Shown: positions 1 through 64,000 of the stretch, piece by piece
Numbering within the stretch: position 1 is the first letter of the stretch
Layout of the letters: the number at the start of each line of letters is the position of its first letter
Source: a virus
Lineage: Duplodnaviria; Heunggongvirae; Uroviricota; Caudoviricetes
Strand: one strand, 5' to 3'
Virus record (IMG/VR): IMGVR_UViG_3300014204_000143
DNA length: 64,000 bases
Notes under the pieces: generated by a model
What the model saw: the letters and a program-made list of their open reading frames with translations, nothing else
Databases searched by the model: none
Told to the model about the DNA's origin: nothing
Position numbers and translations under genes: made by a program

Positions 1-414
1 TCGTCGACTAGTAGTTCAACTTCTTCGAGTACATCTAGTTCAACTTCATCGTCTACAAGTTCTTCAACTTCAAGTTCTACGTCTTCATCAACAAGTAGTT
101 CAACGTCTAGTTCTACTAGTAGCTCTACATCTTCATCAACTAGTAGTTCAACGTCTTCATCAACAAGTAGTTCTACCAGTTCTTCAACTTCAAGTTCAAC
201 AAGTTCTTCAACAAGTTCAACCTCTAGTTCGACAAGTAGTTCGACATCTAGTTCAACTAGTAGTTCTACGAGTTCGCTCCCAATAGAAATTGAAGACTGG
301 ATACCAAAGGCAGATATTGGAAAAAATACGTATCGAGGGAAAATACAAATAGATAGTTATGTAGGAAAAGGAGGTTATGAAAATATAAAAGCAGATTTAA
401 TAGATAGAATTTAA
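1..414 (+). CDS. C-terminal part of a Ser/Thr-rich (STSSS)n repeat protein; the 5' end lies outside the window
   Basis: Frame 1 is open from position 1 and reads STSSS repeats, then ...LPIEIEDWIPKADIGKNTYRGKIQIDSYVGKGGYENIKADLIDRI, ending at TAA 412-414. It resembles the C-terminus of the next gene. Confidence 0.55.
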   Translation, partial: SSTSSSTSSSTSSSTSSSTSSSTSSSTSSSTSSSTSSSTSSSTSSSTSSSTSSSTSSSTSSSTSSSTSSSTSSTSSSTSSSTSSSTSSSTSSLPIEIEDWIPKADIGKNTYRGKIQIDSYVGKGGYENIKADLIDRI

Positions 415-419
415 TAAAT

Positions 420-3275
420 ATGGCTACACTTTATTGGTACGGTGGTTCAGGAAATTTTAGTTCAGCATCAGGTCACTGGAGTACAAACTCTGGCAATGTT
501 CCTGCGGCTGACCACGTAGCACCAACATCAACAGATGATGTTATTTTTGATACTTCAAGTTCTGTAGCAGAAGCTGCTTATACTGTAACTATTGATGCAA
601 CTGCTAATTGTCAGAACTTTACAATGGATGGACCAAGTGCCACTGATGCCACTAAAGTAACTTGGGCTGGAAGTTCCACATTAAATATTTATGGAAATAT
701 TAATTTGAGTGGAGGTACGGCAGGAATTACTTCAACATATAGTGGTGGAATAAATATGGCCGCCACTAGTGGAACAAAAACTATTGATTTTAATTCTGTT
801 ATTCATCTAGGTCGTTTGTTGTTTGGTATATACGGTAGTGACTCCGCTACTTTTCAATTATCCAGAGATATTGAATTAGCATTTGTAGGTGGTGCTTCAT
901 CTTATTTTGGGTTAGATTATGGAGCGTTTGATGCTAATGGAAAAACGGTTACTCTTAATATCTCCTCTACGGATGGTATTAGAGGTCCAATAACATTTTA
1001 TAATTTAATTTTACTAGGGGTTGCAAGAAATGACAACAAAGTAACTTTAAATTCTAATATAACAGTTTCTAATACCCTAACAATAACTGGAGGTTCCGCT
1101 ATTAACCGTATTTTAGTGGAATCTAATACAATTGGAACTTCTAGAACGATAACTGCAGCTGCCATCTCAATCTCTAATGCCGATTTCCAAGATATTACTG
1201 GTGCTGGTGATGCAACTTGGGATATGTCTGCTATTACTGGGGGTTCTGGTAATTGTGGTGGAAACTCAATGAAAGCATTGGGTGATGCTGCCTTTACTAC
1301 CGCAGATACTTGGTACTGGCATGCTGATACTGGTAATGTTTCAGACTACACAAAATGGTATACAGAAACTAATGGTGGTGGCTCACAAATGGCTTCCACC
1401 TTAGTTCCACTACCTCAAGATACCTTAAGATTTGATGACAGTTCTTTTAATAGTGGTTCACAAACGATAACTCAGAACATGCCTCGTATTGGAAGTATTG
1501 ATTTTACAGGAGCGACTAATACACCCACATTTACAACCTCAACAGTGGCTTCAGTGTTTGGTTCTATTACCTTAATAAGTGGGATGACTTTGACGGCTTC
1601 AACTCAGGTATATACTTTTGAAGGAAGAAACAGTTATTTTTTAACAAATGCAGGAAAATCTTGGGGAAAAGCAATTATAATAAACGCCCCAAATGGTTCA
1701 TTAACATTAAAAGATGATTACAATTCTATTGCTTCAATAACTTTGACTAACGGTACTTTTAGTGCAGTAGATGGTGCTATAAATTCAAATGTTACTTTGA
1801 GTGCACTTTTATCAAATAATACTAATACTGGAAGAACACTTACAATGGGTTCTGGATTATGGACATTTTCTACAGAAGCAGTGAGTTTTGTTTTAATAAA
1901 TGCTACCAATCTTACTTTTACTTCTACTACCTCAACAATAAAACTTACAGCAGTTTTGACTGGTAATAGATTTTTTAGTGGAGGAGGATTAACTTTTGGA
2001 AACTTTTGGAATGCGACTACTGGTGCATATTCAATAATAATGTCAACTTCTGATTATTTCAACGACTTTAAAATAGACGCTGGTAGAGAAGTTAATTTTA
2101 CAAACTCAACAACAACAACTGTAAACACATTTACTGCTTTAGGAACATCTGGTTCACATATAGTAATTCATAACACTTCAGGAACAACTCACGCTACTCT
2201 TACTAAAGCAGGTGGGGGATTAATAACTGGTTGTGATTACATAGACATTCAAGAAATGACAGGGAGTCCTATTTCTACTTGGTATATAGGTTCGAATTCT
2301 ACTGACACTGGAAGCACTTGTACAAATATTTATTTAGAAAATACACCAACAACAACGTCAAGTAGTTCTAGTACATCAAGTTCAACTTCAAGTTCTACTA
2401 GCTCATCAACCTCAAGTTCAACGTCTAGCTCGACAAGTAGTTCTACAAGTTCTAGCACATCTAGTTCGACCTCAAGCAGTACATCTAGTTCAACATCAAG
2501 TAGCACTAGCTCATCGACTTCAAGTTCAACAAGTTCTTCGACTTCAAGTTCAACAAGTAGCTCGACTAGTTCTTCAACTTCAAGTTCGACTACTAGTTCT
2601 TCAACTTCGTCAAGTACGTCTAGTTCGACTTCAAGTTCTACAAGTTCTTCGACTTCAAGTTCTACGTCTAGCTCAACATCTAGTTCTACAAGTTCTTCAA
2701 CTTCGTCAAGTACGTCTAGTTCTACTTCAAGTTCTACAAGTTCTTCAACTTCAAGTTCTACGTCTAGTTCAACATCTAGTTCTACTAGCTCATCGACTTC
2801 AAGTTCTACGTCTAGTTCAACTAGTTCGACTTCAAGTTCTACTAGTTCTTCGACTTCAAGTTCTACGTCTAGCTCAACATCTAGTTCTACTTCAAGCTCT
2901 ACAAGTTCTTCAACCAGTAGTTCTACGTCTAGTTCAACTTCAAGTTCAACGTCTAGTTCGACTTCAAGCTCAACGTCTTCATCTACGAGTAGTTCTACTA
3001 GTTCATCAACTAGTTCTAGCACGTCTAGCTCAACATCTAGCTCAACTAGCTCATCAACCTCGAGTTCAACGTCTAGTTCAACTAGTTCAACATCTAGTTC
3101 GACTAGTAGTTCGACTAGTTCTTCAACGTCTAGTTCAACATCTAGCTCAACTAGTTCTTCAACTTCAAGTTCAACGTCTAGTTCGACGAGTTCTTTGCCT
3201 ATGGAATTTGGATTAACTCATCCATCTGGAAGTATAGGAATATTTACTCTTTATGGAAGCAAACCAAGATATTAA
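420..3275 (+). CDS. Putative tail fibre/adhesin. The N-terminal ~640 aa are Gly/Ser/Thr/Asn-rich and probably beta-rich; the C-terminal ~285 aa are near-perfect (STSSS)n.
   Basis: 951-aa ORF. Its composition and size fit phage fibre proteins. It is immediately followed by more structural-like genes. Confidence 0.55.
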   Translation: MATLYWYGGSGNFSSASGHWSTNSGNVPAADHVAPTSTDDVIFDTSSSVAEAAYTVTIDATANCQNFTMDGPSATDATKVTWAGSSTLNIYGNINLSGGTAGITSTYSGGINMAATSGTKTIDFNSVIHLGRLLFGIYGSDSATFQLSRDIELAFVGGASSYFGLDYGAFDANGKTVTLNISSTDGIRGPITFYNLILLGVARNDNKVTLNSNITVSNTLTITGGSAINRILVESNTIGTSRTITAAAISISNADFQDITGAGDATWDMSAITGGSGNCGGNSMKALGDAAFTTADTWYWHADTGNVSDYTKWYTETNGGGSQMASTLVPLPQDTLRFDDSSFNSGSQTITQNMPRIGSIDFTGATNTPTFTTSTVASVFGSITLISGMTLTASTQVYTFEGRNSYFLTNAGKSWGKAIIINAPNGSLTLKDDYNSIASITLTNGTFSAVDGAINSNVTLSALLSNNTNTGRTLTMGSGLWTFSTEAVSFVLINATNLTFTSTTSTIKLTAVLTGNRFFSGGGLTFGNFWNATTGAYSIIMSTSDYFNDFKIDAGREVNFTNSTTTTVNTFTALGTSGSHIVIHNTSGTTHATLTKAGGGLITGCDYIDIQEMTGSPISTWYIGSNSTDTGSTCTNIYLENTPTTTSSSSSTSSSTSSSTSSSTSSSTSSSTSSSTSSSTSSSTSSSTSSSTSSSTSSSTSSSTSSSTSSSTSSSTSSSTSSSTTSSSTSSSTSSSTSSSTSSSTSSSTSSSTSSSTSSSTSSSTSSSTSSSTSSSTSSSTSSSTSSSTSSSTSSSTSSSTSSTSSSTSSSTSSSTSSSTSSSTSSSTSSSTSSSTSSSTSSSTSSSTSSSTSSSTSSSTSSSTSSSTSSSTSSSTSSSTSSSTSSSTSSTSSSTSSSTSSSTSSSTSSSTSSSTSSSTSSSTSSLPMEFGLTHPSGSIGIFTLYGSKPRY
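2356..3195 (+). repeat. In-frame tandem repeat with a 15-nt period encoding (STSSS)n. Synonymous codons are shuffled between units.
   Basis: Direct reading: units such as agt tct acg tct agt, agc tca aca tct agt and so on. The protein repeat is perfect while the DNA repeat is degenerate. The same repeat type occurs at 1-290 and 5060-5225. Confidence 0.9.
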
Positions 3276-3276
3276 T

Positions 3277-3379
3277 AGCTAGTTTATCCCGCTGGGTTAG
3301 CATTAGTTATTTACAACTAGTTTATCCCATTGGGTTGACGTTAGTTATTTATAACTAATGTTATAATTAATAAATAAAG
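3277..3379 (+). promoter_or_regulatory. Two tandem copies of a ~38-bp element (TTTATCCC-N3-TGGGTT-N4-TTAGTTAT) followed by an extended -10 (TGTTATAAT at 3359-3367), ~20 nt upstream of ATG 3388
   Basis: Seen directly. The same element plus TGTTATAAT recurs at 11933-11991, upstream of ATG 12017. Confidence 0.45.
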
Positions 3380-3387
3380 TAAAAAAA

Positions 3388-4788
3388 ATGATAACAATTA
3401 GAGCCGACAATCTTATTCTTACAAAAAACTCTCCATATTCGTATTTGAATACCAATTATATTGCAGGTGTCACAGATATGGTGGTTGTTAATTGGATTGA
3501 TTTTAAACCAGATGACTACGTTTTAATTGGAGAATGGGGTTCAGAAAACACAGAAATTGTTCAAGTATCTTCTATAAAGGGGTCTACAAATACAATTACC
3601 CTTAAGGTTGCAAGTAAATTCTCTCATGCTGAAAGTACAAAAGTAACCATTATTAGATATAATATGGTGTTGTTTTATCACACAACAACTACCACATTTT
3701 CTACTGGAACTCACGTTAGACAAAAATCATATCTTGGAAATGATACTACTCAATTTGATATAACTAATCCAGCAGGAACAACATTTAGATATACTTGGGA
3801 CGGAACAGGAACTAATCCATTAATTGCAGACTTCGCAGTAATCGGAAATTCGGTTTATATTTCTGCTCAAAACTTTAATGCTAGCAATAATGGAACATTT
3901 GTTATAACAGGAAAAGGAACTAATTATTTTGAAGTTACTAATGCTTCTGGTGTAATTGAATCTAATAAAACAATTGGAACTGGTTCGGTTGCTATTAAAT
4001 CAGATAGACTTGCAATTGCCTCTGATAGTCAATTTACTGATATTTTTGATGATACTTATACAACTGGATATGGTTGGTATTTATTTTATAACTCTACCAC
4101 TGATACTGTAACTCAACAAAGTAATTATATCCCCTATAGTGGATTTGAAGAAGACTCAACCAAGAGTGTTCTCGACAGATTCTTTGATATTCTCTCTAAC
4201 TCTGAACAGAAACTTATTACAACTGATATGGCCTACTCGTGGATGAATGAGGGTTATTCTAAAATATATAATGCTCTCGGACTAGTTAATAAAGAATATA
4301 ACTCACCAAGTTCAGTTACAATCACAACTACTTCTGGAACAGCTGAGTATCTTATTTCTACTTATATGACAGATTTTGCAGATATTATTTCTGTTTATTG
4401 TGGCACTGAAGATAACGAAGTTGGAAATATATCACTAGACAAAATAGATGGTTGGAATTCCGAAACCGACAACACTGTTAAATATTTTATTCGAGGGAAT
4501 TATATTGGTTTTTCTCCAGTTCCAGCGGCGGCAACTGCTTATACAATTCGCTATGCCACGAAGTCAGCAACGGTCTCAAGCTATATTGATGAATTAAATT
4601 TACCAGATGGAAGTTTCTACTGCGTGACTGACTGGATGCTTTTTAGAGCCAGTATGAAGGCTAGTAGTATTGATGGAGCAATGCACAAAAACTTATTTGA
4701 TGAAGCTGTTAAGGTAATGCAATTAGTTTCTCACAAAAGAGACGCTAATCTAGATAGTTGGGGAATTGCTAATAACGCTAACGTTTAA
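3388..4788 (+). CDS. Structural (tail-fibre/baseplate-like) protein carrying one copy of the 'FDITNPAGTTFRYTWDGTG' repeat domain
   Basis: 466-aa ORF. Residues ~120-200 match the repeat domain found six times in ORF 6762..11708. Preceded by the promoter-like element. Confidence 0.5.
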   Translation: MITIRADNLILTKNSPYSYLNTNYIAGVTDMVVVNWIDFKPDDYVLIGEWGSENTEIVQVSSIKGSTNTITLKVASKFSHAESTKVTIIRYNMVLFYHTTTTTFSTGTHVRQKSYLGNDTTQFDITNPAGTTFRYTWDGTGTNPLIADFAVIGNSVYISAQNFNASNNGTFVITGKGTNYFEVTNASGVIESNKTIGTGSVAIKSDRLAIASDSQFTDIFDDTYTTGYGWYLFYNSTTDTVTQQSNYIPYSGFEEDSTKSVLDRFFDILSNSEQKLITTDMAYSWMNEGYSKIYNALGLVNKEYNSPSSVTITTTSGTAEYLISTYMTDFADIISVYCGTEDNEVGNISLDKIDGWNSETDNTVKYFIRGNYIGFSPVPAAATAYTIRYATKSATVSSYIDELNLPDGSFYCVTDWMLFRASMKASSIDGAMHKNLFDEAVKVMQLVSHKRDANLDSWGIANNANV

Positions 4789-4790
4789 TT

Positions 4791-5234
4791 ATGGCAGGTA
4801 GTAAAACAAAAAACTCTCAACGACTTACAATTCAATACTTCGAAGGTGTCAACGCTCAGGTTGGAAATAACTTATCTAAAACAACCGAACTCAGGCACGT
4901 CGAAAACGCCAGAAGTAATAAAATTGGAATCATCGAGAAGCGGACTGGTAAAACTTTAACAGGAGATGATGTGGATACATTAAGTGTCTACTCCTTGTTT
5001 TATTTTGATAACGCTGGAGCAACAAATACGGGACTCTATATGGTGATAGATTTCAATAATAGTACAACCACCTCATCGACTTCTTCAAGCACTTCAAGTT
5101 CAACTACGTTTACAAGTTCAACAAGTAGTTCTACTTCGTCTAGTACGTCATCGAGCACGTCTAGTTCGACTACCTTTACAAGTTCAACTTCATCGTCAAC
5201 ATCTTCATCAACTAGTTCAACAACTACTTTATAA
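4791..5234 (+). CDS. Small structural-module protein with a C-terminal STSSS-repeat tail
   Basis: 147-aa ORF. The C-terminal ~50 aa are STSSS/TTFTSS repeats. Tightly coupled to its neighbours. Confidence 0.45.
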   Translation: MAGSKTKNSQRLTIQYFEGVNAQVGNNLSKTTELRHVENARSNKIGIIEKRTGKTLTGDDVDTLSVYSLFYFDNAGATNTGLYMVIDFNNSTTTSSTSSSTSSSTTFTSSTSSSTSSSTSSSTSSSTTFTSSTSSSTSSSTSSTTTL

Positions 5235-5237
5235 AAT

Positions 5238-6761
5238 ATGTCAGCAAAATTATATTATTTAAATACATCAGGAGTTTGGACATTAATGACAGACCCAGAT
5301 TTGGCTGGTCTTGCTAGTGCTAGAGTCGACACAACGGTCGCTGAGGGGTGTTGCTTTATGGTAAACGGAACAAGTAACAACCTCTACATTATGGCAACTG
5401 GAACGACTGTAGTGCCTTCTACGACCGCTACAGGGCATCTGTACAACTCTCCAAAAGCAAGAAAGATAAACTACTATAAAGATAGACTCTACCTCGGAGA
5501 CTATACCGTTGGTTCAATTAGATATAAAAATGGAATTGCACTCTCTTCGAATCCAATGGGAATCCTCTCGCTTATAAATGAGGATGTTACCCCATCAGGT
5601 TCAACGGTTATAAAAGTAACCGATACAAAATATATTAGAACGACTGATTTGTTAGAAGTCTACAGAGGTTCTGTTAAAATAGCAACTTTAACGGTAACTA
5701 AAAAAACAGAAAGTTCTATTACGGCCACAGTTGTATTTGAAATAACTGTCCCAGCAACTACTACATTATTAAGTGCTGACGAACTCTGGGTAAGTGGAAC
5801 TTATAGCGGAACCAGATTGTTTAGATGGTGCGATAGATTTGCGAGTGGTGTTGATGTAAAAGAATATGACAGTTTTAGAATTACTTGTGACCAAAACGAA
5901 AGTATAAAAATGTTAGTTAATATCGGCGATGTTATGATTATTGGAACTGATAATAGTTTAGCCGCCTGGAACGGAACCAATCTTCAAAACTATGATATGG
6001 GAATCGGGTGTGTCAGTGAGAATGGTTATGTTAAACACGGTTATCTTTTCTTTATTCACTATACGGGTATCTATAGAACTTCAGGAGAAAGTCCTCAATT
6101 AATTTCTGATAAAATTAAACCATATATTGATGGAGCAACTAAAAGCGGACTAGAAAGTGCTTGTATGGGAAAGAAAGGTGACAGTATCTTTTGTTATATC
6201 GGAGATGTAACACTCTACAACGAAGATGGCAGTATCGATAAAACTCTAAGCAATGTTACTCTTGAATATAACTTACGACAAGGTAATTGGTTTGTACATA
6301 CTGGAATAGAAATAAAACAGTTCTGTACATACCCACAAGAAACTGATAGCACCTCACTTCAAATAATTGATAACAGTGATAGAAATATTTATGAATTCTT
6401 ATCTGGGGAAACCGACAATGGAACAGTGATTCCTTTTAGAATGGATACCGAAGAAATTAATTTTGGGGGTGAAATTGAAAGTTTATTCTCTTTAAGAAAA
6501 ATAATTTTAGAAGTTGAAAGAGGAACAAACATTCATATCTTTTTAAGTCTAGATGGTGGTGCTTGGTATGAATTAAAAACTACCGCCACTAAGGGAGCAA
6601 ATACAATCGCTATCACTGCCAAGGATGATAATAATAGTGCTCCTCCAAGATGTCGTCGTGTCAGAATAAGTATGCGACACAATGAAAAACAATTATGTAA
6701 AATAAGTAGACTCGCTTTAGAATATAGTTCAAGTATAGAAGAAGAAGAAAATAGAGCATAA
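5238..6761 (+). CDS. Hypothetical virion/tail protein
   Basis: 507-aa ORF inside the co-directional structural block. Its stop overlaps the next start (TAAATG at 6759-6764). Confidence 0.4.
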   Translation: MSAKLYYLNTSGVWTLMTDPDLAGLASARVDTTVAEGCCFMVNGTSNNLYIMATGTTVVPSTTATGHLYNSPKARKINYYKDRLYLGDYTVGSIRYKNGIALSSNPMGILSLINEDVTPSGSTVIKVTDTKYIRTTDLLEVYRGSVKIATLTVTKKTESSITATVVFEITVPATTTLLSADELWVSGTYSGTRLFRWCDRFASGVDVKEYDSFRITCDQNESIKMLVNIGDVMIIGTDNSLAAWNGTNLQNYDMGIGCVSENGYVKHGYLFFIHYTGIYRTSGESPQLISDKIKPYIDGATKSGLESACMGKKGDSIFCYIGDVTLYNEDGSIDKTLSNVTLEYNLRQGNWFVHTGIEIKQFCTYPQETDSTSLQIIDNSDRNIYEFLSGETDNGTVIPFRMDTEEINFGGEIESLFSLRKIILEVERGTNIHIFLSLDGGAWYELKTTATKGANTIAITAKDDNNSAPPRCRRVRISMRHNEKQLCKISRLALEYSSSIEEEENRA

Positions 6762-9700
6762 ATGACTCAAAAAAATTACAATTCAATAGATAATCCCTAC
6801 GATAGTTTTTTAAATCGTACCGATGCTGGAGCGTCAACCGTTGTTAATAGTGGTCAGGAATATGGAGGGACAACTTTTACCGATAGTGGAAATGGTGGTT
6901 CGGCTAGTCCCAATGGTTCTCCAGATGTTTCTAGTCCTAATGATGTTTCTGGGGGTTCGATTCAAGGTTCAAGTTTTCAAAGTATCTGGTTAAAGGACTG
7001 GATTAAATCAAGAAATTACAAACCGAAATCTGTCGGTTTTTATATTGACGGTAAAACTGGTTACGCTGAGTTTGTGAATGTTTATGTGAGTGGTAACATT
7101 CAAGCTTTGTCTGGTTTGATTGGTGGATTTACAATTGGAGCGACAAACTTATCGGCAACCTCTGGTGGAAATACTACAATTGTGTCTAGTGGCTCAACTG
7201 CCTTTAGTGCTGGACCAACTGGTGCTCCAACTTTTTATGTTACTCAGGCTGGAGTTTTAAATGCAACTGGGGCGATTATTTCTGGAACATTAACTGCCAC
7301 AACTGGTTATATTGGAGGTTGGTTAATTAATGCAACTAATTTATCGGCAACTGGAATAATCTTAGACTCTCTAAATCAGCAAATTAAAGTTGGTGCTACT
7401 GACCCAATTATAATTGATGGTTTATTAAAAGAAATTGAAAGTAGTAATTATGTTTCGGGTGCTTTTGGTGCTGGATTCCACTTAGATAGTAATTTATTTG
7501 AAGTTGGTAATATTTCGTGTCGAGGGATGATACGAACTTCTGTATTTCAAAAAGATTTAATTAATGTGATGGGTGGAAGTTTTGTTGTTCTTGATGGTGA
7601 TATTTTAGATACAACGATGACTGCACTTGACACCGCAACTATTACAACCAAAGGAACGGTCAATTTTTCAATCAATGATATATTAAGAATTAAAGAAGAT
7701 ATTGACGATGAATGGTTTAGAGTTACAAACGTTTCTGGACATCCAACTTATGTTGTCACAAGAGACTTGGCTGGAATGTATCCATCAAATACAAATCCAT
7801 GCTGGACAAAGGGATCAACTATTGTAAATTATAGACAGAGTGGAGATGGTGGAGTTTTTATGACAGCAACAGAAACGGATGCACCTTATCTTAGTATTTT
7901 TGACCATGCAGGTTCTCCGTGGACTACGATTAATACTAGACTTAGACTTGGTAATTTAAACGGATTTTTAGGTTACTCTTCTGACTTATATGGAATTGCA
8001 ATTGGAGAAACCAATTCATACTTAAAATATGATACCGACAATGGATTAAGAATTAAAGGAGATATTACAATTACAGGGGGGAATGCTTCTGTAACATTTT
8101 ATGAATCAACTGAACCAGTATCTGGAATGAAGGCTGGTGATTATTGGGTTGATTCAGATGACAATTCTCTTCATGTATATCAGGGAGGTGTATGGGTACT
8201 TGTTGCCGCATCGGGAGTTAAAGTTTTTTCTGCTGAACCAACCACTCCTTATCATGTTGGAGATTTATGGGCAAGCGGAGTCTTTCTTAAAATATGTAAT
8301 CATGAACTACTAACTGGTGTTTATAATCCTTTAGACTGGAGTTATGCTACTGGATATACCGATGATACTGTAGCAAATTCTAAAATAAAAACGTTTATTC
8401 AAACAACAATTCCAACTTCTATTTCTGCTGGAGATTTGTGGATTGATTCCGATGATGGAAACAAACTTTATCGTGCAACTAATGCGGGGGATACAACAAT
8501 TGGTCCAACGGCGTGGGTAGTTGTTCCAATTGACTTTGCTAATATAAATGGTGCAACTAAACCAGAAAATAATGCTACCGTTGGAGCTACTTGGGGAACA
8601 AATCTTGTAAACATTCCAGGAACATTGGGAACTCCAACTGGAACTGGTTTGTTTCTTTCTTCCACTCATTTAGGTTTCTATGATGCTCCAAATTGGAAAA
8701 CATATATGGATAGTTATGGGAATTTTTATTTAGGAGGGACTTCTGGTAAATTACAGTGGGTTGCTGGAACAAATACTCTCACAATTACTGGTATTATAAA
8801 TGCCGATAGTGGAACAATTGGAGGATTTACTCTTGGTGCTGATTATATTCGTGATTCTGCTAATGGTGTTGGATTAGCATCAACTGTTAGTGGTGGAGAC
8901 GATGTTAGGTTTTGGGCTGGAGATACTTTTGCCAATAGAGATATTGCTCCATTTAGAGTTTATGAATCTGGTAATGTAGTTATGGAGAGAATCACAGCTT
9001 CAAATATTCAAGCATATGATGCTATTGTAGATATAAATGGTGGAGGAGACTATTATGATTTATATGGTGCAGTTTTAAATGGTGCTAAAAAGATATTTAT
9101 TAGAAACGGTGAATATATTTTGACTTCACAACTAGATATTGCACAAGAAAATGTAAAAATTGAAGGACAGTCTCGTGATAAAACAATCATAACTAGAGCA
9201 AGAGGTGGTAATAATATTTATTTTTTATTGGGTGATGGAACTACTCAATGGGACGTAACTAATCCAGCAGGAACAACATTTAGATACACATGGAATGGTC
9301 AAGGTTATGAACCAGATTTTTCTAAACTAAAAGATGGCTATAATATATTGATAGAATCAAGTAGTGGAACTAGTTATCTTGATTATGATAATACTGGAAA
9401 TTTTTGTATTACTGGAACTGGAACTACTTATTTTGAAATTACTAATTCTTCTGGTGTTGTAGAAACTGGAAAAACAATTGGACTTGACGATACTAGTTAT
9501 ATAAAGATAAGACCAAAAGCTATATATGGTTATGCTACTGGTGGTGGTGGTGGAAACCTAACAGAATATACAGTTACTAATCCAGTTGGAACAACGTGGA
9601 GATACACCTATACTGGAGTTGGAGGAGACCCAGATATAACTACTAGAGTTAAGGTTGGAATGTTAGTTGATATGATTGATTCTTCATTTTCTACTAATAA

Positions 9701-11708
9701 TAAAGGGCTATATACAGTAACTGGAATTGGAACAGATTATTTTGAAGTTGACAAAGTCGCAGGAACGGCAGAAAGTAAATATTGTTCAGGCATTTATTTA
9801 TATTCTAGTGTTATTGGTGATTCCACATCACAGTTTGATATTACCTGTCTTGATAGTGTTAAAAAAATATTTAGATATACCTGGGACGGGACTGGAACAG
9901 ACCCAAACATATTACAGTTGACTCATGGTGAGAATATCTATATAAAAGCACAAAATTTTTCTTCAGTGAATAATGGTCATTTTGTAATTTTAAATCCAAC
10001 ATCAACTACTTTTGATATTCATAATGAGATTGGAGTTGCAGAAAATAATAAAACAATTGGTACGGGATATATTATAAAAGTTAATACTTATCTTGGAGAC
10101 TCTTCAACTCAGTTTGATATAACAAATCCATCAACTGGACTGTGGAGATACACTTGGGACGGAACAGGAAAGAACCCACACATAGAAGAACTCGTATCTG
10201 TTTATGATACTATGTATATTAATGGTTCAACTTTTGCATCAAATAATAGGGGAAAAAGAGTTTATGTTTATGCCGTTGGAACTGATTATTTTGAAATTAA
10301 AACAGAGACAGGAACGGTTGAATCTAATAAAATTCTTGGAACTGGATATATTGAACACGTGAAAGGATATGTAATAAATAATTGGGGAGAAAAAACTGAA
10401 GTTAGCAATCTCAAATTTATAGAATCTGGAAACTATCGTTATGGTTGTTTGGTTTCTTTAAATAGCTTAAGTATTCATCATACCGATTTTGATACGCAAG
10501 AATCTCAAAGCTCTTTAATGCCATGTATAGTTGATAGGAGTGGTAGTCTAACATTAAAAAATTCTTATCTTATTAGTTATTCTAATTGTGTAGTTAGATT
10601 TCCCTACTCAGGGAATGAAACTGTTATAAGCGAAAATCATTTTGAATCTTATTATGGTTCAAGTGTTTATGAAACAATGACTTCATATAGAATAGGTGGA
10701 AGTTCTTCTAGATTTGATATAACTAATACTGCTGGAGATACATGGAGATATACATGGGATGGTACAGGGACTGACCCTGGAATATCTACTGGCTGGAGTT
10801 TTTATGCAGTTATTGTTTATGCTGAAAATTTTACAGGAAGAAATAATGGAATCTTTCAAATAACAGATTCTGGGCTTAATTGGTTTGAAGTTACAAACAT
10901 AAATGGATATGCAGAAAACAACAAAACAATTGGAGAAGGTTATATAGAAAAAATGATTTCTGGAGGTTTTTATAAGTTTGTTTTTGAAAAAAATTATTGT
11001 TATCGTGGTATGTATAATTCTTCCAGTAGTTATATTGCAAATATTCCAGGGGCATTAAATATTGTTGGAGACGGAACAGTTATAAGAGATAATACATTTT
11101 TTGCACAACCTTCAAATTATACTCCAGCAGTCAGACTATTTGGAGTTAATAGTATTGTCACTGGAAATAAATTTAATAGTTATCCTGAAAACTATTCTGC
11201 AAATGGTGGTCTTGGTATTCATATTACAGCCAAAGGCAGTTGTGTTATAGAGAATAATATATTTAATGCCCTAAGCATTGGAATTCTTTTAGATTATTAT
11301 GAAACAGACAATGGTTGTGGTCATGCATCTACAAGCAACAATCTGTTTAATTTTGTGGTTGGAGAAACTAATGGTTATGGTATATCAATTCTTTCCCCAA
11401 TTTCAAAAATGGTAATTTCTGGAAATCATCAATATTGTGGAGCTTCTTTAATTGACCAACAGTATGGTTCTTCTAATTTAACAGTAATAAATAATATTGT
11501 TACTAATTCTGCCGCAGAAGCCTTTTTAATGCAAAGTCTAACATATTCTGTCTTTAGTAATAATCAAACAAAAGATTGTTATCTTGGATATGACATTTCT
11601 GGAGCAGATTATTGTACGATTTTGGGCAATATATCTCAGGGTAACGCAAATTCAGATGACGTTGCTGGTATTACAAACAGCGAAACGGCTCACAATTTAT
11701 TCTTATAA
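6762..11708 (+). CDS. Giant tail fibre/tailspike. It has six ~95-aa repeat domains (9230-10956) and a C-terminal right-handed parallel beta-helix-like region (NNIFNALSIGIL..., ISGNHQYCG..., ~10960-11708).
   Basis: 1648-aa ORF. The internal motif FDITNP-x-GT-x-RYTWDGTG...NNG-F...GTDYFE...NKTIG-GY recurs six times. The C-terminal periodic motifs are typical of pectate-lyase-like tailspikes. Confidence 0.6.
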   Translation: MTQKNYNSIDNPYDSFLNRTDAGASTVVNSGQEYGGTTFTDSGNGGSASPNGSPDVSSPNDVSGGSIQGSSFQSIWLKDWIKSRNYKPKSVGFYIDGKTGYAEFVNVYVSGNIQALSGLIGGFTIGATNLSATSGGNTTIVSSGSTAFSAGPTGAPTFYVTQAGVLNATGAIISGTLTATTGYIGGWLINATNLSATGIILDSLNQQIKVGATDPIIIDGLLKEIESSNYVSGAFGAGFHLDSNLFEVGNISCRGMIRTSVFQKDLINVMGGSFVVLDGDILDTTMTALDTATITTKGTVNFSINDILRIKEDIDDEWFRVTNVSGHPTYVVTRDLAGMYPSNTNPCWTKGSTIVNYRQSGDGGVFMTATETDAPYLSIFDHAGSPWTTINTRLRLGNLNGFLGYSSDLYGIAIGETNSYLKYDTDNGLRIKGDITITGGNASVTFYESTEPVSGMKAGDYWVDSDDNSLHVYQGGVWVLVAASGVKVFSAEPTTPYHVGDLWASGVFLKICNHELLTGVYNPLDWSYATGYTDDTVANSKIKTFIQTTIPTSISAGDLWIDSDDGNKLYRATNAGDTTIGPTAWVVVPIDFANINGATKPENNATVGATWGTNLVNIPGTLGTPTGTGLFLSSTHLGFYDAPNWKTYMDSYGNFYLGGTSGKLQWVAGTNTLTITGIINADSGTIGGFTLGADYIRDSANGVGLASTVSGGDDVRFWAGDTFANRDIAPFRVYESGNVVMERITASNIQAYDAIVDINGGGDYYDLYGAVLNGAKKIFIRNGEYILTSQLDIAQENVKIEGQSRDKTIITRARGGNNIYFLLGDGTTQWDVTNPAGTTFRYTWNGQGYEPDFSKLKDGYNILIESSSGTSYLDYDNTGNFCITGTGTTYFEITNSSGVVETGKTIGLDDTSYIKIRPKAIYGYATGGGGGNLTEYTVTNPVGTTWRYTYTGVGGDPDITTRVKVGMLVDMIDSSFSTNNKGLYTVTGIGTDYFEVDKVAGTAESKYCSGIYLYSSVIGDSTSQFDITCLDSVKKIFRYTWDGTGTDPNILQLTHGENIYIKAQNFSSVNNGHFVILNPTSTTFDIHNEIGVAENNKTIGTGYIIKVNTYLGDSSTQFDITNPSTGLWRYTWDGTGKNPHIEELVSVYDTMYINGSTFASNNRGKRVYVYAVGTDYFEIKTETGTVESNKILGTGYIEHVKGYVINNWGEKTEVSNLKFIESGNYRYGCLVSLNSLSIHHTDFDTQESQSSLMPCIVDRSGSLTLKNSYLISYSNCVVRFPYSGNETVISENHFESYYGSSVYETMTSYRIGGSSSRFDITNTAGDTWRYTWDGTGTDPGISTGWSFYAVIVYAENFTGRNNGIFQITDSGLNWFEVTNINGYAENNKTIGEGYIEKMISGGFYKFVFEKNYCYRGMYNSSSSYIANIPGALNIVGDGTVIRDNTFFAQPSNYTPAVRLFGVNSIVTGNKFNSYPENYSANGGLGIHITAKGSCVIENNIFNALSIGILLDYYETDNGCGHASTSNNLFNFVVGETNGYGISILSPISKMVISGNHQYCGASLIDQQYGSSNLTVINNIVTNSAAEAFLMQSLTYSVFSNNQTKDCYLGYDISGADYCTILGNISQGNANSDDVAGITNSETAHNLFL

Positions 11709-11715
11709 TAATAAT

Positions 11716-11934
11716 ATGGAAAAAAAATACATTAAAGATGGTGAAAAAATTTATGAAGTTAATAAAGAAATAGATAAAATATCCGAACTAAAAGAAATTG
11801 ATAAGAAAATAACCAAATTAAACGAGTTAGAGGCAATGAGAATTAAAGAGATTCATGACAGTTATGTGACTAAAATAGAACTTCTCCAAAGTAGAAAAAC
11901 TGAATTAATAAATACTAGAGAAACCCCATTATAG
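11716..11934 (+). CDS. Small coiled-coil protein (~72 aa)
   Basis: ATG at 11716 (MEKKYIKDGEKIYE...). The track ORF 11584..11934 shares this frame, but its upstream part overlaps the 1648-aa gene, so the internal start is preferred. Confidence 0.35.
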   Translation: MEKKYIKDGEKIYEVNKEIDKISELKEIDKKITKLNELEAMRIKEIHDSYVTKIELLQSRKTELINTRETPL

Positions 11935-11991
11935 TATAACTAATGTTATCCCCTTGGGTTGGCGTTAGTTATACATAACTAATGTTATAAT
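11933..11991 (+). promoter_or_regulatory. Single copy of the TTATCCC...TGGGTT...TTAGTTAT element plus extended -10 TGTTATAAT (11983-11991), upstream of ATG 12017
   Basis: Near-identical to 3316-3379. Palindromic arms ATAACTAA/TTAGTTAT flank the element. Confidence 0.45.
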
Positions 11992-12016
11992 TAACATATA
12001 AAGATAAATAAAATTT

Positions 12017-14680
12017 ATGGCTCAAAGATATTTTGCATGGTTTACTGATAACAAGGGAGTACTACAGTCAATGAGTGCTGATACTAAAGAAGAGGCACTG
12101 GCTGACGCAAATTCTAGGGGTTGGACACTTACTTCGGGTCAATATGGTGGCTGGCCAACAAAACCAACTAGTCCGACTCCAATAACTCAACCTCAGGTTC
12201 AACCAAAACCAATTGTTTCTAATCCTATAAATCAAGAAGAAACTCAAGTAACTCCTGAGTATGTTTATGATAACATTAACTCTGTAATGAATAAAAACGC
12301 AGTTAATCATTTATTCAAACAATATTACGGTCGTGATGCTACTCAGACAGAATTAGACTATTGGGAAAAGAAAACGACAGGAAGTCTAGAAGATAAATTA
12401 AGACCAAACGCTTATAAGTTCCCTAACGCACCAATTCATACAACTTCATATTCTGCTGATGGTAGACCAGCAACATCTAGTGGCGAAACCATAGTTCCTC
12501 CACCAGTTCAAGAAACAGAACCAACTCAACCAGAAGCAACTCAACCAATTATACAACCTCAAGACCCAACAGAAGTAGCCCAGTCTAATTTTAATTTTTC
12601 TGGTAGAACCGCTCTTGTTAAGTTTAGCGACGACCCTACTCCTAGTGGTGATGGCGACTCTAGCACTGTTTGGTTATTCGATACAATTACTAAAACATAT
12701 CGACCATTTCTTTCGATGGATGCTATTAATGCTATTTATGGAGATGATGCTCCAGAGTATATAGCTAACATAGAAACTCTCCCAACTACTGTTTTAAATA
12801 ATGATACGTGGAAAGGTTCGTTCTTGAGTGAAACTGAAGGATTTGATTCCGAAGGACTTGCTGGCGGAAAAAATATTTATGATGTTCTCTCTGTCTCTGG
12901 AGTTAAAACTATTTATAATAAAGTAAAAGACTATAACCTAGAGTCTTGGGCTGGTCAATTTGTTGACTTGATATTTTCAGAAGCCAAGGATAAAGGTGCT
13001 ATTACCGAAGAACAATTTAAAAAGTATTTAGAAGACCCAACACAACTAGCAGAATATATCAATGCAATTGCTTATGGTGGTTATACCGCCAAAGATGTTC
13101 TCGCAGATATGAAAGCTAAAGAATTAGGATTAAATATTAAACCAATCTCTTCTACTATACCAGCCGATAAATACGCTACAACGACTGAAGGACTGGAAGC
13201 AAAAAATAATAATCAAATTCAAACAGATGTCTCAACTTTAGGTTTAGACCAGAATTTATTTAATAATAAAGTTTCAGATATACCGATTGCATCTTTAACG
13301 AGCCTAATGCCAAACCTTGACTGGAATAGTGAAGAATTTAAAAATGCTGCTGAAGAAATTCAAGCCTCTTGGTATGACATTCAGTCACAACTTGCTTCGG
13401 CAACTAATGAACAAGAAAAGGCTGTCGCTGATGCTAACTTTGCTAAATTTAATTCTGATTTAGAAAAAACTTATGGAATCAAACTTAGCGATAACGCTGA
13501 TGAAGCTTGGGGACAACTTGAAACAATGTTTTCAGACTACGGTAAGGCTGGACTAGGTAACTCTGGTTTATTTAATGAAGCTATGGATACTTATACCGCT
13601 GGGGTTAGGCAGGCTGGTGATAGATTAAGAGATGAAAAAGCCGATAGTCAAACCACTGAAGAAATTAACTATCTATTAAAAAGTGGAACACCAGAACAGA
13701 TTGCTGCCTACGAAGCCTCTCATCCAGGTTTTGCCGACAAATATGGACTTAAACCAAGTGCTGAACAGCTTGCGTGGTGGAGTGATTCGTCTTTGGCAGA
13801 GAGATACCCAGATATGTCAGTCGAAGAACGAAATAAAATTAAAGGAATGATAATTGATGAAAATGGAAATTATAGGAGTAATCTTTATCAAACTCTTTAT
13901 ACAAATCAAAATAATCTCGCTGACCAGAAGAGAACGTATCAAGAAGGAAAATTAGCAGAACAGAGACAACAAGAAGCCAACAAAGTTGCTGATGTTTCTA
14001 CTGGAGCTACTATTCTGTATGACCAAAATATTCAAAATATGTTAGATTCAAATTCTTATGATTTAACTCCTGGAACGGTAACTCAAGATACAACGACTTC
14101 GCAAACTCCATTCTCAACTTCTTCGACTCCGCCAACAGGGGCAACATTAATTTCTGATAAAACAGAATATGATTCTCTGGTTGCTAATGGACTTACTGAG
14201 TCTCAGATATGGAGAGACCCAAATAGCGACAAAATTTATCGATTACCGACATCTACTACACCCACACAAACTACAACATCAACCACAAGTTCGTTAGGAA
14301 GACTTTTGGGTCCAACAGAATATGCACAATTAAGAAATCAATATGGTGTTTCTGATTCTAATTTTTCTCAATATTTTACTAGAGATGGAACAAATATCTA
14401 TTTAAAACCAACAGCACCAACTTCTTCAACACCTTCAACAAGTGCTGTTACTTCTGCGGCTGCCAACATTTCAAATTCTTTATCAGGAACAACAACTCCG
14501 ACAACAACCACTTCTAGTAGTAGTTCGTCTCCTTATTCAGAATATATGGGTCAATTTGGAACAACTAGAGTTTTTGGTTCAAGTAGAGAAGCTGTTGAGG
14601 CTGAGGCAAGAGCTGGTGGATTAAGTTTAACTGGTGCAACGTATAAAGGATATAATAATGGTACTTGGAGTTTAATTTAA
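12017..14680 (+). CDS. Large hypothetical virion protein with Pro/Thr/Gln-rich linkers
   Basis: 887-aa ORF with low-complexity P/T/Q-rich segments. Lies in the structural block behind the promoter-like element. Confidence 0.4.
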   Translation: MAQRYFAWFTDNKGVLQSMSADTKEEALADANSRGWTLTSGQYGGWPTKPTSPTPITQPQVQPKPIVSNPINQEETQVTPEYVYDNINSVMNKNAVNHLFKQYYGRDATQTELDYWEKKTTGSLEDKLRPNAYKFPNAPIHTTSYSADGRPATSSGETIVPPPVQETEPTQPEATQPIIQPQDPTEVAQSNFNFSGRTALVKFSDDPTPSGDGDSSTVWLFDTITKTYRPFLSMDAINAIYGDDAPEYIANIETLPTTVLNNDTWKGSFLSETEGFDSEGLAGGKNIYDVLSVSGVKTIYNKVKDYNLESWAGQFVDLIFSEAKDKGAITEEQFKKYLEDPTQLAEYINAIAYGGYTAKDVLADMKAKELGLNIKPISSTIPADKYATTTEGLEAKNNNQIQTDVSTLGLDQNLFNNKVSDIPIASLTSLMPNLDWNSEEFKNAAEEIQASWYDIQSQLASATNEQEKAVADANFAKFNSDLEKTYGIKLSDNADEAWGQLETMFSDYGKAGLGNSGLFNEAMDTYTAGVRQAGDRLRDEKADSQTTEEINYLLKSGTPEQIAAYEASHPGFADKYGLKPSAEQLAWWSDSSLAERYPDMSVEERNKIKGMIIDENGNYRSNLYQTLYTNQNNLADQKRTYQEGKLAEQRQQEANKVADVSTGATILYDQNIQNMLDSNSYDLTPGTVTQDTTTSQTPFSTSSTPPTGATLISDKTEYDSLVANGLTESQIWRDPNSDKIYRLPTSTTPTQTTTSTTSSLGRLLGPTEYAQLRNQYGVSDSNFSQYFTRDGTNIYLKPTAPTSSTPSTSAVTSAAANISNSLSGTTTPTTTTSSSSSSPYSEYMGQFGTTRVFGSSREAVEAEARAGGLSLTGATYKGYNNGTWSLI

Positions 14681-14688
14681 AATAATAT

Positions 14689-15255
14689 ATGGACTTACCA
14701 CAAAATACACAATATAAAAGTGATTATGTTTCTAAACTGATGCCTCTTGTTAGTGCGATTACGGCTAAAGGAAAACAAACATCACAACCAACCCAGCAAA
14801 CTTCATTGCCTCGTATTTCGGGTACACCAAGTTCACTCTCTCAATTTCCTATCACAACTCCTTATGGTGGAAGTACAAACTATGAACCAGGTGGAACTCA
14901 CGGGGGGATAGATATAGGAACACCAACAGGAACTTCACTTCCAGCAATTCAAGGAGGAACAGTGACGGATGTTGTTACTGGAAAAGGATGGACTCCAAAA
15001 ACACCTTCTTATGGGAATACAATTACGGTAAAAGACAATGAGGGAAATTTATGGAGATACTCACATTTGTCAGACGCTTACGTTAAGGTTGGCGATACAG
15101 TTAATACTGGTCAAGCAATTGGAACAAGTGGTTATTCAGGTTCAACATATAGTGCAAAAAATCCGAATAGTCCTGGTCCGCACGTAGATATAAGGTTGCT
15201 CAAAAACTTATCTGGAAGGTATGTTGAAGAAAATCCCCAGCAATATATACGGTAA
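14689..15255 (+). CDS. Peptidase M23 (LytM-like) domain protein, a candidate virion-associated peptidoglycan hydrolase
   Basis: HxxxD motif (THGGIDIG) followed by Gly-rich beta strands and ...GPHVDIR, as in M23 endopeptidases. Confidence 0.55.
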   Translation: MDLPQNTQYKSDYVSKLMPLVSAITAKGKQTSQPTQQTSLPRISGTPSSLSQFPITTPYGGSTNYEPGGTHGGIDIGTPTGTSLPAIQGGTVTDVVTGKGWTPKTPSYGNTITVKDNEGNLWRYSHLSDAYVKVGDTVNTGQAIGTSGYSGSTYSAKNPNSPGPHVDIRLLKNLSGRYVEENPQQYIR

Positions 15256-15268
15256 CAAATAATAAACA

Positions 15269-17140
15269 ATGGAATATCAACTAACAAATAACGGTAAACA
15301 ATCTAAAGCGTTTGCTGTTAAAACAATTTTAAAAAGTAAAGAGTTAAGAAATGTTATTAGTGAAGGAATGAAAGCTTCTCCTGGTAGCACTAAAAGACAG
15401 AAAGCCTACAAACTCTTATCAACCCTCAATAAATCTGGGAGTAATTTTTATTCTGATGGTATGGGAGGTGCTCCAACTGGTTTCAATCCTTTTGCTTATA
15501 AGAACGTTAGAGAGACCATTGCTGGACCAACAACTCAACAACCAACCTCACAGTCTGTTTCAATGGGAGAACAAGTTCCAGAACCTGTAGATTACAGCAA
15601 ACGAACAATATTTATTAAGAGTGCCGACCCAAAGCAATACGTATCACCTGCATCGCAGTCAACATCGACATTAATGTCTGGGATGTCTTATGACCCTAAT
15701 GCAAACAATACAACAACTCCTGGTTCAACTCCAGAAACTTCAACAACGGGCACAACTTCTTCAACGACCAATATCACTCTTCCGAGTTCTTATTCTGATA
15801 CGTCAACAACTAGTGGAATGTCTTCATCAAGACTACTTGATTTAAAAAATTCTGGGTTAGGTGCAACTGGTTTAAGAATCGCCGTTATGGCAGACCCAAC
15901 CTTATTGGATGACTTAGGGTTACCACAAGATGTGATTGATTCATTCCCAACTGAATCACTGGCTGAACAAAAGAAAACACTTCAAAATAGTTTATTAAAA
16001 AAATATAGAATTGAATCATTAGAAGACGGTCTGATTAATAAATACAAACAGAACGCCAACATTACAACCGACTTGAGAAATTACCTTGCTGAGACTGATA
16101 CCTATTTTAAGAGTATTGATAAACTCTATAATAAAACATTGGAACAGTCGGCCTATATGGATACAAGTAATCCAGAAGTAGCAAAAAGAGTTAATAATTA
16201 CACCAACTATTTACAGATACTTAGAAACAAACAAAATGACAGAAATGTTTCTTTTATTGAGATGGCTGGAGACCAAGTAGAAAAACAGTTAGAAGCGTTA
16301 AAGTTTGAGTATAAGACAAAGTATGACCAATTCTCAAGAGAATATAATACTGAAGCAGAATTAACAACCGAAACATATAATGACTACAAAAAAATAATTG
16401 AGGAGATGACTTCTAATTTAGATGAACAACAGGTGGTATTAAAAATGAATCAAGAGCTAAAATTGGGTGCTGATGGGTGGAATGGGTGGACAATTAAAGA
16501 CCTAACATCAAAAGATGAGGCTAAAAGAACGGCTCAAGAAATGAAAGATAGCGGGAGTAATTATTATGATATTGATGCAACTATTAGTAAGTTTAAAATA
16601 ACTCCAGCAGAAAAGAAATCTATCTATTATAACCTTGGGATAACAGAACCGAAAACTACAACGACAACAAATTGGACGAGACTAGAAGAACTTATGAATA
16701 GTTCAGAGGGACAGAAAAAGTCTGATGCAGAACTTTTACAGTGGTTAAAAGAAAAGAATGATGAAGAAAAACTAGGAGTTACGGCAGATGCAGATTATAC
16801 AAGTAAAATTAAGACAAGAATAGTTCCTGAACCAGATATAAAAAAAGACGTGTATGACATGATAGCAACCGAAGGAATGTCTGGTCCTCAAATAATGACA
16901 ATTCTTTCATCTGTTCCAGAAATAAAACTTAAACAAGCGGTTATAAATACTATATCTGAACTTAGAAAATTAGGATATACAGAAAAAGATTTAAAAGAAC
17001 AACTTAAATTAGATAACGCCACTTTAAAAACTGGAGGAGTTCCAGAAACTTGGTTTAAAGAAGGTTGGAATTTAGGAGCAACTGCAAGTAAAAAATTTCC
17101 AAATAGTATCAAAAGTTTAATAAATTATTTTAAAAAATAA
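15269..17140 (+). CDS. Hypothetical structural-module protein
   Basis: 623-aa ORF, co-directional and tightly packed. Confidence 0.4.
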   Translation: MEYQLTNNGKQSKAFAVKTILKSKELRNVISEGMKASPGSTKRQKAYKLLSTLNKSGSNFYSDGMGGAPTGFNPFAYKNVRETIAGPTTQQPTSQSVSMGEQVPEPVDYSKRTIFIKSADPKQYVSPASQSTSTLMSGMSYDPNANNTTTPGSTPETSTTGTTSSTTNITLPSSYSDTSTTSGMSSSRLLDLKNSGLGATGLRIAVMADPTLLDDLGLPQDVIDSFPTESLAEQKKTLQNSLLKKYRIESLEDGLINKYKQNANITTDLRNYLAETDTYFKSIDKLYNKTLEQSAYMDTSNPEVAKRVNNYTNYLQILRNKQNDRNVSFIEMAGDQVEKQLEALKFEYKTKYDQFSREYNTEAELTTETYNDYKKIIEEMTSNLDEQQVVLKMNQELKLGADGWNGWTIKDLTSKDEAKRTAQEMKDSGSNYYDIDATISKFKITPAEKKSIYYNLGITEPKTTTTTNWTRLEELMNSSEGQKKSDAELLQWLKEKNDEEKLGVTADADYTSKIKTRIVPEPDIKKDVYDMIATEGMSGPQIMTILSSVPEIKLKQAVINTISELRKLGYTEKDLKEQLKLDNATLKTGGVPETWFKEGWNLGATASKKFPNSIKSLINYFKK

Positions 17141-17143
17141 TTA

Positions 17144-20100
17144 ATGGCACTTACTAATCCCTTTGCTTATTCAAGTCAGAAACCAATTGACTTATCTCCA
17201 AGAATAAGTAATCTACCAAAAATTAAACCAACAACGCCAACTCCGTCATCATTTATAAGTGGTGACCCTTTTGCGTTAAAAACACCCCCAGTTACTTCTT
17301 CGGCAGTTAAACCTGCACCAGATGACGCCTTTAATTTAAAAGAAGCACCAAATACAACCGCACCACTTTCTTATCCATCTGTAGTTAAAAACATTACGAC
17401 TCCAACGGTTACTCCAAAAGCACCAATAACAACTGATTATACTAAACCATTTCAATTACCAGTAGTCACTCAAACTTTAAAGACTACTCCAGTTTCAGAT
17501 ATAATGACAGGAATGAGTCAACCTAGACAAGACTTAATTGAAAGAGCAACTAAATTTAGTACAACGCTAGATTTACCAAAAGTTAATCAATTATCAAATA
17601 ATACGTTTATAAAAAATAATATTCTTCCAGAAAATACTATTATTGGTAAAAATTCATTTGAAAAATATAATTTACCAGAATCGTTTATTAGTAAAAAAAA
17701 TAAAGAAGGAATTAAGTTTAAAAGCGAAAGTAAAGTAAAAGATATTATTGACTCTTTAAAATTAGGTTCATTAAATATTAAAGAACTTTCTAAAAATTAT
17801 TTTTTAGATACTCTACCTAAATTTGTCAAGATGGTTTTTGACGTAAATTCGACTCAAGATATAATAAATAACCCATTACTTAAAGAGAGTGAAAAAAAAG
17901 ATATTATAAAATCAGTAGAAAACGAGTCTAGTCAAATTGTTAACGTGACACAACCAATTTATGATAAACAAAAAATAAAATTTGAGGAATTTAAAAGAAA
18001 TAATCCACAATTAGTTATGTCAGAATATCCTGGTTATGGATTTGAAGATTCTATATATGATACTTTAAAAAATAATCCAAAATTAATTTTAGACCCAAAG
18101 TTTATAGCAAATGCCGCTGCTAAATCTGCTGGATATACTGTTGCTGTAATGGTTCCAGCTGTGCTTGGGACATTAACTACTGGAAATATTGCAAGTGGAA
18201 CACTTCTAAGTACTATTGCATTAATTCCTTCGTTATCACAAGATTTAACAGAAGAAGCAAAAATAAATGGAGCAACTGACGAACAAGCTGCTATTATTGG
18301 TGCAACAATTGGTCCAGTTATAGCTAAGTTAGAAAATGTTGGAGAGTTAGCTATTTTATCTAGACTGTCATCTGCTTTTAAAACTTCTTTTTTACAAAAT
18401 GTTACGAAAGACGTTGTAGCTGTTACTACTAAACAATTGGCTAAACGTGGAGTTAAAGATTTTGGGAAGACTGAGATACTTGAAATTTTAGAAGAAAATT
18501 TACAACAAATAGCTGGAAACGCTGCAATTAAAACCATCAACGAAAATCGAGAAATATTTAGCGGGTTAGATTATACTACGATAGAAACTGCAATAGCAAG
18601 CATCCCAATGGCAATGTTTGGTGCAAGTTCGTCTTTTGTTGGTTCATATTTGGGTAAAAAATCTAAACAATATCAAGAAGCATCTCCAGAAGAAAAAACA
18701 AGGATATTAAATGAACTTGTTCCTGCCTTATCTGTTCAAAACCTATCCGAACAACAACCAGAAACTCTACCAAAAATAACACCTACAGTCACCCCACAGA
18801 ATGCCCCTGTGACCTCACAGAATGCCCCAGGTGAGGCGATAACACCAAACGTGATTAAAGTTACCTTGCCAGAAAAAAAGATAATAGATATTGATAAAAT
18901 ATCTGATTTAAATAAACAACTTAGTATTAATAATACCAATAAATTTAGAAATGAAACAATTAACGGTTTAAATGAAAATCAAAGAGTTGAAGGAAAGCTT
19001 TTTGATAATTTAAAAAAATCATTAGTGTTTGATAAAAACATAAAAGAATACAATGTTGTTCCTATTTATAGAGCAACAAAAAATAATTCAATTATTCCTG
19101 GAGACTTTGTTACAACAAATAAAGAATTGGCGGTTAAAAAATATATAAATCAAAGAAATGGTTCAAGTTTAAAAACTCTAAATGTTCCTATAAATAACTT
19201 AGTTAAAACACTTGGTCTTAAAAGTGAATTTTTATATTATCCAAAAAATAAAGTTACCTTGCCAGTAGTTAAGTCAGAAAAAATTAATGTTCCCAATACT
19301 CCAAAAGAAATTAAAAAGACTTATTATAATCCAACAGAAGATGTTACTATTTATAGAGTTAAAGAAGATAACACAATTGAAACAAAAATAGTTAAAGGTA
19401 GAGATGTTGATAATTACATAAGACAAGAAACTTGGTCAACTACAAAACCAAAATCTGTAAGTGCTAAAAAAATAATAGGCAAAGTTCCTTCACCGATTAT
19501 AAAAAGAAAAGAAACAACTCTACTCAAAGATAGAATCAAAAATTTTGCTAGAGGTGTTAAAAAAGGTGGCACGTGGTCAAGAGAAAGAATTAACAATACC
19601 TATACTAAATTAAATAGTATTATTAACGATTCTAATTTAGAGGCAAAAGATAAACTTAAGTTTAATACAGAAAAAAATAGAATTTTACGTTCGGCAAATC
19701 CAGAAACTGCCTTTATTAACATAAGTAAACCTTTGTTTGAAAAGATAACGGAATATGAAGAGGGAACTGCTAAAAAATATTATATTAATAAAATAGGTAA
19801 ATTAATAAAATCAACCGTTTCTAAAAATAACTCTTCTGGAATTTTAACTGGAAAATATGGATATTATCAACCAACTATTGATTTTATTTATAATAATTCA
19901 AAATTGACAAGCAAAGATATAGGTAACAGGATAAACGAGTTATCTATAAAAGAGAAGATAACAAATGAAGAGTCTGCAGAACTTATAATGTTAGAAATGA
20001 TACCAACGATAGACATGGACTCAAATCAATTAGAAAGTATTTATAACACATTAAAAGAACAACTCTTAATTGGAAGACAAGAACAAAGTTTAAAAGACTT

Positions 20101-22222
20101 TAATAAAGAAACAGATAAACAGATTTCTAAAGATACTGCAATTAATTTATTATCTAAAGATACTGCCAGAAGACACGTTCAAGAAAACAACTTTGGAACA
20201 TTTAAAAAGTTTTTCTTAGGTGCTAGGGATTTCATGAATATGAATGAAAGCCTTGAAGCTTTGTTAGATATGTTAGACACTGCTGATAAAAATACAGGAG
20301 AATTTGGAGGATTTTTTGTTAGATTACATGACAAAATGTTAGAAGCACAAGACTCTAGAGAGGGTGGAGTTAATAAAGTAATAGGAGTAGTTTCAAATAA
20401 GGTTAGAGATTTGTATGGAACTAAAGGACTAGAAAAATTATTTAGAGATAATAAAACAAAAAAAATATTTGTTGTTGATGAATGGTTTACTCAAAATGAA
20501 CTAGCTAAACGTTATCAAGAATTACAAGACCCATCACTTAAAGAAACATTTGATAAAATGGGTTATACAGAAGAAAAGATAAAAGCAATTAAAGAAAATC
20601 TAGACCCTAATTTAAAAGAATTTTCAGATTGGTTACAGTCAGAATTTTATCCAAAATATCATAAAAGAGCAAATACAACGTACAAAAGACTTTATGGTAC
20701 AAACATGCCACAAAGGAAATTTTATTCTAATTTAAAAAGAGTTGGTTATGATAATGATGAGATTAGTTTGTTATCTCAAGATATTCAAACTAGAGCATCT
20801 GCGTCTAGTGGTGCTACTAAAGCAAGAAAAGGAAGTACACTAGAATTAAAGAAACAAGACATAATGACTAATCTCGAAAATTATATTGGTCAGATGGAAC
20901 ACTTTATTTCAATGTCAGATATTGCTTCAGAGATTCAGATGTTAATTAAAGACCCAGAAATAGCAAAGTTAATAAAAAGAAATCAGGGAACAAACTTCTA
21001 TGAGATACTAACAGACACAGTCAATGATACTATAAATAATTATGCTTCTGGAAAAACATTTAGTGCGTTAGATAAATTTAGAGGAAATACAGCACTAGGA
21101 CAAACTAGTATTAGTCTTTTAATTTTCATTAAACAGTTTTCTGGTTTACCTGCAATGTGGCAACACACTGGGATAAAAGATATTATAAAATATACTACTG
21201 AATTTTTATCAAATCCTAAAAAAGCAGTTGCCGAATTAAAAGAAAGTAACCTTTATAAAGAGAGGGGAGAGACTATCAGTAGAGATTTAAAGTTAGCATT
21301 AACAAAAAATCTTGAAGAAAAAATTTCTCACAAAATAACACTAAGAGATGTTTTATCATTTTTTACCAGGACTGGTGACCAAGGTGCAATTGCTCTTGGT
21401 GGATATGCTTACTATAAAAAAGTTTTAGCAGAAACGGGAAGTAAAGAAAAAGCATTATCAGCATTTAATAAGGAATATAACCGTTCTCAACAGAGTGGTT
21501 TAATTCAATATCAAAGTTTTTTAGAAAGGTCTGGTGGTTCTGTAATAAAATTATTTACAACATATTTAAGTTCTGAAAAAAGTTATTCCTCTATAATGAG
21601 AAGTAATTTAAGAAATTTTAAAGCTGGAAGAATAAGTCCAAAACAATTTGTTAAAACAATTTTTATTCAAAATATATTAATTCCGACTATTTTTCAATTT
21701 ATTAGTAACGCATTTAAGTGGGATTGGGACGAACAACTATGGGCGATAATAATGGCTCCATTTAGAGGTTATATTGCTGTTAGAAATATTGTTCAAAGTA
21801 TATATAGTGCTTATAAAAAATATCCATGGTGGAAAGAAGACCTTACTGGAATACCTGCTGTTGGTATTTTTTTTGATGCAATAGATGCTGCATTTAAAAT
21901 AAAAAAAGACATCATGAAAGATGCGACTGGAGATATTATTTTAGATATTGCAAATATAATAGATGCTCCAGCAACTTCATTTACTGGTGCTGATGTTTCA
22001 AAAGCTGTAAAATTAGTAACACAAATGATGAAAGCAAGTAAAAATCATTTATATCTACTTGGTTTTTCAGATTATGCTCTAGAAGGAAAATCTAGTTCAT
22101 CAACTAAAATTCCATCGTCTATTAAAACTAATGAAAAATATAAAAAATATGAGGATAAATATAAATCGTATAATGATAAATACAAATCTTACAGTGAAAA
22201 ATATAAAAATTATGGACAGTAA
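17144..22222 (+). CDS. Putative tape-measure / internal virion protein
   Basis: 1692-aa ORF, Lys-rich, predicted helical. It has hydrophobic Gly/Ala-rich segments (e.g. GYTVAVMVPAVLGTLTTGNIASGTLLSTIALIP) typical of tape-measure proteins. It follows the fibre genes and the M23 peptidase. The C-terminus carries KYK(S/N)Y repeats. Confidence 0.35.
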   Translation: MALTNPFAYSSQKPIDLSPRISNLPKIKPTTPTPSSFISGDPFALKTPPVTSSAVKPAPDDAFNLKEAPNTTAPLSYPSVVKNITTPTVTPKAPITTDYTKPFQLPVVTQTLKTTPVSDIMTGMSQPRQDLIERATKFSTTLDLPKVNQLSNNTFIKNNILPENTIIGKNSFEKYNLPESFISKKNKEGIKFKSESKVKDIIDSLKLGSLNIKELSKNYFLDTLPKFVKMVFDVNSTQDIINNPLLKESEKKDIIKSVENESSQIVNVTQPIYDKQKIKFEEFKRNNPQLVMSEYPGYGFEDSIYDTLKNNPKLILDPKFIANAAAKSAGYTVAVMVPAVLGTLTTGNIASGTLLSTIALIPSLSQDLTEEAKINGATDEQAAIIGATIGPVIAKLENVGELAILSRLSSAFKTSFLQNVTKDVVAVTTKQLAKRGVKDFGKTEILEILEENLQQIAGNAAIKTINENREIFSGLDYTTIETAIASIPMAMFGASSSFVGSYLGKKSKQYQEASPEEKTRILNELVPALSVQNLSEQQPETLPKITPTVTPQNAPVTSQNAPGEAITPNVIKVTLPEKKIIDIDKISDLNKQLSINNTNKFRNETINGLNENQRVEGKLFDNLKKSLVFDKNIKEYNVVPIYRATKNNSIIPGDFVTTNKELAVKKYINQRNGSSLKTLNVPINNLVKTLGLKSEFLYYPKNKVTLPVVKSEKINVPNTPKEIKKTYYNPTEDVTIYRVKEDNTIETKIVKGRDVDNYIRQETWSTTKPKSVSAKKIIGKVPSPIIKRKETTLLKDRIKNFARGVKKGGTWSRERINNTYTKLNSIINDSNLEAKDKLKFNTEKNRILRSANPETAFINISKPLFEKITEYEEGTAKKYYINKIGKLIKSTVSKNNSSGILTGKYGYYQPTIDFIYNNSKLTSKDIGNRINELSIKEKITNEESAELIMLEMIPTIDMDSNQLESIYNTLKEQLLIGRQEQSLKDFNKETDKQISKDTAINLLSKDTARRHVQENNFGTFKKFFLGARDFMNMNESLEALLDMLDTADKNTGEFGGFFVRLHDKMLEAQDSREGGVNKVIGVVSNKVRDLYGTKGLEKLFRDNKTKKIFVVDEWFTQNELAKRYQELQDPSLKETFDKMGYTEEKIKAIKENLDPNLKEFSDWLQSEFYPKYHKRANTTYKRLYGTNMPQRKFYSNLKRVGYDNDEISLLSQDIQTRASASSGATKARKGSTLELKKQDIMTNLENYIGQMEHFISMSDIASEIQMLIKDPEIAKLIKRNQGTNFYEILTDTVNDTINNYASGKTFSALDKFRGNTALGQTSISLLIFIKQFSGLPAMWQHTGIKDIIKYTTEFLSNPKKAVAELKESNLYKERGETISRDLKLALTKNLEEKISHKITLRDVLSFFTRTGDQGAIALGGYAYYKKVLAETGSKEKALSAFNKEYNRSQQSGLIQYQSFLERSGGSVIKLFTTYLSSEKSYSSIMRSNLRNFKAGRISPKQFVKTIFIQNILIPTIFQFISNAFKWDWDEQLWAIIMAPFRGYIAVRNIVQSIYSAYKKYPWWKEDLTGIPAVGIFFDAIDAAFKIKKDIMKDATGDIILDIANIIDAPATSFTGADVSKAVKLVTQMMKASKNHLYLLGFSDYALEGKSSSSTKIPSSIKTNEKYKKYEDKYKSYNDKYKSYSEKYKNYGQ

Positions 22223-22912
22223 TTAATCCGCCCAAAAAAACGGAGTAGTGGTTGTGCTCGTACTGGTCGTAGTGCTTGTAGAGATATACTTCCCATTACA
22301 AACAGGACATTTCCAGAGGAACCATTTATTTGGTTCCTCTTTTGGGTCAAACTTAAGATGTATTTTAGCTCCACAAACAGGGCAATGATAAATTGGAAAG
22401 TTTTTTTTACACGTTTCCTTCTTTTTTGTATATGACTTTTGATAACAATCACGACTACAATATTTCTGTCTTTTTTTACCAGGGATAAATTCTTTACCGC
22501 ACCTTACACAAACTCTTTTGTTTTTTTCTACGTCCTTTTTAGGGACATACGATATTTCAAGATTTTCAATATCGTTATTATCCCGATTACCATCAATGTG
22601 TTTGAATCTTGTGCCTCTGCCAACAACACCATTATGATATTCCCACGTTGCTCTTGCCAGAGTTACTTTATCAGTAGTCCTTAACCATTGTCCATCGGGT
22701 TGTTTTGAATATTTATACCCATTAAATATAATAAAATCAAACTTTACCTTATTAGACATTTCCATCCCGAGTCTTCTCATCTTTATCCAGACAGAATTAT
22801 AGTTGAGTTTGAGTTCTCTTGTTGCCTCTTTAAGACTCGTTCCTTTCTTATATAACTCGTATATTTTTTTGATGTCTTCTTTTGTTATTATTTTTCTTTT
22901 AATCTCCCCCAT
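22223..22912 (-). CDS. HNH endonuclease with N-terminal HTH and C-terminal CxxC zinc ribbons (homing-endonuclease-like)
   Basis: HIDGNRDNNDIENL is an HNH core; the N-terminus has TSLKEATRELKLNYNSVW (HTH); the C-terminus has multiple CxxC pairs. Confidence 0.5.
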   Translation of the reverse strand: MGEIKRKIITKEDIKKIYELYKKGTSLKEATRELKLNYNSVWIKMRRLGMEMSNKVKFDFIIFNGYKYSKQPDGQWLRTTDKVTLARATWEYHNGVVGRGTRFKHIDGNRDNNDIENLEISYVPKKDVEKNKRVCVRCGKEFIPGKKRQKYCSRDCYQKSYTKKKETCKKNFPIYHCPVCGAKIHLKFDPKEEPNKWFLWKCPVCNGKYISTSTTTSTSTTTTPFFWAD

Positions 22913-22921
22913 TTATTTATT

Positions 22922-23293
22922 TTAACTGTTTCCCATATGATTATATTCGTTTGCAATCCCACCCTGTAATTTCTTGAGTGAGTTTAAGTATCCATCAATG
23001 TTTGTTAGGTGACGTTTAATTAAATCAGCACTATAATGTTCGTCAGTAGCATCAATTAGTTTGTCTGCTTTAGCGACTGAAATTGCTTTACCACTTTCGC
23101 TATCAGTGCTATTAACAATTTCTACCGCCTTCTTGTTTAATGCTCGTTCTGTTTCAGCCCCCATCATATTGTATCCAGAGAAATAGTTGCTAAGTCTAAC
23201 AAGCAACACACCAACTTGTTCTGCTGATGTGATACCTGCTTTATAGTCATCTAAAAACTGTTGATATTCTTTTTGATAATTTTCTTTTTCCAT
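22922..23293 (-). CDS. Hypothetical protein
   Basis: 123-aa ORF. Confidence 0.35.
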   Translation of the reverse strand: MEKENYQKEYQQFLDDYKAGITSAEQVGVLLVRLSNYFSGYNMMGAETERALNKKAVEIVNSTDSESGKAISVAKADKLIDATDEHYSADLIKRHLTNIDGYLNSLKKLQGGIANEYNHMGNS

Positions 23294-23294
23294 T

Positions 23295-23681
23295 TTATTT
23301 TAATTTAATTATAATTTCTTTTAAATACTCAATCGTTTCCCGTAACCACTTAACACTATTAACACAGGGAACGTGTTTATTATTTTCTAAATATTCCCGT
23401 TGCCACTCTCCACGTTTTTTAAAGATTCTATCTCTTAATTCTTCTGGAGTTAATTTACCAACCGAGTTGTGCATATTATTGTGATGTTCTGTGCACATCG
23501 GAACTCCATTAAGGACATCGTAGGCAAGATTCTTTGAAGCACTTCTAGGGACTATGTGGTGCATCTGAGAGGCACTCCTGCCACATATTTCACACTTATC
23601 ACCCCACATCAACCAGCAGGCTTCGTGCCATAACTTATCGGCTAAATCAGATAGGTATTTTTTATTTGATGACTTAATCAC
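23295..23681 (-). CDS. HNH endonuclease
   Basis: CEICGRS...QMHHIVPRS...NGVPMCTEHHNNMHN: CxxC...HH...CxxHH HNH zinc-finger nuclease signature. Confidence 0.65.
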   Translation of the reverse strand: MIKSSNKKYLSDLADKLWHEACWLMWGDKCEICGRSASQMHHIVPRSASKNLAYDVLNGVPMCTEHHNNMHNSVGKLTPEELRDRIFKKRGEWQREYLENNKHVPCVNSVKWLRETIEYLKEIIIKLK

Positions 23682-23799
23682 GTTTTACTTTTTTATCATA
23701 AGGTATATCATTGCCAATCAAAAAAATATTGACAATAGTCTAAGGTTGAACCCAATACATATAACGGTTAATAACAAAGCATATTGAAAGTCTTTCATA

Positions 23800-24036
23800 T
23801 TATTTAATTAAGTTTTTTATTTTATTCCAGTCTATTTTTTTACCACACCACGGACAATAATTATACTTTGTAATACAAGACCTTCTTCCATCTAAAAAAG
23901 TTATGTTTCCTCTATTATAATTAATAAAATAAATTAACTCTGATAAATTCATTCTATTCTTAAGATCATATTCGTGATTTTCACAAATATCACAATCACA
24001 ATCTTTAAGTTTATTTGATGATTTTACTAATCCCAT
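23800..24036 (-). CDS. Small Zn-ribbon protein
   Basis: CDCDIC...CPWCGKK motifs. Overlaps the sbcC-like start by 26 nt. Confidence 0.3.
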   Translation of the reverse strand: MGLVKSSNKLKDCDCDICENHEYDLKNRMNLSELIYFINYNRGNITFLDGRRSCITKYNYCPWCGKKIDWNKIKNLIK

Positions 24037-26116
24037 TTGCTTTTACTATTATTATTTTATCTTCAAAAATATCTTTAACTGCTGGTAAGTGACTAATAAC
24101 CAACAACTGACTAACTTCTTCTTTAAGGTTGGTTGCTACCTCAATAAACTTTTCCGAAGACTCGTCATCTAGTGAAATAAATAGTTCGTCTAATAGTCTA
24201 AAACCAAACTTACTTAAAGAAGCCAGTCCTTCAGAAATAGACGCCTTAATCTTTACTTTTTCTCCTCCAGAGTAATTATCATATTCCATCTCTTCACCGA
24301 CATCATTAATAACCGTGATAAACAAACCATCCTTAGCCGAACCATCAGTAATATTATCCTTTTGAGTGCTTAATGTAATTCTAAAATCAGAAGTTTTAGA
24401 AAGTGCCTCGTTAATCTTATCCTCTAATTTAGGAAGACTCCACTCAATCAGAATATCCTGAATCCCAGTTGAACCGAACGCATCCTTTAACATTTTTAAA
24501 CCCTCTACTTTATTAGTTAACTCTTTTATTTCTTTTTCTAACACGTTTACTTCTTCGGTTTTAAGTTCAATTCTTTTATTAGCGTCATCGAGTCTAGTGT
24601 TTTGTTCACTTAAAAAAAGTTTATCGTTTTCTAGTAAAGTTATTTCTGAATTTATTTTATTTAGTTCACTTTCAATTTTAACGAGTTCATTTTCTTGTAA
24701 AATTAGACTGTCTAATTCTTCTTCAATCAAAGTTATTTTATCTTTTCTTTCTAGGATGTCTTTAAATAACTTATTACTTTCTTCGTTTATATTCTTTATA
24801 TTTAACTCAATACTAATCTTTTCTTGGTCAAACTTTATCTTTTCTTTAGTGGTTGATTCGACTGAGGTTAATAGAAATCTATATCTTTCAAAATCAAGTT
24901 TAGGTTCTTCTCCAATTGCCTTTAGTTTAAGATTATAGTCACTCATCATATTCATATAATCATTCTTCTCATTTTCAATCTGTTCTAGCTTGCCATTAAA
25001 AAAATCAATTTGTTTTTGTTTCTGTTCTCCAAATACGGGACACTCTTTTTTGAGGTCAGGACATTGCATAACTTCTTTTTTCTTTAACTCTTCAATCTGA
25101 TTTTCATAGTTTTTTTCTTCGCTATCAAAATCACGTCTAACTGGAACTGCTTGCAAGAGTTCAGACTTCTTACTTTGCCAAACATCATATTTGTCTTTTA
25201 TAACCTTTAAATTTTCAAGGTCTTGTTTGTCAATATCTAAATTAACAAAAGCAAGTCCCATCTTTTCCAAATCTTTACTAGAGTATTCAGAGAGTTTGTT
25301 GGTTAATTCTCCAATCCTAAGTTCATCAACGCTTATTTTTTCTTTTAATTCCTTATCGGTTGATTTTAGGTTGTCAATTTTGTTTTTAATTACTCCTAAT
25401 GAATTAAAGTTATTGGTTAACTCAGACTTATTTTTATTAAGTTTGTCTAACTGAAGTAAGACTTTTTCTACCTTCGGTTTGACATCTTTAAGACTTTCAA
25501 CCAAAACATTATCTTGAGAGATTCCCTGACCAATTAAATCTCTTTTAGTTTCAGACGACAAGAGCGTATCCTTTGAGTCTTTTAGCATATCTCTGGCTCG
25601 CTTATAGTCTTCATCAAAACTCTCTGCCTTAATTATCTCTAACAATATTTCTTTTCTTTTGTTAGCAGTTTGAGACACAAAAGACTCTGATGTATCTTGA
25701 GGATAGAGTGCCGAATTAATAAACAACAAATAGGAACACTTGATAATATTTTTCTCTAAATGTTCTTGGATGTTCTTCTTACCAGCAACCATTACAGGAA
25801 TAAACTTATCGCCAATTTTTTCTAGGACAGACAACTCGTGTTTTCCTTTAGTAGTAACTGTTCTAATTATTTTATAAACAGTCTCACCGTCTCTTAAGTC
25901 TAACTCAACAGTTGTCGACTCTTTTCCTTTATGAATCAAGAATCTAGAATTGCCACGGCCTTCATTAAATAAACAGAACAGAATTGCTTCCACCAAAGAA
26001 CTTTTACCAGAACCACTCGCACCTTCTACCGACAAACTAAATTCATCGTTAAATTCAATCTCAGTGCTAACGTGTGATAAAAAGTTATTAAGTTTTATTC
26101 TTTTTAATAGTATCAT
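24011..26116 (-). CDS. sbcC: SbcC/Rad50-like SMC-family ATPase
   Basis: N-terminal Walker A GASGSGKSSLVEAILFCLF, a long central coiled coil, and the C-terminal ABC signature YSGGEKVK plus Walker B LLDELF. Confidence 0.8.
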   Translation of the reverse strand: MILLKRIKLNNFLSHVSTEIEFNDEFSLSVEGASGSGKSSLVEAILFCLFNEGRGNSRFLIHKGKESTTVELDLRDGETVYKIIRTVTTKGKHELSVLEKIGDKFIPVMVAGKKNIQEHLEKNIIKCSYLLFINSALYPQDTSESFVSQTANKRKEILLEIIKAESFDEDYKRARDMLKDSKDTLLSSETKRDLIGQGISQDNVLVESLKDVKPKVEKVLLQLDKLNKNKSELTNNFNSLGVIKNKIDNLKSTDKELKEKISVDELRIGELTNKLSEYSSKDLEKMGLAFVNLDIDKQDLENLKVIKDKYDVWQSKKSELLQAVPVRRDFDSEEKNYENQIEELKKKEVMQCPDLKKECPVFGEQKQKQIDFFNGKLEQIENEKNDYMNMMSDYNLKLKAIGEEPKLDFERYRFLLTSVESTTKEKIKFDQEKISIELNIKNINEESNKLFKDILERKDKITLIEEELDSLILQENELVKIESELNKINSEITLLENDKLFLSEQNTRLDDANKRIELKTEEVNVLEKEIKELTNKVEGLKMLKDAFGSTGIQDILIEWSLPKLEDKINEALSKTSDFRITLSTQKDNITDGSAKDGLFITVINDVGEEMEYDNYSGGEKVKIKASISEGLASLSKFGFRLLDELFISLDDESSEKFIEVATNLKEEVSQLLVISHLPAVKDIFEDKIIIVKANGISKIIK

Positions 26117-26378
26117 TTATTTGATTTAATATTTCTTGTGACTCTTTAAAACTAATTGGGGTTGCCTTAACGTATTCAATATAACTAGCTCGCTCTTCAT
26201 CACCGATATCTTCTAGTTCGTTAATCTTTTCGATTAAGTTATTCTTTGCTTTTTCGATGTCTTCTTTGGTTGCCACCCATTCGATATAGGTCGGATAACT
26301 AAGTGTGCATAGATGAAACTTTTCTCCACATTTAGGGCAGGTTACATCGTGGAGTTGTTTTGTATATTCTTTATTCAT
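26088..26378 (-). CDS. Small CxxC protein
   Basis: 96-aa ORF with a CPKCGEKF motif. Confidence 0.3.
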   Translation of the reverse strand: MNKEYTKQLHDVTCPKCGEKFHLCTLSYPTYIEWVATKEDIEKAKNNLIEKINELEDIGDEERASYIEYVKATPISFKESQEILNQINDTIKKNKT

Positions 26379-26384
26379 AATTAT

Positions 26385-27209
26385 TTAATTGTTAATGTCT
26401 ATATTAACATCAGGTATTTCAACTTCCTCGTCTTCTAATTTTAAACTATCTATTAAATCAGTAAACGACAAAGAATCATAATCTGATTCCCAGTCATCTA
26501 TAAAAAACAATTTATCTGGTATAGAACTACAAACTCCAAATAGAATTGGGTCTCTCATTGCTGATTTTTCTTCGTTAGAAATAGTTTCTTTCTTTTCTTT
26601 TTTTTCTTCAATTTTTTCACTGTAATAATGATAGATTACATATTTATCAAATATTTTTAGCGAATCTATTTTTTTCTTTTTTTCTAGAATATCGTCTGGA
26701 ATAACGTTTGTATATTTATCAAAATCTGTATCAGAGATGTGTCCTCCTCTTATATCATTTTTATGTTTATCAACTATACTTTTTAAAACATACATTTTAA
26801 TTCCAGCACCACGTATCTCAGATAATCTTACTTCCTCTGCTAATTGTTTTAAAAACTTTTCAGCGAACACATTATGTCCAAGTTTAATATATTTGTTTGC
26901 AAGTTTTTCTATTTTTTTTATTCTTCGTTCATATCTAAATTTACCGAGCAAACTCATTTTATTTTTTTTAATATATTTAAATACTAAAATTGGATTGAGT
27001 CCTTCTTTCTTTTCAAAGTTTAACGTTGTTCCTCCACTACTAATATAAATACCAGTCCCAGAAACATTCCAACCATAAAATGTAATTGAGTTGCTGTTAA
27101 TTATAGCACCACTATCACTTGTGGTTGCACTAGACAAAATTCTAGTCGGAACTGTTCCCCTAATAGAGGTGTTGTCAACTATTTTTTTAGATTTTTTATT
27201 AGTTTTCAT
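26385..27209 (-). CDS. Hypothetical protein
   Basis: 274-aa ORF with no recognisable motif. Confidence 0.35.
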   Translation of the reverse strand: MKTNKKSKKIVDNTSIRGTVPTRILSSATTSDSGAIINSNSITFYGWNVSGTGIYISSGGTTLNFEKKEGLNPILVFKYIKKNKMSLLGKFRYERRIKKIEKLANKYIKLGHNVFAEKFLKQLAEEVRLSEIRGAGIKMYVLKSIVDKHKNDIRGGHISDTDFDKYTNVIPDDILEKKKKIDSLKIFDKYVIYHYYSEKIEEKKEKKETISNEEKSAMRDPILFGVCSSIPDKLFFIDDWESDYDSLSFTDLIDSLKLEDEEVEIPDVNIDINN

Positions 27210-27726
27210 TTAATTTAGTAATTACTTCTTGTTGTGTTTTTGTTATATTTATTTCTTCGCTATACGCCTGTGCAATTCTAGCAAGCACATAAGCATCGCA
27301 AAGATTATCGTCATTAAAAGACATCCCCCAGCGTTTATAAGTTTCTAGAAGCACCATCTCTTTCTTGGCATTACCCTTTTCACAAGCAAACTTTTTTAGT
27401 GATGTCGGAGCGACTATAATAAATTTGTGTTTGTTATTATAGAAGTTCTCTCGGAGTCTATAATTTAAGTATCCCAACTGAACTAAAGCACTTGTATTTC
27501 TTGCCATAAACGCCAGACCCTCCATTGCAATTAACTTCGGACAAACGTCTTCGTCAATATCAACTCTCTTAATAATATCTAAGATTCTTTCAAGTTCATT
27601 AATCACATCTTTACCACGAGGTTTACTACTAATAAGTTCCTGATAAACAATCTCATCATCTTTTAAATAAACAATACCAGTTCCAGTCAATGATGGGTCA
27701 ATTCCTATGTAAAGATTATTTGACAT
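27199..27726 (-). CDS. ruvC: RuvC-family Holliday junction resolvase
   Basis: N-terminal IGIDPSLTGTGIV matches the RuvC catalytic-Asp motif (GIDPG..TGYG); the C-terminal DAYVLARIA matches the RuvC DAADALAIA motif. Confidence 0.65.
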   Translation of the reverse strand: MSNNLYIGIDPSLTGTGIVYLKDDEIVYQELISSKPRGKDVINELERILDIIKRVDIDEDVCPKLIAMEGLAFMARNTSALVQLGYLNYRLRENFYNNKHKFIIVAPTSLKKFACEKGNAKKEMVLLETYKRWGMSFNDDNLCDAYVLARIAQAYSEEINITKTQQEVITKLNEN

Positions 27727-28309
27727 CGTTCATTACATCCTCCGCTTCTTCAATTATACCATCTTCAACATTTGAGATTTCATTATTATCTGGTGCAATT
27801 TCTTCGTCGGCTTCAATTCCTGGGTCAAGCGCTTCTTCAATATCTTCACATATTGTATTTAAAGTAAGCATCACTGAAGTTTTCCAGTTGGTTATTTCAG
27901 CACCACCCAACTGTTGTGGTGGCATTAACATTTCTGGTTTAATGTTCTCTAAAACATCTTTAAGTTCTCTAAGAGATTCAGGAGTAAAACTAACTTCAAT
28001 TTCGACCTTACTTAATTCTTGAACTTCATCATTTATTTTTTTAAGTTCAACATCTCTTAATTCTTGTTTTTTAGATACTTGAGCTGAACTGTCTTCTGGT
28101 TTCTGTTCAAACTCTTTGGATTTTTCATTAAACTCTTTCTTTTTAATTTCAATAATGGCTTCAGTATCAACGACAACTTCTTCTCTAAATTTTCTAATTG
28201 CTTTAAAAGCTGACCTCAATTCTTTTAATGTCTTTTTGTTGTCAATCCCAAGTGCGGACAAACCGACGATTGCGGATGCTTTGTCAAATGTTGTTTTTAG
28301 TGTAATCAT
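27716..28309 (-). CDS. Highly acidic hypothetical protein
   Basis: 197 aa. The C-terminal third is ~40% Asp/Glu (EDIEEALDPGIEADEEIAPDNNEISNVEDGIIEEAEDVMNDVK). Confidence 0.35.
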   Translation of the reverse strand: MITLKTTFDKASAIVGLSALGIDNKKTLKELRSAFKAIRKFREEVVVDTEAIIEIKKKEFNEKSKEFEQKPEDSSAQVSKKQELRDVELKKINDEVQELSKVEIEVSFTPESLRELKDVLENIKPEMLMPPQQLGGAEITNWKTSVMLTLNTICEDIEEALDPGIEADEEIAPDNNEISNVEDGIIEEAEDVMNDVK

Positions 28310-28317
28310 AGTTTTAT

Positions 28318-29325
28318 TTATTTAATTAATTTATAAATTTCTAAAAGTAATTCAACGTCTAATTTATTTCTCTTTCCATAAAGTTCTAAAAGTTTTTCTA
28401 GTGGGAGTTCTAATAAGTTACCATCTTCTATATCTATCGTTTCTCTCGCTTTCGGAAATCTCTCAACGTAAATTCTAGCTTCAAACTTCTTAAGATATTC
28501 TTTTATTAAGTCTTTGTCTATTTTTTTGTCTGTTATAGTTACTTTAACAATTGAGTCTTCTGTAATTGATTCTAGGTCACTTTGTTTTGGGTCAACTAAC
28601 CCATAAATCCTTCTCCCAGGTAATTTAATAAAAGAAGTTTCCAAAGTGTCTTCGTTAAGTTTCATAATCCATTTTTGAGTTTCATTTACTTCCTGATTAA
28701 AAACACTTCCAAGAACTACTGTTTTATCTTTGTTTGAAAATTGATGAACGTGACCAGCGATAACGAGTTTGTATTTACTTTCTAATTCTGATTTTGATAA
28801 GATAACCTCATTAAAATTACAAGTGTTTATTCCAGAAGAAGTATTGATGTCAGAGATAGAGTGGTGCAAGAATAAAACTTCATTTGTTTTTAAACTCTTA
28901 CTAATAATCTTACTAGCGTCTTGGTAGTCTTTAGCACCAAGTTCTGGACTAGTTAGATAAGGTAAGAAGTCAAACTTACCAACTCTAGCAATTCCTTTTG
29001 TAAAGATATGCCATTTAGTATTTTTAACTTCAGACAGAAAGTCTAAAGCTGTTGTACCATCGCCATTCTTGCAGTGATTGCCTGAGATAATATAAACATC
29101 TTTACCATTAAACTTTTCAATAAAATTAACCAATTTAGAAATAGTATAAGAAGAGTTTGTTTTTGAGTTAAGCAGGTCACCCAGAAAAACAATCTTATCG
29201 CAGTCTTTGAATTGCTCGACTATAAAATCAAGAATTTCATTTTCTTCGTTGATTCTCTTATCTTCAATATATCTCGAATAAGATAAGTATGGTTTAAAAT
29301 GTAGGTCTCCAATTATTCCAATCAT
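28318..29325 (-). CDS. sbcD: SbcD/Mre11-like calcineurin-fold metallophosphoesterase nuclease
   Basis: Phosphoesterase motifs GDLH(F), VFLGDLLN, SGNHC and GHVH in canonical order. Confidence 0.55.
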   Translation of the reverse strand: MIGIIGDLHFKPYLSYSRYIEDKRINEENEILDFIVEQFKDCDKIVFLGDLLNSKTNSSYTISKLVNFIEKFNGKDVYIISGNHCKNGDGTTALDFLSEVKNTKWHIFTKGIARVGKFDFLPYLTSPELGAKDYQDASKIISKSLKTNEVLFLHHSISDINTSSGINTCNFNEVILSKSELESKYKLVIAGHVHQFSNKDKTVVLGSVFNQEVNETQKWIMKLNEDTLETSFIKLPGRRIYGLVDPKQSDLESITEDSIVKVTITDKKIDKDLIKEYLKKFEARIYVERFPKARETIDIEDGNLLELPLEKLLELYGKRNKLDVELLLEIYKLIK

Positions 29326-30518
29326 TTTATAGATAAATTAATTTCATGAGTTGCGACTATTCCACGTTTAGGTGATAAAGCTATGAGTGTTTGTGAAACA
29401 GAACTCTTTAATCCTAGAACCTCTTCAGCAAATCCATCGTGGTCTAACCACGTACCACTTACTATACACCTAAAGTTATTCCAAGTAAAAGCAATAGAGC
29501 TGTGTACGTGTCCTAGTAACATATACTCCCAGGATTCTTCAAGACTTCCACTCCACCTTTGACCACGTTCTTTAATCCCATAAAACGGTAGATTCATCCA
29601 ACTCTTAATCTGATTACCATGAACCATTAGAAATCCCCTATCATAAATAGTCATGACATTTTTCCAGTCCCAACTAATATTCCAGTCTATCTTTTTATTT
29701 TTTACAAGTGATAGTTTTAAAGTTTCTGCAAAGATTGTATCAAAATTTAAGTCTTTAGAAGAAAACTTAGTGACATTGCCGTGGTTACCAGGGCAAGTAT
29801 AGATATGTATTTTTTTAAAATGTTTTGAAAGATTATTAAAGAGTTTACAGAATGTTGGAATCCCATAACTAAAAATCTGGTCCATCAAAAAGAATGACTG
29901 TTCGTAAGCCTGTTGTGGATATATCTGTTGACCGTCAACAATATCACCAGTAATTGCAATATAGAGTTCATCAATATTAGAAGCTAACCGTCTCATTCTA
30001 GTTATCTCTACAATAGCTTCGTAGAGCACTTCTACCTTTTTTTCTAATACATCTATCGGATACTTTCCAATATGAACGTCTGTCAAATGAAGGACTAAAG
30101 ACTCCTTGTGTTTGCTACTATCTGCTGATGGAAAATATAAGTCTTCGTAGTCGTAGTCCATCTTAGGAACTATCTCTTTCAAAATGTCTATTATCATTTC
30201 GTTACCAGCCTTATCGTTCAACATTTTTCTAAACAACAAATCCTTCTCTTTATTTCTTATCTTATCTTTTTCATTGTTGATTAGATTTTCTGGATTTAAT
30301 TCTATTCCATTAAGATGTTCTAACCAAACTTTTTTAAATTCTTGTGTCGTTATTTTTTTACCACATTCTTTTTCATAATAAACGCATAATCGTGCGTAGG
30401 AATTATCTGGCTTTTGTAGTTTGAGAGAGACGACAAGTTCTTTCTCTTCGGGTGTCATTTTATTTTTATTTATACGTCTACTTAATTTTTGGCGGTTGAG
30501 TATAATAGATAGGAACAA
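29322..30518 (-). CDS. Second calcineurin-like metallophosphoesterase (Mre11 / DNA-repair exonuclease family)
   Basis: HLTDVHIG, ITGDIVDG, CPGNHGN and LGHVH motifs. The start overlaps the upstream gene's stop by 4 nt. Confidence 0.55.
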   Translation of the reverse strand: MFLSIILNRQKLSRRINKNKMTPEEKELVVSLKLQKPDNSYARLCVYYEKECGKKITTQEFKKVWLEHLNGIELNPENLINNEKDKIRNKEKDLLFRKMLNDKAGNEMIIDILKEIVPKMDYDYEDLYFPSADSSKHKESLVLHLTDVHIGKYPIDVLEKKVEVLYEAIVEITRMRRLASNIDELYIAITGDIVDGQQIYPQQAYEQSFFLMDQIFSYGIPTFCKLFNNLSKHFKKIHIYTCPGNHGNVTKFSSKDLNFDTIFAETLKLSLVKNKKIDWNISWDWKNVMTIYDRGFLMVHGNQIKSWMNLPFYGIKERGQRWSGSLEESWEYMLLGHVHSSIAFTWNNFRCIVSGTWLDHDGFAEEVLGLKSSVSQTLIALSPKRGIVATHEINLSIK

Positions 30519-30637
30519 ATAAACCCATCAAATGCTCAACCAACAACAACTAACTAAACAACCGACTAGCCGTATGTACTTCACCTTGCAGTTGGTACAC
30601 ACGAACTAGCTAGTCGCTACTTACTCGATATGTGATT

Positions 30638-31129
30638 CTATTGATTAGTATAATCAACGGAAGGTAAGTCTTCTACTTCTTCGGTAACTCCAAAAGTATT
30701 TTCTAATAATTTTGCAGTTGGATGCTCTTTAATCCACTCTTCATTTATCTTATCTGGACTTGCATAAACTTTAATATCTTTGAATGGTAATGGTTGTTTT
30801 CCTTTAATCAAACCAGCAAGTTTAATTTGGACATATTGACCAAGTTGGACAAGAATCATTTGTCTATCAATTGATGCTTTTCCAGATACTGTAAATTTGT
30901 GGAGTTCTTCGTTGGCAATTCCTGGGGTTCCATCATTGATATATTCTTGACCAATCTTCAAATCAATATCATAAAGATATTGGTGATTTTTATTTAAATC
31001 CTTGTCTGCTCTTCGATTAACAAAAGTTCCTTCGAGACAATCTCCAACCTTTGTAAATTTAAAGAACTTTCTACCATCTAAATCTCCACCTTCTTCAAGT
31101 GAATCTGCTTCTGTAAACATTGATTCCAT
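30638..31129 (-). CDS. Hypothetical protein
   Basis: 163-aa ORF. Confidence 0.35.
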   Translation of the reverse strand: MESMFTEADSLEEGGDLDGRKFFKFTKVGDCLEGTFVNRRADKDLNKNHQYLYDIDLKIGQEYINDGTPGIANEELHKFTVSGKASIDRQMILVQLGQYVQIKLAGLIKGKQPLPFKDIKVYASPDKINEEWIKEHPTAKLLENTFGVTEEVEDLPSVDYTNQ

Positions 31130-31144
31130 AATTTTTTTATTTAA

Positions 31145-31831
31145 CTATTTAGTTTTTTCTTCTTCCAATAATCCGTCACAAACTTCAGTCTTGAAGTCTG
31201 TTCCATATTTGTTTAATAACCAACCAAGAAATACTTTTTGTCCATCTTCAGTAAGAATACCGTCGCCGTTAGTGATTTCTAATTTTCTAAATGTTTTTTC
31301 AGGTTCTTTTAGAAATGCCTGAACAAATTTCTCTTTGATGTTCATAGTTTTATTATTTAATTGATTTATAATTTCTATTCTTCCACAATATCCTTCTGCT
31401 CCCCATTCACCATTAGCATGACCTTTATTTATATCCCACCCACATCCATAACCTGGAATATTTTTACCACGACCTATTTTACCGTCATCTCTTTTAATTG
31501 TTGCAATATCTCCTTCAATGTCAAAAACAGTTCCAGTATATGTTCCACCAGCATTATAAATTCCTTTTATTCTATCACCTACTTTTAATGTTATTTTTTC
31601 AAATTGTTCATCTGCATATTCAAGATATGACCAAGAGCAAGAAGCAGCTCTTCTACTACTATCAACTTTACCAGTTTCTGCAAAATAAAAACATGGGTTA
31701 CTTGTATTGTCATCTAGATAAAGTTTTACTACATCACCCCTTTTAAATGGTTCACAAACACTAACTATAACACGGAACTTTCTATTTACATCAATTCCTA
31801 ATTCTGTAGCTGTTTTATTTGGTTCAAACAT
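31145..31831 (-). CDS. Hypothetical protein whose N-terminal domain is paralogous to ORF 40031..40987
   Basis: MFEPNKTATELGIDVNRKFRVIV here versus NTFEPNKTATELGIDLTRKFRVVV in the 318-aa ORF. Confidence 0.45.
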   Translation of the reverse strand: MFEPNKTATELGIDVNRKFRVIVSVCEPFKRGDVVKLYLDDNTSNPCFYFAETGKVDSSRRAASCSWSYLEYADEQFEKITLKVGDRIKGIYNAGGTYTGTVFDIEGDIATIKRDDGKIGRGKNIPGYGCGWDINKGHANGEWGAEGYCGRIEIINQLNNKTMNIKEKFVQAFLKEPEKTFRKLEITNGDGILTEDGQKVFLGWLLNKYGTDFKTEVCDGLLEEEKTK

Positions 31832-31858
31832 ATATTTTTTATTTTAATTTATACTCCT

Positions 31859-31906
31859 AGTTTAACATACTAAAAACACCTTGTCAAGTAGTAAACTGTG
31901 GACAAC
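31859..31906 (-). promoter_or_regulatory. Sigma70-like promoter on the minus strand (TTGACA-17 nt-TAAACT) with an upstream TTGTCCACA (DnaA-box-like) site, driving ORF 31145..31831
   Basis: Reverse complement of 31859-31887 reads TTGACAAGGTGTTTTTAGTATGTTAAACT. The element is near-identical to 47029-47076 and, inverted, to 47451-47497. Confidence 0.5.
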
Positions 31907-32619
31907 TATTTTCCAGCAACCAAATTACCAGCCCTTAAAAGTGAATTAAATGTTCCTGCATCAGTCCACCATCCCCCCAATACATGACTCCCCATAGATC
32001 CATTTTTAACAAAGTAATTATTAACATCGGTAATTTCTAATTCACCTCTGCCTGATGGTTTTAGCGTTTTGATTACATCCCATACTTCTTTGTTGTAGAA
32101 ATATAAACCAGTGACAGCTAAATTACTTTTTGGGTCTTCTGGTTTTTCTTCAATACAGACAACTTTGCCATCTTCATTTATCTCAGCTACTCCGAATCTT
32201 TGTGGGTCATCAACTATCTTTAAAAAAATATTGGCGGAGTCGGATGTGCTTTGAAAATTTCTAACAAACCCAGCAATGTCATCCTCATAAATGTTATCCC
32301 CAAGAATAACAGCGACATCTTCGTCTCCAGCAAAACGCTCACACAGTCCCAACGCTTCTGCAATCCCTCCAGCCTCTTCTTGAACCTCATAAGAAAACTT
32401 AGCACCGAATGATTTACCAGAACCAAGCAAGTCTAAAAAGTTACCAGCGTTCCCCTTACCAGAAACAATCATGATTTCATTTATCCCTGACTTTGTTAGA
32501 GTTTCGATTGGATAATAAATCATCGGTTTGTCATACACTGGCAGTAAATGCTTGTTAAAAATACGAGTGCATTCACCCAGCCTACTACCAGTCCCTCCTG
32601 CGAGAATAATTCCCTTCAT
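31906..32619 (-). CDS. rmlA: Glucose-1-phosphate thymidylyltransferase (RmlA-like sugar nucleotidyltransferase, short form)
   Basis: MKGIILAGGTGSRL...LLPVYDKPMIYYPIETL..., ...EEKP..PKSNLAVTGLYFY and ...GELEITD.. match the RmlA family along the whole length. Confidence 0.8.
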   Translation of the reverse strand: MKGIILAGGTGSRLGECTRIFNKHLLPVYDKPMIYYPIETLTKSGINEIMIVSGKGNAGNFLDLLGSGKSFGAKFSYEVQEEAGGIAEALGLCERFAGDEDVAVILGDNIYEDDIAGFVRNFQSTSDSANIFLKIVDDPQRFGVAEINEDGKVVCIEEKPEDPKSNLAVTGLYFYNKEVWDVIKTLKPSGRGELEITDVNNYFVKNGSMGSHVLGGWWTDAGTFNSLLRAGNLVAGK

Positions 32620-32623
32620 AGTT

Positions 32624-33115
32624 TTATTTTTTATTAGTTAAAATATACAACTTTATTTTTTGTATAATGTTTTTAAATTTATATGCTATAATTCTCCACC
32701 ATGTCCAATAAGAAACAACTTCAGCATAAGTTTTTTCTATTATATCTTTATCTATTCCTTTAAATAATTCTTTTTTAATAAAATCAACTACAGCTTTTGG
32801 TAATATTTCTTTATAATCTTCTCCACCCAAAAGAGTCCAATAACACATACTTCCTTCTAATATTGATGGTTCATAAATTTCGTGAATCCAAATCCCTCTC
32901 CATCTTTTTCCTTCTAATAATTTTAAAAGTCTAGCTGGACTATCTACTTGACTAAAATCTGGAGTTATTCCAAAGTCGCTTTTATTAAAGAACGCCTCTT
33001 CAGCTGTTATTATTTTTTTACCGTGCGGATTACCTTCATAATTTTTTGGTATATAAAACTCGATAGACTCTAAGTCTTTTTTTCTTGATGGAGTTAATTT
33101 AAATTTTTTTAACAT
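32624..33115 (-). CDS. Hypothetical protein
   Basis: 163-aa ORF. No cupin/RmlC motifs recognised. Confidence 0.35.
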   Translation of the reverse strand: MLKKFKLTPSRKKDLESIEFYIPKNYEGNPHGKKIITAEEAFFNKSDFGITPDFSQVDSPARLLKLLEGKRWRGIWIHEIYEPSILEGSMCYWTLLGGEDYKEILPKAVVDFIKKELFKGIDKDIIEKTYAEVVSYWTWWRIIAYKFKNIIQKIKLYILTNKK

Positions 33116-33307
33116 AATTTTATTCTATTTCTTTTCCTATTTTAAATATTTTTACTAGTTCGAATTCATCAAAGTCTTCAAAATAACCTGCCTTAATTTT
33201 AGCATCTCTGTCATCTTCTGCATAAATATCTTTTGTTATTTCTCTTCCATTACCTGTCATTGTTGGATACCTAAGTAATACTCTATAAACATTCATAGTT
33301 TTATTTT

Positions 33308-34216
33308 TTATTTAATTAAGTCTTCTATATCTATTCCGTGAGTTTGATACCACCAATCTCTATCTTTATCTTTATTGTTTTCTTTTAATCTATTGTATTT
33401 TAACAATATTTTATTTTGCCTATTAATTTCTTCTTTAAAAAATGGAATATCAAAATCATTGTTACTTTTATATAACTCTCTCAATATTTTTCTTAATACG
33501 TATCCTTGTTTAGTGTTACTTGGTTTATATCCAGCCTCAATTATTTTTAAAGCACATTCTTTTAATAAATCTATTTTATTATTTTTTATAATTCCATTAA
33601 CAATACTATCTAGTCTTTCATATCCAAATCCAACATCTATACATGTTCCAAGTGGATTAACAATATTACCAATTTCTATTCCTTTGTGATAAAATTCTGT
33701 ACAATATCCCCCAATATTACCATCTGACCAAAGACACTCGTTATCAATTTTAACTTTTATTTTATGTTTTTTATAAAAGTTATCCCATTCTTTTTTATCT
33801 TGATGAACAGTTGCGTGGTCTATTTTAATGCCAATTCTTTTCATAAATTCAACAAAAAAATCAATTGCCATTTCTACCGACATATCCCTAAAAGAAAACA
33901 ATCCAATCATATTAAAATATGCTAAATGAGTTCCATCTCCAATTTCATTAAAATCATTTAACCTAATACAACTTTGGATATTAGCTCTTGTGCCATAATA
34001 ATTAGTATCAATAAAATTACTTTTAAACTGTTGCATTCCAGCTGGACAAAATAAGGTTGTAGTATCATAAGGAGAAACAGAATTATTAACACTAAATGGT
34101 ATGTTGTTTTCTCTACAAAGTTCACTATAGATTTTTATTATATCCATATTCTTAATTAAGTCTTCTATTTTTTTCGTTAAGAAGCATTTGTTTAATCTTA
34201 CCATCATCAAAGGCAT
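33308..34216 (-). CDS. Alanyl-tRNA synthetase catalytic-core homologue. It is truncated and lacks the tRNA-recognition, editing and C-Ala domains.
   Basis: Block-by-block match to the AlaRS N-terminus: SPYDTTTLFCPAGMQQFK (DPTLLFTNAGMNQFK), QSCIR (QRCVR), HLAYFNMIGLFSFRD (HHTFFEMLGNFSFGD), ECLWSDGNIGGYCTEFYH ([20 protein letters not shown]), IEIGNIV (IEIWNIV) and IDVGFGYERL (VDTGMGLERI). Confidence 0.65.
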   Translation of the reverse strand: MPLMMVRLNKCFLTKKIEDLIKNMDIIKIYSELCRENNIPFSVNNSVSPYDTTTLFCPAGMQQFKSNFIDTNYYGTRANIQSCIRLNDFNEIGDGTHLAYFNMIGLFSFRDMSVEMAIDFFVEFMKRIGIKIDHATVHQDKKEWDNFYKKHKIKVKIDNECLWSDGNIGGYCTEFYHKGIEIGNIVNPLGTCIDVGFGYERLDSIVNGIIKNNKIDLLKECALKIIEAGYKPSNTKQGYVLRKILRELYKSNNDFDIPFFKEEINRQNKILLKYNRLKENNKDKDRDWWYQTHGIDIEDLIK

Positions 34217-35519
34217 TCAACGCCCAGTCAAGATAATAACTTGGTAACTTAGTCACGTGCGTTCCTTTAAACTTTCCAAATGGGATAATGTCACCTTTTG
34301 AATACTCAACTTCAACCTTATTTTTATAATCTGTATTCTCTAAATCTATATTATTAAAAAAGTCAAAACCAGTTAGAAAACTAGAATTACTTTTTAATCT
34401 CGGTAAACCATTAACAAAAATAATTGAAAATGTTTCTATCCTGCCAAACTTATTAACATTTCCACACAAATCTATTACTCTCGCTATTTTTTTATCTGGT
34501 GCAATACGCAGAACTCTTCCTATCATTTGTTGAAAAAGTGCTATTGATTGAGTTGGTCTAGCAAGAATACAACAGTCAAGTTCTGGGAAGTCATAACCAA
34601 CTGTCATTGTCTGGCAATTGGATACAACTTTTATTTCTCCTTCCTTAAACTGTCTTAATATTTCTGCTCGTTCTTTCTTTGGAGTTTCTGCTGAAATAGT
34701 CCCTGAACTAATTCCAATTAAATTAAGCCTATCTCTTAAACTTTCGGCTTCAGCCACAGATGATAAAAAAACTAAAATGTGTTTTGAATTTTCTTTTTCA
34801 ATACATCGTTTGACAACCTCAACTATTTCTACGCTTTCATTATATATTTTTAAAGACTTTTCATCAAACCCCAAACCAGTCGAATTTAATTTAATCTGAC
34901 TCCTGTCATATCCTTGGTAAATTGAATATTCAACTGGACAAAGAAATCCCTGTTCATACAAATCTGAAATCTGGGTCAAGTGAATTATCTTTTTAAAAAG
35001 TTTTGGACGAGTACGATTTAAAAACTTAGCCACTACCGATAACATTCCAGAGTTCATATCTCGATAAGAGTGCATCCGATATGGGGTAGCTGTGAGTCCA
35101 ATCACTTTCCCACCAAAGAAATCAATCATTTGTTTATACATTCCAAATTTAGCGTTGGTGAGTTGAGCTTCATCTATTAAGAGGTGAGAAAAATCATTAA
35201 ACAGTTCTTTCTTCTTATAAATACTCCCAACCGTAGCGAAGGTAATTTTACCGATGTCTTTGCGACCCATCGAGGCTGAATAAATTCCAATGTCGGTTTC
35301 TCCATAAGCCAACATCTTTTCGTAATTTTGTTCTAGAAGTTCTTTTGATGGTTGGAGAATTAAAATATTTCCATCTAATTGTCTGGCGATATTAGCGATG
35401 ATTAAAGATTTTCCTGAGGCAGTTGGAGCAACAATAATAGCACCTTCGTTTAAATTGCTATTCATGAATTCTACACCAGCTTTTACGGCTTCTTCTTGAT
35501 ATGGTCTAAGTTTATACAT
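34152..35519 (-). CDS. Superfamily-2 DNA/RNA helicase (DEAD/DEAH-like, restriction-enzyme res-subunit-like fold)
   Basis: Motif I APTASGKS, motif II LLIDEAQ, motif III GLTATP, motif VI QMIGRVLR. Confidence 0.75.
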   Translation of the reverse strand: MYKLRPYQEEAVKAGVEFMNSNLNEGAIIVAPTASGKSLIIANIARQLDGNILILQPSKELLEQNYEKMLAYGETDIGIYSASMGRKDIGKITFATVGSIYKKKELFNDFSHLLIDEAQLTNAKFGMYKQMIDFFGGKVIGLTATPYRMHSYRDMNSGMLSVVAKFLNRTRPKLFKKIIHLTQISDLYEQGFLCPVEYSIYQGYDRSQIKLNSTGLGFDEKSLKIYNESVEIVEVVKRCIEKENSKHILVFLSSVAEAESLRDRLNLIGISSGTISAETPKKERAEILRQFKEGEIKVVSNCQTMTVGYDFPELDCCILARPTQSIALFQQMIGRVLRIAPDKKIARVIDLCGNVNKFGRIETFSIIFVNGLPRLKSNSSFLTGFDFFNNIDLENTDYKNKVEVEYSKGDIIPFGKFKGTHVTKLPSYYLDWALNAFDDGKIKQMLLNEKNRRLN

Positions 35520-35747
35520 TTATAATTTATTTAAATCAATGTCGTCTAGCTTGACTCCGAGTTTAATAAAGTGTCTAATTTTTTTTACACGTTCATAGTC
35601 CTTAATCCTATCAAACACATAATTAAGTCCGATAATTGATTTTGGTAGTAAGAGTCCCATTCTAACATAAATCTTAATCCTCTCAGAAGACACTCCACAT
35701 TTTTTTGCTAATTCTTTAGTTGTCATGCAGTCATCAACATCTAACAT
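35520..35747 (-). CDS. Small HTH DNA-binding protein
   Basis: MTTKELAKKCGVSSERIKIYVRMGLL is an HTH of the MerR / excisionase-like type. Confidence 0.4.
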   Translation of the reverse strand: MLDVDDCMTTKELAKKCGVSSERIKIYVRMGLLLPKSIIGLNYVFDRIKDYERVKKIRHFIKLGVKLDDIDLNKL

Positions 35748-35757
35748 ATTATTTAAT

Positions 35758-36660
35758 TTATTTATTATTCCAGCGTTCTTTCAAAATAATTCTATTATTA
35801 TCTATCATTTTTCTAATTTCTGGTTCATTTTTAATCTTGCTCATTGAACATCCTCCAACATGAAGCGTTCTAAACTCAGACGTTCTATAGGTTTCATAAC
35901 CCAACATTCTCATTTCTTTCCAAAGATTTCTATCCTCACCAAATCCAACTTTATAATCTTCATCATAAAATTGATAACCATCTCTTAGGTTAGAAATTTT
36001 ATTTGCTAATTCTTTAGTAAACATAAAGAAACTTCCCATTTCTGCTCCTGGTTCTTTAATATCTTTGTGTGGAAGATTTATTTGTTCTTTTTTTAAATTG
36101 ATTGATTTGTAAAAATCAAGTCTTCCTTTTTCATTTAAACAATCTGTCTGATAACACGATTTTATAAGATTGCTCATAAGGGCTCCAATTGGTTTTTCAA
36201 ATTGAGGATTATTAGATTCAAAATCTTTTATCATACTCTCAACCCAACCATCCCAAACTACAATATCATTATTGGCAGCAACTATATAAGGACACCTAGA
36301 AAGTGCTATTCCTTGATTCATTGCCTTTCCAAATCCTAAATTATCTGTATTTTTAATTAGAATATCTGCTTGTGCAAAATATTCAGATGGTGTAAAAAAT
36401 TCATCTCTCTCGGTAAATTTCCATGAACAGTTTGGATTTAAAAATTCATCTAATACTTCATCATCAGTTAGTCTACTTCCATTATCAATAATGATATATT
36501 CTACTAATTCTCTTGGTGTGTTTTCCAGCATTCTTTTTAAACAAATAGAAGCTATCATCCAAGTTTCATATTTACCATATTTACCACAATGTTCTGGTAA
36601 AAACCAACTTGGAATAACAATACTTACTTTCTTTTTATTTTTTTCAAAATTATTTCCCAT
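35758..36660 (-). CDS. Family-2 glycosyltransferase
   Basis: KVSIVIPSW... then YIIIDNGS... then NLGFGKAMNQG...ANNDIV, the GT-A/GT2 hallmark order. Confidence 0.6.
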   Translation of the reverse strand: MGNNFEKNKKKVSIVIPSWFLPEHCGKYGKYETWMIASICLKRMLENTPRELVEYIIIDNGSRLTDDEVLDEFLNPNCSWKFTERDEFFTPSEYFAQADILIKNTDNLGFGKAMNQGIALSRCPYIVAANNDIVVWDGWVESMIKDFESNNPQFEKPIGALMSNLIKSCYQTDCLNEKGRLDFYKSINLKKEQINLPHKDIKEPGAEMGSFFMFTKELANKISNLRDGYQFYDEDYKVGFGEDRNLWKEMRMLGYETYRTSEFRTLHVGGCSMSKIKNEPEIRKMIDNNRIILKERWNNK

Positions 36661-36671
36661 AGTTCTTTTAA

Positions 36672-37208
36672 TTAAAGTTTTTTAGATTGACTGTTTATTT
36701 TTTTCCAAAAATCATCGTTTTCTTTTAACCATTTTTTAGTTTCTTCACTATCTTCAATTACTACATTTATTATTGATAGCAGTATACATTCTAACCTATA
36801 TCCCATAATTGGTAAGTCTTTTAAAAGATAGTTTAAAACTTCTTTTTTATAACTATCAAATGTAAATTCATAATCGGAAGATGTGTCTTCAAATTCTTTT
36901 TCCAATGCTTCTAACTCTTGATTAAGTCCATTGCATTTACTTGTACATTTTTTAATTCTAAATACAGTTTCTTCGTCGTTTACTTCGTATGTAAGACTTT
37001 GACTCTCCCAAAAATTATATGGAGATGGGGTTTCATAAAAAAGATAGTCAATTAAATATAAAGTAAGTGTATACCTACCGTAATCTCCTTCTCCATTTCC
37101 TCTGATAAATATTCCTCCTTCAGATAAACCAAGAGGAAATCTGTATCCCAATGATCTATTTTCGTCTTCAGTTATTTTTACGTCAACTCCATCTATTAAT
37201 TTATACAT
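36672..37208 (-). CDS. Hypothetical protein
   Basis: 178-aa ORF. Confidence 0.35.
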   Translation of the reverse strand: MYKLIDGVDVKITEDENRSLGYRFPLGLSEGGIFIRGNGEGDYGRYTLTLYLIDYLFYETPSPYNFWESQSLTYEVNDEETVFRIKKCTSKCNGLNQELEALEKEFEDTSSDYEFTFDSYKKEVLNYLLKDLPIMGYRLECILLSIINVVIEDSEETKKWLKENDDFWKKINSQSKKL

Positions 37209-37217
37209 ATTTATTTA

Positions 37218-37556
37218 TTAAAGCTGAAAATACTTATAAGACAATTTTCCACAATAAACACATTCTTTAATTTCTACTACATAACAATTATTATTATCCC
37301 CTAAGGTTTTTATTTTTATTGTCTTGTATTTATGGTCTTCTTCTTTTTCACACAATAATTTTTTATTTTTAAAATCTACAATATTATCAAGTAATTCTTT
37401 AATGTTATAATCATCTGCAATATCTAATGGTCTCCATCCTTCATTTAATACTTCAATAATTTCTTTATTTAAATCATCATCATTAAAGGAAAAAATTTTG
37501 TATTTTGTGTCATCTTCTTTAAGAATAGATTCTTTTTTTAAGGGTTTATAGTACAT
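37218..37556 (-). CDS. Hypothetical protein
   Basis: 112-aa ORF. Confidence 0.35.
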   Translation of the reverse strand: MYYKPLKKESILKEDDTKYKIFSFNDDDLNKEIIEVLNEGWRPLDIADDYNIKELLDNIVDFKNKKLLCEKEEDHKYKTIKIKTLGDNNNCYVVEIKECVYCGKLSYKYFQL

Positions 37557-37568
37557 AATTTTATTTAA

Positions 37569-39408
<1,840 letters not shown>

Positions 39409-39508
39409 TTATTTTAGTTTAATAAATATTTTACAGACAATCAACGTAAGCAATCCCAAAAAAATCATTGGAAGAGTTACTATTAAAATCATCTTTAAAA
39501 TTAACATA

Positions 39509-39769
39509 CTAATTAATAACAGCAATAATGTTATCAATGTGAATATAGGAATACTTATCATTCTCATAAGTAAATTCCCCAAGAGCGTGTTCATGAAAGA
39601 CAATCAAACTTCCAACTTTTAAATTTTTAAACTTTTCGTTTGTTGTTTCTGGCAGACTAGTTATTTCCCCAATCGATTTATGTTCCTCACTTTGAGATAG
39701 AACAAGTCCAGAAGTTGTTTCGTTTTTTTTGATTTTGACAAGCACGTTGTCGTTTAGTGGTGTAATCAT
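39509..39769 (-). CDS. groES: Co-chaperonin GroES (Hsp10)
   Basis: MITPLNDNVLVK...TTSGLVL...VGSLIVF..., ~86 aa, directly upstream of groL. The internal Met at 39769 is preferred over the longer track ORF. Confidence 0.75.
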   Translation of the reverse strand: MITPLNDNVLVKIKKNETTSGLVLSQSEEHKSIGEITSLPETTNEKFKNLKVGSLIVFHEHALGEFTYENDKYSYIHIDNIIAVIN

Positions 39770-39780
39770 AGTTTTAAGAG

Positions 39781-39972
39781 TTAAATAAAATAGTTTATAG
39801 TTTTTAAAATAAGAACAATTAGACCAGCAATAACTCCAACACAAATCACGGCAAAAATAAAACGTTCAGAATCACTTACCAGATACTCGTCCCAAAAAAC
39901 TGACAAAAAAAATTTTATTGGTTTATCTTTTTTTTCATTTAATTTCTTATACAACTTTACATACTTGTTCAT
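39781..39972 (-). CDS. Small membrane protein
   Basis: 63 aa with one hydrophobic helix (ICVGVIAGLIVLIL). Confidence 0.3.
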   Translation of the reverse strand: MNKYVKLYKKLNEKKDKPIKFFLSVFWDEYLVSDSERFIFAVICVGVIAGLIVLILKTINYFI

Positions 39973-40030
39973 AATTTTTTATTTAATTAATTTATTGGAG
40001 CCTATGAACTTCATAAGCTCTGTAAACTAA

Positions 40031-40987
40031 CTAACAATTACAACAACTCTTTTTATCTATTTCTTCACAAATACATTCAACAACTTCTTTATCAAAATTC
40101 TCTAAGTTACCCTTGTCTAAAAGGTAAGTAAGCACAACTTTAGCACCGTTGTCTGTAATAACACCTCTGTCGTCTAGAATCCCAGCTTTTGTTCTGGATT
40201 TTCTTGGTTCTCCCATAAAAATCTGGGAGAATGTTGTCAATGGATTTTCCATAGTTTTATTATTATTTATTAAACTTTTATTATTTAAAAATGCTTTAAC
40301 GCTAACAAATTTGCGATTATTATTATATTCAGCACCACTCCACTTAGTGGTTCCAAAATGAATCAGTCTATCTCCTTTACCAACATCTACTACAATATAA
40401 GTATCTGTTCCATATGTTTCCCACCCATTTTCTAATTTAGTCGGGTTAGCTCCACTAGCCCATTTATAGTTAGTATTATTCTCTAACCACTCACAAATAT
40501 TATCCCAGTCTTCACTTGTTTCGCATAGAAACACGTAATCGGTAACATCATTTTTTTCTGCATAAACCTCATCTGCATATTCAAGTTGACTCCAATAAGC
40601 ACAACACGCCCACTTTTCTTCTGTGGGGTGTTTTTCACGATTACTTCTATTGGCGGTTAAATTCCAGAAATAAGGTTTTTCAGAAGTATCATCTAGGTCT
40701 ATCTCAAGAATATCTCCAATTTTTACACTCCACATTAGGTTTTCAACAACAACTCTAAATTTTCTAGTTAAGTCTATTCCTAATTCTGTAGCTGTTTTAT
40801 TTGGTTCAAATGTATTATTAACTAATTTTAATTCATCTTCGGTATGCCAACCAAAAACACAAACATCAACTCCCATAATAAGATATTCATTTCCTTTTAT
40901 TTCTTGTATTATTCCCTTAAAAGTTAAACCGTCATTATTTTTTTCTGCATAAACATAATCTCCTACTTTAAACATATATTTAATCAA
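40031..40987 (-). CDS. Hypothetical protein, paralogue of 31145..31831 over the FEPNKTATELGID domain. C-terminus is Cys-rich.
   Basis: Shared 25-aa near-identical block. Ends ...KKSCCNC. Confidence 0.45.
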   Translation of the reverse strand: MIKYMFKVGDYVYAEKNNDGLTFKGIIQEIKGNEYLIMGVDVCVFGWHTEDELKLVNNTFEPNKTATELGIDLTRKFRVVVENLMWSVKIGDILEIDLDDTSEKPYFWNLTANRSNREKHPTEEKWACCAYWSQLEYADEVYAEKNDVTDYVFLCETSEDWDNICEWLENNTNYKWASGANPTKLENGWETYGTDTYIVVDVGKGDRLIHFGTTKWSGAEYNNNRKFVSVKAFLNNKSLINNNKTMENPLTTFSQIFMGEPRKSRTKAGILDDRGVITDNGAKVVLTYLLDKGNLENFDKEVVECICEEIDKKSCCNC

Positions 40988-41146
40988 TTACTGGTAAATT
41001 TTTTAAAAACCTATCCAATATAAGCACGGGTCTGACCATTCATAAATTTCAGGAACTCTTTATATTTTTTATTACCCTCACGCTTACCGAGAAGAGTTCT
41101 AAATGTATCTGCAATACAGTCGAAAGGGATTACAGAAACGAAGTCT

Positions 41147-41758
41147 TTAATTGTTATTTTTTTTGTCATTTAATTTAACGTTATTTTTAGTTATATCACT
41201 TACAATTTTTATTGTTCCGTCTGGTAACATTACTTCGTCACCAACTTTAAATAAATAAACGTATCCATATTCCTTAACTATCTCTTGTTTAAAAATATTA
41301 TGTATAAAATTTTTAATGTCTTGAGATGTTTTTTTGTCTATTATTTTTCCTTTTCCAAAAAGTATCAATTCGGGTATTACAAAGTCTCCAAACATTTCAT
41401 CAAATTGTTTTTCCCAATTTGTATTTATAAAATACTCCCAATAACCCAGCCTCTGACCTTCTTCTCGCCATTGTGAGACTCCTTGGGGGATGTTAACTTC
41501 TTTAATACCATCTCCTTTATAGCACATAACATCCTTAATTTCAAAACAATCAGTGCAATAATTTCCATAATCTGTTTCAAACCAAGTCTCCATACATTCG
41601 CTATTAAAATCACATAACATTTTACCGCATTTATCACAATAGATTCCATCGTTTCCACTTTCTTTAAGTTTTTTTAATAACTCACTATCTGGATGTAATT
41701 CATCAGAAATATGGCTATGAATTATTGGTTCTTTATATGAATATTCTTTTTCAGTCAT
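41147..41758 (-). CDS. Cys-rich hypothetical protein
   Basis: 203 aa with multiple CxxC motifs (CDKCGKMLCD..., CTDC...). Confidence 0.35.
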   Translation of the reverse strand: MTEKEYSYKEPIIHSHISDELHPDSELLKKLKESGNDGIYCDKCGKMLCDFNSECMETWFETDYGNYCTDCFEIKDVMCYKGDGIKEVNIPQGVSQWREEGQRLGYWEYFINTNWEKQFDEMFGDFVIPELILFGKGKIIDKKTSQDIKNFIHNIFKQEIVKEYGYVYLFKVGDEVMLPDGTIKIVSDITKNNVKLNDKKNNN

Positions 41759-42593
41759 TTTAGCATTAAATTATTTATTATTAAATATTTTGAAAGTAAA
41801 GATTGCTCCTGTTATAAACATACATAATCCTAATATAACAAAAGAGATAACTCTATTTATCATTCCATAATCAAACAAACAAAACCCAGTATAAAGGAAA
41901 GATGGAGTAAGAAGTACATATATAATTTCAAGAACCAACATAACTGTATCCTTTATCATTTTAATAAGTTTAAATTAGTTAGTTCACTCTCAAGAATATC
42001 ACACAAACAACTCAAGGCTTCTAAATCACAGAGTTTATCTTTTTTATAGTCTTTGAGGATTCTTTTAAAGATTGAATACCTTTTAACCACTCTTTTATTT
42101 ATTTCTTTTTCGGTCATTTTAGTATTGTTAACTTATTTAAGAATAATATTATTTAATTTCTTTTCAACACCTATCCAGTCGTCTTCGCCATAATCGCAAC
42201 TATCAATCCATTCAATATCGTGACAAATATCTGCCATAAGATTAAGTATTTTTGCAACTTTTTTTCTAGATTCACGATGTTTATCTCTTTCTGGTTTTTT
42301 ATAAAAGCTATCGGCAATATCGTTTAATTTTGAATATGCGTAATCGTGTGAACCTCCTGACATAGTTTTTTAGTTTAATATTGTTAAATTTATAAATTGT
42401 TTGCTTTATTCTTCTAAAAGTTTTACATATTCTTCAAAAGATAATTTCGGATATACTGGCTTTTCAAATAATTCTTTCATAAAATTATTAAGAGTTCCTT
42501 GTGTTAAATACTTTTCATTTTCAATCTTTTCTATTTGTTCAATATCTTTTGATATACTATCTTCAAGGGCTTCGCATATAAGTTTTTCTATAC

Positions 42594-43025
42594 TCATTTT
42601 AAAATCGTTAAATTTATAAATTGTTTCCCGAACTCTTTTGCCCGTAAATAGTCTTCTTCGGTATCACCGCCGTATAAATCGAATCGTCCGTCATTTTCTG
42701 GGGCGGTTCTGTCATCACAGAAGTAGGTTTTACCTCTGATAATGACCACAGATCCGAGTTCATACCTTCTCGGACAAGCGACTGAGTGATTACTTCGGGG
42801 TGACTGTCCCATAGCGTTGATGCAAGTCTTGTTAGGGCAAGTCTCAAGTTTTGAATACATTGTAACATAGGCGTTTATACTTTCAAATTTTAAGTTATTA
42901 GTGACTTTAGGGATTGGCATTGCTAGTGGGTCTGGATAACACTCTTTAAATTCTTTTAAGAAAAACAATGATGTGAAAAGTAGGATATTGGTCATTGTTA
43001 GGATCAGGATGATGTAGTATTTCAT
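42594..43025 (-). CDS. Secreted 3D-domain / lytic-transglycosylase-like cell-wall hydrolase (start moved to MKYYIILIL...)
   Basis: N-terminal signal/TM helix. C-terminal ...VACPRRYELGSVVIIRGKTYFCDDRTAPENDGRFDLYGG resembles the 3D (MltA-like) domain. The annotated N-terminal MVNSHLRNK is a translation of the upstream repeat element. Confidence 0.5.
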   Translation of the reverse strand: MKYYIILILTMTNILLFTSLFFLKEFKECYPDPLAMPIPKVTNNLKFESINAYVTMYSKLETCPNKTCINAMGQSPRSNHSVACPRRYELGSVVIIRGKTYFCDDRTAPENDGRFDLYGGDTEEDYLRAKEFGKQFINLTILK

Positions 43026-43032
43026 TTTATTT

Positions 43033-43080
43033 CTTAGATGGCTATTTACCATCGGTTAATTTATTATTTTATCAGCGATT
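43033..43080 (-). promoter_or_regulatory. Family-D element copy 1 (TTAACCGATGGTAAATAGCCATCTAAG... on the minus strand), ending 8 nt before ATG 43025
   Basis: One of four copies at 43033, 43365, 43501 and 44009. Contains the palindrome GATGG-N7-CCATC. Confidence 0.45.
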
Positions 43081-43358
43081 TTTAATAATCTTTCGATTTC
43101 TTGCTCTGATTGTTTTATGTTTTGTTTTTCTTGTTCGATCCCTTCAAATATTTCATTGGGGGACATATAATCAGCAAAGTCATTTTTTATCACGCACCTT
43201 GGGGAGGGTGGGTTGATAATCTGGTGAGGTGCGTAATTTTTGTTATATTCTTTCCAAGATGTCTTAAAGTCGCAACGAGCACATTCAGCAACTAAACTAT
43301 GTAGGATTATATGATAACCACATCTGGGACATTCACCACTTTTTAGTTCTTCTTTCAT
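43056..43358 (-). CDS. Small Zn-ribbon / coiled-coil protein, paralogue of 44032..44229
   Basis: CPRCGY...CARC, and C-terminal IERLLKIADKIIN versus IEKLLSIADKIIN in the paralogue. Confidence 0.4.
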   Translation of the reverse strand: MKEELKSGECPRCGYHIILHSLVAECARCDFKTSWKEYNKNYAPHQIINPPSPRCVIKNDFADYMSPNEIFEGIEQEKQNIKQSEQEIERLLKIADKIIN

Positions 43359-43364
43359 ATATTT

Positions 43365-43380
43365 CTTAGATGGCTATTTA
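43365..43380 (-). promoter_or_regulatory. Family-D element copy 2 (truncated: TAAATAGCCATCTAAGAAATAT), ending 6 nt before ATG 43358
   Basis: Lacks the left palindrome arm but keeps the ATG-proximal core. Confidence 0.4.
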
Positions 43381-43391
43381 ATAATTTGGTA

Positions 43392-43494
43392 ATGTTGATA
43401 ATTTAATTCTCATTTGTAATTCTGTTTCAAATGTGTAAAAAATTACACCACCTATTGTTATTACATATCCTAAAATTAAATCTTCTGTTTTCAT
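43392..43494 (-). CDS. Unlisted mini-ORF (~33 aa, hydrophobic) just downstream of element copy 3
   Basis: ATG at 43494 (minus): MKTEDLILGYVITIGGVIFYTFETELQMRIKLS. It sits in the same position relative to the repeat as the other genes. Confidence 0.3.
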
Positions 43495-43500
43495 AATGTT

Positions 43501-43525
43501 TTAGATGGCTATTTACCATCGGTTA
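43501..43525 (-). promoter_or_regulatory. Family-D element copy 3
   Basis: TAACCGATGGTAAATAGCCATCTAAAACATT on the minus strand, then ATG at 43494. Confidence 0.4.
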
Positions 43526-43526
43526 G

Positions 43527-43739
43527 TTAATAAATTGAATAAGGTTTATCTTTATTTCCCCAACCTTTAGGGAAGTTTAACCTTTCTTGTTTAATTTTTT
43601 CTTTCAATTCGTCTTTCCATCTTTTCTCAATATAGCCAAGCATTTCATCTCTAGTGAGCCAATCTGTAGTATAAGCATCAACTACCGTAGACCATTGACG
43701 ATATTTATTATCTTTTTTTCTAAATTTTATACATCTCAT
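43527..43739 (-). CDS. Hypothetical small protein
   Basis: 70-aa ORF. Confidence 0.3.
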   Translation of the reverse strand: MRCIKFRKKDNKYRQWSTVVDAYTTDWLTRDEMLGYIEKRWKDELKEKIKQERLNFPKGWGNKDKPYSIY

Positions 43740-43743
43740 ATAT

Positions 43744-44004
43744 TTATTCTTTAATTAGTTCTTTTAATTTTGATGAAATGGTGTCTATTAATTCCTCTCT
43801 GGTGTTAAATTCGTGAACATTTATATCTTTAATTTCTTCCACAATCATCTTTATAAGTGAGATTTGGCGAGAGGAGATGAATTGTTTAAGATTTTTTCTA
43901 ATTGTTTCGTGTCCTTGTGATTCTGCATCTAATTCATAATCAGGGAATCTATCCTCAAATTCCTTCTTACCTTCCTCTATAAAGTTTTTAATTTTTTCTT
44001 CCAT
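43744..44004 (-). CDS. Hypothetical small protein (start moved to MEEKIKNF)
   Basis: The annotated MVNSHLRY prefix is repeat-derived. The true ATG at 44004 lies 5 nt after element copy 4. Confidence 0.4.
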   Translation of the reverse strand: MEEKIKNFIEEGKKEFEDRFPDYELDAESQGHETIRKNLKQFISSRQISLIKMIVEEIKDINVHEFNTREELIDTISSKLKELIKE

Positions 44005-44008
44005 ATAT

Positions 44009-44065
44009 CTTAGATGGCTATTTACCATCGGTTAATTTATTATTTTATCAGCGATTGATAATAAT
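44009..44065 (-). promoter_or_regulatory. Family-D element copy 4 (extended ~57 bp, identical to copy 1, including the 3' end of the upstream paralogous gene)
   Basis: cttagatggctatttaccatcggttaatttattattttatcagcgatt is shared with 43033-43080. Confidence 0.45.
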
Positions 44066-44229
44066 TTCTCGATTTCTTGATTGGCGGTATCAATTTTCCA
44101 TTTCTCAAGAGTGATTGCCGAATAAATCTCATTGGGCGATTTACAATCACTTTTATTATAAGTAATCTGCTTATCTCTATCTTCTAGATTGATATTGCTA
44201 TATTTTTGGTAAAATTCGTGAAGTTTCAT
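44032..44229 (-). CDS. Small coiled-coil protein, paralogue of 43056..43358
   Basis: C-terminal EIEKLLSIADKIIN. Confidence 0.4.
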   Translation of the reverse strand: MKLHEFYQKYSNINLEDRDKQITYNKSDCKSPNEIYSAITLEKWKIDTANQEIEKLLSIADKIIN

Positions 44230-44231
44230 AA

Positions 44232-44522
44232 TTATTTAGTTAAAAGTTCAGGATTTTCAAAAATCTTTTTTATCTTCTCCATATTATCTAAGTTTATTTT
44301 ATCTTTTAATTTTTCTAATTCATTAAAACTTCTAAGCTTATTGATAAAATCTTTACTCATTTTTTTGGTGACATCTATTGCTCGTAATTCATATACCTTA
44401 CCATTACATTTATTGCAATCGCAAAATAAGTGTGTTTTTCTACTAAAAATATTTGGAATTTCTTCCCAATAATTTCCATTTGGGCAAAATTCATATTTTC
44501 CATTTAAACTAAATCTTTTCAT
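44232..44522 (-). CDS. Small Zn-finger protein
   Basis: CPNGNY...HLFCDCNKCNG. Confidence 0.3.
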   Translation of the reverse strand: MKRFSLNGKYEFCPNGNYWEEIPNIFSRKTHLFCDCNKCNGKVYELRAIDVTKKMSKDFINKLRSFNELEKLKDKINLDNMEKIKKIFENPELLTK

Positions 44523-44803
44523 AATTTTGTTTTAGTTAAAAATTTAATAAACGACTCCCAATGTCTCTGACTTAATAAATCACATTCTTGACTTTCATCG
44601 ACATCGAAAACTTTTAAATTTTCTTTGGTATCTTTATTCATACAATTCTCTTCTAAATACTGAAAAACTTTATGAATAAACGAAAATTCTACTTTTTTAT
44701 TGTCAAAAACTTTCTCGACAGATTTGAATCTTCGTCTTTGTTCCTGACACCAAGCCTCCCATTCGGAGCTGTTAGTGATTGTGTTGTAAAATGATTCGTT
44801 CAT
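44519..44803 (-). CDS. Hypothetical small protein
   Basis: 94-aa ORF with 4-nt overlaps at both ends. Confidence 0.3.
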   Translation of the reverse strand: MNESFYNTITNSSEWEAWCQEQRRRFKSVEKVFDNKKVEFSFIHKVFQYLEENCMNKDTKENLKVFDVDESQECDLLSQRHWESFIKFLTKTKL

Positions 44804-45039
44804 ATTATTTTAATTATTGGCTCTAACTTTTCAATTTTTATAACAGTAGTTTTTTTTCTTAAAAAATCCCAATAATCATTTTTACATACTGCTATTTTAG
44901 CAACACTAACTTCTTTTTTACCACCAACAACGCAAGAATATATTTTTAATACAATACCCATAAATTCTTCTTTTTTATTTCCAAAGCCAGCTGGTAATGT
45001 ATGTATCCATTTTACTCCTTGTCCAACTTTTATTTTCAT
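44800..45039 (-). CDS. Hypothetical small protein
   Basis: 79-aa ORF. Confidence 0.3.
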   Translation of the reverse strand: MKIKVGQGVKWIHTLPAGFGNKKEEFMGIVLKIYSCVVGGKKEVSVAKIAVCKNDYWDFLRKKTTVIKIEKLEPIIKII

Positions 45040-45115
45040 ATTATTTTAATTATTGGCTCGATTATCACTTAGACAGAAAGCCTGAAATCACCTAACGGCT
45101 CTGTTACCAAATTTA

Positions 45116-45313
45116 TTATTGAATTGATTGTATTTCTAAATTAAAGTTTTTTGCAATTCTATATAATGCTACCATCATTACATCCATATCCATTTTAGTT
45201 TCATATTTATCTTCATCTATACAACGCGTAGTCTTATTTTCACTTTTTTGTAATCCTTTTGCAAAATCCCATAATGCTGATACCAATTCTTCTTGTTTAT
45301 TTATATTTTTCAT
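45116..45313 (-). CDS. Hypothetical small protein
   Basis: 65-aa ORF. Confidence 0.25.
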   Translation of the reverse strand: MKNINKQEELVSALWDFAKGLQKSENKTTRCIDEDKYETKMDMDVMMVALYRIAKNFNLEIQSIQ

Positions 45314-45340
45314 AATATTATTTTACTATTTTAATTTATT

Positions 45341-45429
45341 TGGAGGTCTTGGTTGGGAGTCGAACCCAAATACCTTGTATGTGGCTGTTCCTAACCACTA
45401 CGCTCTATCCAAATTGAGCTACCAAGACC
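45341..45429 (-). tRNA. tRNA gene (isotype unresolved, possibly His-like with a G-1 nucleotide). The anticodon region is unusually long.
   Basis: Reverse complement reads G-GTCTTGG TA GCTC AATTTGGATA GAGC ... TTGGG TTCGACT CCCAA CCAAGAC C. There is a perfect 7-bp acceptor stem, a canonical D-arm and a TPsiC arm (GGGTTCGACTCCC). The segment between the D-arm and T-arm is ~9 nt longer than standard. Confidence 0.6.
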
Positions 45430-45465
45430 ACGTTGTCCCAACCAACTTGGCTGAGACAAAGTTGT

Positions 45466-45750
45466 TTATAACTCGATTCTATTTCGTAAATCATCAATAA
45501 TATCATTTATTCTTTCAACGAAATCAATATCTTTTTGGATTTCCTCAGCTAATTTACATTCTCTTACTCCTCTGTCTTCGTGGACATCTTTTAGTGTTTC
45601 TGATGTCAAAACACTTGATAATTGTAATGTCAAAGAAGCAACATTTTCATCTAATCTCTGGAGTTCTTTATCAAAATTTGACATTACTTTTTTGATTTCT
45701 GGTGTTTTGCCAATTTCCTGACCTGTGAAAGTTTGTTCAAAATTTTTCAT
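45466..45750 (-). CDS. Hypothetical protein preceded by a family-C element
   Basis: 94-aa ORF. Element copy at 45758-45787. Confidence 0.35.
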   Translation of the reverse strand: MKNFEQTFTGQEIGKTPEIKKVMSNFDKELQRLDENVASLTLQLSSVLTSETLKDVHEDRGVRECKLAEEIQKDIDFVERINDIIDDLRNRIEL

Positions 45751-45757
45751 ATTTTTT

Positions 45758-45787
45758 TATTTATCCCCTACTTAAATTTGAGAGGCT
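45758..45787 (-). promoter_or_regulatory. Family-C element copy 1 (TTTATCCCCTACTTAAATTTGAGAGGC, degenerate hairpin)
   Basis: Matches 60065-60097 and 60629-60660. Lies 8 nt upstream of ATG 45750. Confidence 0.4.
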
Positions 45788-45825
45788 ATTTTACTATTTT
45801 AATTTTTTGACCGACCATATAAATT

Positions 45826-46521
45826 TTACATACTAATAAATCTACCTAATTTATTTCTTTTTGAATTATATTTTTTAGAAAACACCTTATCTAAGTCTAA
45901 ACATTTTAGTATTCTATATCTAGCTGTTTCATACGGTATATTATATTTTTTTACCCAATACATAAGAGGTTTAGTTATTCCTTTATATGTTATTAGATTA
46001 TTGCATCTTTTATTACTTGCCTGTTCGCTCATTGTTACCCATTGACAATTTTTTTTAGAATAATTACCACTATTATCAATTCTATCTATAGACGTTTTCC
46101 TATCTCCATATTTTTTGGAATGCTTTGTATAACTTTCATACATATCATTTTTAAATTCTTCAAAGTTTTTCCACTCACATTTTATATTCCGTCCACCATA
46201 ATTTTTATAAGATATTGAATTTTTATTACAGGTTCTTGATTTTATAGCATACCATATATTATAAAATCTAGTCTTAGACATATTATGTTTTTTCCATTTG
46301 TATTTTAAACATCCACAACTTTTAGTATTTCCATTTATAAGATATGCTGTCTTTACTATTGCTTTATTTCCACAATCACACTTACAAACCCAATACGCAT
46401 TTCTGTTTTTTATGTGTGAAAATTTTATTGCTGTTAATTTATTAAATTTTTTTCCAGTAATATTTTTAATATTTTTATTCATATTCTTGTTCTTTTTTAT
46501 CTCTAAACAATATCCCCTCAC
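45826..46521 (-). CDS. Cys-rich protein with an HNH_3-like homing-endonuclease signature
   Basis: CKCDCGN...CGC at the N-terminus; ...SIDRIDNSGNYSKKNCQWVTMSEQASNK resembles the H-N-N motif of phage HNH_3 endonucleases. Confidence 0.4.
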   Translation of the reverse strand: MRGYCLEIKKNKNMNKNIKNITGKKFNKLTAIKFSHIKNRNAYWVCKCDCGNKAIVKTAYLINGNTKSCGCLKYKWKKHNMSKTRFYNIWYAIKSRTCNKNSISYKNYGGRNIKCEWKNFEEFKNDMYESYTKHSKKYGDRKTSIDRIDNSGNYSKKNCQWVTMSEQASNKRCNNLITYKGITKPLMYWVKKYNIPYETARYRILKCLDLDKVFSKKYNSKRNKLGRFISM

Positions 46522-46625
46522 CTGTGTCGTTTGCTAATTTTAGTTTGTTCATAGTTTTATTTTTTTTAATTATATCTTTTAAGAAATAAGGATAAAAAGC
46601 GGGTGTTAACATATTTATTTGTTAA

Positions 46626-47003
46626 TTAAAATATTTTTTCTAAAATTACTCTTATCCAATATGACATAAAATATGCACGAAGTTCAGTATCGTCTTTTCC
46701 TAAATCTCTAGCTTTTATCATATTGTCTAAATAATGTTGTAACTCGTGACATAAATAAGCAATACTTTGTGGAGATTTATCAAAGGTTTTTATCCAAATA
46801 AGATTATTATGTTTTCCATTATTATCAACAATAGAAAAACATTGTCCCTGTATATTCTCCCATGAATAAGGAACTACAAACTCCATATCTTTTCTGCCAC
46901 TTTCTTTTTTAAATATTTTAACTATTTCGTCAGCGTGACAATTTATTATAAGATGTAATGAATTTTCAAATAAATCTTTTTCAAAATAATAATAATTTTT
47001 CAT
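46626..47003 (-). CDS. Small HExxH-motif protein (putative Zn-metallopeptidase-like, ImmA/IrrE or SprT-like)
   Basis: LCHELQHYLD contains HExxH. It is the first gene behind promoter copy B2. Confidence 0.35.
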   Translation of the reverse strand: MKNYYYFEKDLFENSLHLIINCHADEIVKIFKKESGRKDMEFVVPYSWENIQGQCFSIVDNNGKHNNLIWIKTFDKSPQSIAYLCHELQHYLDNMIKARDLGKDDTELRAYFMSYWIRVILEKIF

Positions 47004-47028
47004 AAAACTTTGTTAATAACCTATAAAC

Positions 47029-47076
47029 AGTTTAACATACTAAAAACACCTTGTCAAGTGGTAATCTGTGGATAAC
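47029..47076 (-). promoter_or_regulatory. Sigma70-like promoter on the minus strand (TTGACA-17-TAAACT) with an exact DnaA-box 9-mer (TTATCCACA, seen as ctgtggataa on plus) 10 nt upstream of the -35
   Basis: Reverse complement: GTTATCCACAGATTACCACTTGACAAGGTGTTTTTAGTATGTTAAACT. Drives 46626..47003. Confidence 0.55.
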
Positions 47077-47136
47077 TTATAAATCAATTAGTTAAAAACG
47101 AATGTTATACTTAAATTATAATTAAATAAAATCAAA

Positions 47137-47418
47137 ATGGAACAAAATCTTTACAGCACTAGAGACTTAATTGAGGCCGCCTCCTTAATCGCTCTAAAAT
47201 TTCCCATGGTAAATATCGACTACCAGTCAGAAGACACAAAACTTGTCGGTTACTTCGTTTTTGAAGATAGTCCAGAATTACAAGAAATGGTTATCAAATC
47301 TTTATCAAAGCAATTAGCCTTTGAGCCGAGAGAATTTAATAGTATTATTAAAAGTCTCAAAGCTCAATTAGCCAATACAAAAAAAAGTCCGAGTAGTAAA
47401 TATTCGGGGAGCTACTAA
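47137..47418 (+). CDS. Hypothetical protein (first plus-strand gene after the divergence point)
   Basis: 93-aa ORF. Confidence 0.35.
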   Translation: MEQNLYSTRDLIEAASLIALKFPMVNIDYQSEDTKLVGYFVFEDSPELQEMVIKSLSKQLAFEPREFNSIIKSLKAQLANTKKSPSSKYSGSY

Positions 47419-47450
47419 GAAACTCTTTAGTTTTTTTTATTACGTTTGAC

Positions 47451-47497
47451 TTATCCACAGGACATATCTTGACAAGGTGTTTTTGTTGTAGTATAAT
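47451..47497 (+). promoter_or_regulatory. Consensus sigma70 promoter (TTGACA 47469-47474, 17-nt spacer, TATAAT 47492-47497) with an exact DnaA box TTATCCACA (47451-47459) upstream. It drives the tRNA-like locus.
   Basis: Seen directly: ttatccacag gacatatc TTGACA aggtgtttttgttgtag TATAAT. Confidence 0.6.
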
Positions 47498-47643
47498 GGT
47501 AGTGATTTCTTCGAAATCAAAAAAACTATTTCAGTAATCATCCAGTTCTCATACTTCTGGATGGTTATAGTGGGTTAGAAAAGTAGCAATTCGCAAGCCC
47601 CATAAGCTTGAGACACAGGTGCAAATCCTGTACCCGCCACCAA

Positions 47644-47736
47644 GCCACTTAGTAGTTTAATGGTAGAAAAACCAGAGGAAAAACACCCAGCGTAAGCTCG
47701 TGGAGATTGTTGGTTCGAGTCCAACTAGTGGCCCCA
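47644..47736 (+). tRNA. tRNA-like gene (~93 nt incl. encoded CCA). It has a canonical T-arm and acceptor stem, with a long D/anticodon/variable region (type II tRNA, or one carrying an insert).
   Basis: 5' GCCACTT pairs with 3' TAGTGGC (6/7). T-arm GTTGG TTCGAGT CCAAC is canonical, then discriminator C and CCA. The D-loop region AGTTTAATGGTAG contains the conserved GG. The anticodon stem could not be folded confidently by eye. Confidence 0.45.
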
Positions 47737-47834
47737 ATAATTAGGCATAAAAAACATGAAAAAGTTTGTAAAAAGTTCATTGGGTTGTTTTTATATAAGT
47801 TGCGTCATGTCTTCTTAAATGCCTAAACAGCCCA

Positions 47835-48143
47835 GTGATTTTTTTATATAACAAAATAATTATGAATCTAATAGAACACCGCCGACAAATTTATGACACT
47901 ATTGACAACATGTTTCAGGTGACAATGACTCCTGAACAGCTTAAGATTATTTCTAATTGCCTTAAACGTTACGCTATCCACTATTCGGAATCGGCTATCA
48001 AAACGATTCACGAACTGACTGAAGCCTTAGCGTCTAGAAAAGAGTCAAAAAAACAACCAAAACAAGTAAAAAAAGAAATTAAAAGAGTTCCTGTGATGGA
48101 AAAAACACCAGTTTATCCAAGAATAAGGTGTGCTAGATATTAG
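47835..48143 (+). CDS. Hypothetical protein
   Basis: 102-aa ORF (the true start may be the internal MNLIEH). Confidence 0.3.
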   Translation: MIFLYNKIIMNLIEHRRQIYDTIDNMFQVTMTPEQLKIISNCLKRYAIHYSESAIKTIHELTEALASRKESKKQPKQVKKEIKRVPVMEKTPVYPRIRCARY

Positions 48144-48269
48144 GGGTGTCAATCAACGAATGTTATAATTAAAGTGCAGTTGATTAAATACATTTAATTA
48201 TAACGCTTTGAAAAGCTGGTTCAACTGCAAATGTAGCCAGCTACTCATAGCGTTTTTAATTATAAAAAC

Positions 48270-48767
48270 ATGTCGTTAATAGAAGTTAAGACCCTAAATA
48301 AGTATATAATACCAAGTTTTTCTGGAGAAAATAAATATATAATTTATTTTTTAATTAGTAATGAAACCATTGTTTATGTAGGTCAAACAGAGTGTGGTTT
48401 AAGAAGAATTGGCGGACATTTTGGGTTTAAAGATTTTGATAGTTTTACATTTACTCCAGCACCATCAGATAAAAACGAAAGATTAAAATTAGAGGAACAA
48501 TATATTTTAAAATACCAACCAAAGTATAATAAAATAACTGAAAGAAAAACATTAATTTCAAAAGGATATATATCAATTGATTGTGCAATTAAAAAATATT
48601 ATAATAATCTATCTAATAAATTAAAATATAACGATTTCAAGAAATGGTTAATTGGTTTAGAAGTTAGCCTTGACTGTATAAAATTAAAATCTCGTGACGG
48701 GTGGGGCAAAATAGACATCTTTTTTATAAAATCAGAGTTAGAAAAAGAAATTAAAAAATTAATCTAA
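48270..48767 (+). CDS. GIY-YIG nuclease (homing-endonuclease-like)
   Basis: KYIIYFLISNETIVYVGQTECGLRRIGGH...ERLKLEEQYILKYQPKYN carries GIY...YIG, R, E and N in the canonical spacing. Confidence 0.6.
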   Translation: MSLIEVKTLNKYIIPSFSGENKYIIYFLISNETIVYVGQTECGLRRIGGHFGFKDFDSFTFTPAPSDKNERLKLEEQYILKYQPKYNKITERKTLISKGYISIDCAIKKYYNNLSNKLKYNDFKKWLIGLEVSLDCIKLKSRDGWGKIDIFFIKSELEKEIKKLI

Positions 48768-48772
48768 ATAAT

Positions 48773-49912
48773 ATGGAAAACGAAATTGAAATTGAAAAAG
48801 ATTTAAAAGGAGGAATAGACGACCTTATCGATAATATTGTTATAAATACTCGTCAGAATATTGACATGTTCTTATTAGAAGAAAAACCAGCAGAATTAAT
48901 GGCTCTATATGATTTTTATTATTATACTGCCAAGTGGCAAAAAACTAATCAACCAAGGGCAACAATTAGTTATGTTATGAAAGGTTTAAAATGGGGAGAA
49001 ACAAAAGTTAGAAAAAATAAAAAAATATTAATAAGATTAGGGCTAATAAGAGATTTTAGAGCTGTAGATAAAAAAACTGGAAAAATAAATGGCTGGTATA
49101 TAAAAGTTTGTTATATTTGGAGTAAAGAAAACCTATTAAATAGAATAAAAACCACCCTCTCAAAAATCCAACAGGTGGTTTACGAGGGGACAAATGCTTT
49201 AAGTGATTCTAATTTAAATGCTTTAAGTGATTCTGTAAATTTTCAGAACAACGCCGATTTAGCAGTACCCAACGTTTCTCCTAGTTCAACCTCGGAAGAA
49301 AATTTACCTTCACCTTCTTATAAGTGGGGTTTAAACTCGGCTAGTGCTACTTCTGCTGTTCCTGCTCCTCAACAAGATAATACTCCTCAACTTTCTTCTA
49401 CTACAACTTCTCAACATACGTCTATTCAACTATGCAGTCCAGTTAAACCTTCTTCAAAACAAGACTCTCTAGCTAAAAAGCCTCTAGCCTCATCGAAAAA
49501 TCCACCAAAAATTTTTTCAACCGAGGAAATCGAACGCTTCAAAAAGCTTCGTGCCGAAGAAGTCCAATGCTTCAACCTCGTCAGGCAGGACTTAACACCA
49601 TCACTAGAAACCCAGAAGTCACCAATTTACGACCCGACATTTGATTTTAATAGAGAAATGTTAAAGTTAGAGAATGACAAACAGGTACACGTTCGGATTA
49701 TTGCTTTGTTTTGGTATGCCAAGGGGACAACTTTTGAAAACGAAGGACAGTATAAAGCCCAATTTAGACGTTTGCTAAAGGGGGCTAGTCAACTAAAGCA
49801 CTACTCTTTCGATAAAATATTGAAAGCAATGGTGAGTGCTAGCGAAGAAAGTAAAAAAGTTGGTTATGACTGGGGACTTGAAACAGCGATTAAAAAGATT
49901 GATAAGGTCTAA
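48773..49912 (+). CDS. Hypothetical protein with N- and C-terminal globular parts separated by an S/T/P-rich disordered linker. Possibly a replication-initiation or DNA-binding protein.
   Basis: 379-aa ORF with a winged-helix-like N-terminus (KGLKWGETKVRKNKKILIRLGLIRDFR). No firm motif. Confidence 0.25.
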   Translation: MENEIEIEKDLKGGIDDLIDNIVINTRQNIDMFLLEEKPAELMALYDFYYYTAKWQKTNQPRATISYVMKGLKWGETKVRKNKKILIRLGLIRDFRAVDKKTGKINGWYIKVCYIWSKENLLNRIKTTLSKIQQVVYEGTNALSDSNLNALSDSVNFQNNADLAVPNVSPSSTSEENLPSPSYKWGLNSASATSAVPAPQQDNTPQLSSTTTSQHTSIQLCSPVKPSSKQDSLAKKPLASSKNPPKIFSTEEIERFKKLRAEEVQCFNLVRQDLTPSLETQKSPIYDPTFDFNREMLKLENDKQVHVRIIALFWYAKGTTFENEGQYKAQFRRLLKGASQLKHYSFDKILKAMVSASEESKKVGYDWGLETAIKKIDKV

Positions 49913-50067
49913 CCCCCTCCCAACGTGCCACTAGACGCACCACAATCAATTCTACGGCGTTTAAATCCTGTTTATGTCCAATCTACCACAAAGCACCATA
50001 CTCTTGTCCTGGGGCAAATTAGACACATTACAGGTCAAATCTAAAATTAACAAAAAAAATTAACAAA

Positions 50068-50313
50068 GTGTCTATGATTAAACTCATCATCAATCCTTTA
50101 ACGACAATGACTAAAAAGGTTGGAAGGCTAGCCATTGTTGGATATTTAAAGGCAAATAAAATTCCATTCGAAGTCGAGGAAAAAAATGTCCGCAAAGAGA
50201 AGTTTATTGTTGACAAAGATGAATATAATATCGATGATGTTGTTTCGAGAGAATACTTATATAAAATAATCGGAAAAAGAGTTAAGAGTGGTAATCTAAA
50301 CCCAACAAAGTAA
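50068..50313 (+). CDS. Hypothetical small protein
   Basis: 81-aa ORF. Confidence 0.3.
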   Translation: MSMIKLIINPLTTMTKKVGRLAIVGYLKANKIPFEVEEKNVRKEKFIVDKDEYNIDDVVSREYLYKIIGKRVKSGNLNPTK

Positions 50314-50403
50314 CTTATCCCCAGATTTTGTCAATAAAGAATTGACAGCCACTTTGAAATAGGTAATTATGAAAGCATAAAATAAAAATAACCAAAATTT
50401 AAA

Positions 50404-50979
50404 ATGAAAAAAGATAAATTGGAGATTGTCGCTCCACATTTCAAGAAGTCACAAGAAGTTACTAAAGAGAATCTCACGTTAATTTCTGATGTTATGTTTG
50501 CCATGGTTGATATATGCCAGAAGCTAGAAGAAGACAAAATAGTTTCTGATGCTTATGCTTTAGCCCATTGTCAAGTCGAATCAGAAACTCCGTTGAGATT
50601 TTTTGTTTTTAATATTACCAATCCAGAAATTTCAATGCTAATCGGCACCGATATTTCTCCTGTCATTATTAATCCATGTATTGTCAATCACACTAAAGTT
50701 TTTGTAGAAAAAGCAGAAGCGTGTTTGAGTGCGGCTGGGTATGGTGGAGCAATTGTTAAGAGGTTTAATAAAGTGACGGTAGAATTTAATGAACTTCAAA
50801 CCGACGATGATAAAACTTTCTATATGGGTGAAAGACGAACGATGAATCTAAGTGGAAAACTTTCTCAAATTTTTCAACACGAGATAGACCACTTCTTAGG
50901 TAGATACATATTTGAAGACGATATTATGGAAAGTATTGCCGAGATAATGGAAAAAGATAAAAAAAAGAAAGAGAAATAA
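50404..50979 (+). CDS. def: Peptide deformylase
   Basis: EACLSAAGYGG (EGCLS motif II) and QHEIDHFLG (HEXXH motif III). Confidence 0.75.
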   Translation: MKKDKLEIVAPHFKKSQEVTKENLTLISDVMFAMVDICQKLEEDKIVSDAYALAHCQVESETPLRFFVFNITNPEISMLIGTDISPVIINPCIVNHTKVFVEKAEACLSAAGYGGAIVKRFNKVTVEFNELQTDDDKTFYMGERRTMNLSGKLSQIFQHEIDHFLGRYIFEDDIMESIAEIMEKDKKKKEK

Positions 50980-51127
50980 TAAGAACGGATATGATTAAAG
51001 AGTTTATAATAGGAATATTATTATCCTCAGAAATGGCAAAATTAGAAGGAGAATCTTTTGATTTTGAATTTACATTAAGAAAAGTATTAAACGAAATAAA
51101 CGAAAACGAAAATTAAATAAAAAATTT

Positions 51128-52132
51128 ATGCGAAAATTAGTAACAGTTCAAAAGGTATTAGAAAAAAAATCAATAGAAGGAGCCGATAGAATTGAGGCAG
51201 TAAGGATTAATGGTTGGTGGGTAGTGACACAAAAAGACCAATTTAAAGTTGGCGAGTATTGTATTTATTTTGAGGTGGATTCGTTTTTGCCAATTAAACC
51301 AGAATTTGAATTTCTTTTAAATGGTAAGTCGCCTAAAAAAATGCTATACAAAGGAAAAGAAGTTGAGGGTATTAGGTTGAAAACAATTAAGTTAAAAGGA
51401 CAGCTGAGCCAGGGCTTAGTAATGCCAATTACCGAAACGATGATAATAAAAGAAATTGATGAAGATTTGTCAGATTATTTTGGAGTTATATTATACGAAC
51501 AACCAGTCCCACCACAACTTCAAGGATATGCTAAGGGCAATTTTCCAGGATTTATTCCAAAGACTGATGAAGAAAGAATACAAAATATGACGGAAATTTT
51601 TAATAATTATGTCGCCACAGAAAAGATTGATGGCACTTCTGCAACATATTATAAAAAAGACGGGGTATTTGGGGTTTGTAGTAGAAATTTAGAATTAGTT
51701 AAAGGGGAAAGTATTTATTGGAGAATCGCAGAAAAATATAATTTAGAAAATATAATTCCAGACGGGTTATGTTTTCAGGGGGAAATAATAGGAGAGGGTA
51801 TTCAAGGAAATCCTTTAAAGCAAACTGGTCAAGATATTTATTTTTTCAATGTCTATAATATTGAAAGCAATACTTATTTAGATTTTGATGAATTTCTAAA
51901 TATTTGTGAAAAATTAAATCTTAAAACTGTTCCAATTATAAATGACAATTTTTCTTTGCCAAAAAATGTTGATGATATGTTATGGTTTGCAGAAGGGTTT
52001 GCAGAAGGAAAAAGTTTATTGAATCCAAACGTAGAACGAGAAGGCGTTGTCGTCAGAAGTAAAAACAAAATAAATGGCGAAAGGATTTCTTTTAAAGCCA
52101 TTTCAAATACTTATTTATTAAATGAAAAATAA
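51128..52132 (+). CDS. ATP-dependent RNA ligase (Rnl2/DRB0094-like nucleotidyltransferase)
   Basis: Ligase motif I ATEKIDGTSATYY (KxDG), ...FQGEIIGEGIQGN and motif IV-like EGVVVRS. Confidence 0.6.
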   Translation: MRKLVTVQKVLEKKSIEGADRIEAVRINGWWVVTQKDQFKVGEYCIYFEVDSFLPIKPEFEFLLNGKSPKKMLYKGKEVEGIRLKTIKLKGQLSQGLVMPITETMIIKEIDEDLSDYFGVILYEQPVPPQLQGYAKGNFPGFIPKTDEERIQNMTEIFNNYVATEKIDGTSATYYKKDGVFGVCSRNLELVKGESIYWRIAEKYNLENIIPDGLCFQGEIIGEGIQGNPLKQTGQDIYFFNVYNIESNTYLDFDEFLNICEKLNLKTVPIINDNFSLPKNVDDMLWFAEGFAEGKSLLNPNVEREGVVVRSKNKINGERISFKAISNTYLLNEK

Positions 52133-52146
52133 TTAATTATAAAACT

Positions 52147-52746
52147 ATGTTTGGATTTAGTAAAAAACAAAAAGAAATAGAATTCATCACAAAACAACAA
52201 ATTGATGAAATTGTTGCTTCGTTAACTGATTTTATGGTAAAGAGTGAACTACCACTAGTTGATTTTTCCGAGGGCGATACGCTTAGGTGGAAAGTAACAA
52301 AAGACACATATAAACCGTCTTGGGATATACTAAAAGAAATCAACGATCTTAAATGTGAAAATGGTCAAAGAAAACGTGAAAATAAAGAACTAAAAGACGA
52401 AATCAATGTCTTAAATTCTAATAACGATTTTCTACGTAACGAAATTAAAAAAATAAATGAACAATGTGTCCGATACGATGAAAATTTCAAAAGAATCAAA
52501 GACGAGTTTTATGTGCCTGACTATTTAGTAACTACTGGTGAGGCGACTGGACATCAAAATATTTTAAAGTCGGAGGCTGTTAGTTTTGATAAATTAAATA
52601 GTGGAGCTTTTAAAATGATTGTTAACGGAGAACTTAGTTTTGGTGGGATAGACACACATCATACTTCCAAAGAAAATTACGAAAACCATAAATCATTAAT
52701 TGATAAGTGGAAAAAAGAAATCAATAATAACAAACCAAAAAAATAA
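52147..52746 (+). CDS. Hypothetical coiled-coil protein
   Basis: 199-aa ORF. Confidence 0.3.
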   Translation: MFGFSKKQKEIEFITKQQIDEIVASLTDFMVKSELPLVDFSEGDTLRWKVTKDTYKPSWDILKEINDLKCENGQRKRENKELKDEINVLNSNNDFLRNEIKKINEQCVRYDENFKRIKDEFYVPDYLVTTGEATGHQNILKSEAVSFDKLNSGAFKMIVNGELSFGGIDTHHTSKENYENHKSLIDKWKKEINNNKPKK

Positions 52747-53640
52747 ATGGAGAGCAGTCCAAAAAAAATAGAAAGCTTGTCGCTAGATAATGGATTGAAA
52801 AAAAGATTTGAAGAAGAAAAACATAAGATTGTTAGAATATCAGAAATAGCCATCCCAAAACTAGCAGAGCCTATCTCTACTGGTATTTTGGGTTTAGATA
52901 ATATTTTTCATGGTGGATTTAGACCAGGTGAATTAGTGATTATTGGTGGGGTTAGTGGTAACGGAAAAAGTTTACTCACTCTTCAACTTATTAAAAATTA
53001 TTCTAACGTTGGTCAGAAAGTTTTATTCTTTAGCTTTGAAGAGCCTGTTGACAGAATCAGATGGCGACTAGAAAGAATGGGTGGCGACAATGAAAACCTT
53101 GAGTGTTATGTGCCGAAGTCATTAAAAGACGGAACGGTTAATTGGATAGAAGAGAAAGTAATTGATGCTATTTGTAATCACTCGATTGAAATTTTTATTA
53201 TCGATAATCTTGATTTTTTAACAGTTGAGACTGGATTTAGAAATGACGATAAGTGGGCGATGCAGTCTAGAATTATTGGAATGTTAAAAAGGATTGCGAA
53301 TAATTACAAAGTGATTGTTATTTTAAATGTCCACGTCAAAAAGAATCGAGATAGTGACCTGCCTACAATGGAAGACATTTGGGGTTCGGGTGATATTTTC
53401 AAATTATCTGACACAGTTATTTTTATTCATCGTATTATGGAAGGAAATAAATTGTTTAAAAATAGTGGAGAGTCAAAACCAACCAATGAAAGTTTTATTT
53501 ATGTCAAGAAGAATCGGTTGTGGGGAGAGTTATCTTCGTTTAGAATGATTTATGATAATGGGGAATTAAAATATAAAGAGCCAGATGCACCAGTCGAACC
53601 TGCAATTAATCTTGAAGACGTCTCTAAAATGTTTGAATAA
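52747..53640 (+). CDS. DnaB-like helicase C-terminal-domain / RecA-fold ATPase
   Basis: LGLDNIFHGGFRPGELVIIGGVSGNGKSLLTLQL (Walker A in DnaB context), Walker B ...IFIIDNLDF, and only 297 aa (no N-terminal DnaB domain). Confidence 0.6.
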   Translation: MESSPKKIESLSLDNGLKKRFEEEKHKIVRISEIAIPKLAEPISTGILGLDNIFHGGFRPGELVIIGGVSGNGKSLLTLQLIKNYSNVGQKVLFFSFEEPVDRIRWRLERMGGDNENLECYVPKSLKDGTVNWIEEKVIDAICNHSIEIFIIDNLDFLTVETGFRNDDKWAMQSRIIGMLKRIANNYKVIVILNVHVKKNRDSDLPTMEDIWGSGDIFKLSDTVIFIHRIMEGNKLFKNSGESKPTNESFIYVKKNRLWGELSSFRMIYDNGELKYKEPDAPVEPAINLEDVSKMFE

Positions 53641-53645
53641 TAAAT

Positions 53646-54398
53646 ATGGAAGAATTAAAAAAAATATTAGAAGTATGCCTAAAAGATACTTGTGATATTG
53701 TAAAAAAACATATTGATACTCATAAGGTTTATTATTATAATCCTAAAAAATTTTCAGAAAGAAGTGAAATTGTCTTATATAAAAACGTTAAAGATGACGA
53801 CCTAAATTCAATAATAAAATCTGAATTATTATATAAAAATTACTGGGAGTCTTGTAAAGGAAATACAAGAAAGTTAATTAGTGACTTTATAGAAACGATT
53901 GACAAAGACTGGGTGAAGTCAACACGTTTAGAATATTTAAAAAAACTTGAAAGAGCAATCCAAATCGATATAACACAGACAAAATTTCTAATCAACAAAA
54001 ACAGAATACTTGGCTATGATTTTATTAACAGTGTTTTAGAGGAACTTTTTGAACGCATAGAAAAAAAATACAAAAAAGTGTCCATTGAGCTCGCCTTCCT
54101 AAAAAGTGGTAAAGAAAAATTAGATGACTTTATCTCTAGGGATATAATTAGAAGGTGTCGAGAAGTCCCGATTGAAGATTTGGTTGATGTTCCAATCATT
54201 AATGCAGGTAATGGTAGAAAAAAATGTCGCTGTCCCTTTCATAGTGAGAAAACCGCCTCGTTTGTAATTTATAAAGAAAATACTTATCACTGTTTTGGGT
54301 GCAACGAAAGTGGAAAGAATGCCGTTGATTTTATTATGAAAAAAAATAAGTATTCGTTTGGGGAGGCGATTGAATTTTTAAAAAGATACTCATGTTAA
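53646..54398 (+). CDS. Primase-type CHC2 zinc-finger protein with the Zn finger at the C-terminus and no TOPRIM domain
   Basis: CRCPFHSEKTASFVIYKENTYHCFGCNESGKNAVDF matches the DnaG zinc-binding domain (CPFH.E.TPSF.V....YHCFGCG..G). Confidence 0.65.
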   Translation: MEELKKILEVCLKDTCDIVKKHIDTHKVYYYNPKKFSERSEIVLYKNVKDDDLNSIIKSELLYKNYWESCKGNTRKLISDFIETIDKDWVKSTRLEYLKKLERAIQIDITQTKFLINKNRILGYDFINSVLEELFERIEKKYKKVSIELAFLKSGKEKLDDFISRDIIRRCREVPIEDLVDVPIINAGNGRKKCRCPFHSEKTASFVIYKENTYHCFGCNESGKNAVDFIMKKNKYSFGEAIEFLKRYSC

Positions 54399-54745
54399 AA
54401 ATGATAAAAATATTCTCGGTGCTTCTGGCTAATTCTGACAGACAAGAATTGTGGTTGGGTCAGGCTGATACGTTAGAAGATGCAATTGATAAAGCAAGAA
54501 TAACTATCAGAGAAAAATTAGAAGATGAAGAGGATATGGGAGTATTTATGTATAACAGTATGATTATTAATGTAGTGACAAGCGAATGTGAGTTAGAGAG
54601 TCCCGAAGATGATATGCCAAGTAAAAACGATATTATGAACTTAATAATTAAACATAAGGATAAAAAAATGTTTAAAGAGTTTGATAGTATTTTTACCACC
54701 GAAGAATTGAGATATTTAAAAGATAAATTAAAAATAAAAAAATGA
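54392..54745 (+). CDS. Hypothetical protein
   Basis: 117-aa ORF. Confidence 0.3.
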   Translation: MLKMIKIFSVLLANSDRQELWLGQADTLEDAIDKARITIREKLEDEEDMGVFMYNSMIINVVTSECELESPEDDMPSKNDIMNLIIKHKDKKMFKEFDSIFTTEELRYLKDKLKIKK

Positions 54746-54957
54746 AAAAAGAACTAACACAAAAAGAATTTGAATCACTAAAAAAAGCAGGATACACTGG
54801 TGAAAATAACATTGGAGATATGATAGAATTTTTGGGTCACGATTGTTATGATATTGATCACGTTGATAGACATCATTGGAAAGTTGAAAGTGAACGAGAG
54901 TTTACCGCCGAAGAAATGATTGATGCATTAGATTTAGCAATTAAAGATAACCTATAA
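54742..54957 (+). CDS. Hypothetical small protein
   Basis: 71-aa ORF. Confidence 0.3.
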   Translation: MKKELTQKEFESLKKAGYTGENNIGDMIEFLGHDCYDIDHVDRHHWKVESEREFTAEEMIDALDLAIKDNL

Positions 54958-55223
54958 TGAAAATACTTAAATTTAGTACATCGTGGTGTCCTTCGTGTAT
55001 CGCTATGAAACATAAAGTTGAAGACGTAGAAAAAGAAACTGGGGTTGTGGTTGAACATCTTGACGCTGATAAAGAAACTGAAAAAGTTGAACAGTATAAC
55101 ATCAACGAACTGCCAGCTTTTATTTTTGTAGATGACGATGGCAACGAACTTTATCGAGCACACGGGATTATTCCAAAATTAAAATTGATAGAGTTAATAA
55201 ATAAATATGCAACTAATAAATAA
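54957..55223 (+). CDS. Thioredoxin/glutaredoxin-like protein
   Basis: KFSTSWCPSCIAMK carries WCxxC. 88 aa. Confidence 0.7.
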   Translation: MKILKFSTSWCPSCIAMKHKVEDVEKETGVVVEHLDADKETEKVEQYNINELPAFIFVDDDGNELYRAHGIIPKLKLIELINKYATNK

Positions 55224-55452
55224 AAATAATAAACAGTGTCATATTGAAATAGAATTATACGATTGTTATGGGTTTGGAGATATGATATTAAATCAGCTAT
55301 TAAACAACTCACTGAAACTAGAAAAACAATACAGGTGGATGAGTTGTAAAAATTTAAATAAAACCATTAGTGCTATTGGTTTATTTAAATTAAATGACAA
55401 TCAGTTTGAAATGCTAGAGGTTAAAGACATTAACAAAATAATAAATAAATAA
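55207..55452 (+). CDS. Hypothetical small protein
   Basis: 81-aa ORF. Confidence 0.3.
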   Translation: MQLINKNNKQCHIEIELYDCYGFGDMILNQLLNNSLKLEKQYRWMSCKNLNKTISAIGLFKLNDNQFEMLEVKDINKIINK

Positions 55453-55454
55453 AA

Positions 55455-57011
55455 ATGCAACAAGAAGAAAAAGATAAACTTACAGTAGAAAAAATTAATC
55501 AGGAACTTACAGAGGATTTAATAAAAAAAGACAAAGAAGAATTATTAAAAGAAAAAGTAAAGTTAGATGCTAGAAATAAATTAGAAGAATGTCTAAAGGC
55601 TGATGGTTTTATGATTCTGTTTAATAGTAAACACCTGGTAGTGGAAACTCCAATTGATACAAGATTTAGATTAGACCATTCAACAACTCGTGTTAGTTTT
55701 TCAAGTGATGATATTATGCAGAGCGTTGATGCTTGTGTGACTCAACTCGGTGTAAAACTAGAACCAGCACCAATTGTGGTTGTTCCTCCAAAGGTAGAAA
55801 CTCCTAGAAAGCCCTTAAAGATAGCCATTATTACACACTTTAATCAAATGCAGGAGTCATATTCTCCAGCAAAAGCAGTTAAAAACCAAATCAAAATTCT
55901 ACAAAAGTTTGGTCACGAAGTTGTCTTTTTTACCCAAGAAGGTAGCACTGTCGATGTCGGTTGTGAAATGAGAGCAAAAGTACCAAAGTTTAAAAGAGTT
56001 AAAGGTGTAATTAATAGTGAAGCCAAACAAAAAATGATTGATATGCTCCGAGAAGAATTAACAAATGATTTTGACTTGGCAATTACTCACGACTTTTATC
56101 TTGATGATTGTATTACTTATCGAGAGGCGATTAAAGAATGTGGAGTTGATATACCTTGGTTGCATTGGGCAAGAAGTGGTGTCGGTCATAAGATTGATTG
56201 TTATGCTCCAAATACTCACTGGGTTTATATGAACTACGCTGACACTCAAAGATTTTCTAACAACATCAGTGTTCCTCAAGAAGATATACGTGTAGTCTTT
56301 AACGAAAAAGACCCATCGCTGTTTTTTAAGTGGGACCCGATTACAACGATGATTTCAAACAGAATGCGACTCTGGGAAAAAGATATTATCCAAACTTATC
56401 CTATCTGCACTACCCGTATGGATGCAAAAGGACTGAATGAAGTTTTAAAAGTTTTCTCGTGTTTAAAAAGACTCGGTAAAAAGGTTTGTTTGGTTATCTG
56501 TAATTCAAATGGTAGAAAAAGAATTGAAGAAATAAATGCAAAGATAGAATATGCTAAAACTTTAGGACTAGTTCACGGTGAAGATTTTATTTTTACCAAT
56601 CAACTTGCCAACGAAGAATATCAAATTGAAAGTGAAATTCCAAATAAGGTCGTTGCAGAATTATTGTTGATTTCTAATTTGTTTATCTTTCCTACGGTGG
56701 CTGAAGTTTGTTCTAATATTTTATTAGAGGCTTCGATGTCTAAGAATCTTTTGGTCTTAAATTCTGACTTACCAAATTTGTTTGACTTTGCTGACAGTGG
56801 TGCAGTTTTGTCTTATCCCTTTTCTTCTAATATTAGCCTTCATTATCAAAGTAAAGACCAAGAATCTTATGACAGACTAACTAAACAAATTATCGGACAA
56901 CTTGAAAGCAATAAATCCGATAGACAGTTTAGACACGTTTGGTCAAAGCATAATCTAGAAACTATTTATCGAGATATGTTAGAACCCGTAATTTATGAAT
57001 TAATAAAATGA
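55455..57011 (+). CDS. Hypothetical protein, possibly a GT-B-like glycosyltransferase
   Basis: 518 aa. The central IAIITHFNQMQESYSPAKAVKNQIKILQKFGHEVVFF resembles GT4-type N-terminal Rossmann starts. This is weak. Confidence 0.25.
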   Translation: MQQEEKDKLTVEKINQELTEDLIKKDKEELLKEKVKLDARNKLEECLKADGFMILFNSKHLVVETPIDTRFRLDHSTTRVSFSSDDIMQSVDACVTQLGVKLEPAPIVVVPPKVETPRKPLKIAIITHFNQMQESYSPAKAVKNQIKILQKFGHEVVFFTQEGSTVDVGCEMRAKVPKFKRVKGVINSEAKQKMIDMLREELTNDFDLAITHDFYLDDCITYREAIKECGVDIPWLHWARSGVGHKIDCYAPNTHWVYMNYADTQRFSNNISVPQEDIRVVFNEKDPSLFFKWDPITTMISNRMRLWEKDIIQTYPICTTRMDAKGLNEVLKVFSCLKRLGKKVCLVICNSNGRKRIEEINAKIEYAKTLGLVHGEDFIFTNQLANEEYQIESEIPNKVVAELLLISNLFIFPTVAEVCSNILLEASMSKNLLVLNSDLPNLFDFADSGAVLSYPFSSNISLHYQSKDQESYDRLTKQIIGQLESNKSDRQFRHVWSKHNLETIYRDMLEPVIYELIK

Positions 57012-57421
57012 AATTAAAAGAGTTTATAATCGATGAAGTCTGGTGGACTGTTGATGATATTTTTAAAGATGTTAAATATTTTTTTAGAAGACATCTCTGG
57101 AAACTTATTAAAGGATATTACCCAGAAGATATTTGGAATCTCGGCTATTACTTTTCTTATCACATTCCTTTTATGCTCCGTAATTTTATTGAGTCCAATA
57201 GATGCGGTTATCCTTGCAATACTACCCAAGAAGAATGGGAAAAAAAATTACAGAGTGTCCTTTACAAACTTGAGTCAATTAAACGTTATGAATCACAAGC
57301 CCCAGATAAGTGTAAAGAATATGACTGGGAAAAAGATTTAAAAGAAGAAGAGACTGCAGAAGAAGAATTTGTTAAGGGGTGGCACGAACTTGGGGATATA
57401 ATTTTTAAACTTTGGGATTAA
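57008..57421 (+). CDS. Hypothetical protein
   Basis: 137-aa ORF. Confidence 0.3.
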   Translation: MKLKEFIIDEVWWTVDDIFKDVKYFFRRHLWKLIKGYYPEDIWNLGYYFSYHIPFMLRNFIESNRCGYPCNTTQEEWEKKLQSVLYKLESIKRYESQAPDKCKEYDWEKDLKEEETAEEEFVKGWHELGDIIFKLWD

Positions 57422-57574
57422 TATGAAAAAAAAAGAAACTCCAAAAATGTCTTATCTGGCTTGTCCTTATTGTGATGGCATAATTCATGCAATATCGCTC
57501 GAAGATTTTATTTGCGAGCACTGCAAGAAGTCCCTTAAGTTTGAAGATGCATTTAAAAATATTAAATTAAAAAA

Positions 57575-57949
57575 ATGTTAGAGTTAGGACAATTTCTTAG
57601 TGGAAGGTGTGAAAATTATGAAACTAAAGAGTGGGTTGATGCTCTGATTGATTATTTGTTAGAAAAAATTAAAATAGTATATGTTAACAAATATCATAAA
57701 ATTTTTGATGAAGTAGACGACCTAGACAATATTGAATTAAAAGGGATTATTGTCAGTTCATATTATTGGGGAGATGATGAAAAAGAAATTAAAAAACCAA
57801 ACCTTAAATTCAAGGGACTAAAACAAGAAATTCAATGGTATAAATATCCTGGTCGGGGTCAAACGTCAAAATATAAATATACAGACTTAGAATGGATTGA
57901 CTGGTTTAATAAAGCACTTAAAATAATTAGGAAAAATAATAAATATTAA
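57575..57949 (+). CDS. Hypothetical protein
   Basis: 124-aa ORF. Confidence 0.3.
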   Translation: MLELGQFLSGRCENYETKEWVDALIDYLLEKIKIVYVNKYHKIFDEVDDLDNIELKGIIVSSYYWGDDEKEIKKPNLKFKGLKQEIQWYKYPGRGQTSKYKYTDLEWIDWFNKALKIIRKNNKY

Positions 57950-57950
57950 A

Positions 57951-58826
57951 ATGAAAAATGTTCTTATAACTGGATACCGAGGTTTTGTCGGTCGAAGTCT
58001 CTGCACTCAACTCGCTTGTCAAGGAATTACCCATAGCGGATATGACTTGCTTGATGGCGATGATATTCGTGATAAGTTTACGCTTGATACTAAATTTATG
58101 AATGGTAATTTTGATAGCGTGATTCATCTGGCGGCTTTAACTGGAGTCCCACGGAGCGACGAGTATTATGAAGAATATTTTAGCACCAACGTTGTCGGGA
58201 CACAGAACGTGGTGAATCTAGCAAAAAAATATGGAGTCAAAAATATAATCTTTTATAGTTCATCTTCTGTCTATGGTGGAGCAACTAATGAAAAAGGAAT
58301 CAGTGAGAGTTTTCAACTTCGTCCAATTTCTACTTATGGAATTACAAAAAAAACTGGCGAAGATATTATAAAAAATAGCGGACTCAACTGGGCAATTGTT
58401 CGGCCATTTACGATTTATGGTGAGCAAGGAAAACCATTTGCAGTGATTAAGAAGTGGATTAATCAGATTAAGGCTGGACAACCTATCACGTTTTATGGTG
58501 ATGGCACATCTTCACGAGGGTATACTTACATTAAAGACATTGTTAAAACCACGATTGACTTACTAAACAAAATGGAATCAGGGATGGGGGCTGACATTTA
58601 TAACGTAGGAGGATCTGAAAATATAACCCTTAACGAACTTTATCAAATTTTTGAAGAAGTCTGTAAGCGTAAGAAAATAAAAATTGAAAGAGTGAATAAA
58701 GAGAGACCCGACTATGATATAGCAAACTCCTTTGCTGATGTGACTAAAGCAAAACTTTTACTGGGATATGAACCTAAGGGAAATTTTAAAGAAGCCACGA
58801 GAGCGATACTGGAGGCTGAACTGTAG
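57951..58826 (+). CDS. NAD-dependent sugar epimerase/dehydratase/reductase (extended SDR)
   Basis: N-terminal ITGYRGFVGRSL (GxxGxxG), YSSSSVYGG and YGITK (YxxxK). Confidence 0.8.
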   Translation: MKNVLITGYRGFVGRSLCTQLACQGITHSGYDLLDGDDIRDKFTLDTKFMNGNFDSVIHLAALTGVPRSDEYYEEYFSTNVVGTQNVVNLAKKYGVKNIIFYSSSSVYGGATNEKGISESFQLRPISTYGITKKTGEDIIKNSGLNWAIVRPFTIYGEQGKPFAVIKKWINQIKAGQPITFYGDGTSSRGYTYIKDIVKTTIDLLNKMESGMGADIYNVGGSENITLNELYQIFEEVCKRKKIKIERVNKERPDYDIANSFADVTKAKLLLGYEPKGNFKEATRAILEAEL

Positions 58827-58829
58827 ATT

Positions 58830-58918
58830 GATTGCGACATTTTAAAGCGTTGATTGCGACATTTTATTCTTAAATTTTAATGCCAGTCAATGTTTAAGCC
58901 ATTTAATTGCGACATTTT
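58830..58918. repeat. Three direct copies of ATTGCGACATTTT (58830, 58853, 58905) in the convergent intergenic region
   Basis: Seen directly: ttgATTGCGACATTTTaaagcgttgATTGCGACATTTTattc...ttaATTGCGACATTTTtaa. Confidence 0.7.
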
Positions 58919-58922
58919 TAAG

Positions 58923-58975
58923 GAAAAAAAATAGACTGGAAAGTGTTTTTAAGTCCTGCTCCAGTCTATTTTTGT
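58923..58975. terminator. Bidirectional rho-independent terminator between convergent genes
   Basis: aaaaaaaa ATAGACTGG-[21 nt]-CCAGTCTAT ttttg: a 9-bp stem flanked by an A-run and a T-run. Confidence 0.65.
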
Positions 58976-59005
58976 ATTGGTTGTAAGGTTAAAGCTTACT
59001 TGTGG

Positions 59006-59266
59006 TTATCTTTTCCAACTAACTCCGTGTTTGTAAAACCCTGTTGCAAAAGTTGTAAATAACCACGCTATTGTGCCAAGTAAACTGTAAAAAGTATAAA
59101 AGACTATATCTCTATCAAAAGTATCTCTTGATGATGATGGATATTGTTTTTTAAAATATCCATTCATTGCTCCAACATTAAACCAGACACAAATAAAATA
59201 GATAAATATAATCAATACCGTTGTCATAGATTTACTTTGTAAGGTTGATGAACGGTAAAGTAGCAT
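59006..59266 (-). CDS. Small integral membrane protein
   Basis: 86 aa, two hydrophobic helices. Overlaps the SPFH gene's 3' end. Confidence 0.35.
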   Translation of the reverse strand: MLLYRSSTLQSKSMTTVLIIFIYFICVWFNVGAMNGYFKKQYPSSSRDTFDRDIVFYTFYSLLGTIAWLFTTFATGFYKHGVSWKR

Positions 59267-60056
59267 TTGGAATCATTTGTCCTGGTAATTTTCCGTCCCA
59301 TTTTTCGATAGACTTTAGTGCTACATAGTCTGCACCACCTTGACTGCTAATAGCCTGTGCCTGAATTTTGATTGCTTCGGCTTCACCTTTTGCTTGAGCT
59401 ATTCTCTGTTCCGCTTCATATTTACTTTGTTCTAGTTTATTTTTAGCCGCCAAAGCATCTTGTTCGGCAGTTACCTTTGCTTCGATAGCCTTGTTAAAAG
59501 ATTCTGAAAAATCAAAATTGATGATGTTGACTTGGTCAATAATAATTCCATAAGGTATCATTTTTTCTGAAAGAGTTGTTTTAATTTCGTCTCTGACAAC
59601 CTCTCGCTTAGTGATAAGCTCTTCGGCAGTATATTTTGATGTTGCCGCCTTAACGCTTTCTTGTAATGCTGGGTCAATTAGTCTTGACTTATAATCGATA
59701 CCAACTGATTTATAAATTGATAAAGCATAGTCAGGACTAAGATTAAAATTGACTGCTAATTTAGAACTGACAGTCTGTAAATCTTTGCTAGCCGCACTTG
59801 CCTCGACTTCGTCTTTTTGAACTTTAACGTCCATTTTAACAATTTTTTCAATATAAGGAACTTTTAAATTAAATCCCTCACCGACCGTTGAAATAGCCGC
59901 CCCAAATCTAACCCTAACACCTCTTTCGCCAGCATTAACGATTGACCACGAGCCAAATAAAACTGGTAACAACACAAAGAAAAATATTATAGTTGACATA
60001 ATAATTCTGCCAACGTAAACTTTTCCATCCCTTTCACTCACAAAAAAATTTTTCAT
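59232..60056 (-). CDS. SPFH/Band-7 (prohibitin/HflC-like) membrane protein
   Basis: N-terminal TM helix, then ...VNAGERGVRVRFGA...GFNLKVPYIEKIVKMDVKVQ... and a long Ala/Glu/Gln-rich coiled coil, typical of the SPFH domain. Confidence 0.75.
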   Translation of the reverse strand: MKNFFVSERDGKVYVGRIIMSTIIFFFVLLPVLFGSWSIVNAGERGVRVRFGAAISTVGEGFNLKVPYIEKIVKMDVKVQKDEVEASAASKDLQTVSSKLAVNFNLSPDYALSIYKSVGIDYKSRLIDPALQESVKAATSKYTAEELITKREVVRDEIKTTLSEKMIPYGIIIDQVNIINFDFSESFNKAIEAKVTAEQDALAAKNKLEQSKYEAEQRIAQAKGEAEAIKIQAQAISSQGGADYVALKSIEKWDGKLPGQMIPNATLPFINLTK

Positions 60057-60064
60057 AGTTTTAT

Positions 60065-60097
60065 TTTATCCCCTACTTAAATTTGAGGGGTTAATTT
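60065..60097 (-). promoter_or_regulatory. Family-C element copy 2 (TTTATCCCCTACTTAAATTTGAGGGGTTAATTT), 8 nt upstream of ATG 60056
   Basis: Perfect 5-bp inverted repeat CCCCT/AGGGG with an 11-nt loop. Confidence 0.45.
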
Positions 60098-60364
60098 ATA
60101 ATAGTCATTTTTTTTATCCCAAAGATATAATCCTTGTGGCATGGTAAATTTTTTACCAAGAGAAATATTTCCACTTTTCATTGAAAAACTTTCTCCTTTT
60201 TCAATTTTTATGAGGTTTAATTTTTCATCAAAAAACAAATCAATTCTATCTGAGTTTATTATTTTTTGTGAAGCCAACGATATTGAGATATTCACTATCT
60301 TTTCTCTCTGTATAACTCTAATCCCAAAATAATGTGTTCTTTTATTTATAAATTTTTTAAACAT
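60077..60364 (-). CDS. Hypothetical protein
   Basis: 95-aa ORF. Confidence 0.3.
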   Translation of the reverse strand: MFKKFINKRTHYFGIRVIQREKIVNISISLASQKIINSDRIDLFFDEKLNLIKIEKGESFSMKSGNISLGKKFTMPQGLYLWDKKNDYYKLTPQI

Positions 60365-60368
60365 AGAA

Positions 60369-60620
60369 TTAAAATTTAAGTTTACAATTTTTTATATGGC
60401 TTACTAAACTAACTGGATAAAATTTTATACCTTTATCCCACTCAACAAATTTAGTATCAGCCATTCTAGTAAAACAATCAAGGCAAATAAGGTTTTCTCG
60501 CTGACTTATGTGGGTAACTAATTCCCATATTTTTTTAGGAACCAAGAAATCAATTGAATATTCTCTATGGCAAAGTGAACATATTTGTCTGTGTGGTTTA
60601 CGTTCATCAGATTTTTTCAT
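60369..60620 (-). CDS. Small Zn-finger protein
   Basis: CSLCHREY...CLDCF. Confidence 0.3.
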   Translation of the reverse strand: MKKSDERKPHRQICSLCHREYSIDFLVPKKIWELVTHISQRENLICLDCFTRMADTKFVEWDKGIKFYPVSLVSHIKNCKLKF

Positions 60621-60628
60621 GTTTTTTA

Positions 60629-60660
60629 TTTATCCCCTACTTAAATTTGAGGGGTTAATT
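60629..60660 (-). promoter_or_regulatory. Family-C element copy 3, 8 nt upstream of ATG 60620
   Basis: Identical core to copy 2. Confidence 0.45.
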
Positions 60661-61099
60661 TTTTATTTGATAAATATCTTTTTTGATTAGCAATGATTCT
60701 GGTTGCGTTTTCTTTGTAGTAGCACTTGACACATAGTCCATTTCCTTTGTGTTTTCTTTTGACAGTTCCACATTTTTTACACTTTTTGTATCTTATAGAC
60801 CAAACTAGTTTTGAATTTATTATACACTCTTTTGAGCAAAATGAATAGGTGTTACTTTTTTCTTTCTGATAAAGTTTTCCACAAAGTTTGCAGGTGTAAT
60901 ATTTTCTTTCACGTTTGATATTCAAGTCTTTTGTGATTAAAAATATTCGCTGTTTTGAAAGACTAAACATATCCCCAATCATCTGTAACGATTTTCCCCT
61001 CGAACGTATAAGTCTTATTTTAGCGTCTCTCTCGGAATTATCAACGACTTGGTTATTTTTTAACCCCTGAATTTTTAGTTTTACTTCTTCTTCTGTCAT
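60641..61099 (-). CDS. Sigma-70 region-4-like HTH protein with C-terminal Cys-rich Zn ribbons (putative transcription regulator)
   Basis: GKSLQMIGDMFSLSKQRIFLITKDL resembles sigma region 4.2; then CKLCGK...CSKEC...CKKCG...CVKC. Confidence 0.4.
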   Translation of the reverse strand: MTEEEVKLKIQGLKNNQVVDNSERDAKIRLIRSRGKSLQMIGDMFSLSKQRIFLITKDLNIKRERKYYTCKLCGKLYQKEKSNTYSFCSKECIINSKLVWSIRYKKCKKCGTVKRKHKGNGLCVKCYYKENATRIIANQKRYLSNKKLTPQI

Positions 61100-61394
61100 A
61101 TTTTTTAGTTAAAGCTTTGATAATTTTTTTACTTACTTTTTCGAATTCTTTAAAGTCAAGTTTATTGTGTGGAAAGTCTTTTACTTTAATTTCATTTCCC
61201 GTAATACTAACCTCCCAATTTATTTGAATATTTAATTCATAATTAAACGTATCTGTATTTCTGTATTCGTTTATTTCTGCGTATATTTCTGAACAACCTT
61301 TAGTATACATCAATTTCTGCCAGCATTTATTACAATTAGGATAAATAATTTTGTTAGGTTTGAATTCTTCCCACTCATTGATTTTTGTTTTCAT
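61053..61394 (-). CDS. Hypothetical protein
   Basis: 113-aa ORF. Confidence 0.3.
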   Translation of the reverse strand: MKTKINEWEEFKPNKIIYPNCNKCWQKLMYTKGCSEIYAEINEYRNTDTFNYELNIQINWEVSITGNEIKVKDFPHNKLDFKEFEKVSKKIIKALTKKYDRRRSKTKNSGVKK

Positions 61395-61520
61395 ATTACT
61401 TTATTGTTAATTATTAAAGACCACCATATTATAAAATTTACTAAAGCGATTATTGCTAAGACTATATTAATCCACCAGTCTTTAATTATTTTAATCATAT
61501 TAATAAATAAATTGAAAGAG

Positions 61521-62900
61521 TTATCCTTTAATCACACCCAAAGGGCTTAATTCTACTAATATCTCAACTAAATCTTTTTGATTTTCCATCACGTCTTTGA
61601 TATTTTTATATGAACTTGTTGCCTCGTCTAAATCATCAGCAGTTCTAATTCCGTGGACAATTCCTTGGTCTTCTAATATTTTAATTTCATTTTCTAAGTT
61701 AAGGCTTTTTATTGCTTGTCCTCGTCCCATACATCTACCAGCTCCGTGCGAGCAAGAATTAAAACTTTCTGGATTACCTTTTCCTTTTACAATATAAGAA
61801 TTAGAACCCATTGACCCAGGGATTATTCCGATTGTGTCTTCTGTGGCAAGTGTCGCTCCTTTCCTATGAACCATTACATTTGTTCCAAAATGATTTTCCA
61901 TTCGAGCGTAATTGTGAGCGATGTTTATCATTGGCTCTGTTTTAAATCTTTTTGTTCCTTTATATACTAAATTTTTATACTCTTCTACACTTTTTTCCCC
62001 TCTTTTTTTTAGTTCGTCTAGAACTTTTTTGTCCGTAAATTCCCAATTACATCTTGCACATTTTGGATATTGACTGATAGCAAGTAACTTGTAACCACAT
62101 TTAGGACAACCGTCTCTATATATTTTTTCAAGTCTATCGCATTCATCAATAACTGAATTAAACTGTTTATTAAAGATGTTAATAATTCTCTCCATCATCA
62201 ACTTTCTATTAGCCAAAGCAAACTCAACACAATAATTCATTTCTCTAATATATGCTTTACCCTCTTCGCTATCAATTGGTAAAAAAGCTAAGTCAAATTC
62301 TTTAGGAACTTCACTGTGCCATTTTTCGTTTAATTCTTTAGCTATTTTATTATAATGGTCAGCTACTTGTTTTCCTAAATTTCTTGAACCACTATGAATC
62401 ATAATCCAAATATGTCCGTCAGAACCTTTTTGAATTTCGATGAAGTGATTGCCACCGCCAAGAGTTCCAATAGATAAACAAGCATTGTTAAACTCTTGAT
62501 TACAGATTTTTAAATCATCTGACAATTCTGGCATTAATCTGCTTTGATAAGACTCGTATTCTTTATGTTTATTGAACCCAACAGGAATAGCCCTTCTAAT
62601 TTCACCAATTATTTTTTTAAGGGTATCTTTGTCTAATTCAGTTAAAGAAGTCTTAACTGCACAAAGCCCGCACCCAGCGTCTGACCCGACCATTGACGGA
62701 CAGACTACACCTTTTAATGCAACCACTCCTCCAATAGGCATTCCAAATTTAGAGCAATGACAATCTAGCATTATTGCTACGTGGTGAAATGCAAATGGTA
62801 ATTTTACTAGATTATCAATTTGTGTCATAGCACTTTCTTCTATTTCTGGACACCAACTAAAAACTGGGATTTTGTTTTTTTCTTTTTTAAATTTTTTCAT
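61521..62900 (-). CDS. rtcB: RtcB-family RNA ligase (3'-phosphate/5'-OH) with an inserted CxxC zinc ribbon
   Basis: CPSMVGSDAGCG, GGNHFIEIQ, HSGSRNLG and SCSHGAGRCMGRGQA are RtcB core motifs. CPKCGYKLLAISQYPKCARC is an insert. Confidence 0.8.
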   Translation of the reverse strand: MKKFKKEKNKIPVFSWCPEIEESAMTQIDNLVKLPFAFHHVAIMLDCHCSKFGMPIGGVVALKGVVCPSMVGSDAGCGLCAVKTSLTELDKDTLKKIIGEIRRAIPVGFNKHKEYESYQSRLMPELSDDLKICNQEFNNACLSIGTLGGGNHFIEIQKGSDGHIWIMIHSGSRNLGKQVADHYNKIAKELNEKWHSEVPKEFDLAFLPIDSEEGKAYIREMNYCVEFALANRKLMMERIINIFNKQFNSVIDECDRLEKIYRDGCPKCGYKLLAISQYPKCARCNWEFTDKKVLDELKKRGEKSVEEYKNLVYKGTKRFKTEPMINIAHNYARMENHFGTNVMVHRKGATLATEDTIGIIPGSMGSNSYIVKGKGNPESFNSCSHGAGRCMGRGQAIKSLNLENEIKILEDQGIVHGIRTADDLDEATSSYKNIKDVMENQKDLVEILVELSPLGVIKG

Positions 62901-63087
62901 AATGTTTTAATAAATAAATTGAAAGAGTTAAATCTCGTCTACATCCATAATGTCAAAACTATCACAAACATATTCTTTAGGGAGTTTAACTATCCTGCTA
63001 ACTTTTTTAATGGCTTCGTCTTCGTCTTTAGCTTTAATGTTTACGTCGTATCGAAGAGAAATTTTAAATGTTTTATTTGTCGACATA

Positions 63088-63519
63088 TTATTCTTTTAAA
63101 AGTTTAGCTAAATCTTTATTATCAAACCTATTTCCAATTACCTTTATATTTCTTTCTTCAGCCAAACTAATTTGTTCATGATCATCATCATCGTCAGATA
63201 TTTTATCTATATACCAACCAAAACAAGTTATCCAATCTGATACACGCCCCTCTAAACTTATTTCGAATGCTCCAAATTTTACCAACCCTTTTTTAAAATC
63301 CCAATAATATTCACAACCATCAACAATATCATTTTCGTAAATACATTTTCCTTCTATATCCTTAAAGTCTAATTTTTCTCCAACGGTTTTTTCTTCTACC
63401 AAATGGTCATTGCCTGAAACATCTTTTATCCAACATCTTTTATCTAGTGTTTTAAAAAAGTATCCATAAACAAACTTATCACCACCTTTTATTTTTGCTC
63501 TGAATTTTATTTGTCGCAT
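63088..63519 (-). CDS. YopX-like phage protein
   Basis: Begins MRQIKFRAK...GYFF, the characteristic YopX-family N-terminus. C-terminal DDDDHE acidic patch. Confidence 0.45.
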   Translation of the reverse strand: MRQIKFRAKIKGGDKFVYGYFFKTLDKRCWIKDVSGNDHLVEEKTVGEKLDFKDIEGKCIYENDIVDGCEYYWDFKKGLVKFGAFEISLEGRVSDWITCFGWYIDKISDDDDDHEQISLAEERNIKVIGNRFDNKDLAKLLKE

Positions 63520-63535
63520 AATATTTAAAAATTAA

Positions 63536-63727
63536 TTAAAGAGTTGACTTTTTAAGTCCCCAATACCATCCAAGGCAACATCCGATTGGCAGTATCATCA
63601 GTATAGGGTAAATAAAATAATCTAAAAGAGTTTTTTGAGTGCCCTTTATAAACATTTCCCAGTATAGAAAATTACCAAGAAGATAAAAGGCGATAAAGAC
63701 GATTAAAATTGCTAGGTCTCTGGTCAT
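63536..63727 (-). CDS. Small membrane protein
   Basis: 63 aa, two hydrophobic helices. Confidence 0.3.
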   Translation of the reverse strand: MTRDLAILIVFIAFYLLGNFLYWEMFIKGTQKTLLDYFIYPILMILPIGCCLGWYWGLKKSTL

Positions 63728-64000
63728 ATAATTATAAGTTTTTAATTATTCCAGCTACAAGCAATTCAAAGTGAGTTCCAAGTAAAAATGAAGCACCAAC
63801 AAAGATATAATCTTGTGAAGCATATAATACGAGACAAAGACATGTGGCAACAATGACTAATGATAAATAATTAAACATAAATTAAAATTAATTAAAGAGT
63901 TTACCAACTAGCAATATACTCATATTCACAATTACTAGCATTGGGTTCGGCTAATATCTTTTCTAATTCAACTATTGTTTGTTTTATATCTTTGTAATAA

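Follow-up and report, generated by a model that had tools for sequence, protein, structure and literature searches.

What kind of signal stands immediately before four start codons within 1 kb of an uncultivated phage genome, and at which level does it act? The window analysed here is a 64-kb stretch of a 92.7-kb source contig, part of a large phage without Shine-Dalgarno (SD) sequences. In this window the 15-mer TAAATAGCCATCTAA occurs in four exact copies on the gene (minus) strand versus 0.03 expected from 100 shuffles, and GATGG-N7-CCATC occurs in three exact copies versus 0.58 expected with one mismatch permitted. The full palindrome is present in three of the four copies, and the left arm is missing in the remaining one. 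An earlier sequence-only reading had reported four copies within 1 kb, and this was confirmed; a genome-wide distribution did not emerge, all four copies in the 64-kb window falling inside that 1 kb and relatives carrying 2 to 6 copies in the corresponding region. The copies, the duplication that involves two of them and the genes around them are as follows.

43033-43059 (with spacer 43026..43059), minus strand: copy 1, full form, TTAACCGATGGTAAATAGCCATCTAAG, that is TTAACC GATGG TAAATAG CCATC TAAG
43365-43380 (with spacer 43359..43380), minus strand: copy 2, short form, TAAATAGCCATCTAAG only, with AAATTAT in place of the left arm
43500-43526 (with spacer 43495..43526), minus strand: copy 3, full form, CTAACC GATGG TAAATAG CCATC TAAA
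44009-44035 (with spacer 44005..44035), minus strand: copy 4, full form, TTAACC GATGG TAAATAG CCATC TAAG
43028..43103, minus strand: arm 1 of a 76-nt duplication, copy 1 and the 3'-terminal ~45 nt of gene 43056-43358 (ending in ERLLKIADKIIN and the stop)
44004..44079, minus strand: arm 2 of the 76-nt duplication, copy 4 and the 3'-terminal ~45 nt of gene 44032-44229 (ending in EKLLSIADKIIN and the stop)
42594..43025, minus strand: cassette gene 3' of copy 1, 143 aa, hydrophobic N-terminus, no Pfam/PHROG family
43056..43358, minus strand: cassette gene between copy 2 (upstream) and copy 1 (downstream), 100 aa, Cys-rich N-terminus
43378..43494, minus strand: cassette ORF 3' of copy 3, 38 aa, hydrophobic
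43744..44004, minus strand: cassette gene of family fam-1, 3' of copy 4, 86 aa, three predicted helices
44032..44229, minus strand: gene 5' of copy 4, 65 aa, paralogue of 43056-43358

A short spacer leads from each copy to an ATG: AAATAAA (7 nt) to the ATG at 43025 for copy 1, AAATAT (6 nt) to 43358 for copy 2, ACATT (5 nt) to 43494 for copy 3 and ATAT (4 nt) to 44004 for copy 4. The closeness to ATG claimed before therefore stands, while the 5 to 8 nt given for it become 7, 6, 5 and 4 nt, a one-base counting difference. That reading was also right that no SD sequence is found here, but this is not specific to the element, because the lack is genome-wide, with an SD-like tetramer at 3 of 36 long ORFs. 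Its observation that the core survives in truncated copy 2 was borne out as well, since only the left arm is replaced. At the upstream side, the element meets the end of the preceding gene: the TAA of TTAACC is the stop codon of gene 43056-43358 in copy 1 (43056-43058) and of gene 44032-44229 in copy 4 (44032-44034), the TAA of TAAATAG in copy 2 (43378-43380) is the stop codon of the 38-aa ORF, and in copy 3 the stop of gene 43527-43739 lies directly 5' of the element. As had been noticed, copies 1 and 4 reach into the 3' ends of paralogous genes. The two duplication arms are 93% identical, with homology stopping at the 3' edge of the core, and the products of 43056-43358 and 44032-44229 share 46% identity over 59 aa (E = 1e-12). 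No PHROG family was found for the cassette genes of the window or for the gene upstream of copy 4.

Outside the window, related phage contigs from IMG/VR and metagenomes carry the same element at ~56 gene junctions (non-redundant count), and dozens of uncultivated phages share its ~30 bases letter for letter. The part that stays invariant, the core TAAATAGCCATCTAA[G/A]A, shows just four single-base variants across these junctions, and arrays reach up to six copies in 1.4 kb at the same location, upstream of GroES/GroEL. The element was recovered from independent assemblies, which together with the excess over shuffles excludes chance or an assembly artefact. A CRISPR-like or tandem array was rejected, because what separates the copies is ORFs, ~20 to 450 aa long and in some cases coding for known enzymes; a MITE-like mobile element was likewise rejected, because there are no opposite-orientation copies (apart from an inverted duplication in contig L232) and the position is tied to start codons. 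Among 185,579 bacterial and archaeal species-representative genomes, nine exact matches and no true copy were found, and 50,697 deposited phage records held no DNA match to the element or its region. This absence from cellular genomes and deposited phages indicates that the element is not a generic host signal. We favour the view of a portable 'start-associated' element that marks gene junctions and is restricted to a single clade of uncultivated phages.

The junctions share one layout, [C/T]TAACC-GATGG-TAAATAG-CCATC-TAA[G/A]A..-ATG, a directional block of ~26-35 nt that fills the gap between co-oriented genes. An ATG, never GTG or TTG, follows 4-8 nt past CTAA in 54 of 56 junctions, showing that the suggested cis element tied to start codons is real, and the element has the orientation of its flanking genes at all 56. 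In L172 (at 12212) and L233 (at 10418) a perfect copy stands without an ATG next to it. Information content is limited to TAACC...ATG; the core is identical at 22 of 22 positions beside homologous coding DNA of 77-88% identity, and flanking proteins are merely ~23-69% identical. The block offers a stop in every frame, through the TAA within TAACC and through both TAA and TAG within TAAATAG, and upstream ORFs terminate within it in all three, an element-encoded tail, -ELTDGK, ending at least eight unrelated protein families. The ATG inside GATGG shares its frame with the real start in about one third of copies, as by chance, and thus the 'MVNSHLR/K' ORF extensions are spurious, as the earlier reading had said of the 'MVNSHLR' N-termini; gene 42594..43025, for example, truly starts at ATG 43025 and not at 43052. 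Since three frames are used and the inner ATG is in frame in only that third, protein-coding conservation of the tail or of the MVNSHLR head was rejected.

The gene-plus-element cassette proposed from the window holds and is stronger than first seen, with the element joining different genes in many related phages. Genes joined at it include DNA methylases, YopX, a pentapeptide-repeat protein and ORFans. Five different partners stand upstream of the pentapeptide-repeat family that follows the element, at least six different ones stand downstream of the fam-1 gene, homology breaks are located at the core edges, and the element may be present or absent at one orthologous junction. Because gene neighbours vary between contigs on both sides, the element is a joint at which cassettes are shuffled within a hyperplastic region. 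Fam-1 is the family most frequent beside the element in other phages, and its C-terminus is the element-encoded -LTDGK in 20 of 57 homologues; the fam-1 gene of the window has no element at its 3' junction (43740-43746). The 'SSLVNGEK' C-termini of some fam-1 homologues resembled a divergent element and proved not to be one. When fam-1 was considered as a reader of the element, alignment, an AlphaFold model (pLDDT 81, three helices) and a PDB fold search gave no informative match, and no protein emerged as a candidate for that part.

Such shuffling could make the element a recombination adaptor and nothing more, that is, a neutral or selfish linker offering three-frame stops and a start context, its identity upheld by homologous recombination or gene conversion between co-infecting phages that use it as a crossover. 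Perfect identity across diverged phages could indeed be maintained by frequent recombination instead of by a reader. The shuffled neighbours with breakpoints at the element edges, the presence or absence at orthologous junctions and the in-frame capture of the element as C-terminal tails of unrelated proteins all suit a linker, as do deletion derivatives explicable by slippage between TAAAT repeats and the inverted duplication of the core in L232, which yields a terminator-like hairpin. However, a linker does not explain the strict orientation and pre-ATG position (54/56), with no copy that is intragenic, between convergent genes or, save L232, inverted; moreover, the core is perfect even in short-form copies that offer just ~22 nt of homology, and is unchanged while the flanking homologous DNA drops to 77-88% identity. 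A joint without any regulatory role seems to us quite unlikely.

Which part of the block is the working unit? The sequence-only reading took the palindrome as the conserved functional core, and this could not be upheld. An inverted repeat with 5-6 bp arms and a 5-7 nt loop, overlapping the core, is found in about two thirds of copies, and in the full form it folds into a 6-bp hairpin, GAUGGU/GCCAUC, of -7.6 kcal/mol (z about -3). At ~19 of 56 junctions, about a third, the left arm is missing and TAAATAGCCATCTAA is intact; in these short-form copies unrelated sequence replaces everything 5' of TAAATAG, and copy 2 of the window folds into no hairpin (dG 0). A covariation check, which has no power here, counted no double compensatory change in stem pairs, three one-sided G-U changes and six unpaired cells. 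From the arm missing in about a third of copies and the lack of compensatory changes, we conclude that the palindrome is not the essential part. Nor does the hairpin have the format of an intrinsic terminator: the sense strand after the stem reads UAAGAAAUAU, without a U-tract, and terminator-like matches on the antisense strand numbered two versus 2.0 expected. An Rfam search at E<=1 over 41500-48500 gave tRNA-Met as its sole significant match and none at the element, which rejects a known RNA family; the other four matches were below gathering scores, including a weak tRNA-Sec model at the tRNA-Pro locus.

The inverted repeat might instead be read on DNA, with GATGG-N7-CCATC or the core as an operator or 'stoperator', or as the target of a recombinase or endonuclease. 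Dimeric HTH operators usually take the form of such a 17-bp inverted repeat. The stoperators of Cluster A mycobacteriophages are 13-bp sites which likewise are asymmetric, lie in short intergenic gaps and are oriented with transcription. They are mentioned in PMC3203893. No repressor was identified in the window. Several homing-endonuclease-like genes are close by: an HNH-like gene at 45826-46521, spotted by eye and without a Pfam match, a GIY-YIG gene at 48270-48767 with a weak Pfam match under the curated cut-off, and an HNH_3 gene at 22223-22912. Against all this, the conserved unit is asymmetric, the palindrome's spacer varies as little as its arms, and one of the arms can be dispensed with; the window showed neither an integrase nor a repressor module; and an endonuclease target repeated in its own genome would be self-destructive. 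We regard a DNA-level site as improbable.

A phage-specific promoter deserves more weight, although we still hold it to be rather doubtful. Here, the loop TAAATA would be a -10-like element for a phage-encoded or phage-modified RNA polymerase, transcripts would begin in CCATCTAA with leaders of ~10 nt or less, and each cassette would carry its own promoter. Contiguous, directional conservation of ~26 nt is typical of phage-polymerase promoters, and absence from cellular genomes is consistent with phage-private specificity; arrays of small ORFans with a copy before each recall the PeSLs (PMC2839356) and the HF2 repeats (PMC8707807) discussed below. The two perfect copies without a following ATG (L172, L233) also count for it, and fit a promoter or a processing site better than a translational operator. 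However, no sigma-70-type match was found at the four copies, though canonical matches occur elsewhere within the same 7 kb, and TAAATA has no final T of the -10 hexamer; a host sigma-70 promoter, like an intrinsic terminator, was rejected on the lack of a match at the element. The phage owns separate canonical repeats, TTGACA-17-TATAAT/TAAACT, in real intergenic spacers, with leaders of ~20-25 nt by a sequence estimate that assumes a start ~7 nt past the -10. The Bacteroidetes-type TTTG/TAnnTTTG promoter does not occur in the element and shows no enrichment in the window. In a T7-like promoter the whole ~17 nt recognition region upstream of the start is conserved, whereas the short forms, about a third of copies, have nothing of the element upstream of TAAATAG, so that the upstream half of such a promoter is gone. 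The earlier suggestion of an encoded single-subunit RNA polymerase or sigma factor gained no support: a search by Pfam, PHROGs, PDB sequences and the DxDxD motif identified neither in the 64-kb window of the 92.7-kb contig, and the five largest ORFs of the window are without annotation. A promoter also leaves the tight ATG spacing unexplained, and the copies are confined to one ~1 kb region and not spread over a temporal gene class.

The earlier reading had offered a promoter, an RNA-processing hairpin and a translational operator, and the sequence data do not decide among them. Our preference, which is tentative, goes to an mRNA-level start-region signal over a phage-specific promoter. Tight ATG spacing is a need of a ribosome-binding or operator element and not of a promoter, which counts for the mRNA-level reading, and the core kept without the hairpin at ~19 junctions counts for the core, not the hairpin, as the working unit. 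Most genes of the phage start without the element; therefore, it is not required for translation as such. On the mRNA, the asymmetric core TAAATAGCCATCTAA[G/A]A would be read as part of the region where translation of the downstream cistron is initiated. With no SD pairing in the host system, a trans-acting factor, most probably one encoded by the phage, would bind the core. The putative factor would set the translation, or the cleavage and stability, of accessory cistrons. The optional hairpin may be an accessory module: ribosomes ending the upstream ORF would have to melt it, and the two cistrons would thereby be coupled. Because the copies are identical, they would also be crossover points for homologous recombination that inserts, deletes or swaps accessory genes. 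A further proposal, which we think unlikely, is that of a phage-private, SD-independent start signal, with a phage-encoded factor or phage-modified ribosome selecting or timing accessory-cistron translation in a host lineage without SD pairing and the optional hairpin gating the core through translation of the upstream ORF, or else of a promoter within the loop that serves a phage transcription factor not yet recognised and would give near-leaderless mRNAs.

The element resembles two known kinds of phage repeat. Judged by analogy, it is the likely functional counterpart of the mycobacteriophage SAS and of the T4-type PeSL cassettes and a member of neither. SAS and ESAS are repeats of Cluster K mycobacteriophages described in 2011 (PMC3203893), and a 2025 paper still calls their function unverified, 14 years after the description (PMC12699233). 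SAS, like the element, is a short asymmetric repeat in one orientation before a start that is mostly ATG, at 3-7 bp (element, 4-8 nt after CTAA), sometimes with the upstream gene's stop codon inside it. Both occur only in the non-structural genome part, beside genes of different families, and both are missing, or nearly so, from host genomes, which for the element means 0 true copies in the 185,579 species-representative genomes at large. About half of SAS copies carry an extra inverted repeat that is unsupported as an RNA hairpin, as is that of the element. The two differ in sequence (SAS consensus GGGATAGGAGCCC versus TAAATAGCCATCTAA), and SAS contains the SD core, whereas the element has no GGAG and belongs to an SD-less system. 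ESAS is a separate, imperfect 17-bp inverted-repeat pair upstream, while the element's inverted repeat overlaps the core and is analogous, not the same. SAS copies number 11-19 and are dispersed, versus 2-6 clustered per region, and the phages differ in lineage and host. Cassette shuffling is documented for the element; the consulted passages of the SAS papers do not examine it.

Shuffling is the side on which PeSLs, the promoter-early stem-loop cassettes of T4-type phages (Arbiol et al. 2010, PMC2839356; Comeau et al. 2014, PMC4122927), come close. They contain a stem-loop, as is predicted for the full form of the element, and like the element they flank ORFans in hyperplastic regions (PMC2839356, PMC4122927), and both are homologous recombination sites for insertion, deletion and replacement of the flanked genes. 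PeSL promoter activity was shown by experiment (PMC2839356). However, a PeSL is ~100 bp long and combines an SD with a demonstrable -35/-10 promoter of sigma-70 type and a strong terminator formed by a G/C stem-loop, whereas the element is ~30 nt, with no -35/-10 match, a weak and often absent hairpin without a U-tract, and no SD. Halovirus HF2 has intergenic repeats of 29 and 58 bp (PMC8707807), which like the element are short and lie between virus genes, and which carry expression signals, as proposed for the element. HF2, with its TATA-type promoters, is a virus of archaea, and its repeats do not resemble the element in sequence; their promoter activity was tested with a reporter. In phage T4, RegA binds sites at AUGs and RegB cleaves early mRNAs at ribosome-binding sites. 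Like the element, these sites are short and at or near the start codons of a subset of (early) mRNAs, and their reader is phage-encoded, as proposed for the element; they are short and degenerate, whereas the element is invariant over 26 nt. No protein resembling RegA or RegB was identified here.

The element thus gives a second, independent example of a 'start-associated' repeat, in an unrelated, SD-less phage lineage, and the same anatomy in two lineages argues for a general role of such elements. The many natural recombinants show that a 26-nt signal can be a universal joint for accessory-gene swaps in phages of varied size and architecture. The motif can serve to recognise this phage clade and the plastic region within it, and it corrects gene calls, exposing false MVNSHLR N-termini and element-encoded -LTDGK tails. 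A second, unrelated hairpin family, without a match in IMG/VR, was also seen in the window, with the same layout of a stop in the hairpin, an A-rich spacer and an ATG, which counts for the mRNA-level reading. Together, both hairpin families are the most stable start-proximal hairpins among 86 genes.

The start-proximal repeat is a clade-specific, directional and strongly selected junction element at which gene cassettes are exchanged. Its 15-mer TAAATAGCCATCTAA occurs exactly four times on the minus (gene) strand of the window against 0.03 expected, confirming the four start-proximal copies within 1 kb proposed from the sequence alone:

43034-48, minus strand, exact TAAATAGCCATCTAA, copy 1
43366-80, minus strand, exact TAAATAGCCATCTAA, copy 2
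43501-15, minus strand, exact TAAATAGCCATCTAA, copy 3
44010-24, minus strand, exact TAAATAGCCATCTAA, copy 4

Three of the four carry the whole [C/T]TAACC-GATGG-TAAATAG-CCATC-TAA[G/A], while in copy 2 (43365-80) the left arm is replaced by AAATTAT and the core is kept exactly, as had been claimed. The spacers to the ATGs at 43025, 43358, 43494 and 44004 are 7, 6, 5 and 4 nt, respectively, and the ATG within GATGG produces the MVNSHLR/K extensions in the ORF list, rightly suspected to be spurious. Copies 1 and 4 do reach the 3' ends of paralogous genes: both lie inside a 76-nt duplication (93% identical) that takes in the last ~45 nt of two genes whose products are 46% identical over 59 aa. As RNA, full copies are predicted to fold into a 6-bp hairpin (GAUGGU-AAAUA-GCCAUC, -7.6 kcal/mol, z ~ -3), and the short copy gives no fold.

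By combining an exact-match scan of IMG/VR and metagenome contigs with a second sample, blind to the element, of contexts gathered through homologues of the neighboring 86-aa gene, we obtained about 56 nonredundant element-bearing junctions. The left arm is present in about 37 and missing in about 19, the arm-less forms being AATTAT-TAAATAGCC..., TTAAT-TAAATAGCC... or GAG-TAATAGCC..., and the core is identical in both classes save for four single-base variants. TAACC...ATG holds all the information content of the aligned junctions; the core is conserved at 22/22 positions, compared with 77-88% DNA identity for homologous downstream genes, and flanking proteins in common with the window are ~23-69% identical. 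Of the 57 homologues of the 86-aa protein in the element-blind sample, 20 have the C-terminal tail -LTDGK, an in-frame translation of the element, and three of five long contexts hold two or three elements within 2.5 kb. No true copy was found among 185,579 species-representative bacterial and archaeal genomes (nine exact hits, all false), Rfam had no match for the element, and deposited phages gave no DNA-level match to the region or the element.

All copies run in the same direction as the flanking genes, and the ATG lies 4-8 nt past CTAA in 54/56 junctions; two perfect copies lack an adjoining ATG (phage contigs L172 at 12212 and L233 at 10418). At nearly all junctions the upstream ORF terminates inside or just 5' of the element; its stop is the TAA in TAACC or one of the two in TAAATAG (TAA or TAG), which between them cover the three reading frames; therefore, at least eight unrelated protein families have the tail -ELTDGK in common. 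Because no compensatory changes occur in the stem across the junctions, where all three G-U changes are one-sided and six cells are unpaired (five at the terminal pair), the palindrome is evolutionarily dispensable and the conserved unit asymmetric, so the description of a palindromic element holds for its thermodynamics and not for what is conserved.

Gene neighborhoods on either side of the element vary between contigs, and inter-contig homology begins or ends at the core edges, which supports the suggested gene-plus-element cassette. The pentapeptide-repeat gene (MKIYKT...) lies downstream of five different upstream families, and at least six different downstream families follow the 86-aa family, whose gene carries the element at its 3' end in several phages, lacks it in the window and retains a relic in another contig. 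Six copies occur within 1.4 kb on one contig, between ORFs of 53-107 aa and upstream of GroES/GroEL, a placement also seen in the window and two other contigs. Cassette genes encode Dam and N6/N4 DNA methylases, YopX, a sugar epimerase and many ORFans. Some ~45-kb carrier contigs encode an SPP1-type portal protein; thus, the joint is common to phages of differing architectures. That the element is purely a recombination adaptor is nevertheless improbable in our estimate.

Among cassettes linked to the element on its downstream side, the commonest codes for a pentapeptide-repeat protein of 131-186 aa, in which units such as NINAW and DINAR recur in numbers that differ from contig to contig:

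Contigs L010, L076, L136 and L141, downstream of the element, pentapeptide-repeat cassette
Contig L232, 10729-11124, pentapeptide-repeat cassette

At the end of the L232 gene array (12433-12467, plus strand), GAAATAGCCATCATAAGGGTGGCTATTTTTAG forms a 9-bp hairpin with a T-run, built of the core 11-mer AAATAGCCATC and a near-perfect inverted copy, and may be an element-derived terminator. In contig L125 (~10280-10320), the element is missing after a more distant relative of the 86-aa gene, and the junction there is SD-like (TAAGGAGAGGTAGGATATAT-ATG), so related phages may infect hosts with different translation-initiation habits.

The closest counterparts are SAS/ESAS, the start-associated repeats of Cluster K mycobacteriophages (PMC3203893), and the PeSL (promoter-early stem-loop) cassettes of T4-type phages (PMC2839356, PMC4122927). 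SAS resemble the element in position, orientation, ATG preference, host-genome absence and an optional inverted repeat, and their function is still unverified (PMC12699233); PeSL resemble it in stop-to-start extent, ORFan context and recombination-mediated shuffling. However, the element belongs to neither, because its sequence is unrelated, it has no SD and no -35/-10, and its stem-loop is weak and optional.

The window (G+C ~31%) is a section of a large phage genome:

0.4-22 kb, plus strand, structural block
22-47 kb, minus strand, long block with SbcC, helicase, GroEL-type chaperonin and phosphoesterases, then many small ORFs

Further genes include RtcB, RNA ligase, a DnaB-like helicase, primase and two tRNAs, and a 92.7-kb JGI contig encodes a protein identical to the 86-aa protein. 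Top protein matches are to Bacteroides, Flavobacterium and Cellulophaga phages and a phage named csAssE-Sib (best phage matches: helicase 42%, GroEL 50% identity). The element genes indeed have no Shine-Dalgarno sequence, but this holds for the phage throughout, since an SD-like tetramer precedes just 3/36 long ORFs of the window; A/T-rich runs precede its gene starts. Both these translation signals and the protein similarities suggest a Bacteroidota host, with which the E. coli -35/-10 type of the phage's promoter-like repeats is at odds. The repeats also differ from the Bacteroidetes promoter consensus reportedly published by Bayley et al. in 2000.

These canonical promoter-like repeats sit elsewhere in the phage, in real spacers, with leaders estimated at ~20-25 nt. 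One, of ~50 nt, has three copies (31.9, 47.0 and 47.5 kb) of TT[A/G]TCCACAG-N7-CTTGACAAGGTGTTTTT-N7-TAAACT/TATAAT; another, a TTGACG/TTGGCG...TATAAT unit, has two:

31872-31887 (extended ~31830-31910), minus strand, promoter-like repeat
47042-47057 (extended ~47000-47085), minus strand, promoter-like repeat
47469-47484 (extended ~47441-47500), plus strand, promoter-like repeat preceding tRNA-Met, 12/12 match to TTGACA-17-TATAAT
3322-3388, plus strand, 67-nt repeat upstream of the structural gene starting at 3388
11946-12012, plus strand, 67-nt repeat (87% identical) upstream of the structural gene starting at 12017

The two 47-kb copies are divergent and together make a 34-nt inverted repeat, and in the related contig L226 a gene junction directly after 10303 carries TTATCCAC-TTGACA...TATACT. 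The 67-nt repeat, TTATCCC.TTGGGTTG[A/G]CGTTAGTTAT..ATAACTAATGTTATAAT, resembles a -35/-10 pair separated by a palindromic spacer and is possibly an operator.

The element itself contains no sigma-70-type match and no Bacteroidetes-type TTTG/TAnnTTTG motif. A search of the 64-kb window for the encoded single-subunit RNA polymerase or sigma factor that the sequence-only reading had proposed to look for identified no RNA polymerase or sigma gene of any kind (the five largest ORFs are unannotated), and for the product of the gene most often linked to the element, a three-helix protein, the fold search gave no match. A phage-specific promoter yielding near-leaderless mRNAs is plausible if rather unlikely: PeSL and the halovirus HF2 provide precedents, two copies have no ATG, and conservation is contiguous. 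A DNA operator or enzyme target is improbable. We tentatively favor a start-region signal at the mRNA level, whose mode of reading we infer, because the distance to the ATG is kept as tightly as at a ribosome-binding or operator site, the core stops only just short of the start codon, the element can do without its upstream half, the copies lie inside an apparent single long operon with a canonical promoter 3-4 kb upstream of them, and the host system lacks SD pairing. The hairpin would be accessory to such a signal, and ribosomes terminating within it would melt it.

A second start-proximal hairpin family of unrelated sequence, TTAAC-CCCCU...AGGGG-AUAAAAUAAAA-AUG, has the same layout, with (AAATTAAC)CCCCU-loop-AGGGG followed by AUAAA(A)UAAAA and ATG; the upstream stop falls within the loop in at least one of three copies (60065-60087). 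It was not found in IMG/VR. Of the hairpins upstream of 86 gene starts, those of this family and of the element are the most stable. Three exact, window-specific repeat pairs of 19-23 nt lie just 5' of small-gene starts, and therefore suggest that this region may undergo frequent local duplication or recombination.

45760-45782, 60065-60087 and 60629-60651, minus strand, second hairpin family, exact copies of CTCAAATTTAAGTAGGGGATAAA
44801-44823 and 45037-45059, minus strand, exact pair GAGCCAATAATTAAAATAATATG
42383-42402 and 42607-42626, minus strand, exact pair AAACAATTTATAAATTTAAC
45319-45337 and 45787-45805, minus strand, exact pair AAATTAAAATAGTAAAATA
3746-3978 versus 9241-9482, 9863-10178 and 10705-10934, plus strand, repeated module

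The last, a ~70-230-nt module (4-5 copies, 61-81% identical) common to the 466-aa structural and 1648-aa giant proteins, suggests a repeated domain exchanged between virion proteins. Imperfect repeats with a 12-nt period (TCAACTTCAAGTTCTAC...) form long tracts (1-300, 2330-3200 and 5060-5225, plus strand) that lie within or just 5' of ORFs 420-3275 and 5238-6761 and, by eye, would encode Ser/Thr-rich low-complexity tracts. The tRNA-Pro (anticodon AGG, 45341-45429, minus strand) is unusually long at 89 nt, and directly after tRNA-Met (47569-47642), a tRNA-like stretch without an ARAGORN call (47644-47734) ends in the T-arm motif GGTTCGAGTCC. Three free-standing homing-endonuclease-like genes are present, one of them 1.8 kb upstream of the element cluster:

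22223-22912, minus strand, HNH_3 (Pfam)
45826-46521, minus strand, HNH-like by eye, no Pfam match
48270-48767, plus strand, GIY-YIG, weak match under the curated cutoff

Follow-up and report, generated by a model that had tools for sequence, protein, structure and literature searches.

Do the RNA ligases, tRNA genes, peptide deformylase and compact alanyl-tRNA synthetase (AlaRS) of this locus constitute one system for the repair of RNA? The window analysed here, a stretch of 64,000 nucleotides, belongs to an uncultivated tailed phage of ~93 kb, and positions 45341..62900 are its early/replication region. The original prediction regarded these genes as a toolkit for RNA repair and the maintenance of translation. 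Each of the named genes exists and looks catalytically intact, but together they are a list of genes and not a system. We consider it reasonably probable that they are scattered, independently acquired accessory genes from known families, which form no single pathway or repair system, a confidence that refers to this explanation as a whole, with the roles proposed for RtcB, Rnl5, tRNA(CAU), the deformylase and AlaRS taken together. Our reading of all activities and biological roles is drawn from family membership, the retention of catalytic residues, the arrangement of the genes and comparisons with relatives. The features concerned are as follows.

33308..34147, minus strand: compact AlaRS-like protein of 279 aa (PF01411, E=7e-21; identical to P0125)
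43056..43358, minus strand: 100-aa ORF with an N-terminal zinc ribbon similar to the RtcB insert (38% identity over 29 aa, E=2e-4, within-window comparison)
45341..45429, minus strand: tRNA-like gene of 89 nt; D arm of tRNA-Arg type, acceptor stem of 8 bp, anticodon arm non-canonical (ARAGORN, Rfam)
47469..47497, plus strand: promoter-like site, a perfect sigma-70 consensus TTGACA-17-TATAAT (consensus match only), 72 nt upstream of tRNA(CAU)
47569..47642, plus strand: atypical tRNA, anticodon CAU, CCA end encoded (ARAGORN; Rfam RF00005, 50.5 bits)
50404..50979, plus strand: divergent peptide deformylase of 191 aa (PF01327, 58.7 bits against a cut-off of 22.8)
51128..52132, plus strand: ATP-dependent nick-sealing RNA ligase of the Rnl5 family (DraRnl/NgrRnl), 334 aa (NgrRnl match, TIGR02306, PF21189 and PF09414)
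61521..62900, minus strand: RtcB, 3'-phosphate/5'-OH RNA ligase of 459 aa (PF01139, E=9e-101, match in two stretches)
61932..62159, minus strand: lineage-specific RtcB insert of ~65 residues (about residues 248-323), comprising a helical extension, a zinc ribbon and then two helices
within 62049..62108, minus strand: Cys codons of the zinc ribbon CPKC-x12-CARC of this insert (C265-P-K-C268, 12 residues, C281-A-R-C284)

The assignment of RtcB was upheld by its PF01139 match. In an alignment with the Pyrococcus horikoshii enzyme, residues D65, H67, D95, C98 and N202 correspond to D46, H48, D74, C77 and N151 of the phage protein, and H203, H234, H329, H404 and K480 correspond to H152, H169, H329, H385 and K458; the full set of metal-binding and GMP-histidine residues is retained, with none of the ten positions substituted. 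The best Foldseek matches of its AlphaFold2 model (pLDDT 80.8) were human RTCB and P. horikoshii RtcB, with a TM score of about 0.7. RtcB is annotated in 688 phage records. The protein has its Pfam family, predicted fold and catalytic residues in common with the RtcBs of E. coli, P. horikoshii, human and phages (Caulobacter phage phiCbK and mycobacteriophages), and appears to be intact as a GTP/Mn-dependent ligase. Neither an RtcA nor an Archease gene was detected as a partner. Anticodon nucleases leave 2',3'-cyclic-phosphate and 5'-OH ends. Because the RtcB family joins 3'-phosphate or 2',3'-cyclic-phosphate ends directly to 5'-OH ends, RtcB alone should suffice to reseal cut tRNAs, and the phage enzyme would do so, unaided, wherever tRNAs or further RNAs have been cleaved by host RNases that are metal-independent (anticodon nucleases and toxin RNases, for instance). 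What survives of the predicted tRNA resealing is this activity of an RtcB suited to it by family chemistry, and not the joint action with the ATP-dependent ligase; the tRNA genes that adjoin some relatives of this RtcB in viral contigs count in its favour as well.

The unusual features of the gene set are limited to two, the zinc-ribbon insert of RtcB and the 279-residue AlaRS. In contrast to known RtcBs, the phage enzyme carries its insert where P. horikoshii RtcB has a short 311-324 loop; a loop of 94 aa links FALANR to NIAHNY, as against one of 20-57 aa in 114 close homologs and a matching gap of 12 residues in P. horikoshii. It had been described as a CxxC-x16-CxxC zinc ribbon, and a four-cysteine insert is indeed present, but its spacing is x12. 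A value of 16 is obtained when one counts from the leading Cys of the first pair to the leading Cys of the second. The loop is hypervariable, and other RtcB relatives hold different Cys-rich inserts there. Among 1.84 billion representative proteins, a scan for homologs of the insert gave only generic zinc ribbons, and a word search over 5.8 billion clusters found nothing; the insert appears to be a unique singleton, and therefore conservation cannot be used as an argument for its function. Part of it resembles, as a paralogous ribbon, the ORF at 43056..43358 of the same phage (ECPRCGYHIILHSLVAECARC in the ORF aligned against GCPKCGYKLLAISQYPKCARC in the insert). Most probably, the insert is an extra module for RNA or protein contact, or a neutral decoration.

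The second ligase is "Rnl-type", as proposed, in a broad sense only. It matches Naegleria NgrRnl (5COT) over its full length (E=1.4e-56), scores 165 bits against TIGR02306 RNA_lig_DRB0094 (cut-off 151), and consists of an N-terminal PF21189 OB domain and a PF09414 nucleotidyltransferase domain, with no C-terminal domain; these features place it in Rnl5, and its identity as a T4 Rnl1-type tRNA ligase was rejected. The lysine-adenylylation site is kept as K166 of motif I (K166-I-D-G, KxDG), and the further motifs QGEIIGE, REGVVV and SFKAIS are present. With DraRnl of Deinococcus and with NgrRnl it shares full-length similarity, the same two domains and the KxDG motif, and nothing in its sequence differs notably from them. 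Relatives were present in 337 phage records. Rnl5 enzymes seal 3'-OH/5'-PO4 nicks in duplexes, and their physiological substrates are unknown (PMC4408790).

The remaining genes concern translation. Peptide deformylase, correctly named from the outset, falls below the cut-off of every NCBIfam equivalog model; it retains E-A-C-L-S (105) and H-E-I-D-H (159), the motifs for metal binding and catalysis, and has a motif 1 that is degenerate (AYALAHCQ) but still includes the Gln. Its fold family and its EGCLS-like and HExxH motifs are shared with other phage deformylases (Vibrio phage Vp16 PDF, PDB 5MTC; Brevundimonas and Caulobacter jumbo phages), from which it differs in this degenerated motif and in being at most 33% identical to any phage record; it would process nascent phage proteins. 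Of the tRNA genes that had been claimed, the CAU tRNA is sound though atypical, with an A1/C72 mismatch, U3-G70, C33 for U33, G55 for U55 and a D loop without GG. The promoter-like site preceding it is the sole 12/12 sigma-70 consensus match within 45000..64000. AUA accounts for 33% of Ile codons, and this tRNA might supplement the decoding of AUG or, once lysidine-modified, of AUA. The Pro(AGG) assignment of 45341..45429, in contrast, is unreliable. ARAGORN made this call on a stem in which 2/6 pairs are mismatched, and the gene has a tRNA-Arg-type body (7/9 metagenome matches of its D-arm sequence are tRNA-Arg genes). Its acceptor, D and T arms are canonical, but the Rfam tRNA model (38 bits) reached its threshold in local search only, and the anticodon-arm region comprises 24 nt against 15 model positions. 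The minimum-free-energy fold contains a 9-bp stem with a 6-nt loop (z=-3.5).

Could the two ligases nevertheless act jointly on tRNAs cut by PrrC, RloC or colicin-type anticodon nucleases, as originally predicted? Both are catalytically intact as judged from their residues, tRNA genes adjoin RtcB relatives, and phages with several RNA ligases plus tRNAs have been so interpreted; indeed, the idea that phages counter anticodon nucleases by means of tRNAs, RtcB and ATP-dependent ligases was published before (PMC7824862). This part of the prediction was not borne out, however, and we regard it as quite improbable. The ligase is an Rnl5 duplex nick sealer, whereas stem-loop breaks are substrates of Rnl1 and Rnl4. 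No Pnkp, 2H, HAD, RtcA, kinase, phosphatase or cyclic phosphodiesterase that could make 3'-OH/5'-PO4 from the nuclease ends was found among the ~60 ORFs of the window (Pfam, PHROGs, NCBIfam), many small ones of which matched no Pfam or PHROGs family and could include a divergent end-healing enzyme; nor does the pre-computed Pfam annotation for the upstream 9.6 kb show an end-healing enzyme. Beyond this combined reach, ~19 kb of the 92.7-kb contig could encode a kinase-phosphatase. Because no end-healing enzyme was found, Rnl5 would be unable to act on anticodon-nuclease products and would stay outside the reaction of RtcB. Moreover, the two genes lie in separate clusters on opposite strands, about 9 kb apart, and loci with relatives of either show no synteny or common gene order with the window. 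The proposed purpose resembles that of T4 Pnkp and Rnl1, which counter the PrrC anticodon nuclease by mending tRNAs broken in the anticodon loop, but no Rnl1-type ligase or Pnkp was found in this phage, and RtcB joins 3'-P and 5'-OH ends directly instead of by heal-and-seal. Jumbo-phage multi-ligase RNA repair sets likewise combine RtcB, an ATP-dependent ligase and tRNA genes in one genome (Iyer et al. 2021, PMC7824862), and one example, Burkholderia phage BcepSauron, also yields an Rnl5-type match; the present phage, at ~93 kb, is not jumbo and, in the part searched, lacks their kinase, phosphatase and RlaP nucleotidyltransferase companions. More plausibly, the substrates of Rnl5 are nicks with RNA ends, either within duplex RNA or where RNA joins DNA. 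A specific replication or repair role, in which it seals the RNA 3'-OH of a primer or RNA patch to 5'-phosphate DNA nicks, is possible though doubtful. The gene lies two genes upstream of a DnaB-like helicase and a DnaG-type zinc-finger primase in one plus-strand cluster (def, Rnl5, a 199-aa ORF, helicase, primase zinc finger), no DNA ligase was recognised within the window, and NgrRnl has as its sole strand demand RNA on the 3'-OH side, RNA-OH to pDNA joining having been proposed for Rnl5 (PMC4408790). Yet this argument is one of gene position only, relatives in two viral contigs have no neighbour genes in common with the window, and a DNA ligase may lie in the ~19 kb outside the searched part. 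Such a role for Rnl5 is compatible with the best explanation for the other genes.

Might RtcB instead mature the phage's own RNAs, joining processed tRNA or tRNA-like pieces such as the 89-nt RNA? In 9 of 33 viral loci, a relative of RtcB has a tRNA gene or array no more than 60 nt away, with tRNA-Pro(UGG) the commonest neighbour, and the tRNA-like gene carries about 8-9 additional anticodon-arm nucleotides. However, these neighbouring tRNAs fold as ordinary cloverleaves, and the RtcB of this phage, unlike many of its relatives, adjoins no tRNA gene, the tRNA-like gene standing 16 kb away. Furthermore, no 9-nt block deletion restores a clean anticodon arm of 5 bp and 7 nt (the best gives 4/5 stem pairs and G32), no bulge-helix-bulge motif could be drawn by hand in the 89-nt RNA, and no splicing endonuclease was detected; we consider this role very unlikely. 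It is also unlikely, though less so, that the special features are noise, the insert being of recent origin and functionally neutral, if not disabling, and the unusual tRNA-like gene a pseudogene in decay. The insert is without a homolog in any relative, is slightly richer in AT than the remainder of the gene (GC 0.296 against 0.341) and is modelled by AlphaFold2 at a pLDDT of only 59-70, and the tRNA-like gene has no relative in viral or genome collections. Nevertheless, the insert is in frame, has a complete four-Cys ribbon and occupies a loop that tolerates 20-57 residues among relatives, every catalytic residue of RtcB is kept, and the tRNA-like RNA, with perfect acceptor, D and T arms, folds far better than shuffled sequence.

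We therefore return to independently acquired accessory genes as the preferred reading. The phage also carries GroES/GroEL and thioredoxin beside tRNA(CAU), the deformylase and the compact AlaRS, so that the suggestion of a phage protecting or re-tooling translation holds in so far as several translation or folding accessory genes are carried, but these form no single pathway. A mini-AlaRS had been placed within 45341..62900; the gene exists in this phage, but lies outside that span. It is one of a large family of phage proteins of ~279 residues in which the alanine/ATP site is fully conserved, the equivalents of E. coli AlaRS R69, W170, N212, D235 and G237 being invariant in 120 family members. 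Foldseek matched its AlphaFold2 model (pLDDT 88.5) best to catalytic fragments of AlaRS, with query-based TM scores of 0.73-0.77. In comparison with the mini-AlaRS of Tupanvirus (TuAlaRS), which has 461 aa (PMC10036535) and comes from a giant eukaryotic virus, this protein from a bacterial virus family is about 40% shorter, with most of the tRNA-recognition domain trimmed; most family members retain the PSN and (D/E)THG elements, which align with the Asn and Asp that read G3:U70. The gene adjoins tRNA-Ala genes bearing G3:U70 in other phages. In novelty, the compact AlaRS stands first among these genes: a trimmed yet active-looking protein that may be an alanine-activating enzyme working with tRNA-Ala.

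Do RtcB, the ATP-dependent RNA ligase, the tRNA genes, the peptide deformylase and the compact AlaRS of this phage form a single tRNA-repair system? The original prediction had considered them a joint toolkit within 45341-62900. Its inventory was partly confirmed and its interpretation partly supported, in that a repair role for RtcB on its own is plausible and a partnership between RtcB and the ligase was not supported. The gene set is an assortment of known accessory genes, not a conserved module, and its variant features are a zinc-ribbon insert in RtcB, the compact AlaRS and an aberrant tRNA-like gene. As an RNA-repair finding it adds little: phage RtcB, Rnl5 ligases, tRNAs and deformylases are each common, and the anti-defence reading has been published. 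Phage RtcB, ATP-dependent ligases and tRNAs were set out as counter-measures against anticodon nucleases by Iyer et al. 2021 (PMC7824862), one of whose examples, BcepSauron, also yields an Rnl5-type match.

The window corresponds, reversed, to positions 19..64018 of the 92,733-bp metagenome contig ENA ERZ27247350 k141_1632479. Its G+C content is ~30%, its gene content is phage-like, and a near-identical DNA search with 45000-63000 found no DNA-level match among phage records. The exact RtcB protein had no database entry, and the contig was placed through the compact AlaRS and the first structural ORF. The main features of the layout are as follows.

420..22222, plus strand, large structural genes
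22223..47003, minus strand, block with SbcC/SbcD-like proteins, a RuvC-like resolvase, an SF2 helicase, GroES/GroEL, sugar-nucleotide and glycosyl transferases and HNH endonucleases
47137..58826, plus strand, replication-gene block
54957..55223, thioredoxin
59006 to 63727, minus strand, second minus-strand block

The presence of the thioredoxin, of a 533-aa GroEL (37804..39405, minus strand) and of a Cpn10/GroES gene that adjoins it just upstream (within 39509..39844) indicates that the phage carries protein-folding helpers.

RtcB lies where it had been predicted, at 61521..62900 on the minus strand, and its 459 aa match PF01139 with 338.6 bits (cut-off 27; E=9e-101), in two stretches split by the insert. 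In an alignment to P. horikoshii RtcB (1UC2/4DWQ), Asp95, Cys98, Asn202 and His203 of that enzyme correspond to D74, C77, N151 and H152, and His234, His329, the guanylylated His404 and Lys480 correspond to H169, H329, H385 and K458. The catalytic positions (metal ligands, Asn and the GMP-accepting His) are invariant in 40 homologs. Substitution of metal-binding residues had been named as grounds for doubting the enzyme; we found none, and because the catalytic residues all align with those of the P. horikoshii protein, RtcB is not refuted at the sequence level. The AlphaFold2 model (pLDDT 80.8) was matched by Foldseek to 8ODP, 4DWQ and 1UC2 with E values down to 6e-27 and TM scores of 0.69-0.73, resembling both human RTCB and P. 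horikoshii RtcB (TM ~0.7). RtcB is present in 688 phage records, and the closest metagenomic relatives share 60-70% identity over proteins of 385-425 aa. It is plausible that the window RtcB is a stand-alone repair ligase, with a predicted GTP/Mn2+-dependent activity joining 3'-phosphate or 2',3'-cyclic-phosphate ends to 5'-OH ends.

The extra length of the window RtcB is confined to one loop, which joins the FALANR helix to the NIAHNY strand; it comprises 94 residues here, as against 20-57 among the 114 relatives compared and only 12 for the P. horikoshii enzyme. This loop contains the predicted zinc ribbon with two CxxC knuckles, although the spacing is CPKC-x12-CARC and not the x16 that had been proposed. 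Other Cys-rich sequences, among them C..H..CPVCGH and CLFKKLPCSDKNCICNC, occupy this loop in some relatives, and we therefore regard it as a hot spot for small metal-binding insertions; the ribbon of the window RtcB is the largest Cys-rich insertion found there among the relatives checked. A scan of 1.84 billion representative proteins for homologs of the insert returned only generic ribbons (CPxC...CxxCxWEF), and a word search of 5.8 billion clusters returned none. Since the insert is a singleton, conservation cannot serve as an argument for its function. It was modelled with low confidence (pLDDT 59-70): the core helix runs on, an irregular stretch with two knuckles follows, and two helices lead back. 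As an insertion hot spot, the loop is a candidate site for engineered or natural substrate-recognition modules.

How might this insert have arisen? A 100-aa ORF at 43056..43358 on the minus strand opens with a zinc ribbon, ECPRCGYHIILHSLVAECARC, very similar to that of the insert, and the N-terminus of this ORF and the insert align as ECPRCGY-x9-CARC against GCPKCGY-x9-CARC (E=2e-4 within the window). This likeness at the sequence level hints that the insert may have originated inside the phage genome. We also considered an intein and rejected it: a genuine intein occurs in the RtcB relative P0026 at the Cys77 site, and the insert described here consists of a zinc ribbon and helices in a different loop. 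Some close RtcB relatives reach 600-686 aa, namely P0026 and the proteins at viral loci L004:10001-11802 and L005:2090-3891; the intein of P0026 sits at the catalytic Cys, and NCBIfam holds dedicated models for intein-containing RtcB.

The Rnl-type ligase predicted at 51128..52132 (plus strand) proved to be an ATP-dependent RNA ligase, of the Rnl5 family and not of the T4 Rnl1 type (TIGR02306, 165 bits against a cut-off of 151.15). Its 334 residues comprise a PF21189 OB-like domain (4-101) and a PF09414 nucleotidyltransferase domain (160-325), with no C-terminal appendage. We assign it to Rnl5 because its full length can be aligned with Naegleria NgrRnl (5COT; E=1.4e-56) and because it passes the DRB0094 equivalog model and retains the nucleotidyltransferase motifs, including K166 of motif I (KIDG), the counterpart of NgrRnl K170. 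The Rnl2 model gave only 19 bits against a cut-off of 197, and no Rnl1-type stem-loop ligase was found, Rnl5 being the only ATP ligase found in the window. Relatives occur in 337 phage records. The gene is located between the deformylase gene and a 199-aa ORF, which is itself followed by a DnaB-like helicase and a primase zinc-finger protein.

Could RtcB and this ligase act together on cut tRNAs, as had been proposed? Rnl5 enzymes seal duplex 3'-OH/5'-PO4 nicks with RNA as the 3'-OH strand; stem-loop breaks are the job of Rnl1 and Rnl4, and according to the same paper no physiological substrate of Rnl5 is known (PMC4408790). Cutting by anticodon nucleases produces 2',3'-cyclic-phosphate and 5'-OH ends, which must be healed by a kinase and a phosphoesterase before an ATP-dependent ligase can join them (PMC7824862). 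No end-healing enzyme, Pnkp or other, was detected with Pfam, PHROGs and NCBIfam in ~60 ORFs of the window, and none is annotated in the 9.6 kb upstream; window and upstream stretch together make up all but ~19 kb of the 92,733-bp contig. Unlike the T4-type heal-and-seal pathway of Pnkp and Rnl1, the window thus has neither an Rnl1-type ligase nor a Pnkp that we could find. A 398-aa metallophosphoesterase (29322..30518, minus strand) was rejected as a Pnkp, as it has no P-loop and its best NCBIfam similarity is to the small subunit of PolD, the archaeal DNA polymerase II. It adjoins an SbcD-like gene, and an SbcC-like gene is nearby.

Gene order does not link the two ligases either. Their genes are on opposite strands ~9 kb apart, and, the query itself aside, essentially no gene of the window recurs in the 33 viral loci that carry RtcB relatives or in the two that carry Rnl5 relatives. 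We therefore see no conserved module, and the idea of a conserved operon was dropped. Three points argue against joint action, namely the nick-sealing specificity of the Rnl5 family, the lack of a detected end-healing enzyme and the lack of synteny, and on present evidence Rnl5 is not a partner of RtcB. For annotators, an Rnl5 gene beside other RNA genes justifies calling a T4-like tRNA repair pathway only where end-healing enzymes accompany it. RtcB relatives do adjoin tRNA genes: in 9 of the 33 loci (L004-L007, L015-L017, L024 and L025) no more than 60 nt separate RtcB from a tRNA gene or array, the immediate neighbour being tRNA-Pro(UGG) in five of the nine, and in L004 and L005 25 tRNAs follow directly downstream. 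This adjacency supports a tRNA-related role of phage RtcB in general. The RtcB of the window is flanked by small zinc-finger and YopX-like ORFs. The tRNA-Asn(GUU) genes beside RtcB at L024:9378-9463 and L025:9052-9138 are 86-87 nt long, and their folds include a long extra arm, an uncommon trait among class I tRNAs.

The remaining translation genes comprise a peptide deformylase and two tRNA genes. The deformylase was found as expected, at 50404..50979 (PF01327, 58.7 bits against 22.8), with E-A-C-L-S at 105 (including the metal-binding Cys) and H-E-I-D-H at 159 retained. It is divergent, sharing at most 33% identity with any phage record and falling short of the NCBIfam equivalog cut-offs. 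ARAGORN supports two tRNA genes, one with a CAU anticodon (47569..47642, plus strand) and one with a non-canonical anticodon arm (45341..45429, minus strand). HNH genes and one GIY-YIG homing-endonuclease-like gene are found at 45826..46521 (minus), 48270..48767 (plus), 22223..22912 (minus) and 23295..23681 (minus), and two of these flank the tRNA region.

The tRNA(CAU) gene folds as a cloverleaf, scores 50.5 bits with Rfam RF00005 (gathering threshold 29) and encodes its CCA end. It is odd in several respects: A1 and C72 are mismatched, the 3-70 pair is U3-G70, C33 replaces the near-universal U33, G55 replaces U55, and the D loop lacks GG. A promoter-like TTGACA-17-TATAAT site, the only perfect match in the region, is located 72 nt upstream (span 47469..47642, plus strand). 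Given that AUA accounts for 33% of the Ile codons in the window, this tRNA may be a lysidine-dependent reader of AUA or an initiator-like tRNA beside the deformylase operon; it may also be an elongator tRNA.

In the 89-nt gene a perfect acceptor stem of 8 bp precedes U and CCA, the T arm is canonical and the D arm is of the tRNA-Arg type (GG-A20); seven of nine metagenome matches to the D-arm sequence are tRNA-Arg genes. It reached 38 bits in local search only, the reason being an anticodon arm with 24 nt where the model has 15 positions. A canonical arm of 5 bp and 7 nt is absent, the minimum-free-energy fold being a 9-bp stem with a 6-nt loop, and the AGG anticodon called by ARAGORN rests on a stem with two mismatches in six pairs. 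We considered an intron: an exhaustive single-block deletion scan yielded no clean cloverleaf, the best 9-nt blocks restoring four of five stem pairs, and no bulge-helix-bulge could be drawn. No exact match to the 3' half was found among viral or GTDB genome contigs. The loop of this gene, 5'-UUAGGAA-3', and the canonical anticodon loop of tRNA-Arg(CCU) are exact reverse complements. One possibility, weaker than our reading of the compact AlaRS, is that this RNA, with its tRNA-Arg body, acts as a decoy or regulator directed against a tRNA-targeting host factor.

The predicted mini-AlaRS is real and 279 aa long; it had been placed within 45341-62900, and its gene is in fact at 33308..34147 on the minus strand, 11 kb outside. 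It belongs to a family of more than 1,000 clusters of 256-311 aa with 53-63% identity to it, and members occur on at least 78 viral contigs in IMG/VR, 4 to 608 kb in size; in the phage collection a single record, an uncultured huge phage, carries one. In an alignment with E. coli AlaRS, the alanine/ATP-binding residues of the class II core (R69, W170, N212, D235, G237 and the motif 3 Arg) are invariant in all 120 family members examined. The motifs PSN and (D/E)THG, which align with the Asn and Asp that read G3:U70, are kept in most members, the window protein having Gln at the second position. The AlphaFold2 model (pLDDT 88.5) matches 441-residue AlaRS catalytic fragments with TM scores of 0.73-0.77 on the query (Foldseek), and as modelled the protein resembles the entire aminoacylation fragment in pruned form. 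It does not carry the full AlaRS domain set (TIGR00344, 74.8 bits against a cut-off of 457, over 279 aa only), and in the alignment large stretches are deleted and neither an editing nor a C-Ala region is seen. The literature searched describes a single 'mini-AlaRS', the Tupanvirus enzyme (PMC10036535), which has 461 aa, compared with 279 aa in the phage protein. A paper on Mom-type DNA modification (PMC13219725) was rejected as a phage-AlaRS parallel, since AlaRS was merely a reagent there. On a 537-kb scaffold of huge-phage size, a 210-aa fragment like class II synthetases of the HisRS type (L041:380-1012) lies 5 kb from a compact AlaRS, and other trimmed synthetases may exist.

Is the compact AlaRS associated with tRNA-Ala genes? 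In 22 of the 78 viral loci tRNA genes lie within 5 kb of it, and tRNA-Ala is among them in 14 of the 22, sometimes as the immediate neighbour. At these loci 20 of 156 distinct tRNAs are tRNA-Ala, as against 1 of 56 at RtcB loci (Fisher p=0.017), and G3:U70 is present in 15 of the 20 tRNA-Ala versus 1 of the 136 other tRNAs. The window has no tRNA-Ala. In L052, L054, L060, L106, L111 and other loci, the AlaRS gene is located within or beside arrays rich in tRNA-Ala, mostly with G3:U70. In L052 (IMGVR_UViG_3300009181_004073), mirror-image copies of the tRNA array are found on both sides of the AlaRS gene, which may reflect either an artefact of palindromic assembly or a genuine inverted duplication.

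The compact AlaRS, a candidate enzyme, is the most novel lead of this study, yet it is peripheral to the RNA-repair claim. We tentatively propose, as a possibility somewhat short of an even chance, that the 279-aa family represents a large, apparently undescribed group of ultra-compact functional phage AlaRSs that charge tRNA-Ala or its acceptor stem despite having lost most of the tRNA-recognition domain. If this is true, they would be the smallest natural AlaRSs, ~60% of the size of the 441-461-residue minimal fragments known so far, and would be paired in many phages with phage-encoded G3:U70 tRNA-Ala genes. The family lends itself as a natural test of the minimum size at which an AlaRS still reads the acceptor stem, a question of long standing in work on the minimal 'operational RNA code' of the synthetases.

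Follow-up and report, generated by a model that had tools for sequence, protein, structure and literature searches.

A palindromic element repeated at gene junctions of an uncultivated phage, with the features of a putative portable cassette

A palindromic element of about 35 bases, here called element E, lies directly 5' of three unrelated genes in the genome of an uncultivated phage, of which we analyzed a stretch of 64,000 nucleotides (the window). The element was copied as a block ahead of these genes, gives the final codons and the stop to two unrelated upstream ORFs, is absent at the orthologous junctions in relatives, and accompanies an SPFH orthologue elsewhere in a diverged form with re-paired arms. 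Our best reading is that E is a short (~35 bp), orientation-specific portable cassette in a phage translated without Shine-Dalgarno (SD) sequences, and we tentatively propose that it is a mobile gene-junction cassette that would act in cis on the transcript, a reading to which we give a probability of roughly 0.38.

A search allowing up to 3 mismatches returned three matches and no more, each on the minus (coding) strand, at 45760-45789 (3 mismatches), 60065-60094 (exact) and 60629-60658 (exact), while 100 shuffled sequences gave none; this confirmed the three start-proximal, sense-oriented copies reported in the initial annotation, with the low end of copy 1 moved from 45758 to 45760. The boundaries of the copies are sharp. 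Copies 2 and 3 have about 33 nt in common, and an invariant core of 23 nt, CTCAAATTTAAGTAGGGGATAAA, is identical in all three, running from the final CT of the 5' arm through loop and 3' arm into the first part of the spacer. The dyad can be written CCCCT-N11-AGGGG, with a conserved centre, AAATTTAAGT, and a conserved 3' flank, GGATAA. Copy 3 (60621..60660, minus strand) has its 5' arm at 60650-60654, loop at 60639-60649, 3' arm at 60634-60638 and spacer at 60621-60633, and reads on the mRNA strand AATTAACC-CCCT-loop CAAATTTAAGT-AGGGG-spacer ATAAATAAAAAAC-ATG (60618-60620). In copy 2 (60057..60096, minus strand) the 5' arm (60086-60090), loop (60075-60085) and 3' arm (60070-60074) are followed by the spacer ATAAAATAAAACT at 60057-60069 and by the ATG of the SPFH gene at 60054-60056. 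Copy 1 (45751..45789, minus strand) comprises a 5' arm CCTCT (45781-45785), the loop (45770-45780), the 3' arm (45765-45769) and a 14-nt spacer (45751-45764) before the ATG at 45748-45750. Its 5' arm is altered, with ATAGCCTCT where the other copies have TTAACCCCT, and therefore it is without TTAACC; its 5' flank, AAATTAAAATAGTAAAATA, recurs before the ORF at 45116-45313, and the copy looks divergent and apparently chimeric. The distance from the last G of the stem to the AUG is 13 nt in copies 2 and 3 and 14 nt in copy 1, so that orientation and AUG distance are kept in every copy. By the definition used in the initial annotation, the element was said to end 8 nt before the ATG, which is correct for copies 2 and 3, the value for copy 1 being 9 nt. 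We also observed that the Logan contig L001 breaks exactly at the copy 2 repeat.

The three genes 3' of the copies are unrelated to one another. The gene 3' of copy 1 (45466..45750, minus strand, 94 aa) had no family match, and that 3' of copy 3 (60369..60620, minus strand, 83 aa) encodes a zinc-ribbon-like protein. Copy 2 precedes the SPFH/Band 7 protein (59232..60056, minus strand, 274 aa), as had been noted from the sequence, and this is the final gene of a minus-strand block, before a convergent terminator region. On the 5' side, the ORF upstream of copy 2 (60077..60364, minus strand, 95 aa, C-terminus ...YKLTPQI*) crosses the 5' arm and stops at the loop TAA (60077-60079), and the ORF upstream of copy 3 (60641..61099, minus strand, 152 aa, C-terminus ...KKLTPQI*) likewise crosses the 5' arm and stops at the loop TAA (60641-60643). 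These two ORFs share the KLTPQI-stop tail that comes from E and are otherwise unrelated.

Conservation in related genomes, on which the initial annotation had staked the element, was largely lacking at orthologous positions, with one diverged homologue as the exception. Element E was absent 5' of two orthologues of the 83-aa gene (75% and 81% identity) and from most close SPFH orthologues, and it had no matches in IMG/VR or the JGI metagenomes. On contig L048, a 75%-identical SPFH gene is preceded by AACC-CCGAC-AATTTAA-GTCGG-ATAAC-N8-ATG, where the loop and GGATAA are retained and the arms differ yet are still complementary; it is a clear diverged homologue of E. A further candidate, on contig L053, is marginal (z 0.12). 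The stem-to-AUG distance of 13-14 nt is found in both L048 and L053, though their spacer sequences differ. That L048 is the only good homologue outside this phage counts against our reading.

A sister element, family D, reads (T/C)TAACC-GATGG-TAAATAG-CCATC-TAAG...ATG, with the hairpin GATGGTAAATAGCCATC at 43037..43053 (minus strand), other copies at 43504-43520 and 44013-44029, and a half copy without the 5' arm at 43359-43380. The initial annotation gave E the same layout as D, and the likeness of this second palindromic family is real, with the reservation that copy 1 of E lacks TTAACC and has a U.G pair in its stem. In either family an AACC 5' flank leads into a stem of 5 bp that contains G+C and encloses an A/T-rich loop with a stop codon; TAA, a spacer rich in A and the ATG come next. 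The orientation is sense in each case, and each contains the stops of upstream ORFs. Their stem and loop sequences are unlike (D being TAACC-GATGGTAAATAGCCATC-TAAG..ATG), D lies 7-11 nt from the ATG and E 13-14 nt, and D folds better than E (z -2.4 to -3.9 for D). Unchanged copies of D occur in 9 IMG/VR contigs, whereas E turned up in none. In these 9 other viral contigs upstream ORFs often stop in the D loop, and half copies of D without the 5' arm also occur. The half copies retain about 20 nt exactly, and therefore what is recognized in the 3' half may be its sequence, in DNA or RNA, and not a hairpin. No stem covariation was detected in family D among 113 pattern matches, which also counts against our reading.

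Translation starts were compared across 81 ORFs. An SD-like 4-mer at -22 to -4 was observed in 8 of the 81, three of these being the E copies, while 73 had none. Leaders are A-rich, with A peaks at -3, -6, -8 and -11, and G makes up 0-9% of the bases at -13 to -3. The spacer of E agrees with this genome-wide start context, TAAATAAAAAAnn-ATG. An SD-independent, A-rich start pattern is known from Bacteroidetes, and lineages blind to the SD tune translation through leaders that are A-rich and unstructured (PMC6847099). The start pattern of the phage is of this type.

The cassette that we propose would consist of two parts, the dyad or hairpin and an initiation tract, A-rich and free of G, of the kind usual in this genome, which would set the AUG 13-14 nt after the stem. 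We infer that E would form an intercistronic stem-loop of a polycistronic transcript, bordering the ribosome-binding window on its 5' side, where its loop would terminate the upstream reading frame and the element would keep the downstream A-rich start region from pairing with upstream sequence; no SD masking would be involved. A factor with sequence specificity may also bind or process E, which would leave the downstream cistron with a 5' end that is defined and protected. In favor of this reading, the AUG and the A-rich tract are unpaired in the predicted folds, and the one substitution in the arms of copy 1 (C to U) still allows a G.U pair in the sense orientation. With Rfam covariance models only a tRNA-Met reached the gathering score in the window, and nothing over copies 2 and 3 had an E-value below 9. 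Several observations count against the RNA stem-loop. The stem has 5 bp and the loop 8-11 nt, the predicted hairpins reach -4.9, -7.9 and -7.9 kcal/mol (z between -0.65 and -1.3 relative to shuffled sequences), and as modeled the hairpin is weak and no better than shuffled sequence. Loop and 3' flank are conserved at the sequence level, although an RNA role that is structural alone would not need this, and symmetric arm changes are equally expected of a palindromic protein-binding site.

The main rival, which we consider possible, takes E for a compact promoter that would drive middle or moron-type expression, either alone or combined with an operator. Here the loop TAAGTA, or GGATAAA(A)T at -14 to -7, would be a -10-like element, the transcripts would be short-leader or leaderless, and the dyad would be a read-through attenuator resembling promoter-early stem-loop (PeSL) cassettes or, alternatively, a dimeric-regulator site in an over-long spacer (MerR-like: TTAACC-20 bp-TAAAAT). 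Exact conservation over 23-33 nt is typical for sites recognized by a protein or by RNA polymerase (RNAP), and T-12 A-11 together with G-14 stand at constant ATG distance in copies 2 and 3, L048 and L053, with TAAAAT exactly 6 nt ahead of the ATG in copy 2. SPFH genes of Patescibacteria MAGs have TTGACC-N17-TAAGnT only 8-9 nt before the ATG, implying near-leaderless transcripts, and E with the SPFH gene and the downstream terminator resembles a moron. Sporadic occurrence, with copies that are halved or chimeric, fits PeSL behavior, and the D half copies retain the putative -10 and start region. Against this, sigma70 promoter scans do not list E, E has no TG extension, and a manual check found no -35/-10 arrangement at 16-18 bp. 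The -10 candidates of copies 1 and 3 have no T at -7, and the analogous TAAGAA hexamer of family D is only 2-5 nt from the ATG. AACC travels with the stem and not with the ATG (~16 bp in L048 vs 20 bp in E), which rules it out as a -35. The evident phage promoters are near-consensus (TTGACA-17-TAAACT/TATAAT, TGTTATAAT) and nothing like E. A MerR-type promoter has its -35 and -10 19-20 bp apart with a dyad between them, plus a MerR-family regulator. Copy 2 fits this arrangement (TTAACC-20 bp-TAAAAT-6-ATG), copy 1 is without the -35, and copies 1 and 3 have TAAATA. No phage RNAP, sigma factor or MerR-type regulator was found with Pfam or PHROGs among the larger window ORFs and five flank ORFs. 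The RNAP scan took in every window ORF that was long enough, on a 92.7-kb source contig of which all but some 19 kb was readable; for the 889-aa ORF in the adjoining flank the result comes from PHROGs alone, its precomputed Pfam list being empty. N4-type hairpin promoters have a 5-7 bp stem, a 3-nt loop and a virion RNAP gene, and this type was ruled out by the 8-11 nt loop of E and by the large proteins (1648 and 1692 aa), which gave no RNAP match.

It is doubtful that E is a selfish or neutral repeat spread by recombination, a scar that modular shuffling left behind and that regulates nothing itself. Such a repeat would be consistent with the missing element at orthologous junctions, the chimeric copy 1, the identical tails given to unrelated ORFs, the assembly break at the repeat and the lack of matches in IMG/VR or the JGI metagenomes. 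However, orientation and AUG distance are strictly maintained in all copies, and the L048 homologue retains loop, GGATAA and spacing while its arms co-vary. Family D shares the layout and recurs without any change in 9 viral contigs whose flanking genes differ, which argues for selection.

The initial annotation took AGGGGA on the 3' arm for an SD sequence sequestered in the stem, with structure-dependent control of translation, which we regard as very improbable. AGGGG could pair with the canonical anti-SD (4 G-C pairs and one G.U) and is the sole G-rich tract near these starts. Yet it lies 13-14 nt from the AUG, compared with about 5-10 nt for normal SD spacing, the predicted stem is weak (-4.9 to -7.9 kcal/mol), orthologues do without the element, and both the scarcity of SD-like motifs with G depletion upstream of the starts and the tuning by unstructured leaders in SD-blind lineages speak against it. 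E would not be a switch hiding a ribosome-binding site, because the phage does not use such sites.

An intrinsic terminator on the sense strand was ruled out by the lack of a U-tract after the stem, which is followed by an A-tract; the terminator scan did not flag E, and the evident terminator of the window, near 59000, combines a U-tract with a long stem. The Bacteroidota-type -7 promoter box has the consensus TAnnTTTG. Least probable of all is a function of the plus (antisense) strand, either as a hairpin followed by TTAATTT(T) forming a weak intrinsic terminator (copy 3 reads CCCCT..GAGGGG-TTAATTTTTTATTT there, and family D was flagged terminator-like on that strand) or as an antisense -7 box, TAAATTTG, which fits that consensus, since the 11-nt loop and 5-bp stem are weak, the terminator scan is silent on E, there is no -33 TTTG, L048 has TAAATTGT in place of TAAATTTG, the clear phage promoters are of the TTGACA/TATAAT and not the Bacteroidota type, and no plus-strand gene is served.

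Returning to E as a putative cassette, we compared it with known systems. It starts with AATTAACCC, as the T3 promoter does, has TA-GGGGA where T3/T7 promoters have TA-GGGAGA, and its 23-nt core is the size of a T7-class promoter; a T7/T3-class RNAP promoter was rejected, as there was no ungapped match to the 23-nt -17 to +6 consensus and the T3 alignment needs four gaps. Among the scanned ORFs no single-subunit RNAP was detected. The boxB of phage lambda is GCCCT-loop-AGGGC. Like E, lambda nut sites (boxA and boxB) join a conserved linear motif to a G+C stem of 5 bp and number few per genome, and E would by analogy act, as they do, in the sense strand of early transcripts. The boxB loop is a 5-nt purine loop compared with 8-11 nt of A/T in E, no N-like protein or downstream terminators were identified for E, and E lies directly at gene starts. 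The Start-Associated Sequences (SAS), together with Extended SAS, of Cluster K mycobacteriophages (PMC3203893) offer an analogy of layout only: they and E are asymmetric conserved motifs a few bases before the starts of a subset of non-structural genes, in one orientation, with inverted repeats 5' of the motif, which in SAS are often present with a variable spacer. SAS is a 13-bp motif, GGGATAGGAGCCC, with an SD-like GGAG in an SD-using host and 11-19 copies per genome, whereas E has 3 copies in 64 kb of a phage without SD use; SAS function was still unverified in PMC12699233. E itself was rejected as an SAS, as it reads AGGGGATAAAT and has in common only a GGGATA hexamer, probably by chance. 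Also close to E are the PeSL cassettes of T4-type phages, which are mobile and regulatory (PMC2839356, PMC4122927). These are about 100 bp long, with strong sigma70-type -35/-10 boxes and a transcription-terminating stem-loop that may sit between, or overlap, the two boxes (PMC2839356), whereas E is about 35 bp, has no recognizable sigma70 promoter and no U-tract, and has a sequence-conserved loop 13-14 nt from the AUG. Either kind of cassette is short, repeated and intergenic, stands directly 5' of small ORFs of unknown function in a plastic non-structural region, follows the orientation of the gene, contains a stem-loop and is patchy among relatives, and the chimeric or half copies seen in both fit recombination within the stem-loop.

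Element E, a dyad repeat of about 35 nt, was observed in exactly three copies when the window was searched with a 30-mer at up to 3 mismatches, all on the minus strand, while 100 shuffled sequences searched with the same 30-mer gave no match. The initial annotation had described E as a second family of start-proximal hairpins sharing the architecture of family D, and this proved to be real; its count of three copies stood, and only the coordinates and description of the first copy needed slight amendment. Read on the mRNA strand, E1 (45760-45789, minus) is AAAATAGCCTCTCAAATTTAAGTAGGGGATAAATAAAAAAAT-ATG and precedes a 94-aa gene, E2 (60065-60094, minus) is AAATTAACCCCTCAAATTTAAGTAGGGGATAAAATAAAACT-ATG and precedes the SPFH/Band 7 gene (274 aa), and E3 (60629-60658, minus) is AAATTAACCCCTCAAATTTAAGTAGGGGATAAATAAAAAAC-ATG and precedes an 83-aa zinc-ribbon-like gene. 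The copies share an invariant 23-mer (CTCAAATTTAAGTAGGGGATAAA) with the loop AAATTTAAGT, and the stem ends 13 nt from the AUG in E3 and E2 and 14 nt from it in E1, which lacks TTAACC and holds one U.G pair in its stem. The RNA hairpin has little stability (-4.9, -7.9 and -7.9 kcal/mol; z -0.65 to -1.3), with 23-53 of 200 shuffles folding as well or better, and the AUG and A-rich spacer are unpaired in the predicted folds (-45 to +25). No Rfam family matched E, and it was flagged by neither the sigma70 promoter scan nor the terminator scan of the window.

E behaves like a unit that can be moved from gene to gene. Upstream of E3 and E2 lie two unrelated ORFs, of 152 aa and 95 aa respectively, which cross the 5' arm in the same frame and both end in ...KLTPQI* at the TAA inside the loop. 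E1 appears to have arisen by recombination within the 5' arm, because its 5' flank (AAATTAAAATAGTAAAATA) is itself a repeat that recurs before the ORF at 45116-45313. Orthologues of the 83-aa gene were found at 64-81% identity, and E was absent from both inspected (loci L266, 75%, and L268, 81%), where one junction is plain A-rich and the other is an overlapping gene. Among SPFH orthologues of 65-75% identity, those in L049, L050/L051, L052 and L231 had no hairpin, and two others (L232, L233) carried a different hairpin about 40 nt upstream. The L266 contig also encodes a primase-helicase (2410-6165, 1251 aa) with an intein holding a LAGLIDADG homing endonuclease domain. The small-ORF region of the window is full of repeated junction sequences, including CAATTTATAAATTTAAC(G/A)AT before two small ORFs (42364-42405 and ~42598-42640, minus) and AGCCAATAATTAAAATAAT-ATG before two more (44804-44825, 45040-45062).

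The sole clear homologue of E came from the ENA/Logan assemblies. In this contig (L048, Logan SRR1798196) a 75%-identical SPFH gene, within a tRNA-flanked island adjoining GH92, ROK and MFS genes, is preceded by AAACC-CCGAC-AATTTAA-GTCGG-ATAACTTAAAAAT-ATG. L048 retains the loop AATTTAAGT, the AACC flank, GGATAA and the spacing of 13 nt to the AUG, whereas the arms have changed from CCCCT/AGGGG to CCGAC/GTCGG and are still complementary, one C-G pair having become G-C. The predicted fold of L048 contains the hairpin, and in the MAFFT alignment its stem is out of register with that of E. A weaker look-alike, AACCGG-N9-CCGGGATAAAAATAAAAT-ATG (z 0.12), stands before a 65%-identical SPFH gene in L053. 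E-type elements therefore accompany SPFH genes in two or more mobile settings; within this phage E is also copied to two genes other than SPFH. Exact searches gave no match to the 23-mer in IMG/VR or to a 20-mer in JGI metagenomes, and 33 IMG/VR loci related through RtcB showed neither synteny nor E. The 20 IMG/VR matches to the pattern AACC..AATTTAAGT..GGATAA were all chance occurrences in coding DNA, and the 12 matches to a 16-mer from the 3' half were all unrelated. As it stands, E is a small repeat specific to this phage.

The family D hairpin (GATGGTAAATAGCCATC) was found unchanged in nine IMG/VR contigs with 11 copies (L234-L240, L242, L243), including IMGVR_UViG_3300021077_000018. These contigs are 15-40 kb long with 29-33% G+C, and the scanned loci carry chaperonin, DnaB, DNA methylase and terminase genes. 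The layout is invariably (C/T)TAACC-hairpin-TAA(G/A)A..-ATG, 7-10 nt ahead of the start, with the upstream ORF often ending at the loop TAG, and D folds better than E (z -2.4 to -3.9). Its stem showed no covariation, since among 113 matches to TAACC-N5-TAAATAG-N5-TAA full pairing occurred only in the canonical GATGG/CCATC arms. Half copies lacking the 5' arm and keeping TAATAGCCATCTAAGAAATAT-ATG exactly were observed in the window (43359-43380) and in L237, L238, L242 and L243. The absence of covariation and the exact 3' sequence of the half copies speak against D acting through structure alone and indicate that the 3' half of these cassettes is conserved as sequence. Half copies are the outcome expected from recombination inside the stem-loop, by analogy with the promoter-early stem-loop (PeSL) cassettes of T4-type phages, in which they have been reported (PMC2839356). 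Another repeat, GTGCACATTGGTGCAC, present in five copies in one 59-kb phage contig (L046, L244, L251, L253; IMGVR_UViG_3300033145_001323), was rejected as a third family, as just two copies sit 12-13 nt before an ATG, the other three being distant from starts; the repeat probably serves as a repressor operator. ARAGORN did not confirm the apparent tRNA 3' ends close upstream of the elements in L053 and L046.

The window is A+T-rich (about 30% G+C) and matches, in reverse orientation, the 92.7-kb ENA contig ERZ27247350 k141_1632479; Logan SRR6484787 holds the same phage on a contig that ends exactly at the E repeat. Megablast with 18 kb gave no match, and no close relative, among GenBank phages. 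The nearest relatives of the GroEL and helicase are from Bacteroides, Flavobacterium and Cellulophaga phages, and those of the SPFH protein are in Patescibacteria MAGs, which makes Patescibacteria a possible host. SPFH genes of such MAGs (L131-L210) carry TTGACC/TTGCCC-N17-TAAGnT 8-9 nt upstream of the ATG and no Shine-Dalgarno (SD) sequence, a spacing suggesting that transcripts in these lineages have little or no leader. Other features of the window include long 12-nt-periodic repeats (TCAACTTCAAGTTCTAC...; 1-300, 2330-3275 and 5060-5230, plus) encoding Ser/Thr-rich tracts of 951-aa and 147-aa proteins in the structural block, and a ~230-nt repeated domain (3746-3978 and 9241-10934, plus) common to a 466-aa SU10-adaptor-like protein and a 1648-aa protein containing four copies. 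An 89-nt tRNA-Pro(agg) with an 8-bp acceptor stem and a long extra arm (45341-45429, minus), a tRNA-like T-arm after tRNA-Met for which ARAGORN makes no call (about 47740-47790, plus), and an RNA-repair tool kit of RtcB and an Rnl-type RNA ligase (jointly 51128-52132, plus, and 61521-62900, minus) were also observed.

Start contexts were compiled for 81 ORFs, and SD-like 4-mers between -22 and -4 were found in eight, three of which are the E copies. The frequency of G was 0-9% at each position from -13 to -3, A peaked at -3 (0.70), -6 (0.77), -8 and -11, and most genes carry variants of TAAATAAAAAAnn-ATG, the commonest context. This matches the SD-independent pattern of Bacteroidetes, in which A at -3, -6, -12 and -13 and low structure tune initiation (PMC6847099). 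Three near-identical, near-consensus sigma70 promoters (TTGACAAGGTGTTTTT...TAAACT/TATAAT, with CTTGACAAGGTGTTTTT in common) lie at 31859-31887 (minus), 47029-47057 (minus) and 47469-47497 (plus), and a canonical bidirectional U-tract terminator (AAAAAAAATAGACTGGA...TCCAGTCTATTTTT) lies near 59000 in the convergent intergenic region 58827-59231. The starts, promoters and terminator together point to an SD-independent host in which ordinary promoters and terminators are used. Two of the promoters diverge around a small DUF5659 ORF (47137-47418) and tRNA-Met; this is probably where early transcription is controlled, with the -35 overlapped by an operator. A 67-nt repeat (3322-3388 and 11946-12012, plus; 87% identical) before two structural genes resembles a late promoter carrying a site for a regulator, and contains a small CCCNTTGGG hairpin, the perfect palindrome TTAGTTAT-N2-ATAACTAA and the extended -10 TGTTATAAT. 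The terminator region also holds 3-4 direct copies of ATTGCGACATTTT, which could be iterons or binding sites. Scans with Pfam or PHROGs of ~48 window ORFs, including every one long enough for a single-subunit RNAP, and of five ORFs of the adjoining flank detected neither an RNA polymerase nor a sigma factor nor a regulator of the MerR type.

E and D have in common AACC, a short dyad whose A/T centre holds a stop codon, a G/C-rich 3' arm, TAA with an A-rich tract, and the AUG. With orientation fixed and distance to the AUG nearly fixed, this layout is better explained by an expression signal acting in cis than by chance. We tentatively favour, at a probability of about 0.38, a role at the RNA level as a stem-loop between cistrons that flanks the ribosome-binding window on its 5' side, where E would end the upstream reading frame, keep the A-rich start site free of structure and perhaps mark a processing or binding site protecting the downstream cistron. 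The main rival, which we consider somewhat unlikely, is that E is a compact promoter, alone or with an operator: in GGATAAA(A)T, G-14, T-12 and A-11 keep the same spacing to the ATG, E2 carries TAAAAT 6 nt before it, and promoters abut the ATG at patescibacterial SPFH genes, but E has no usable -35 or TG extension, its AACC shifts with the stem and not with the ATG, and it is unlike the obvious promoters of this phage. That E is a neutral recombination repeat appears improbable. The initial annotation had proposed that the stem masks an SD, AGGGGA; given the SD-independent starts, an E spacer that is this genome's generic start context and nothing more, and a G-run ending 13-14 nt from the AUG, it is very unlikely that AGGGGA is a working SD or that its masking is the mechanism. 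A signal on the antisense strand seems the least probable of all.

To our knowledge, the signals that govern gene expression in phages of Patescibacteria-like or other SD-independent hosts have scarcely been described. It is conceivable, though we think it quite improbable, that E, D and the L048 version form a previously undescribed class of start-associated hairpin modules in phages of such hosts, in which a short helix ~13 nt upstream of the AUG would dock at the usual site of the SD/anti-SD helix or would recruit a sequence-specific factor, and which would serve as a portable translation-initiation or mRNA-protection signal exchanged among phages. Likeness to a T3 promoter (AATTAACCC...TAGGG) was rejected because the alignment needs four gaps and no single-subunit RNAP was found among the scanned ORFs; N4 hairpin promoters, lambda nut sites and intrinsic terminators do not fit in loop size, context or U-tract. 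By analogy, E would work most like the PeSL cassettes (PMC2839356, PMC4122927), although it has neither their sigma70 promoter nor their terminator. Its placement resembles that of the start-associated sequences (SAS/ESAS) of Cluster K mycobacteriophages (PMC3203893), motifs that in 2025 still had no verified function (PMC12699233), but the SAS consensus is absent from E. E is best filed among the mobile start-associated or regulatory cassettes of phages, in an SD-independent setting and with a putative function. If functional, E and D would show how phages of SD-ignoring hosts carry a gene-start signal as a portable unit and pass it from gene to gene and from phage to phage, in parallel with the PeSL cassettes of T4-type phages and the still-unexplained SAS/ESAS of mycobacteriophages.
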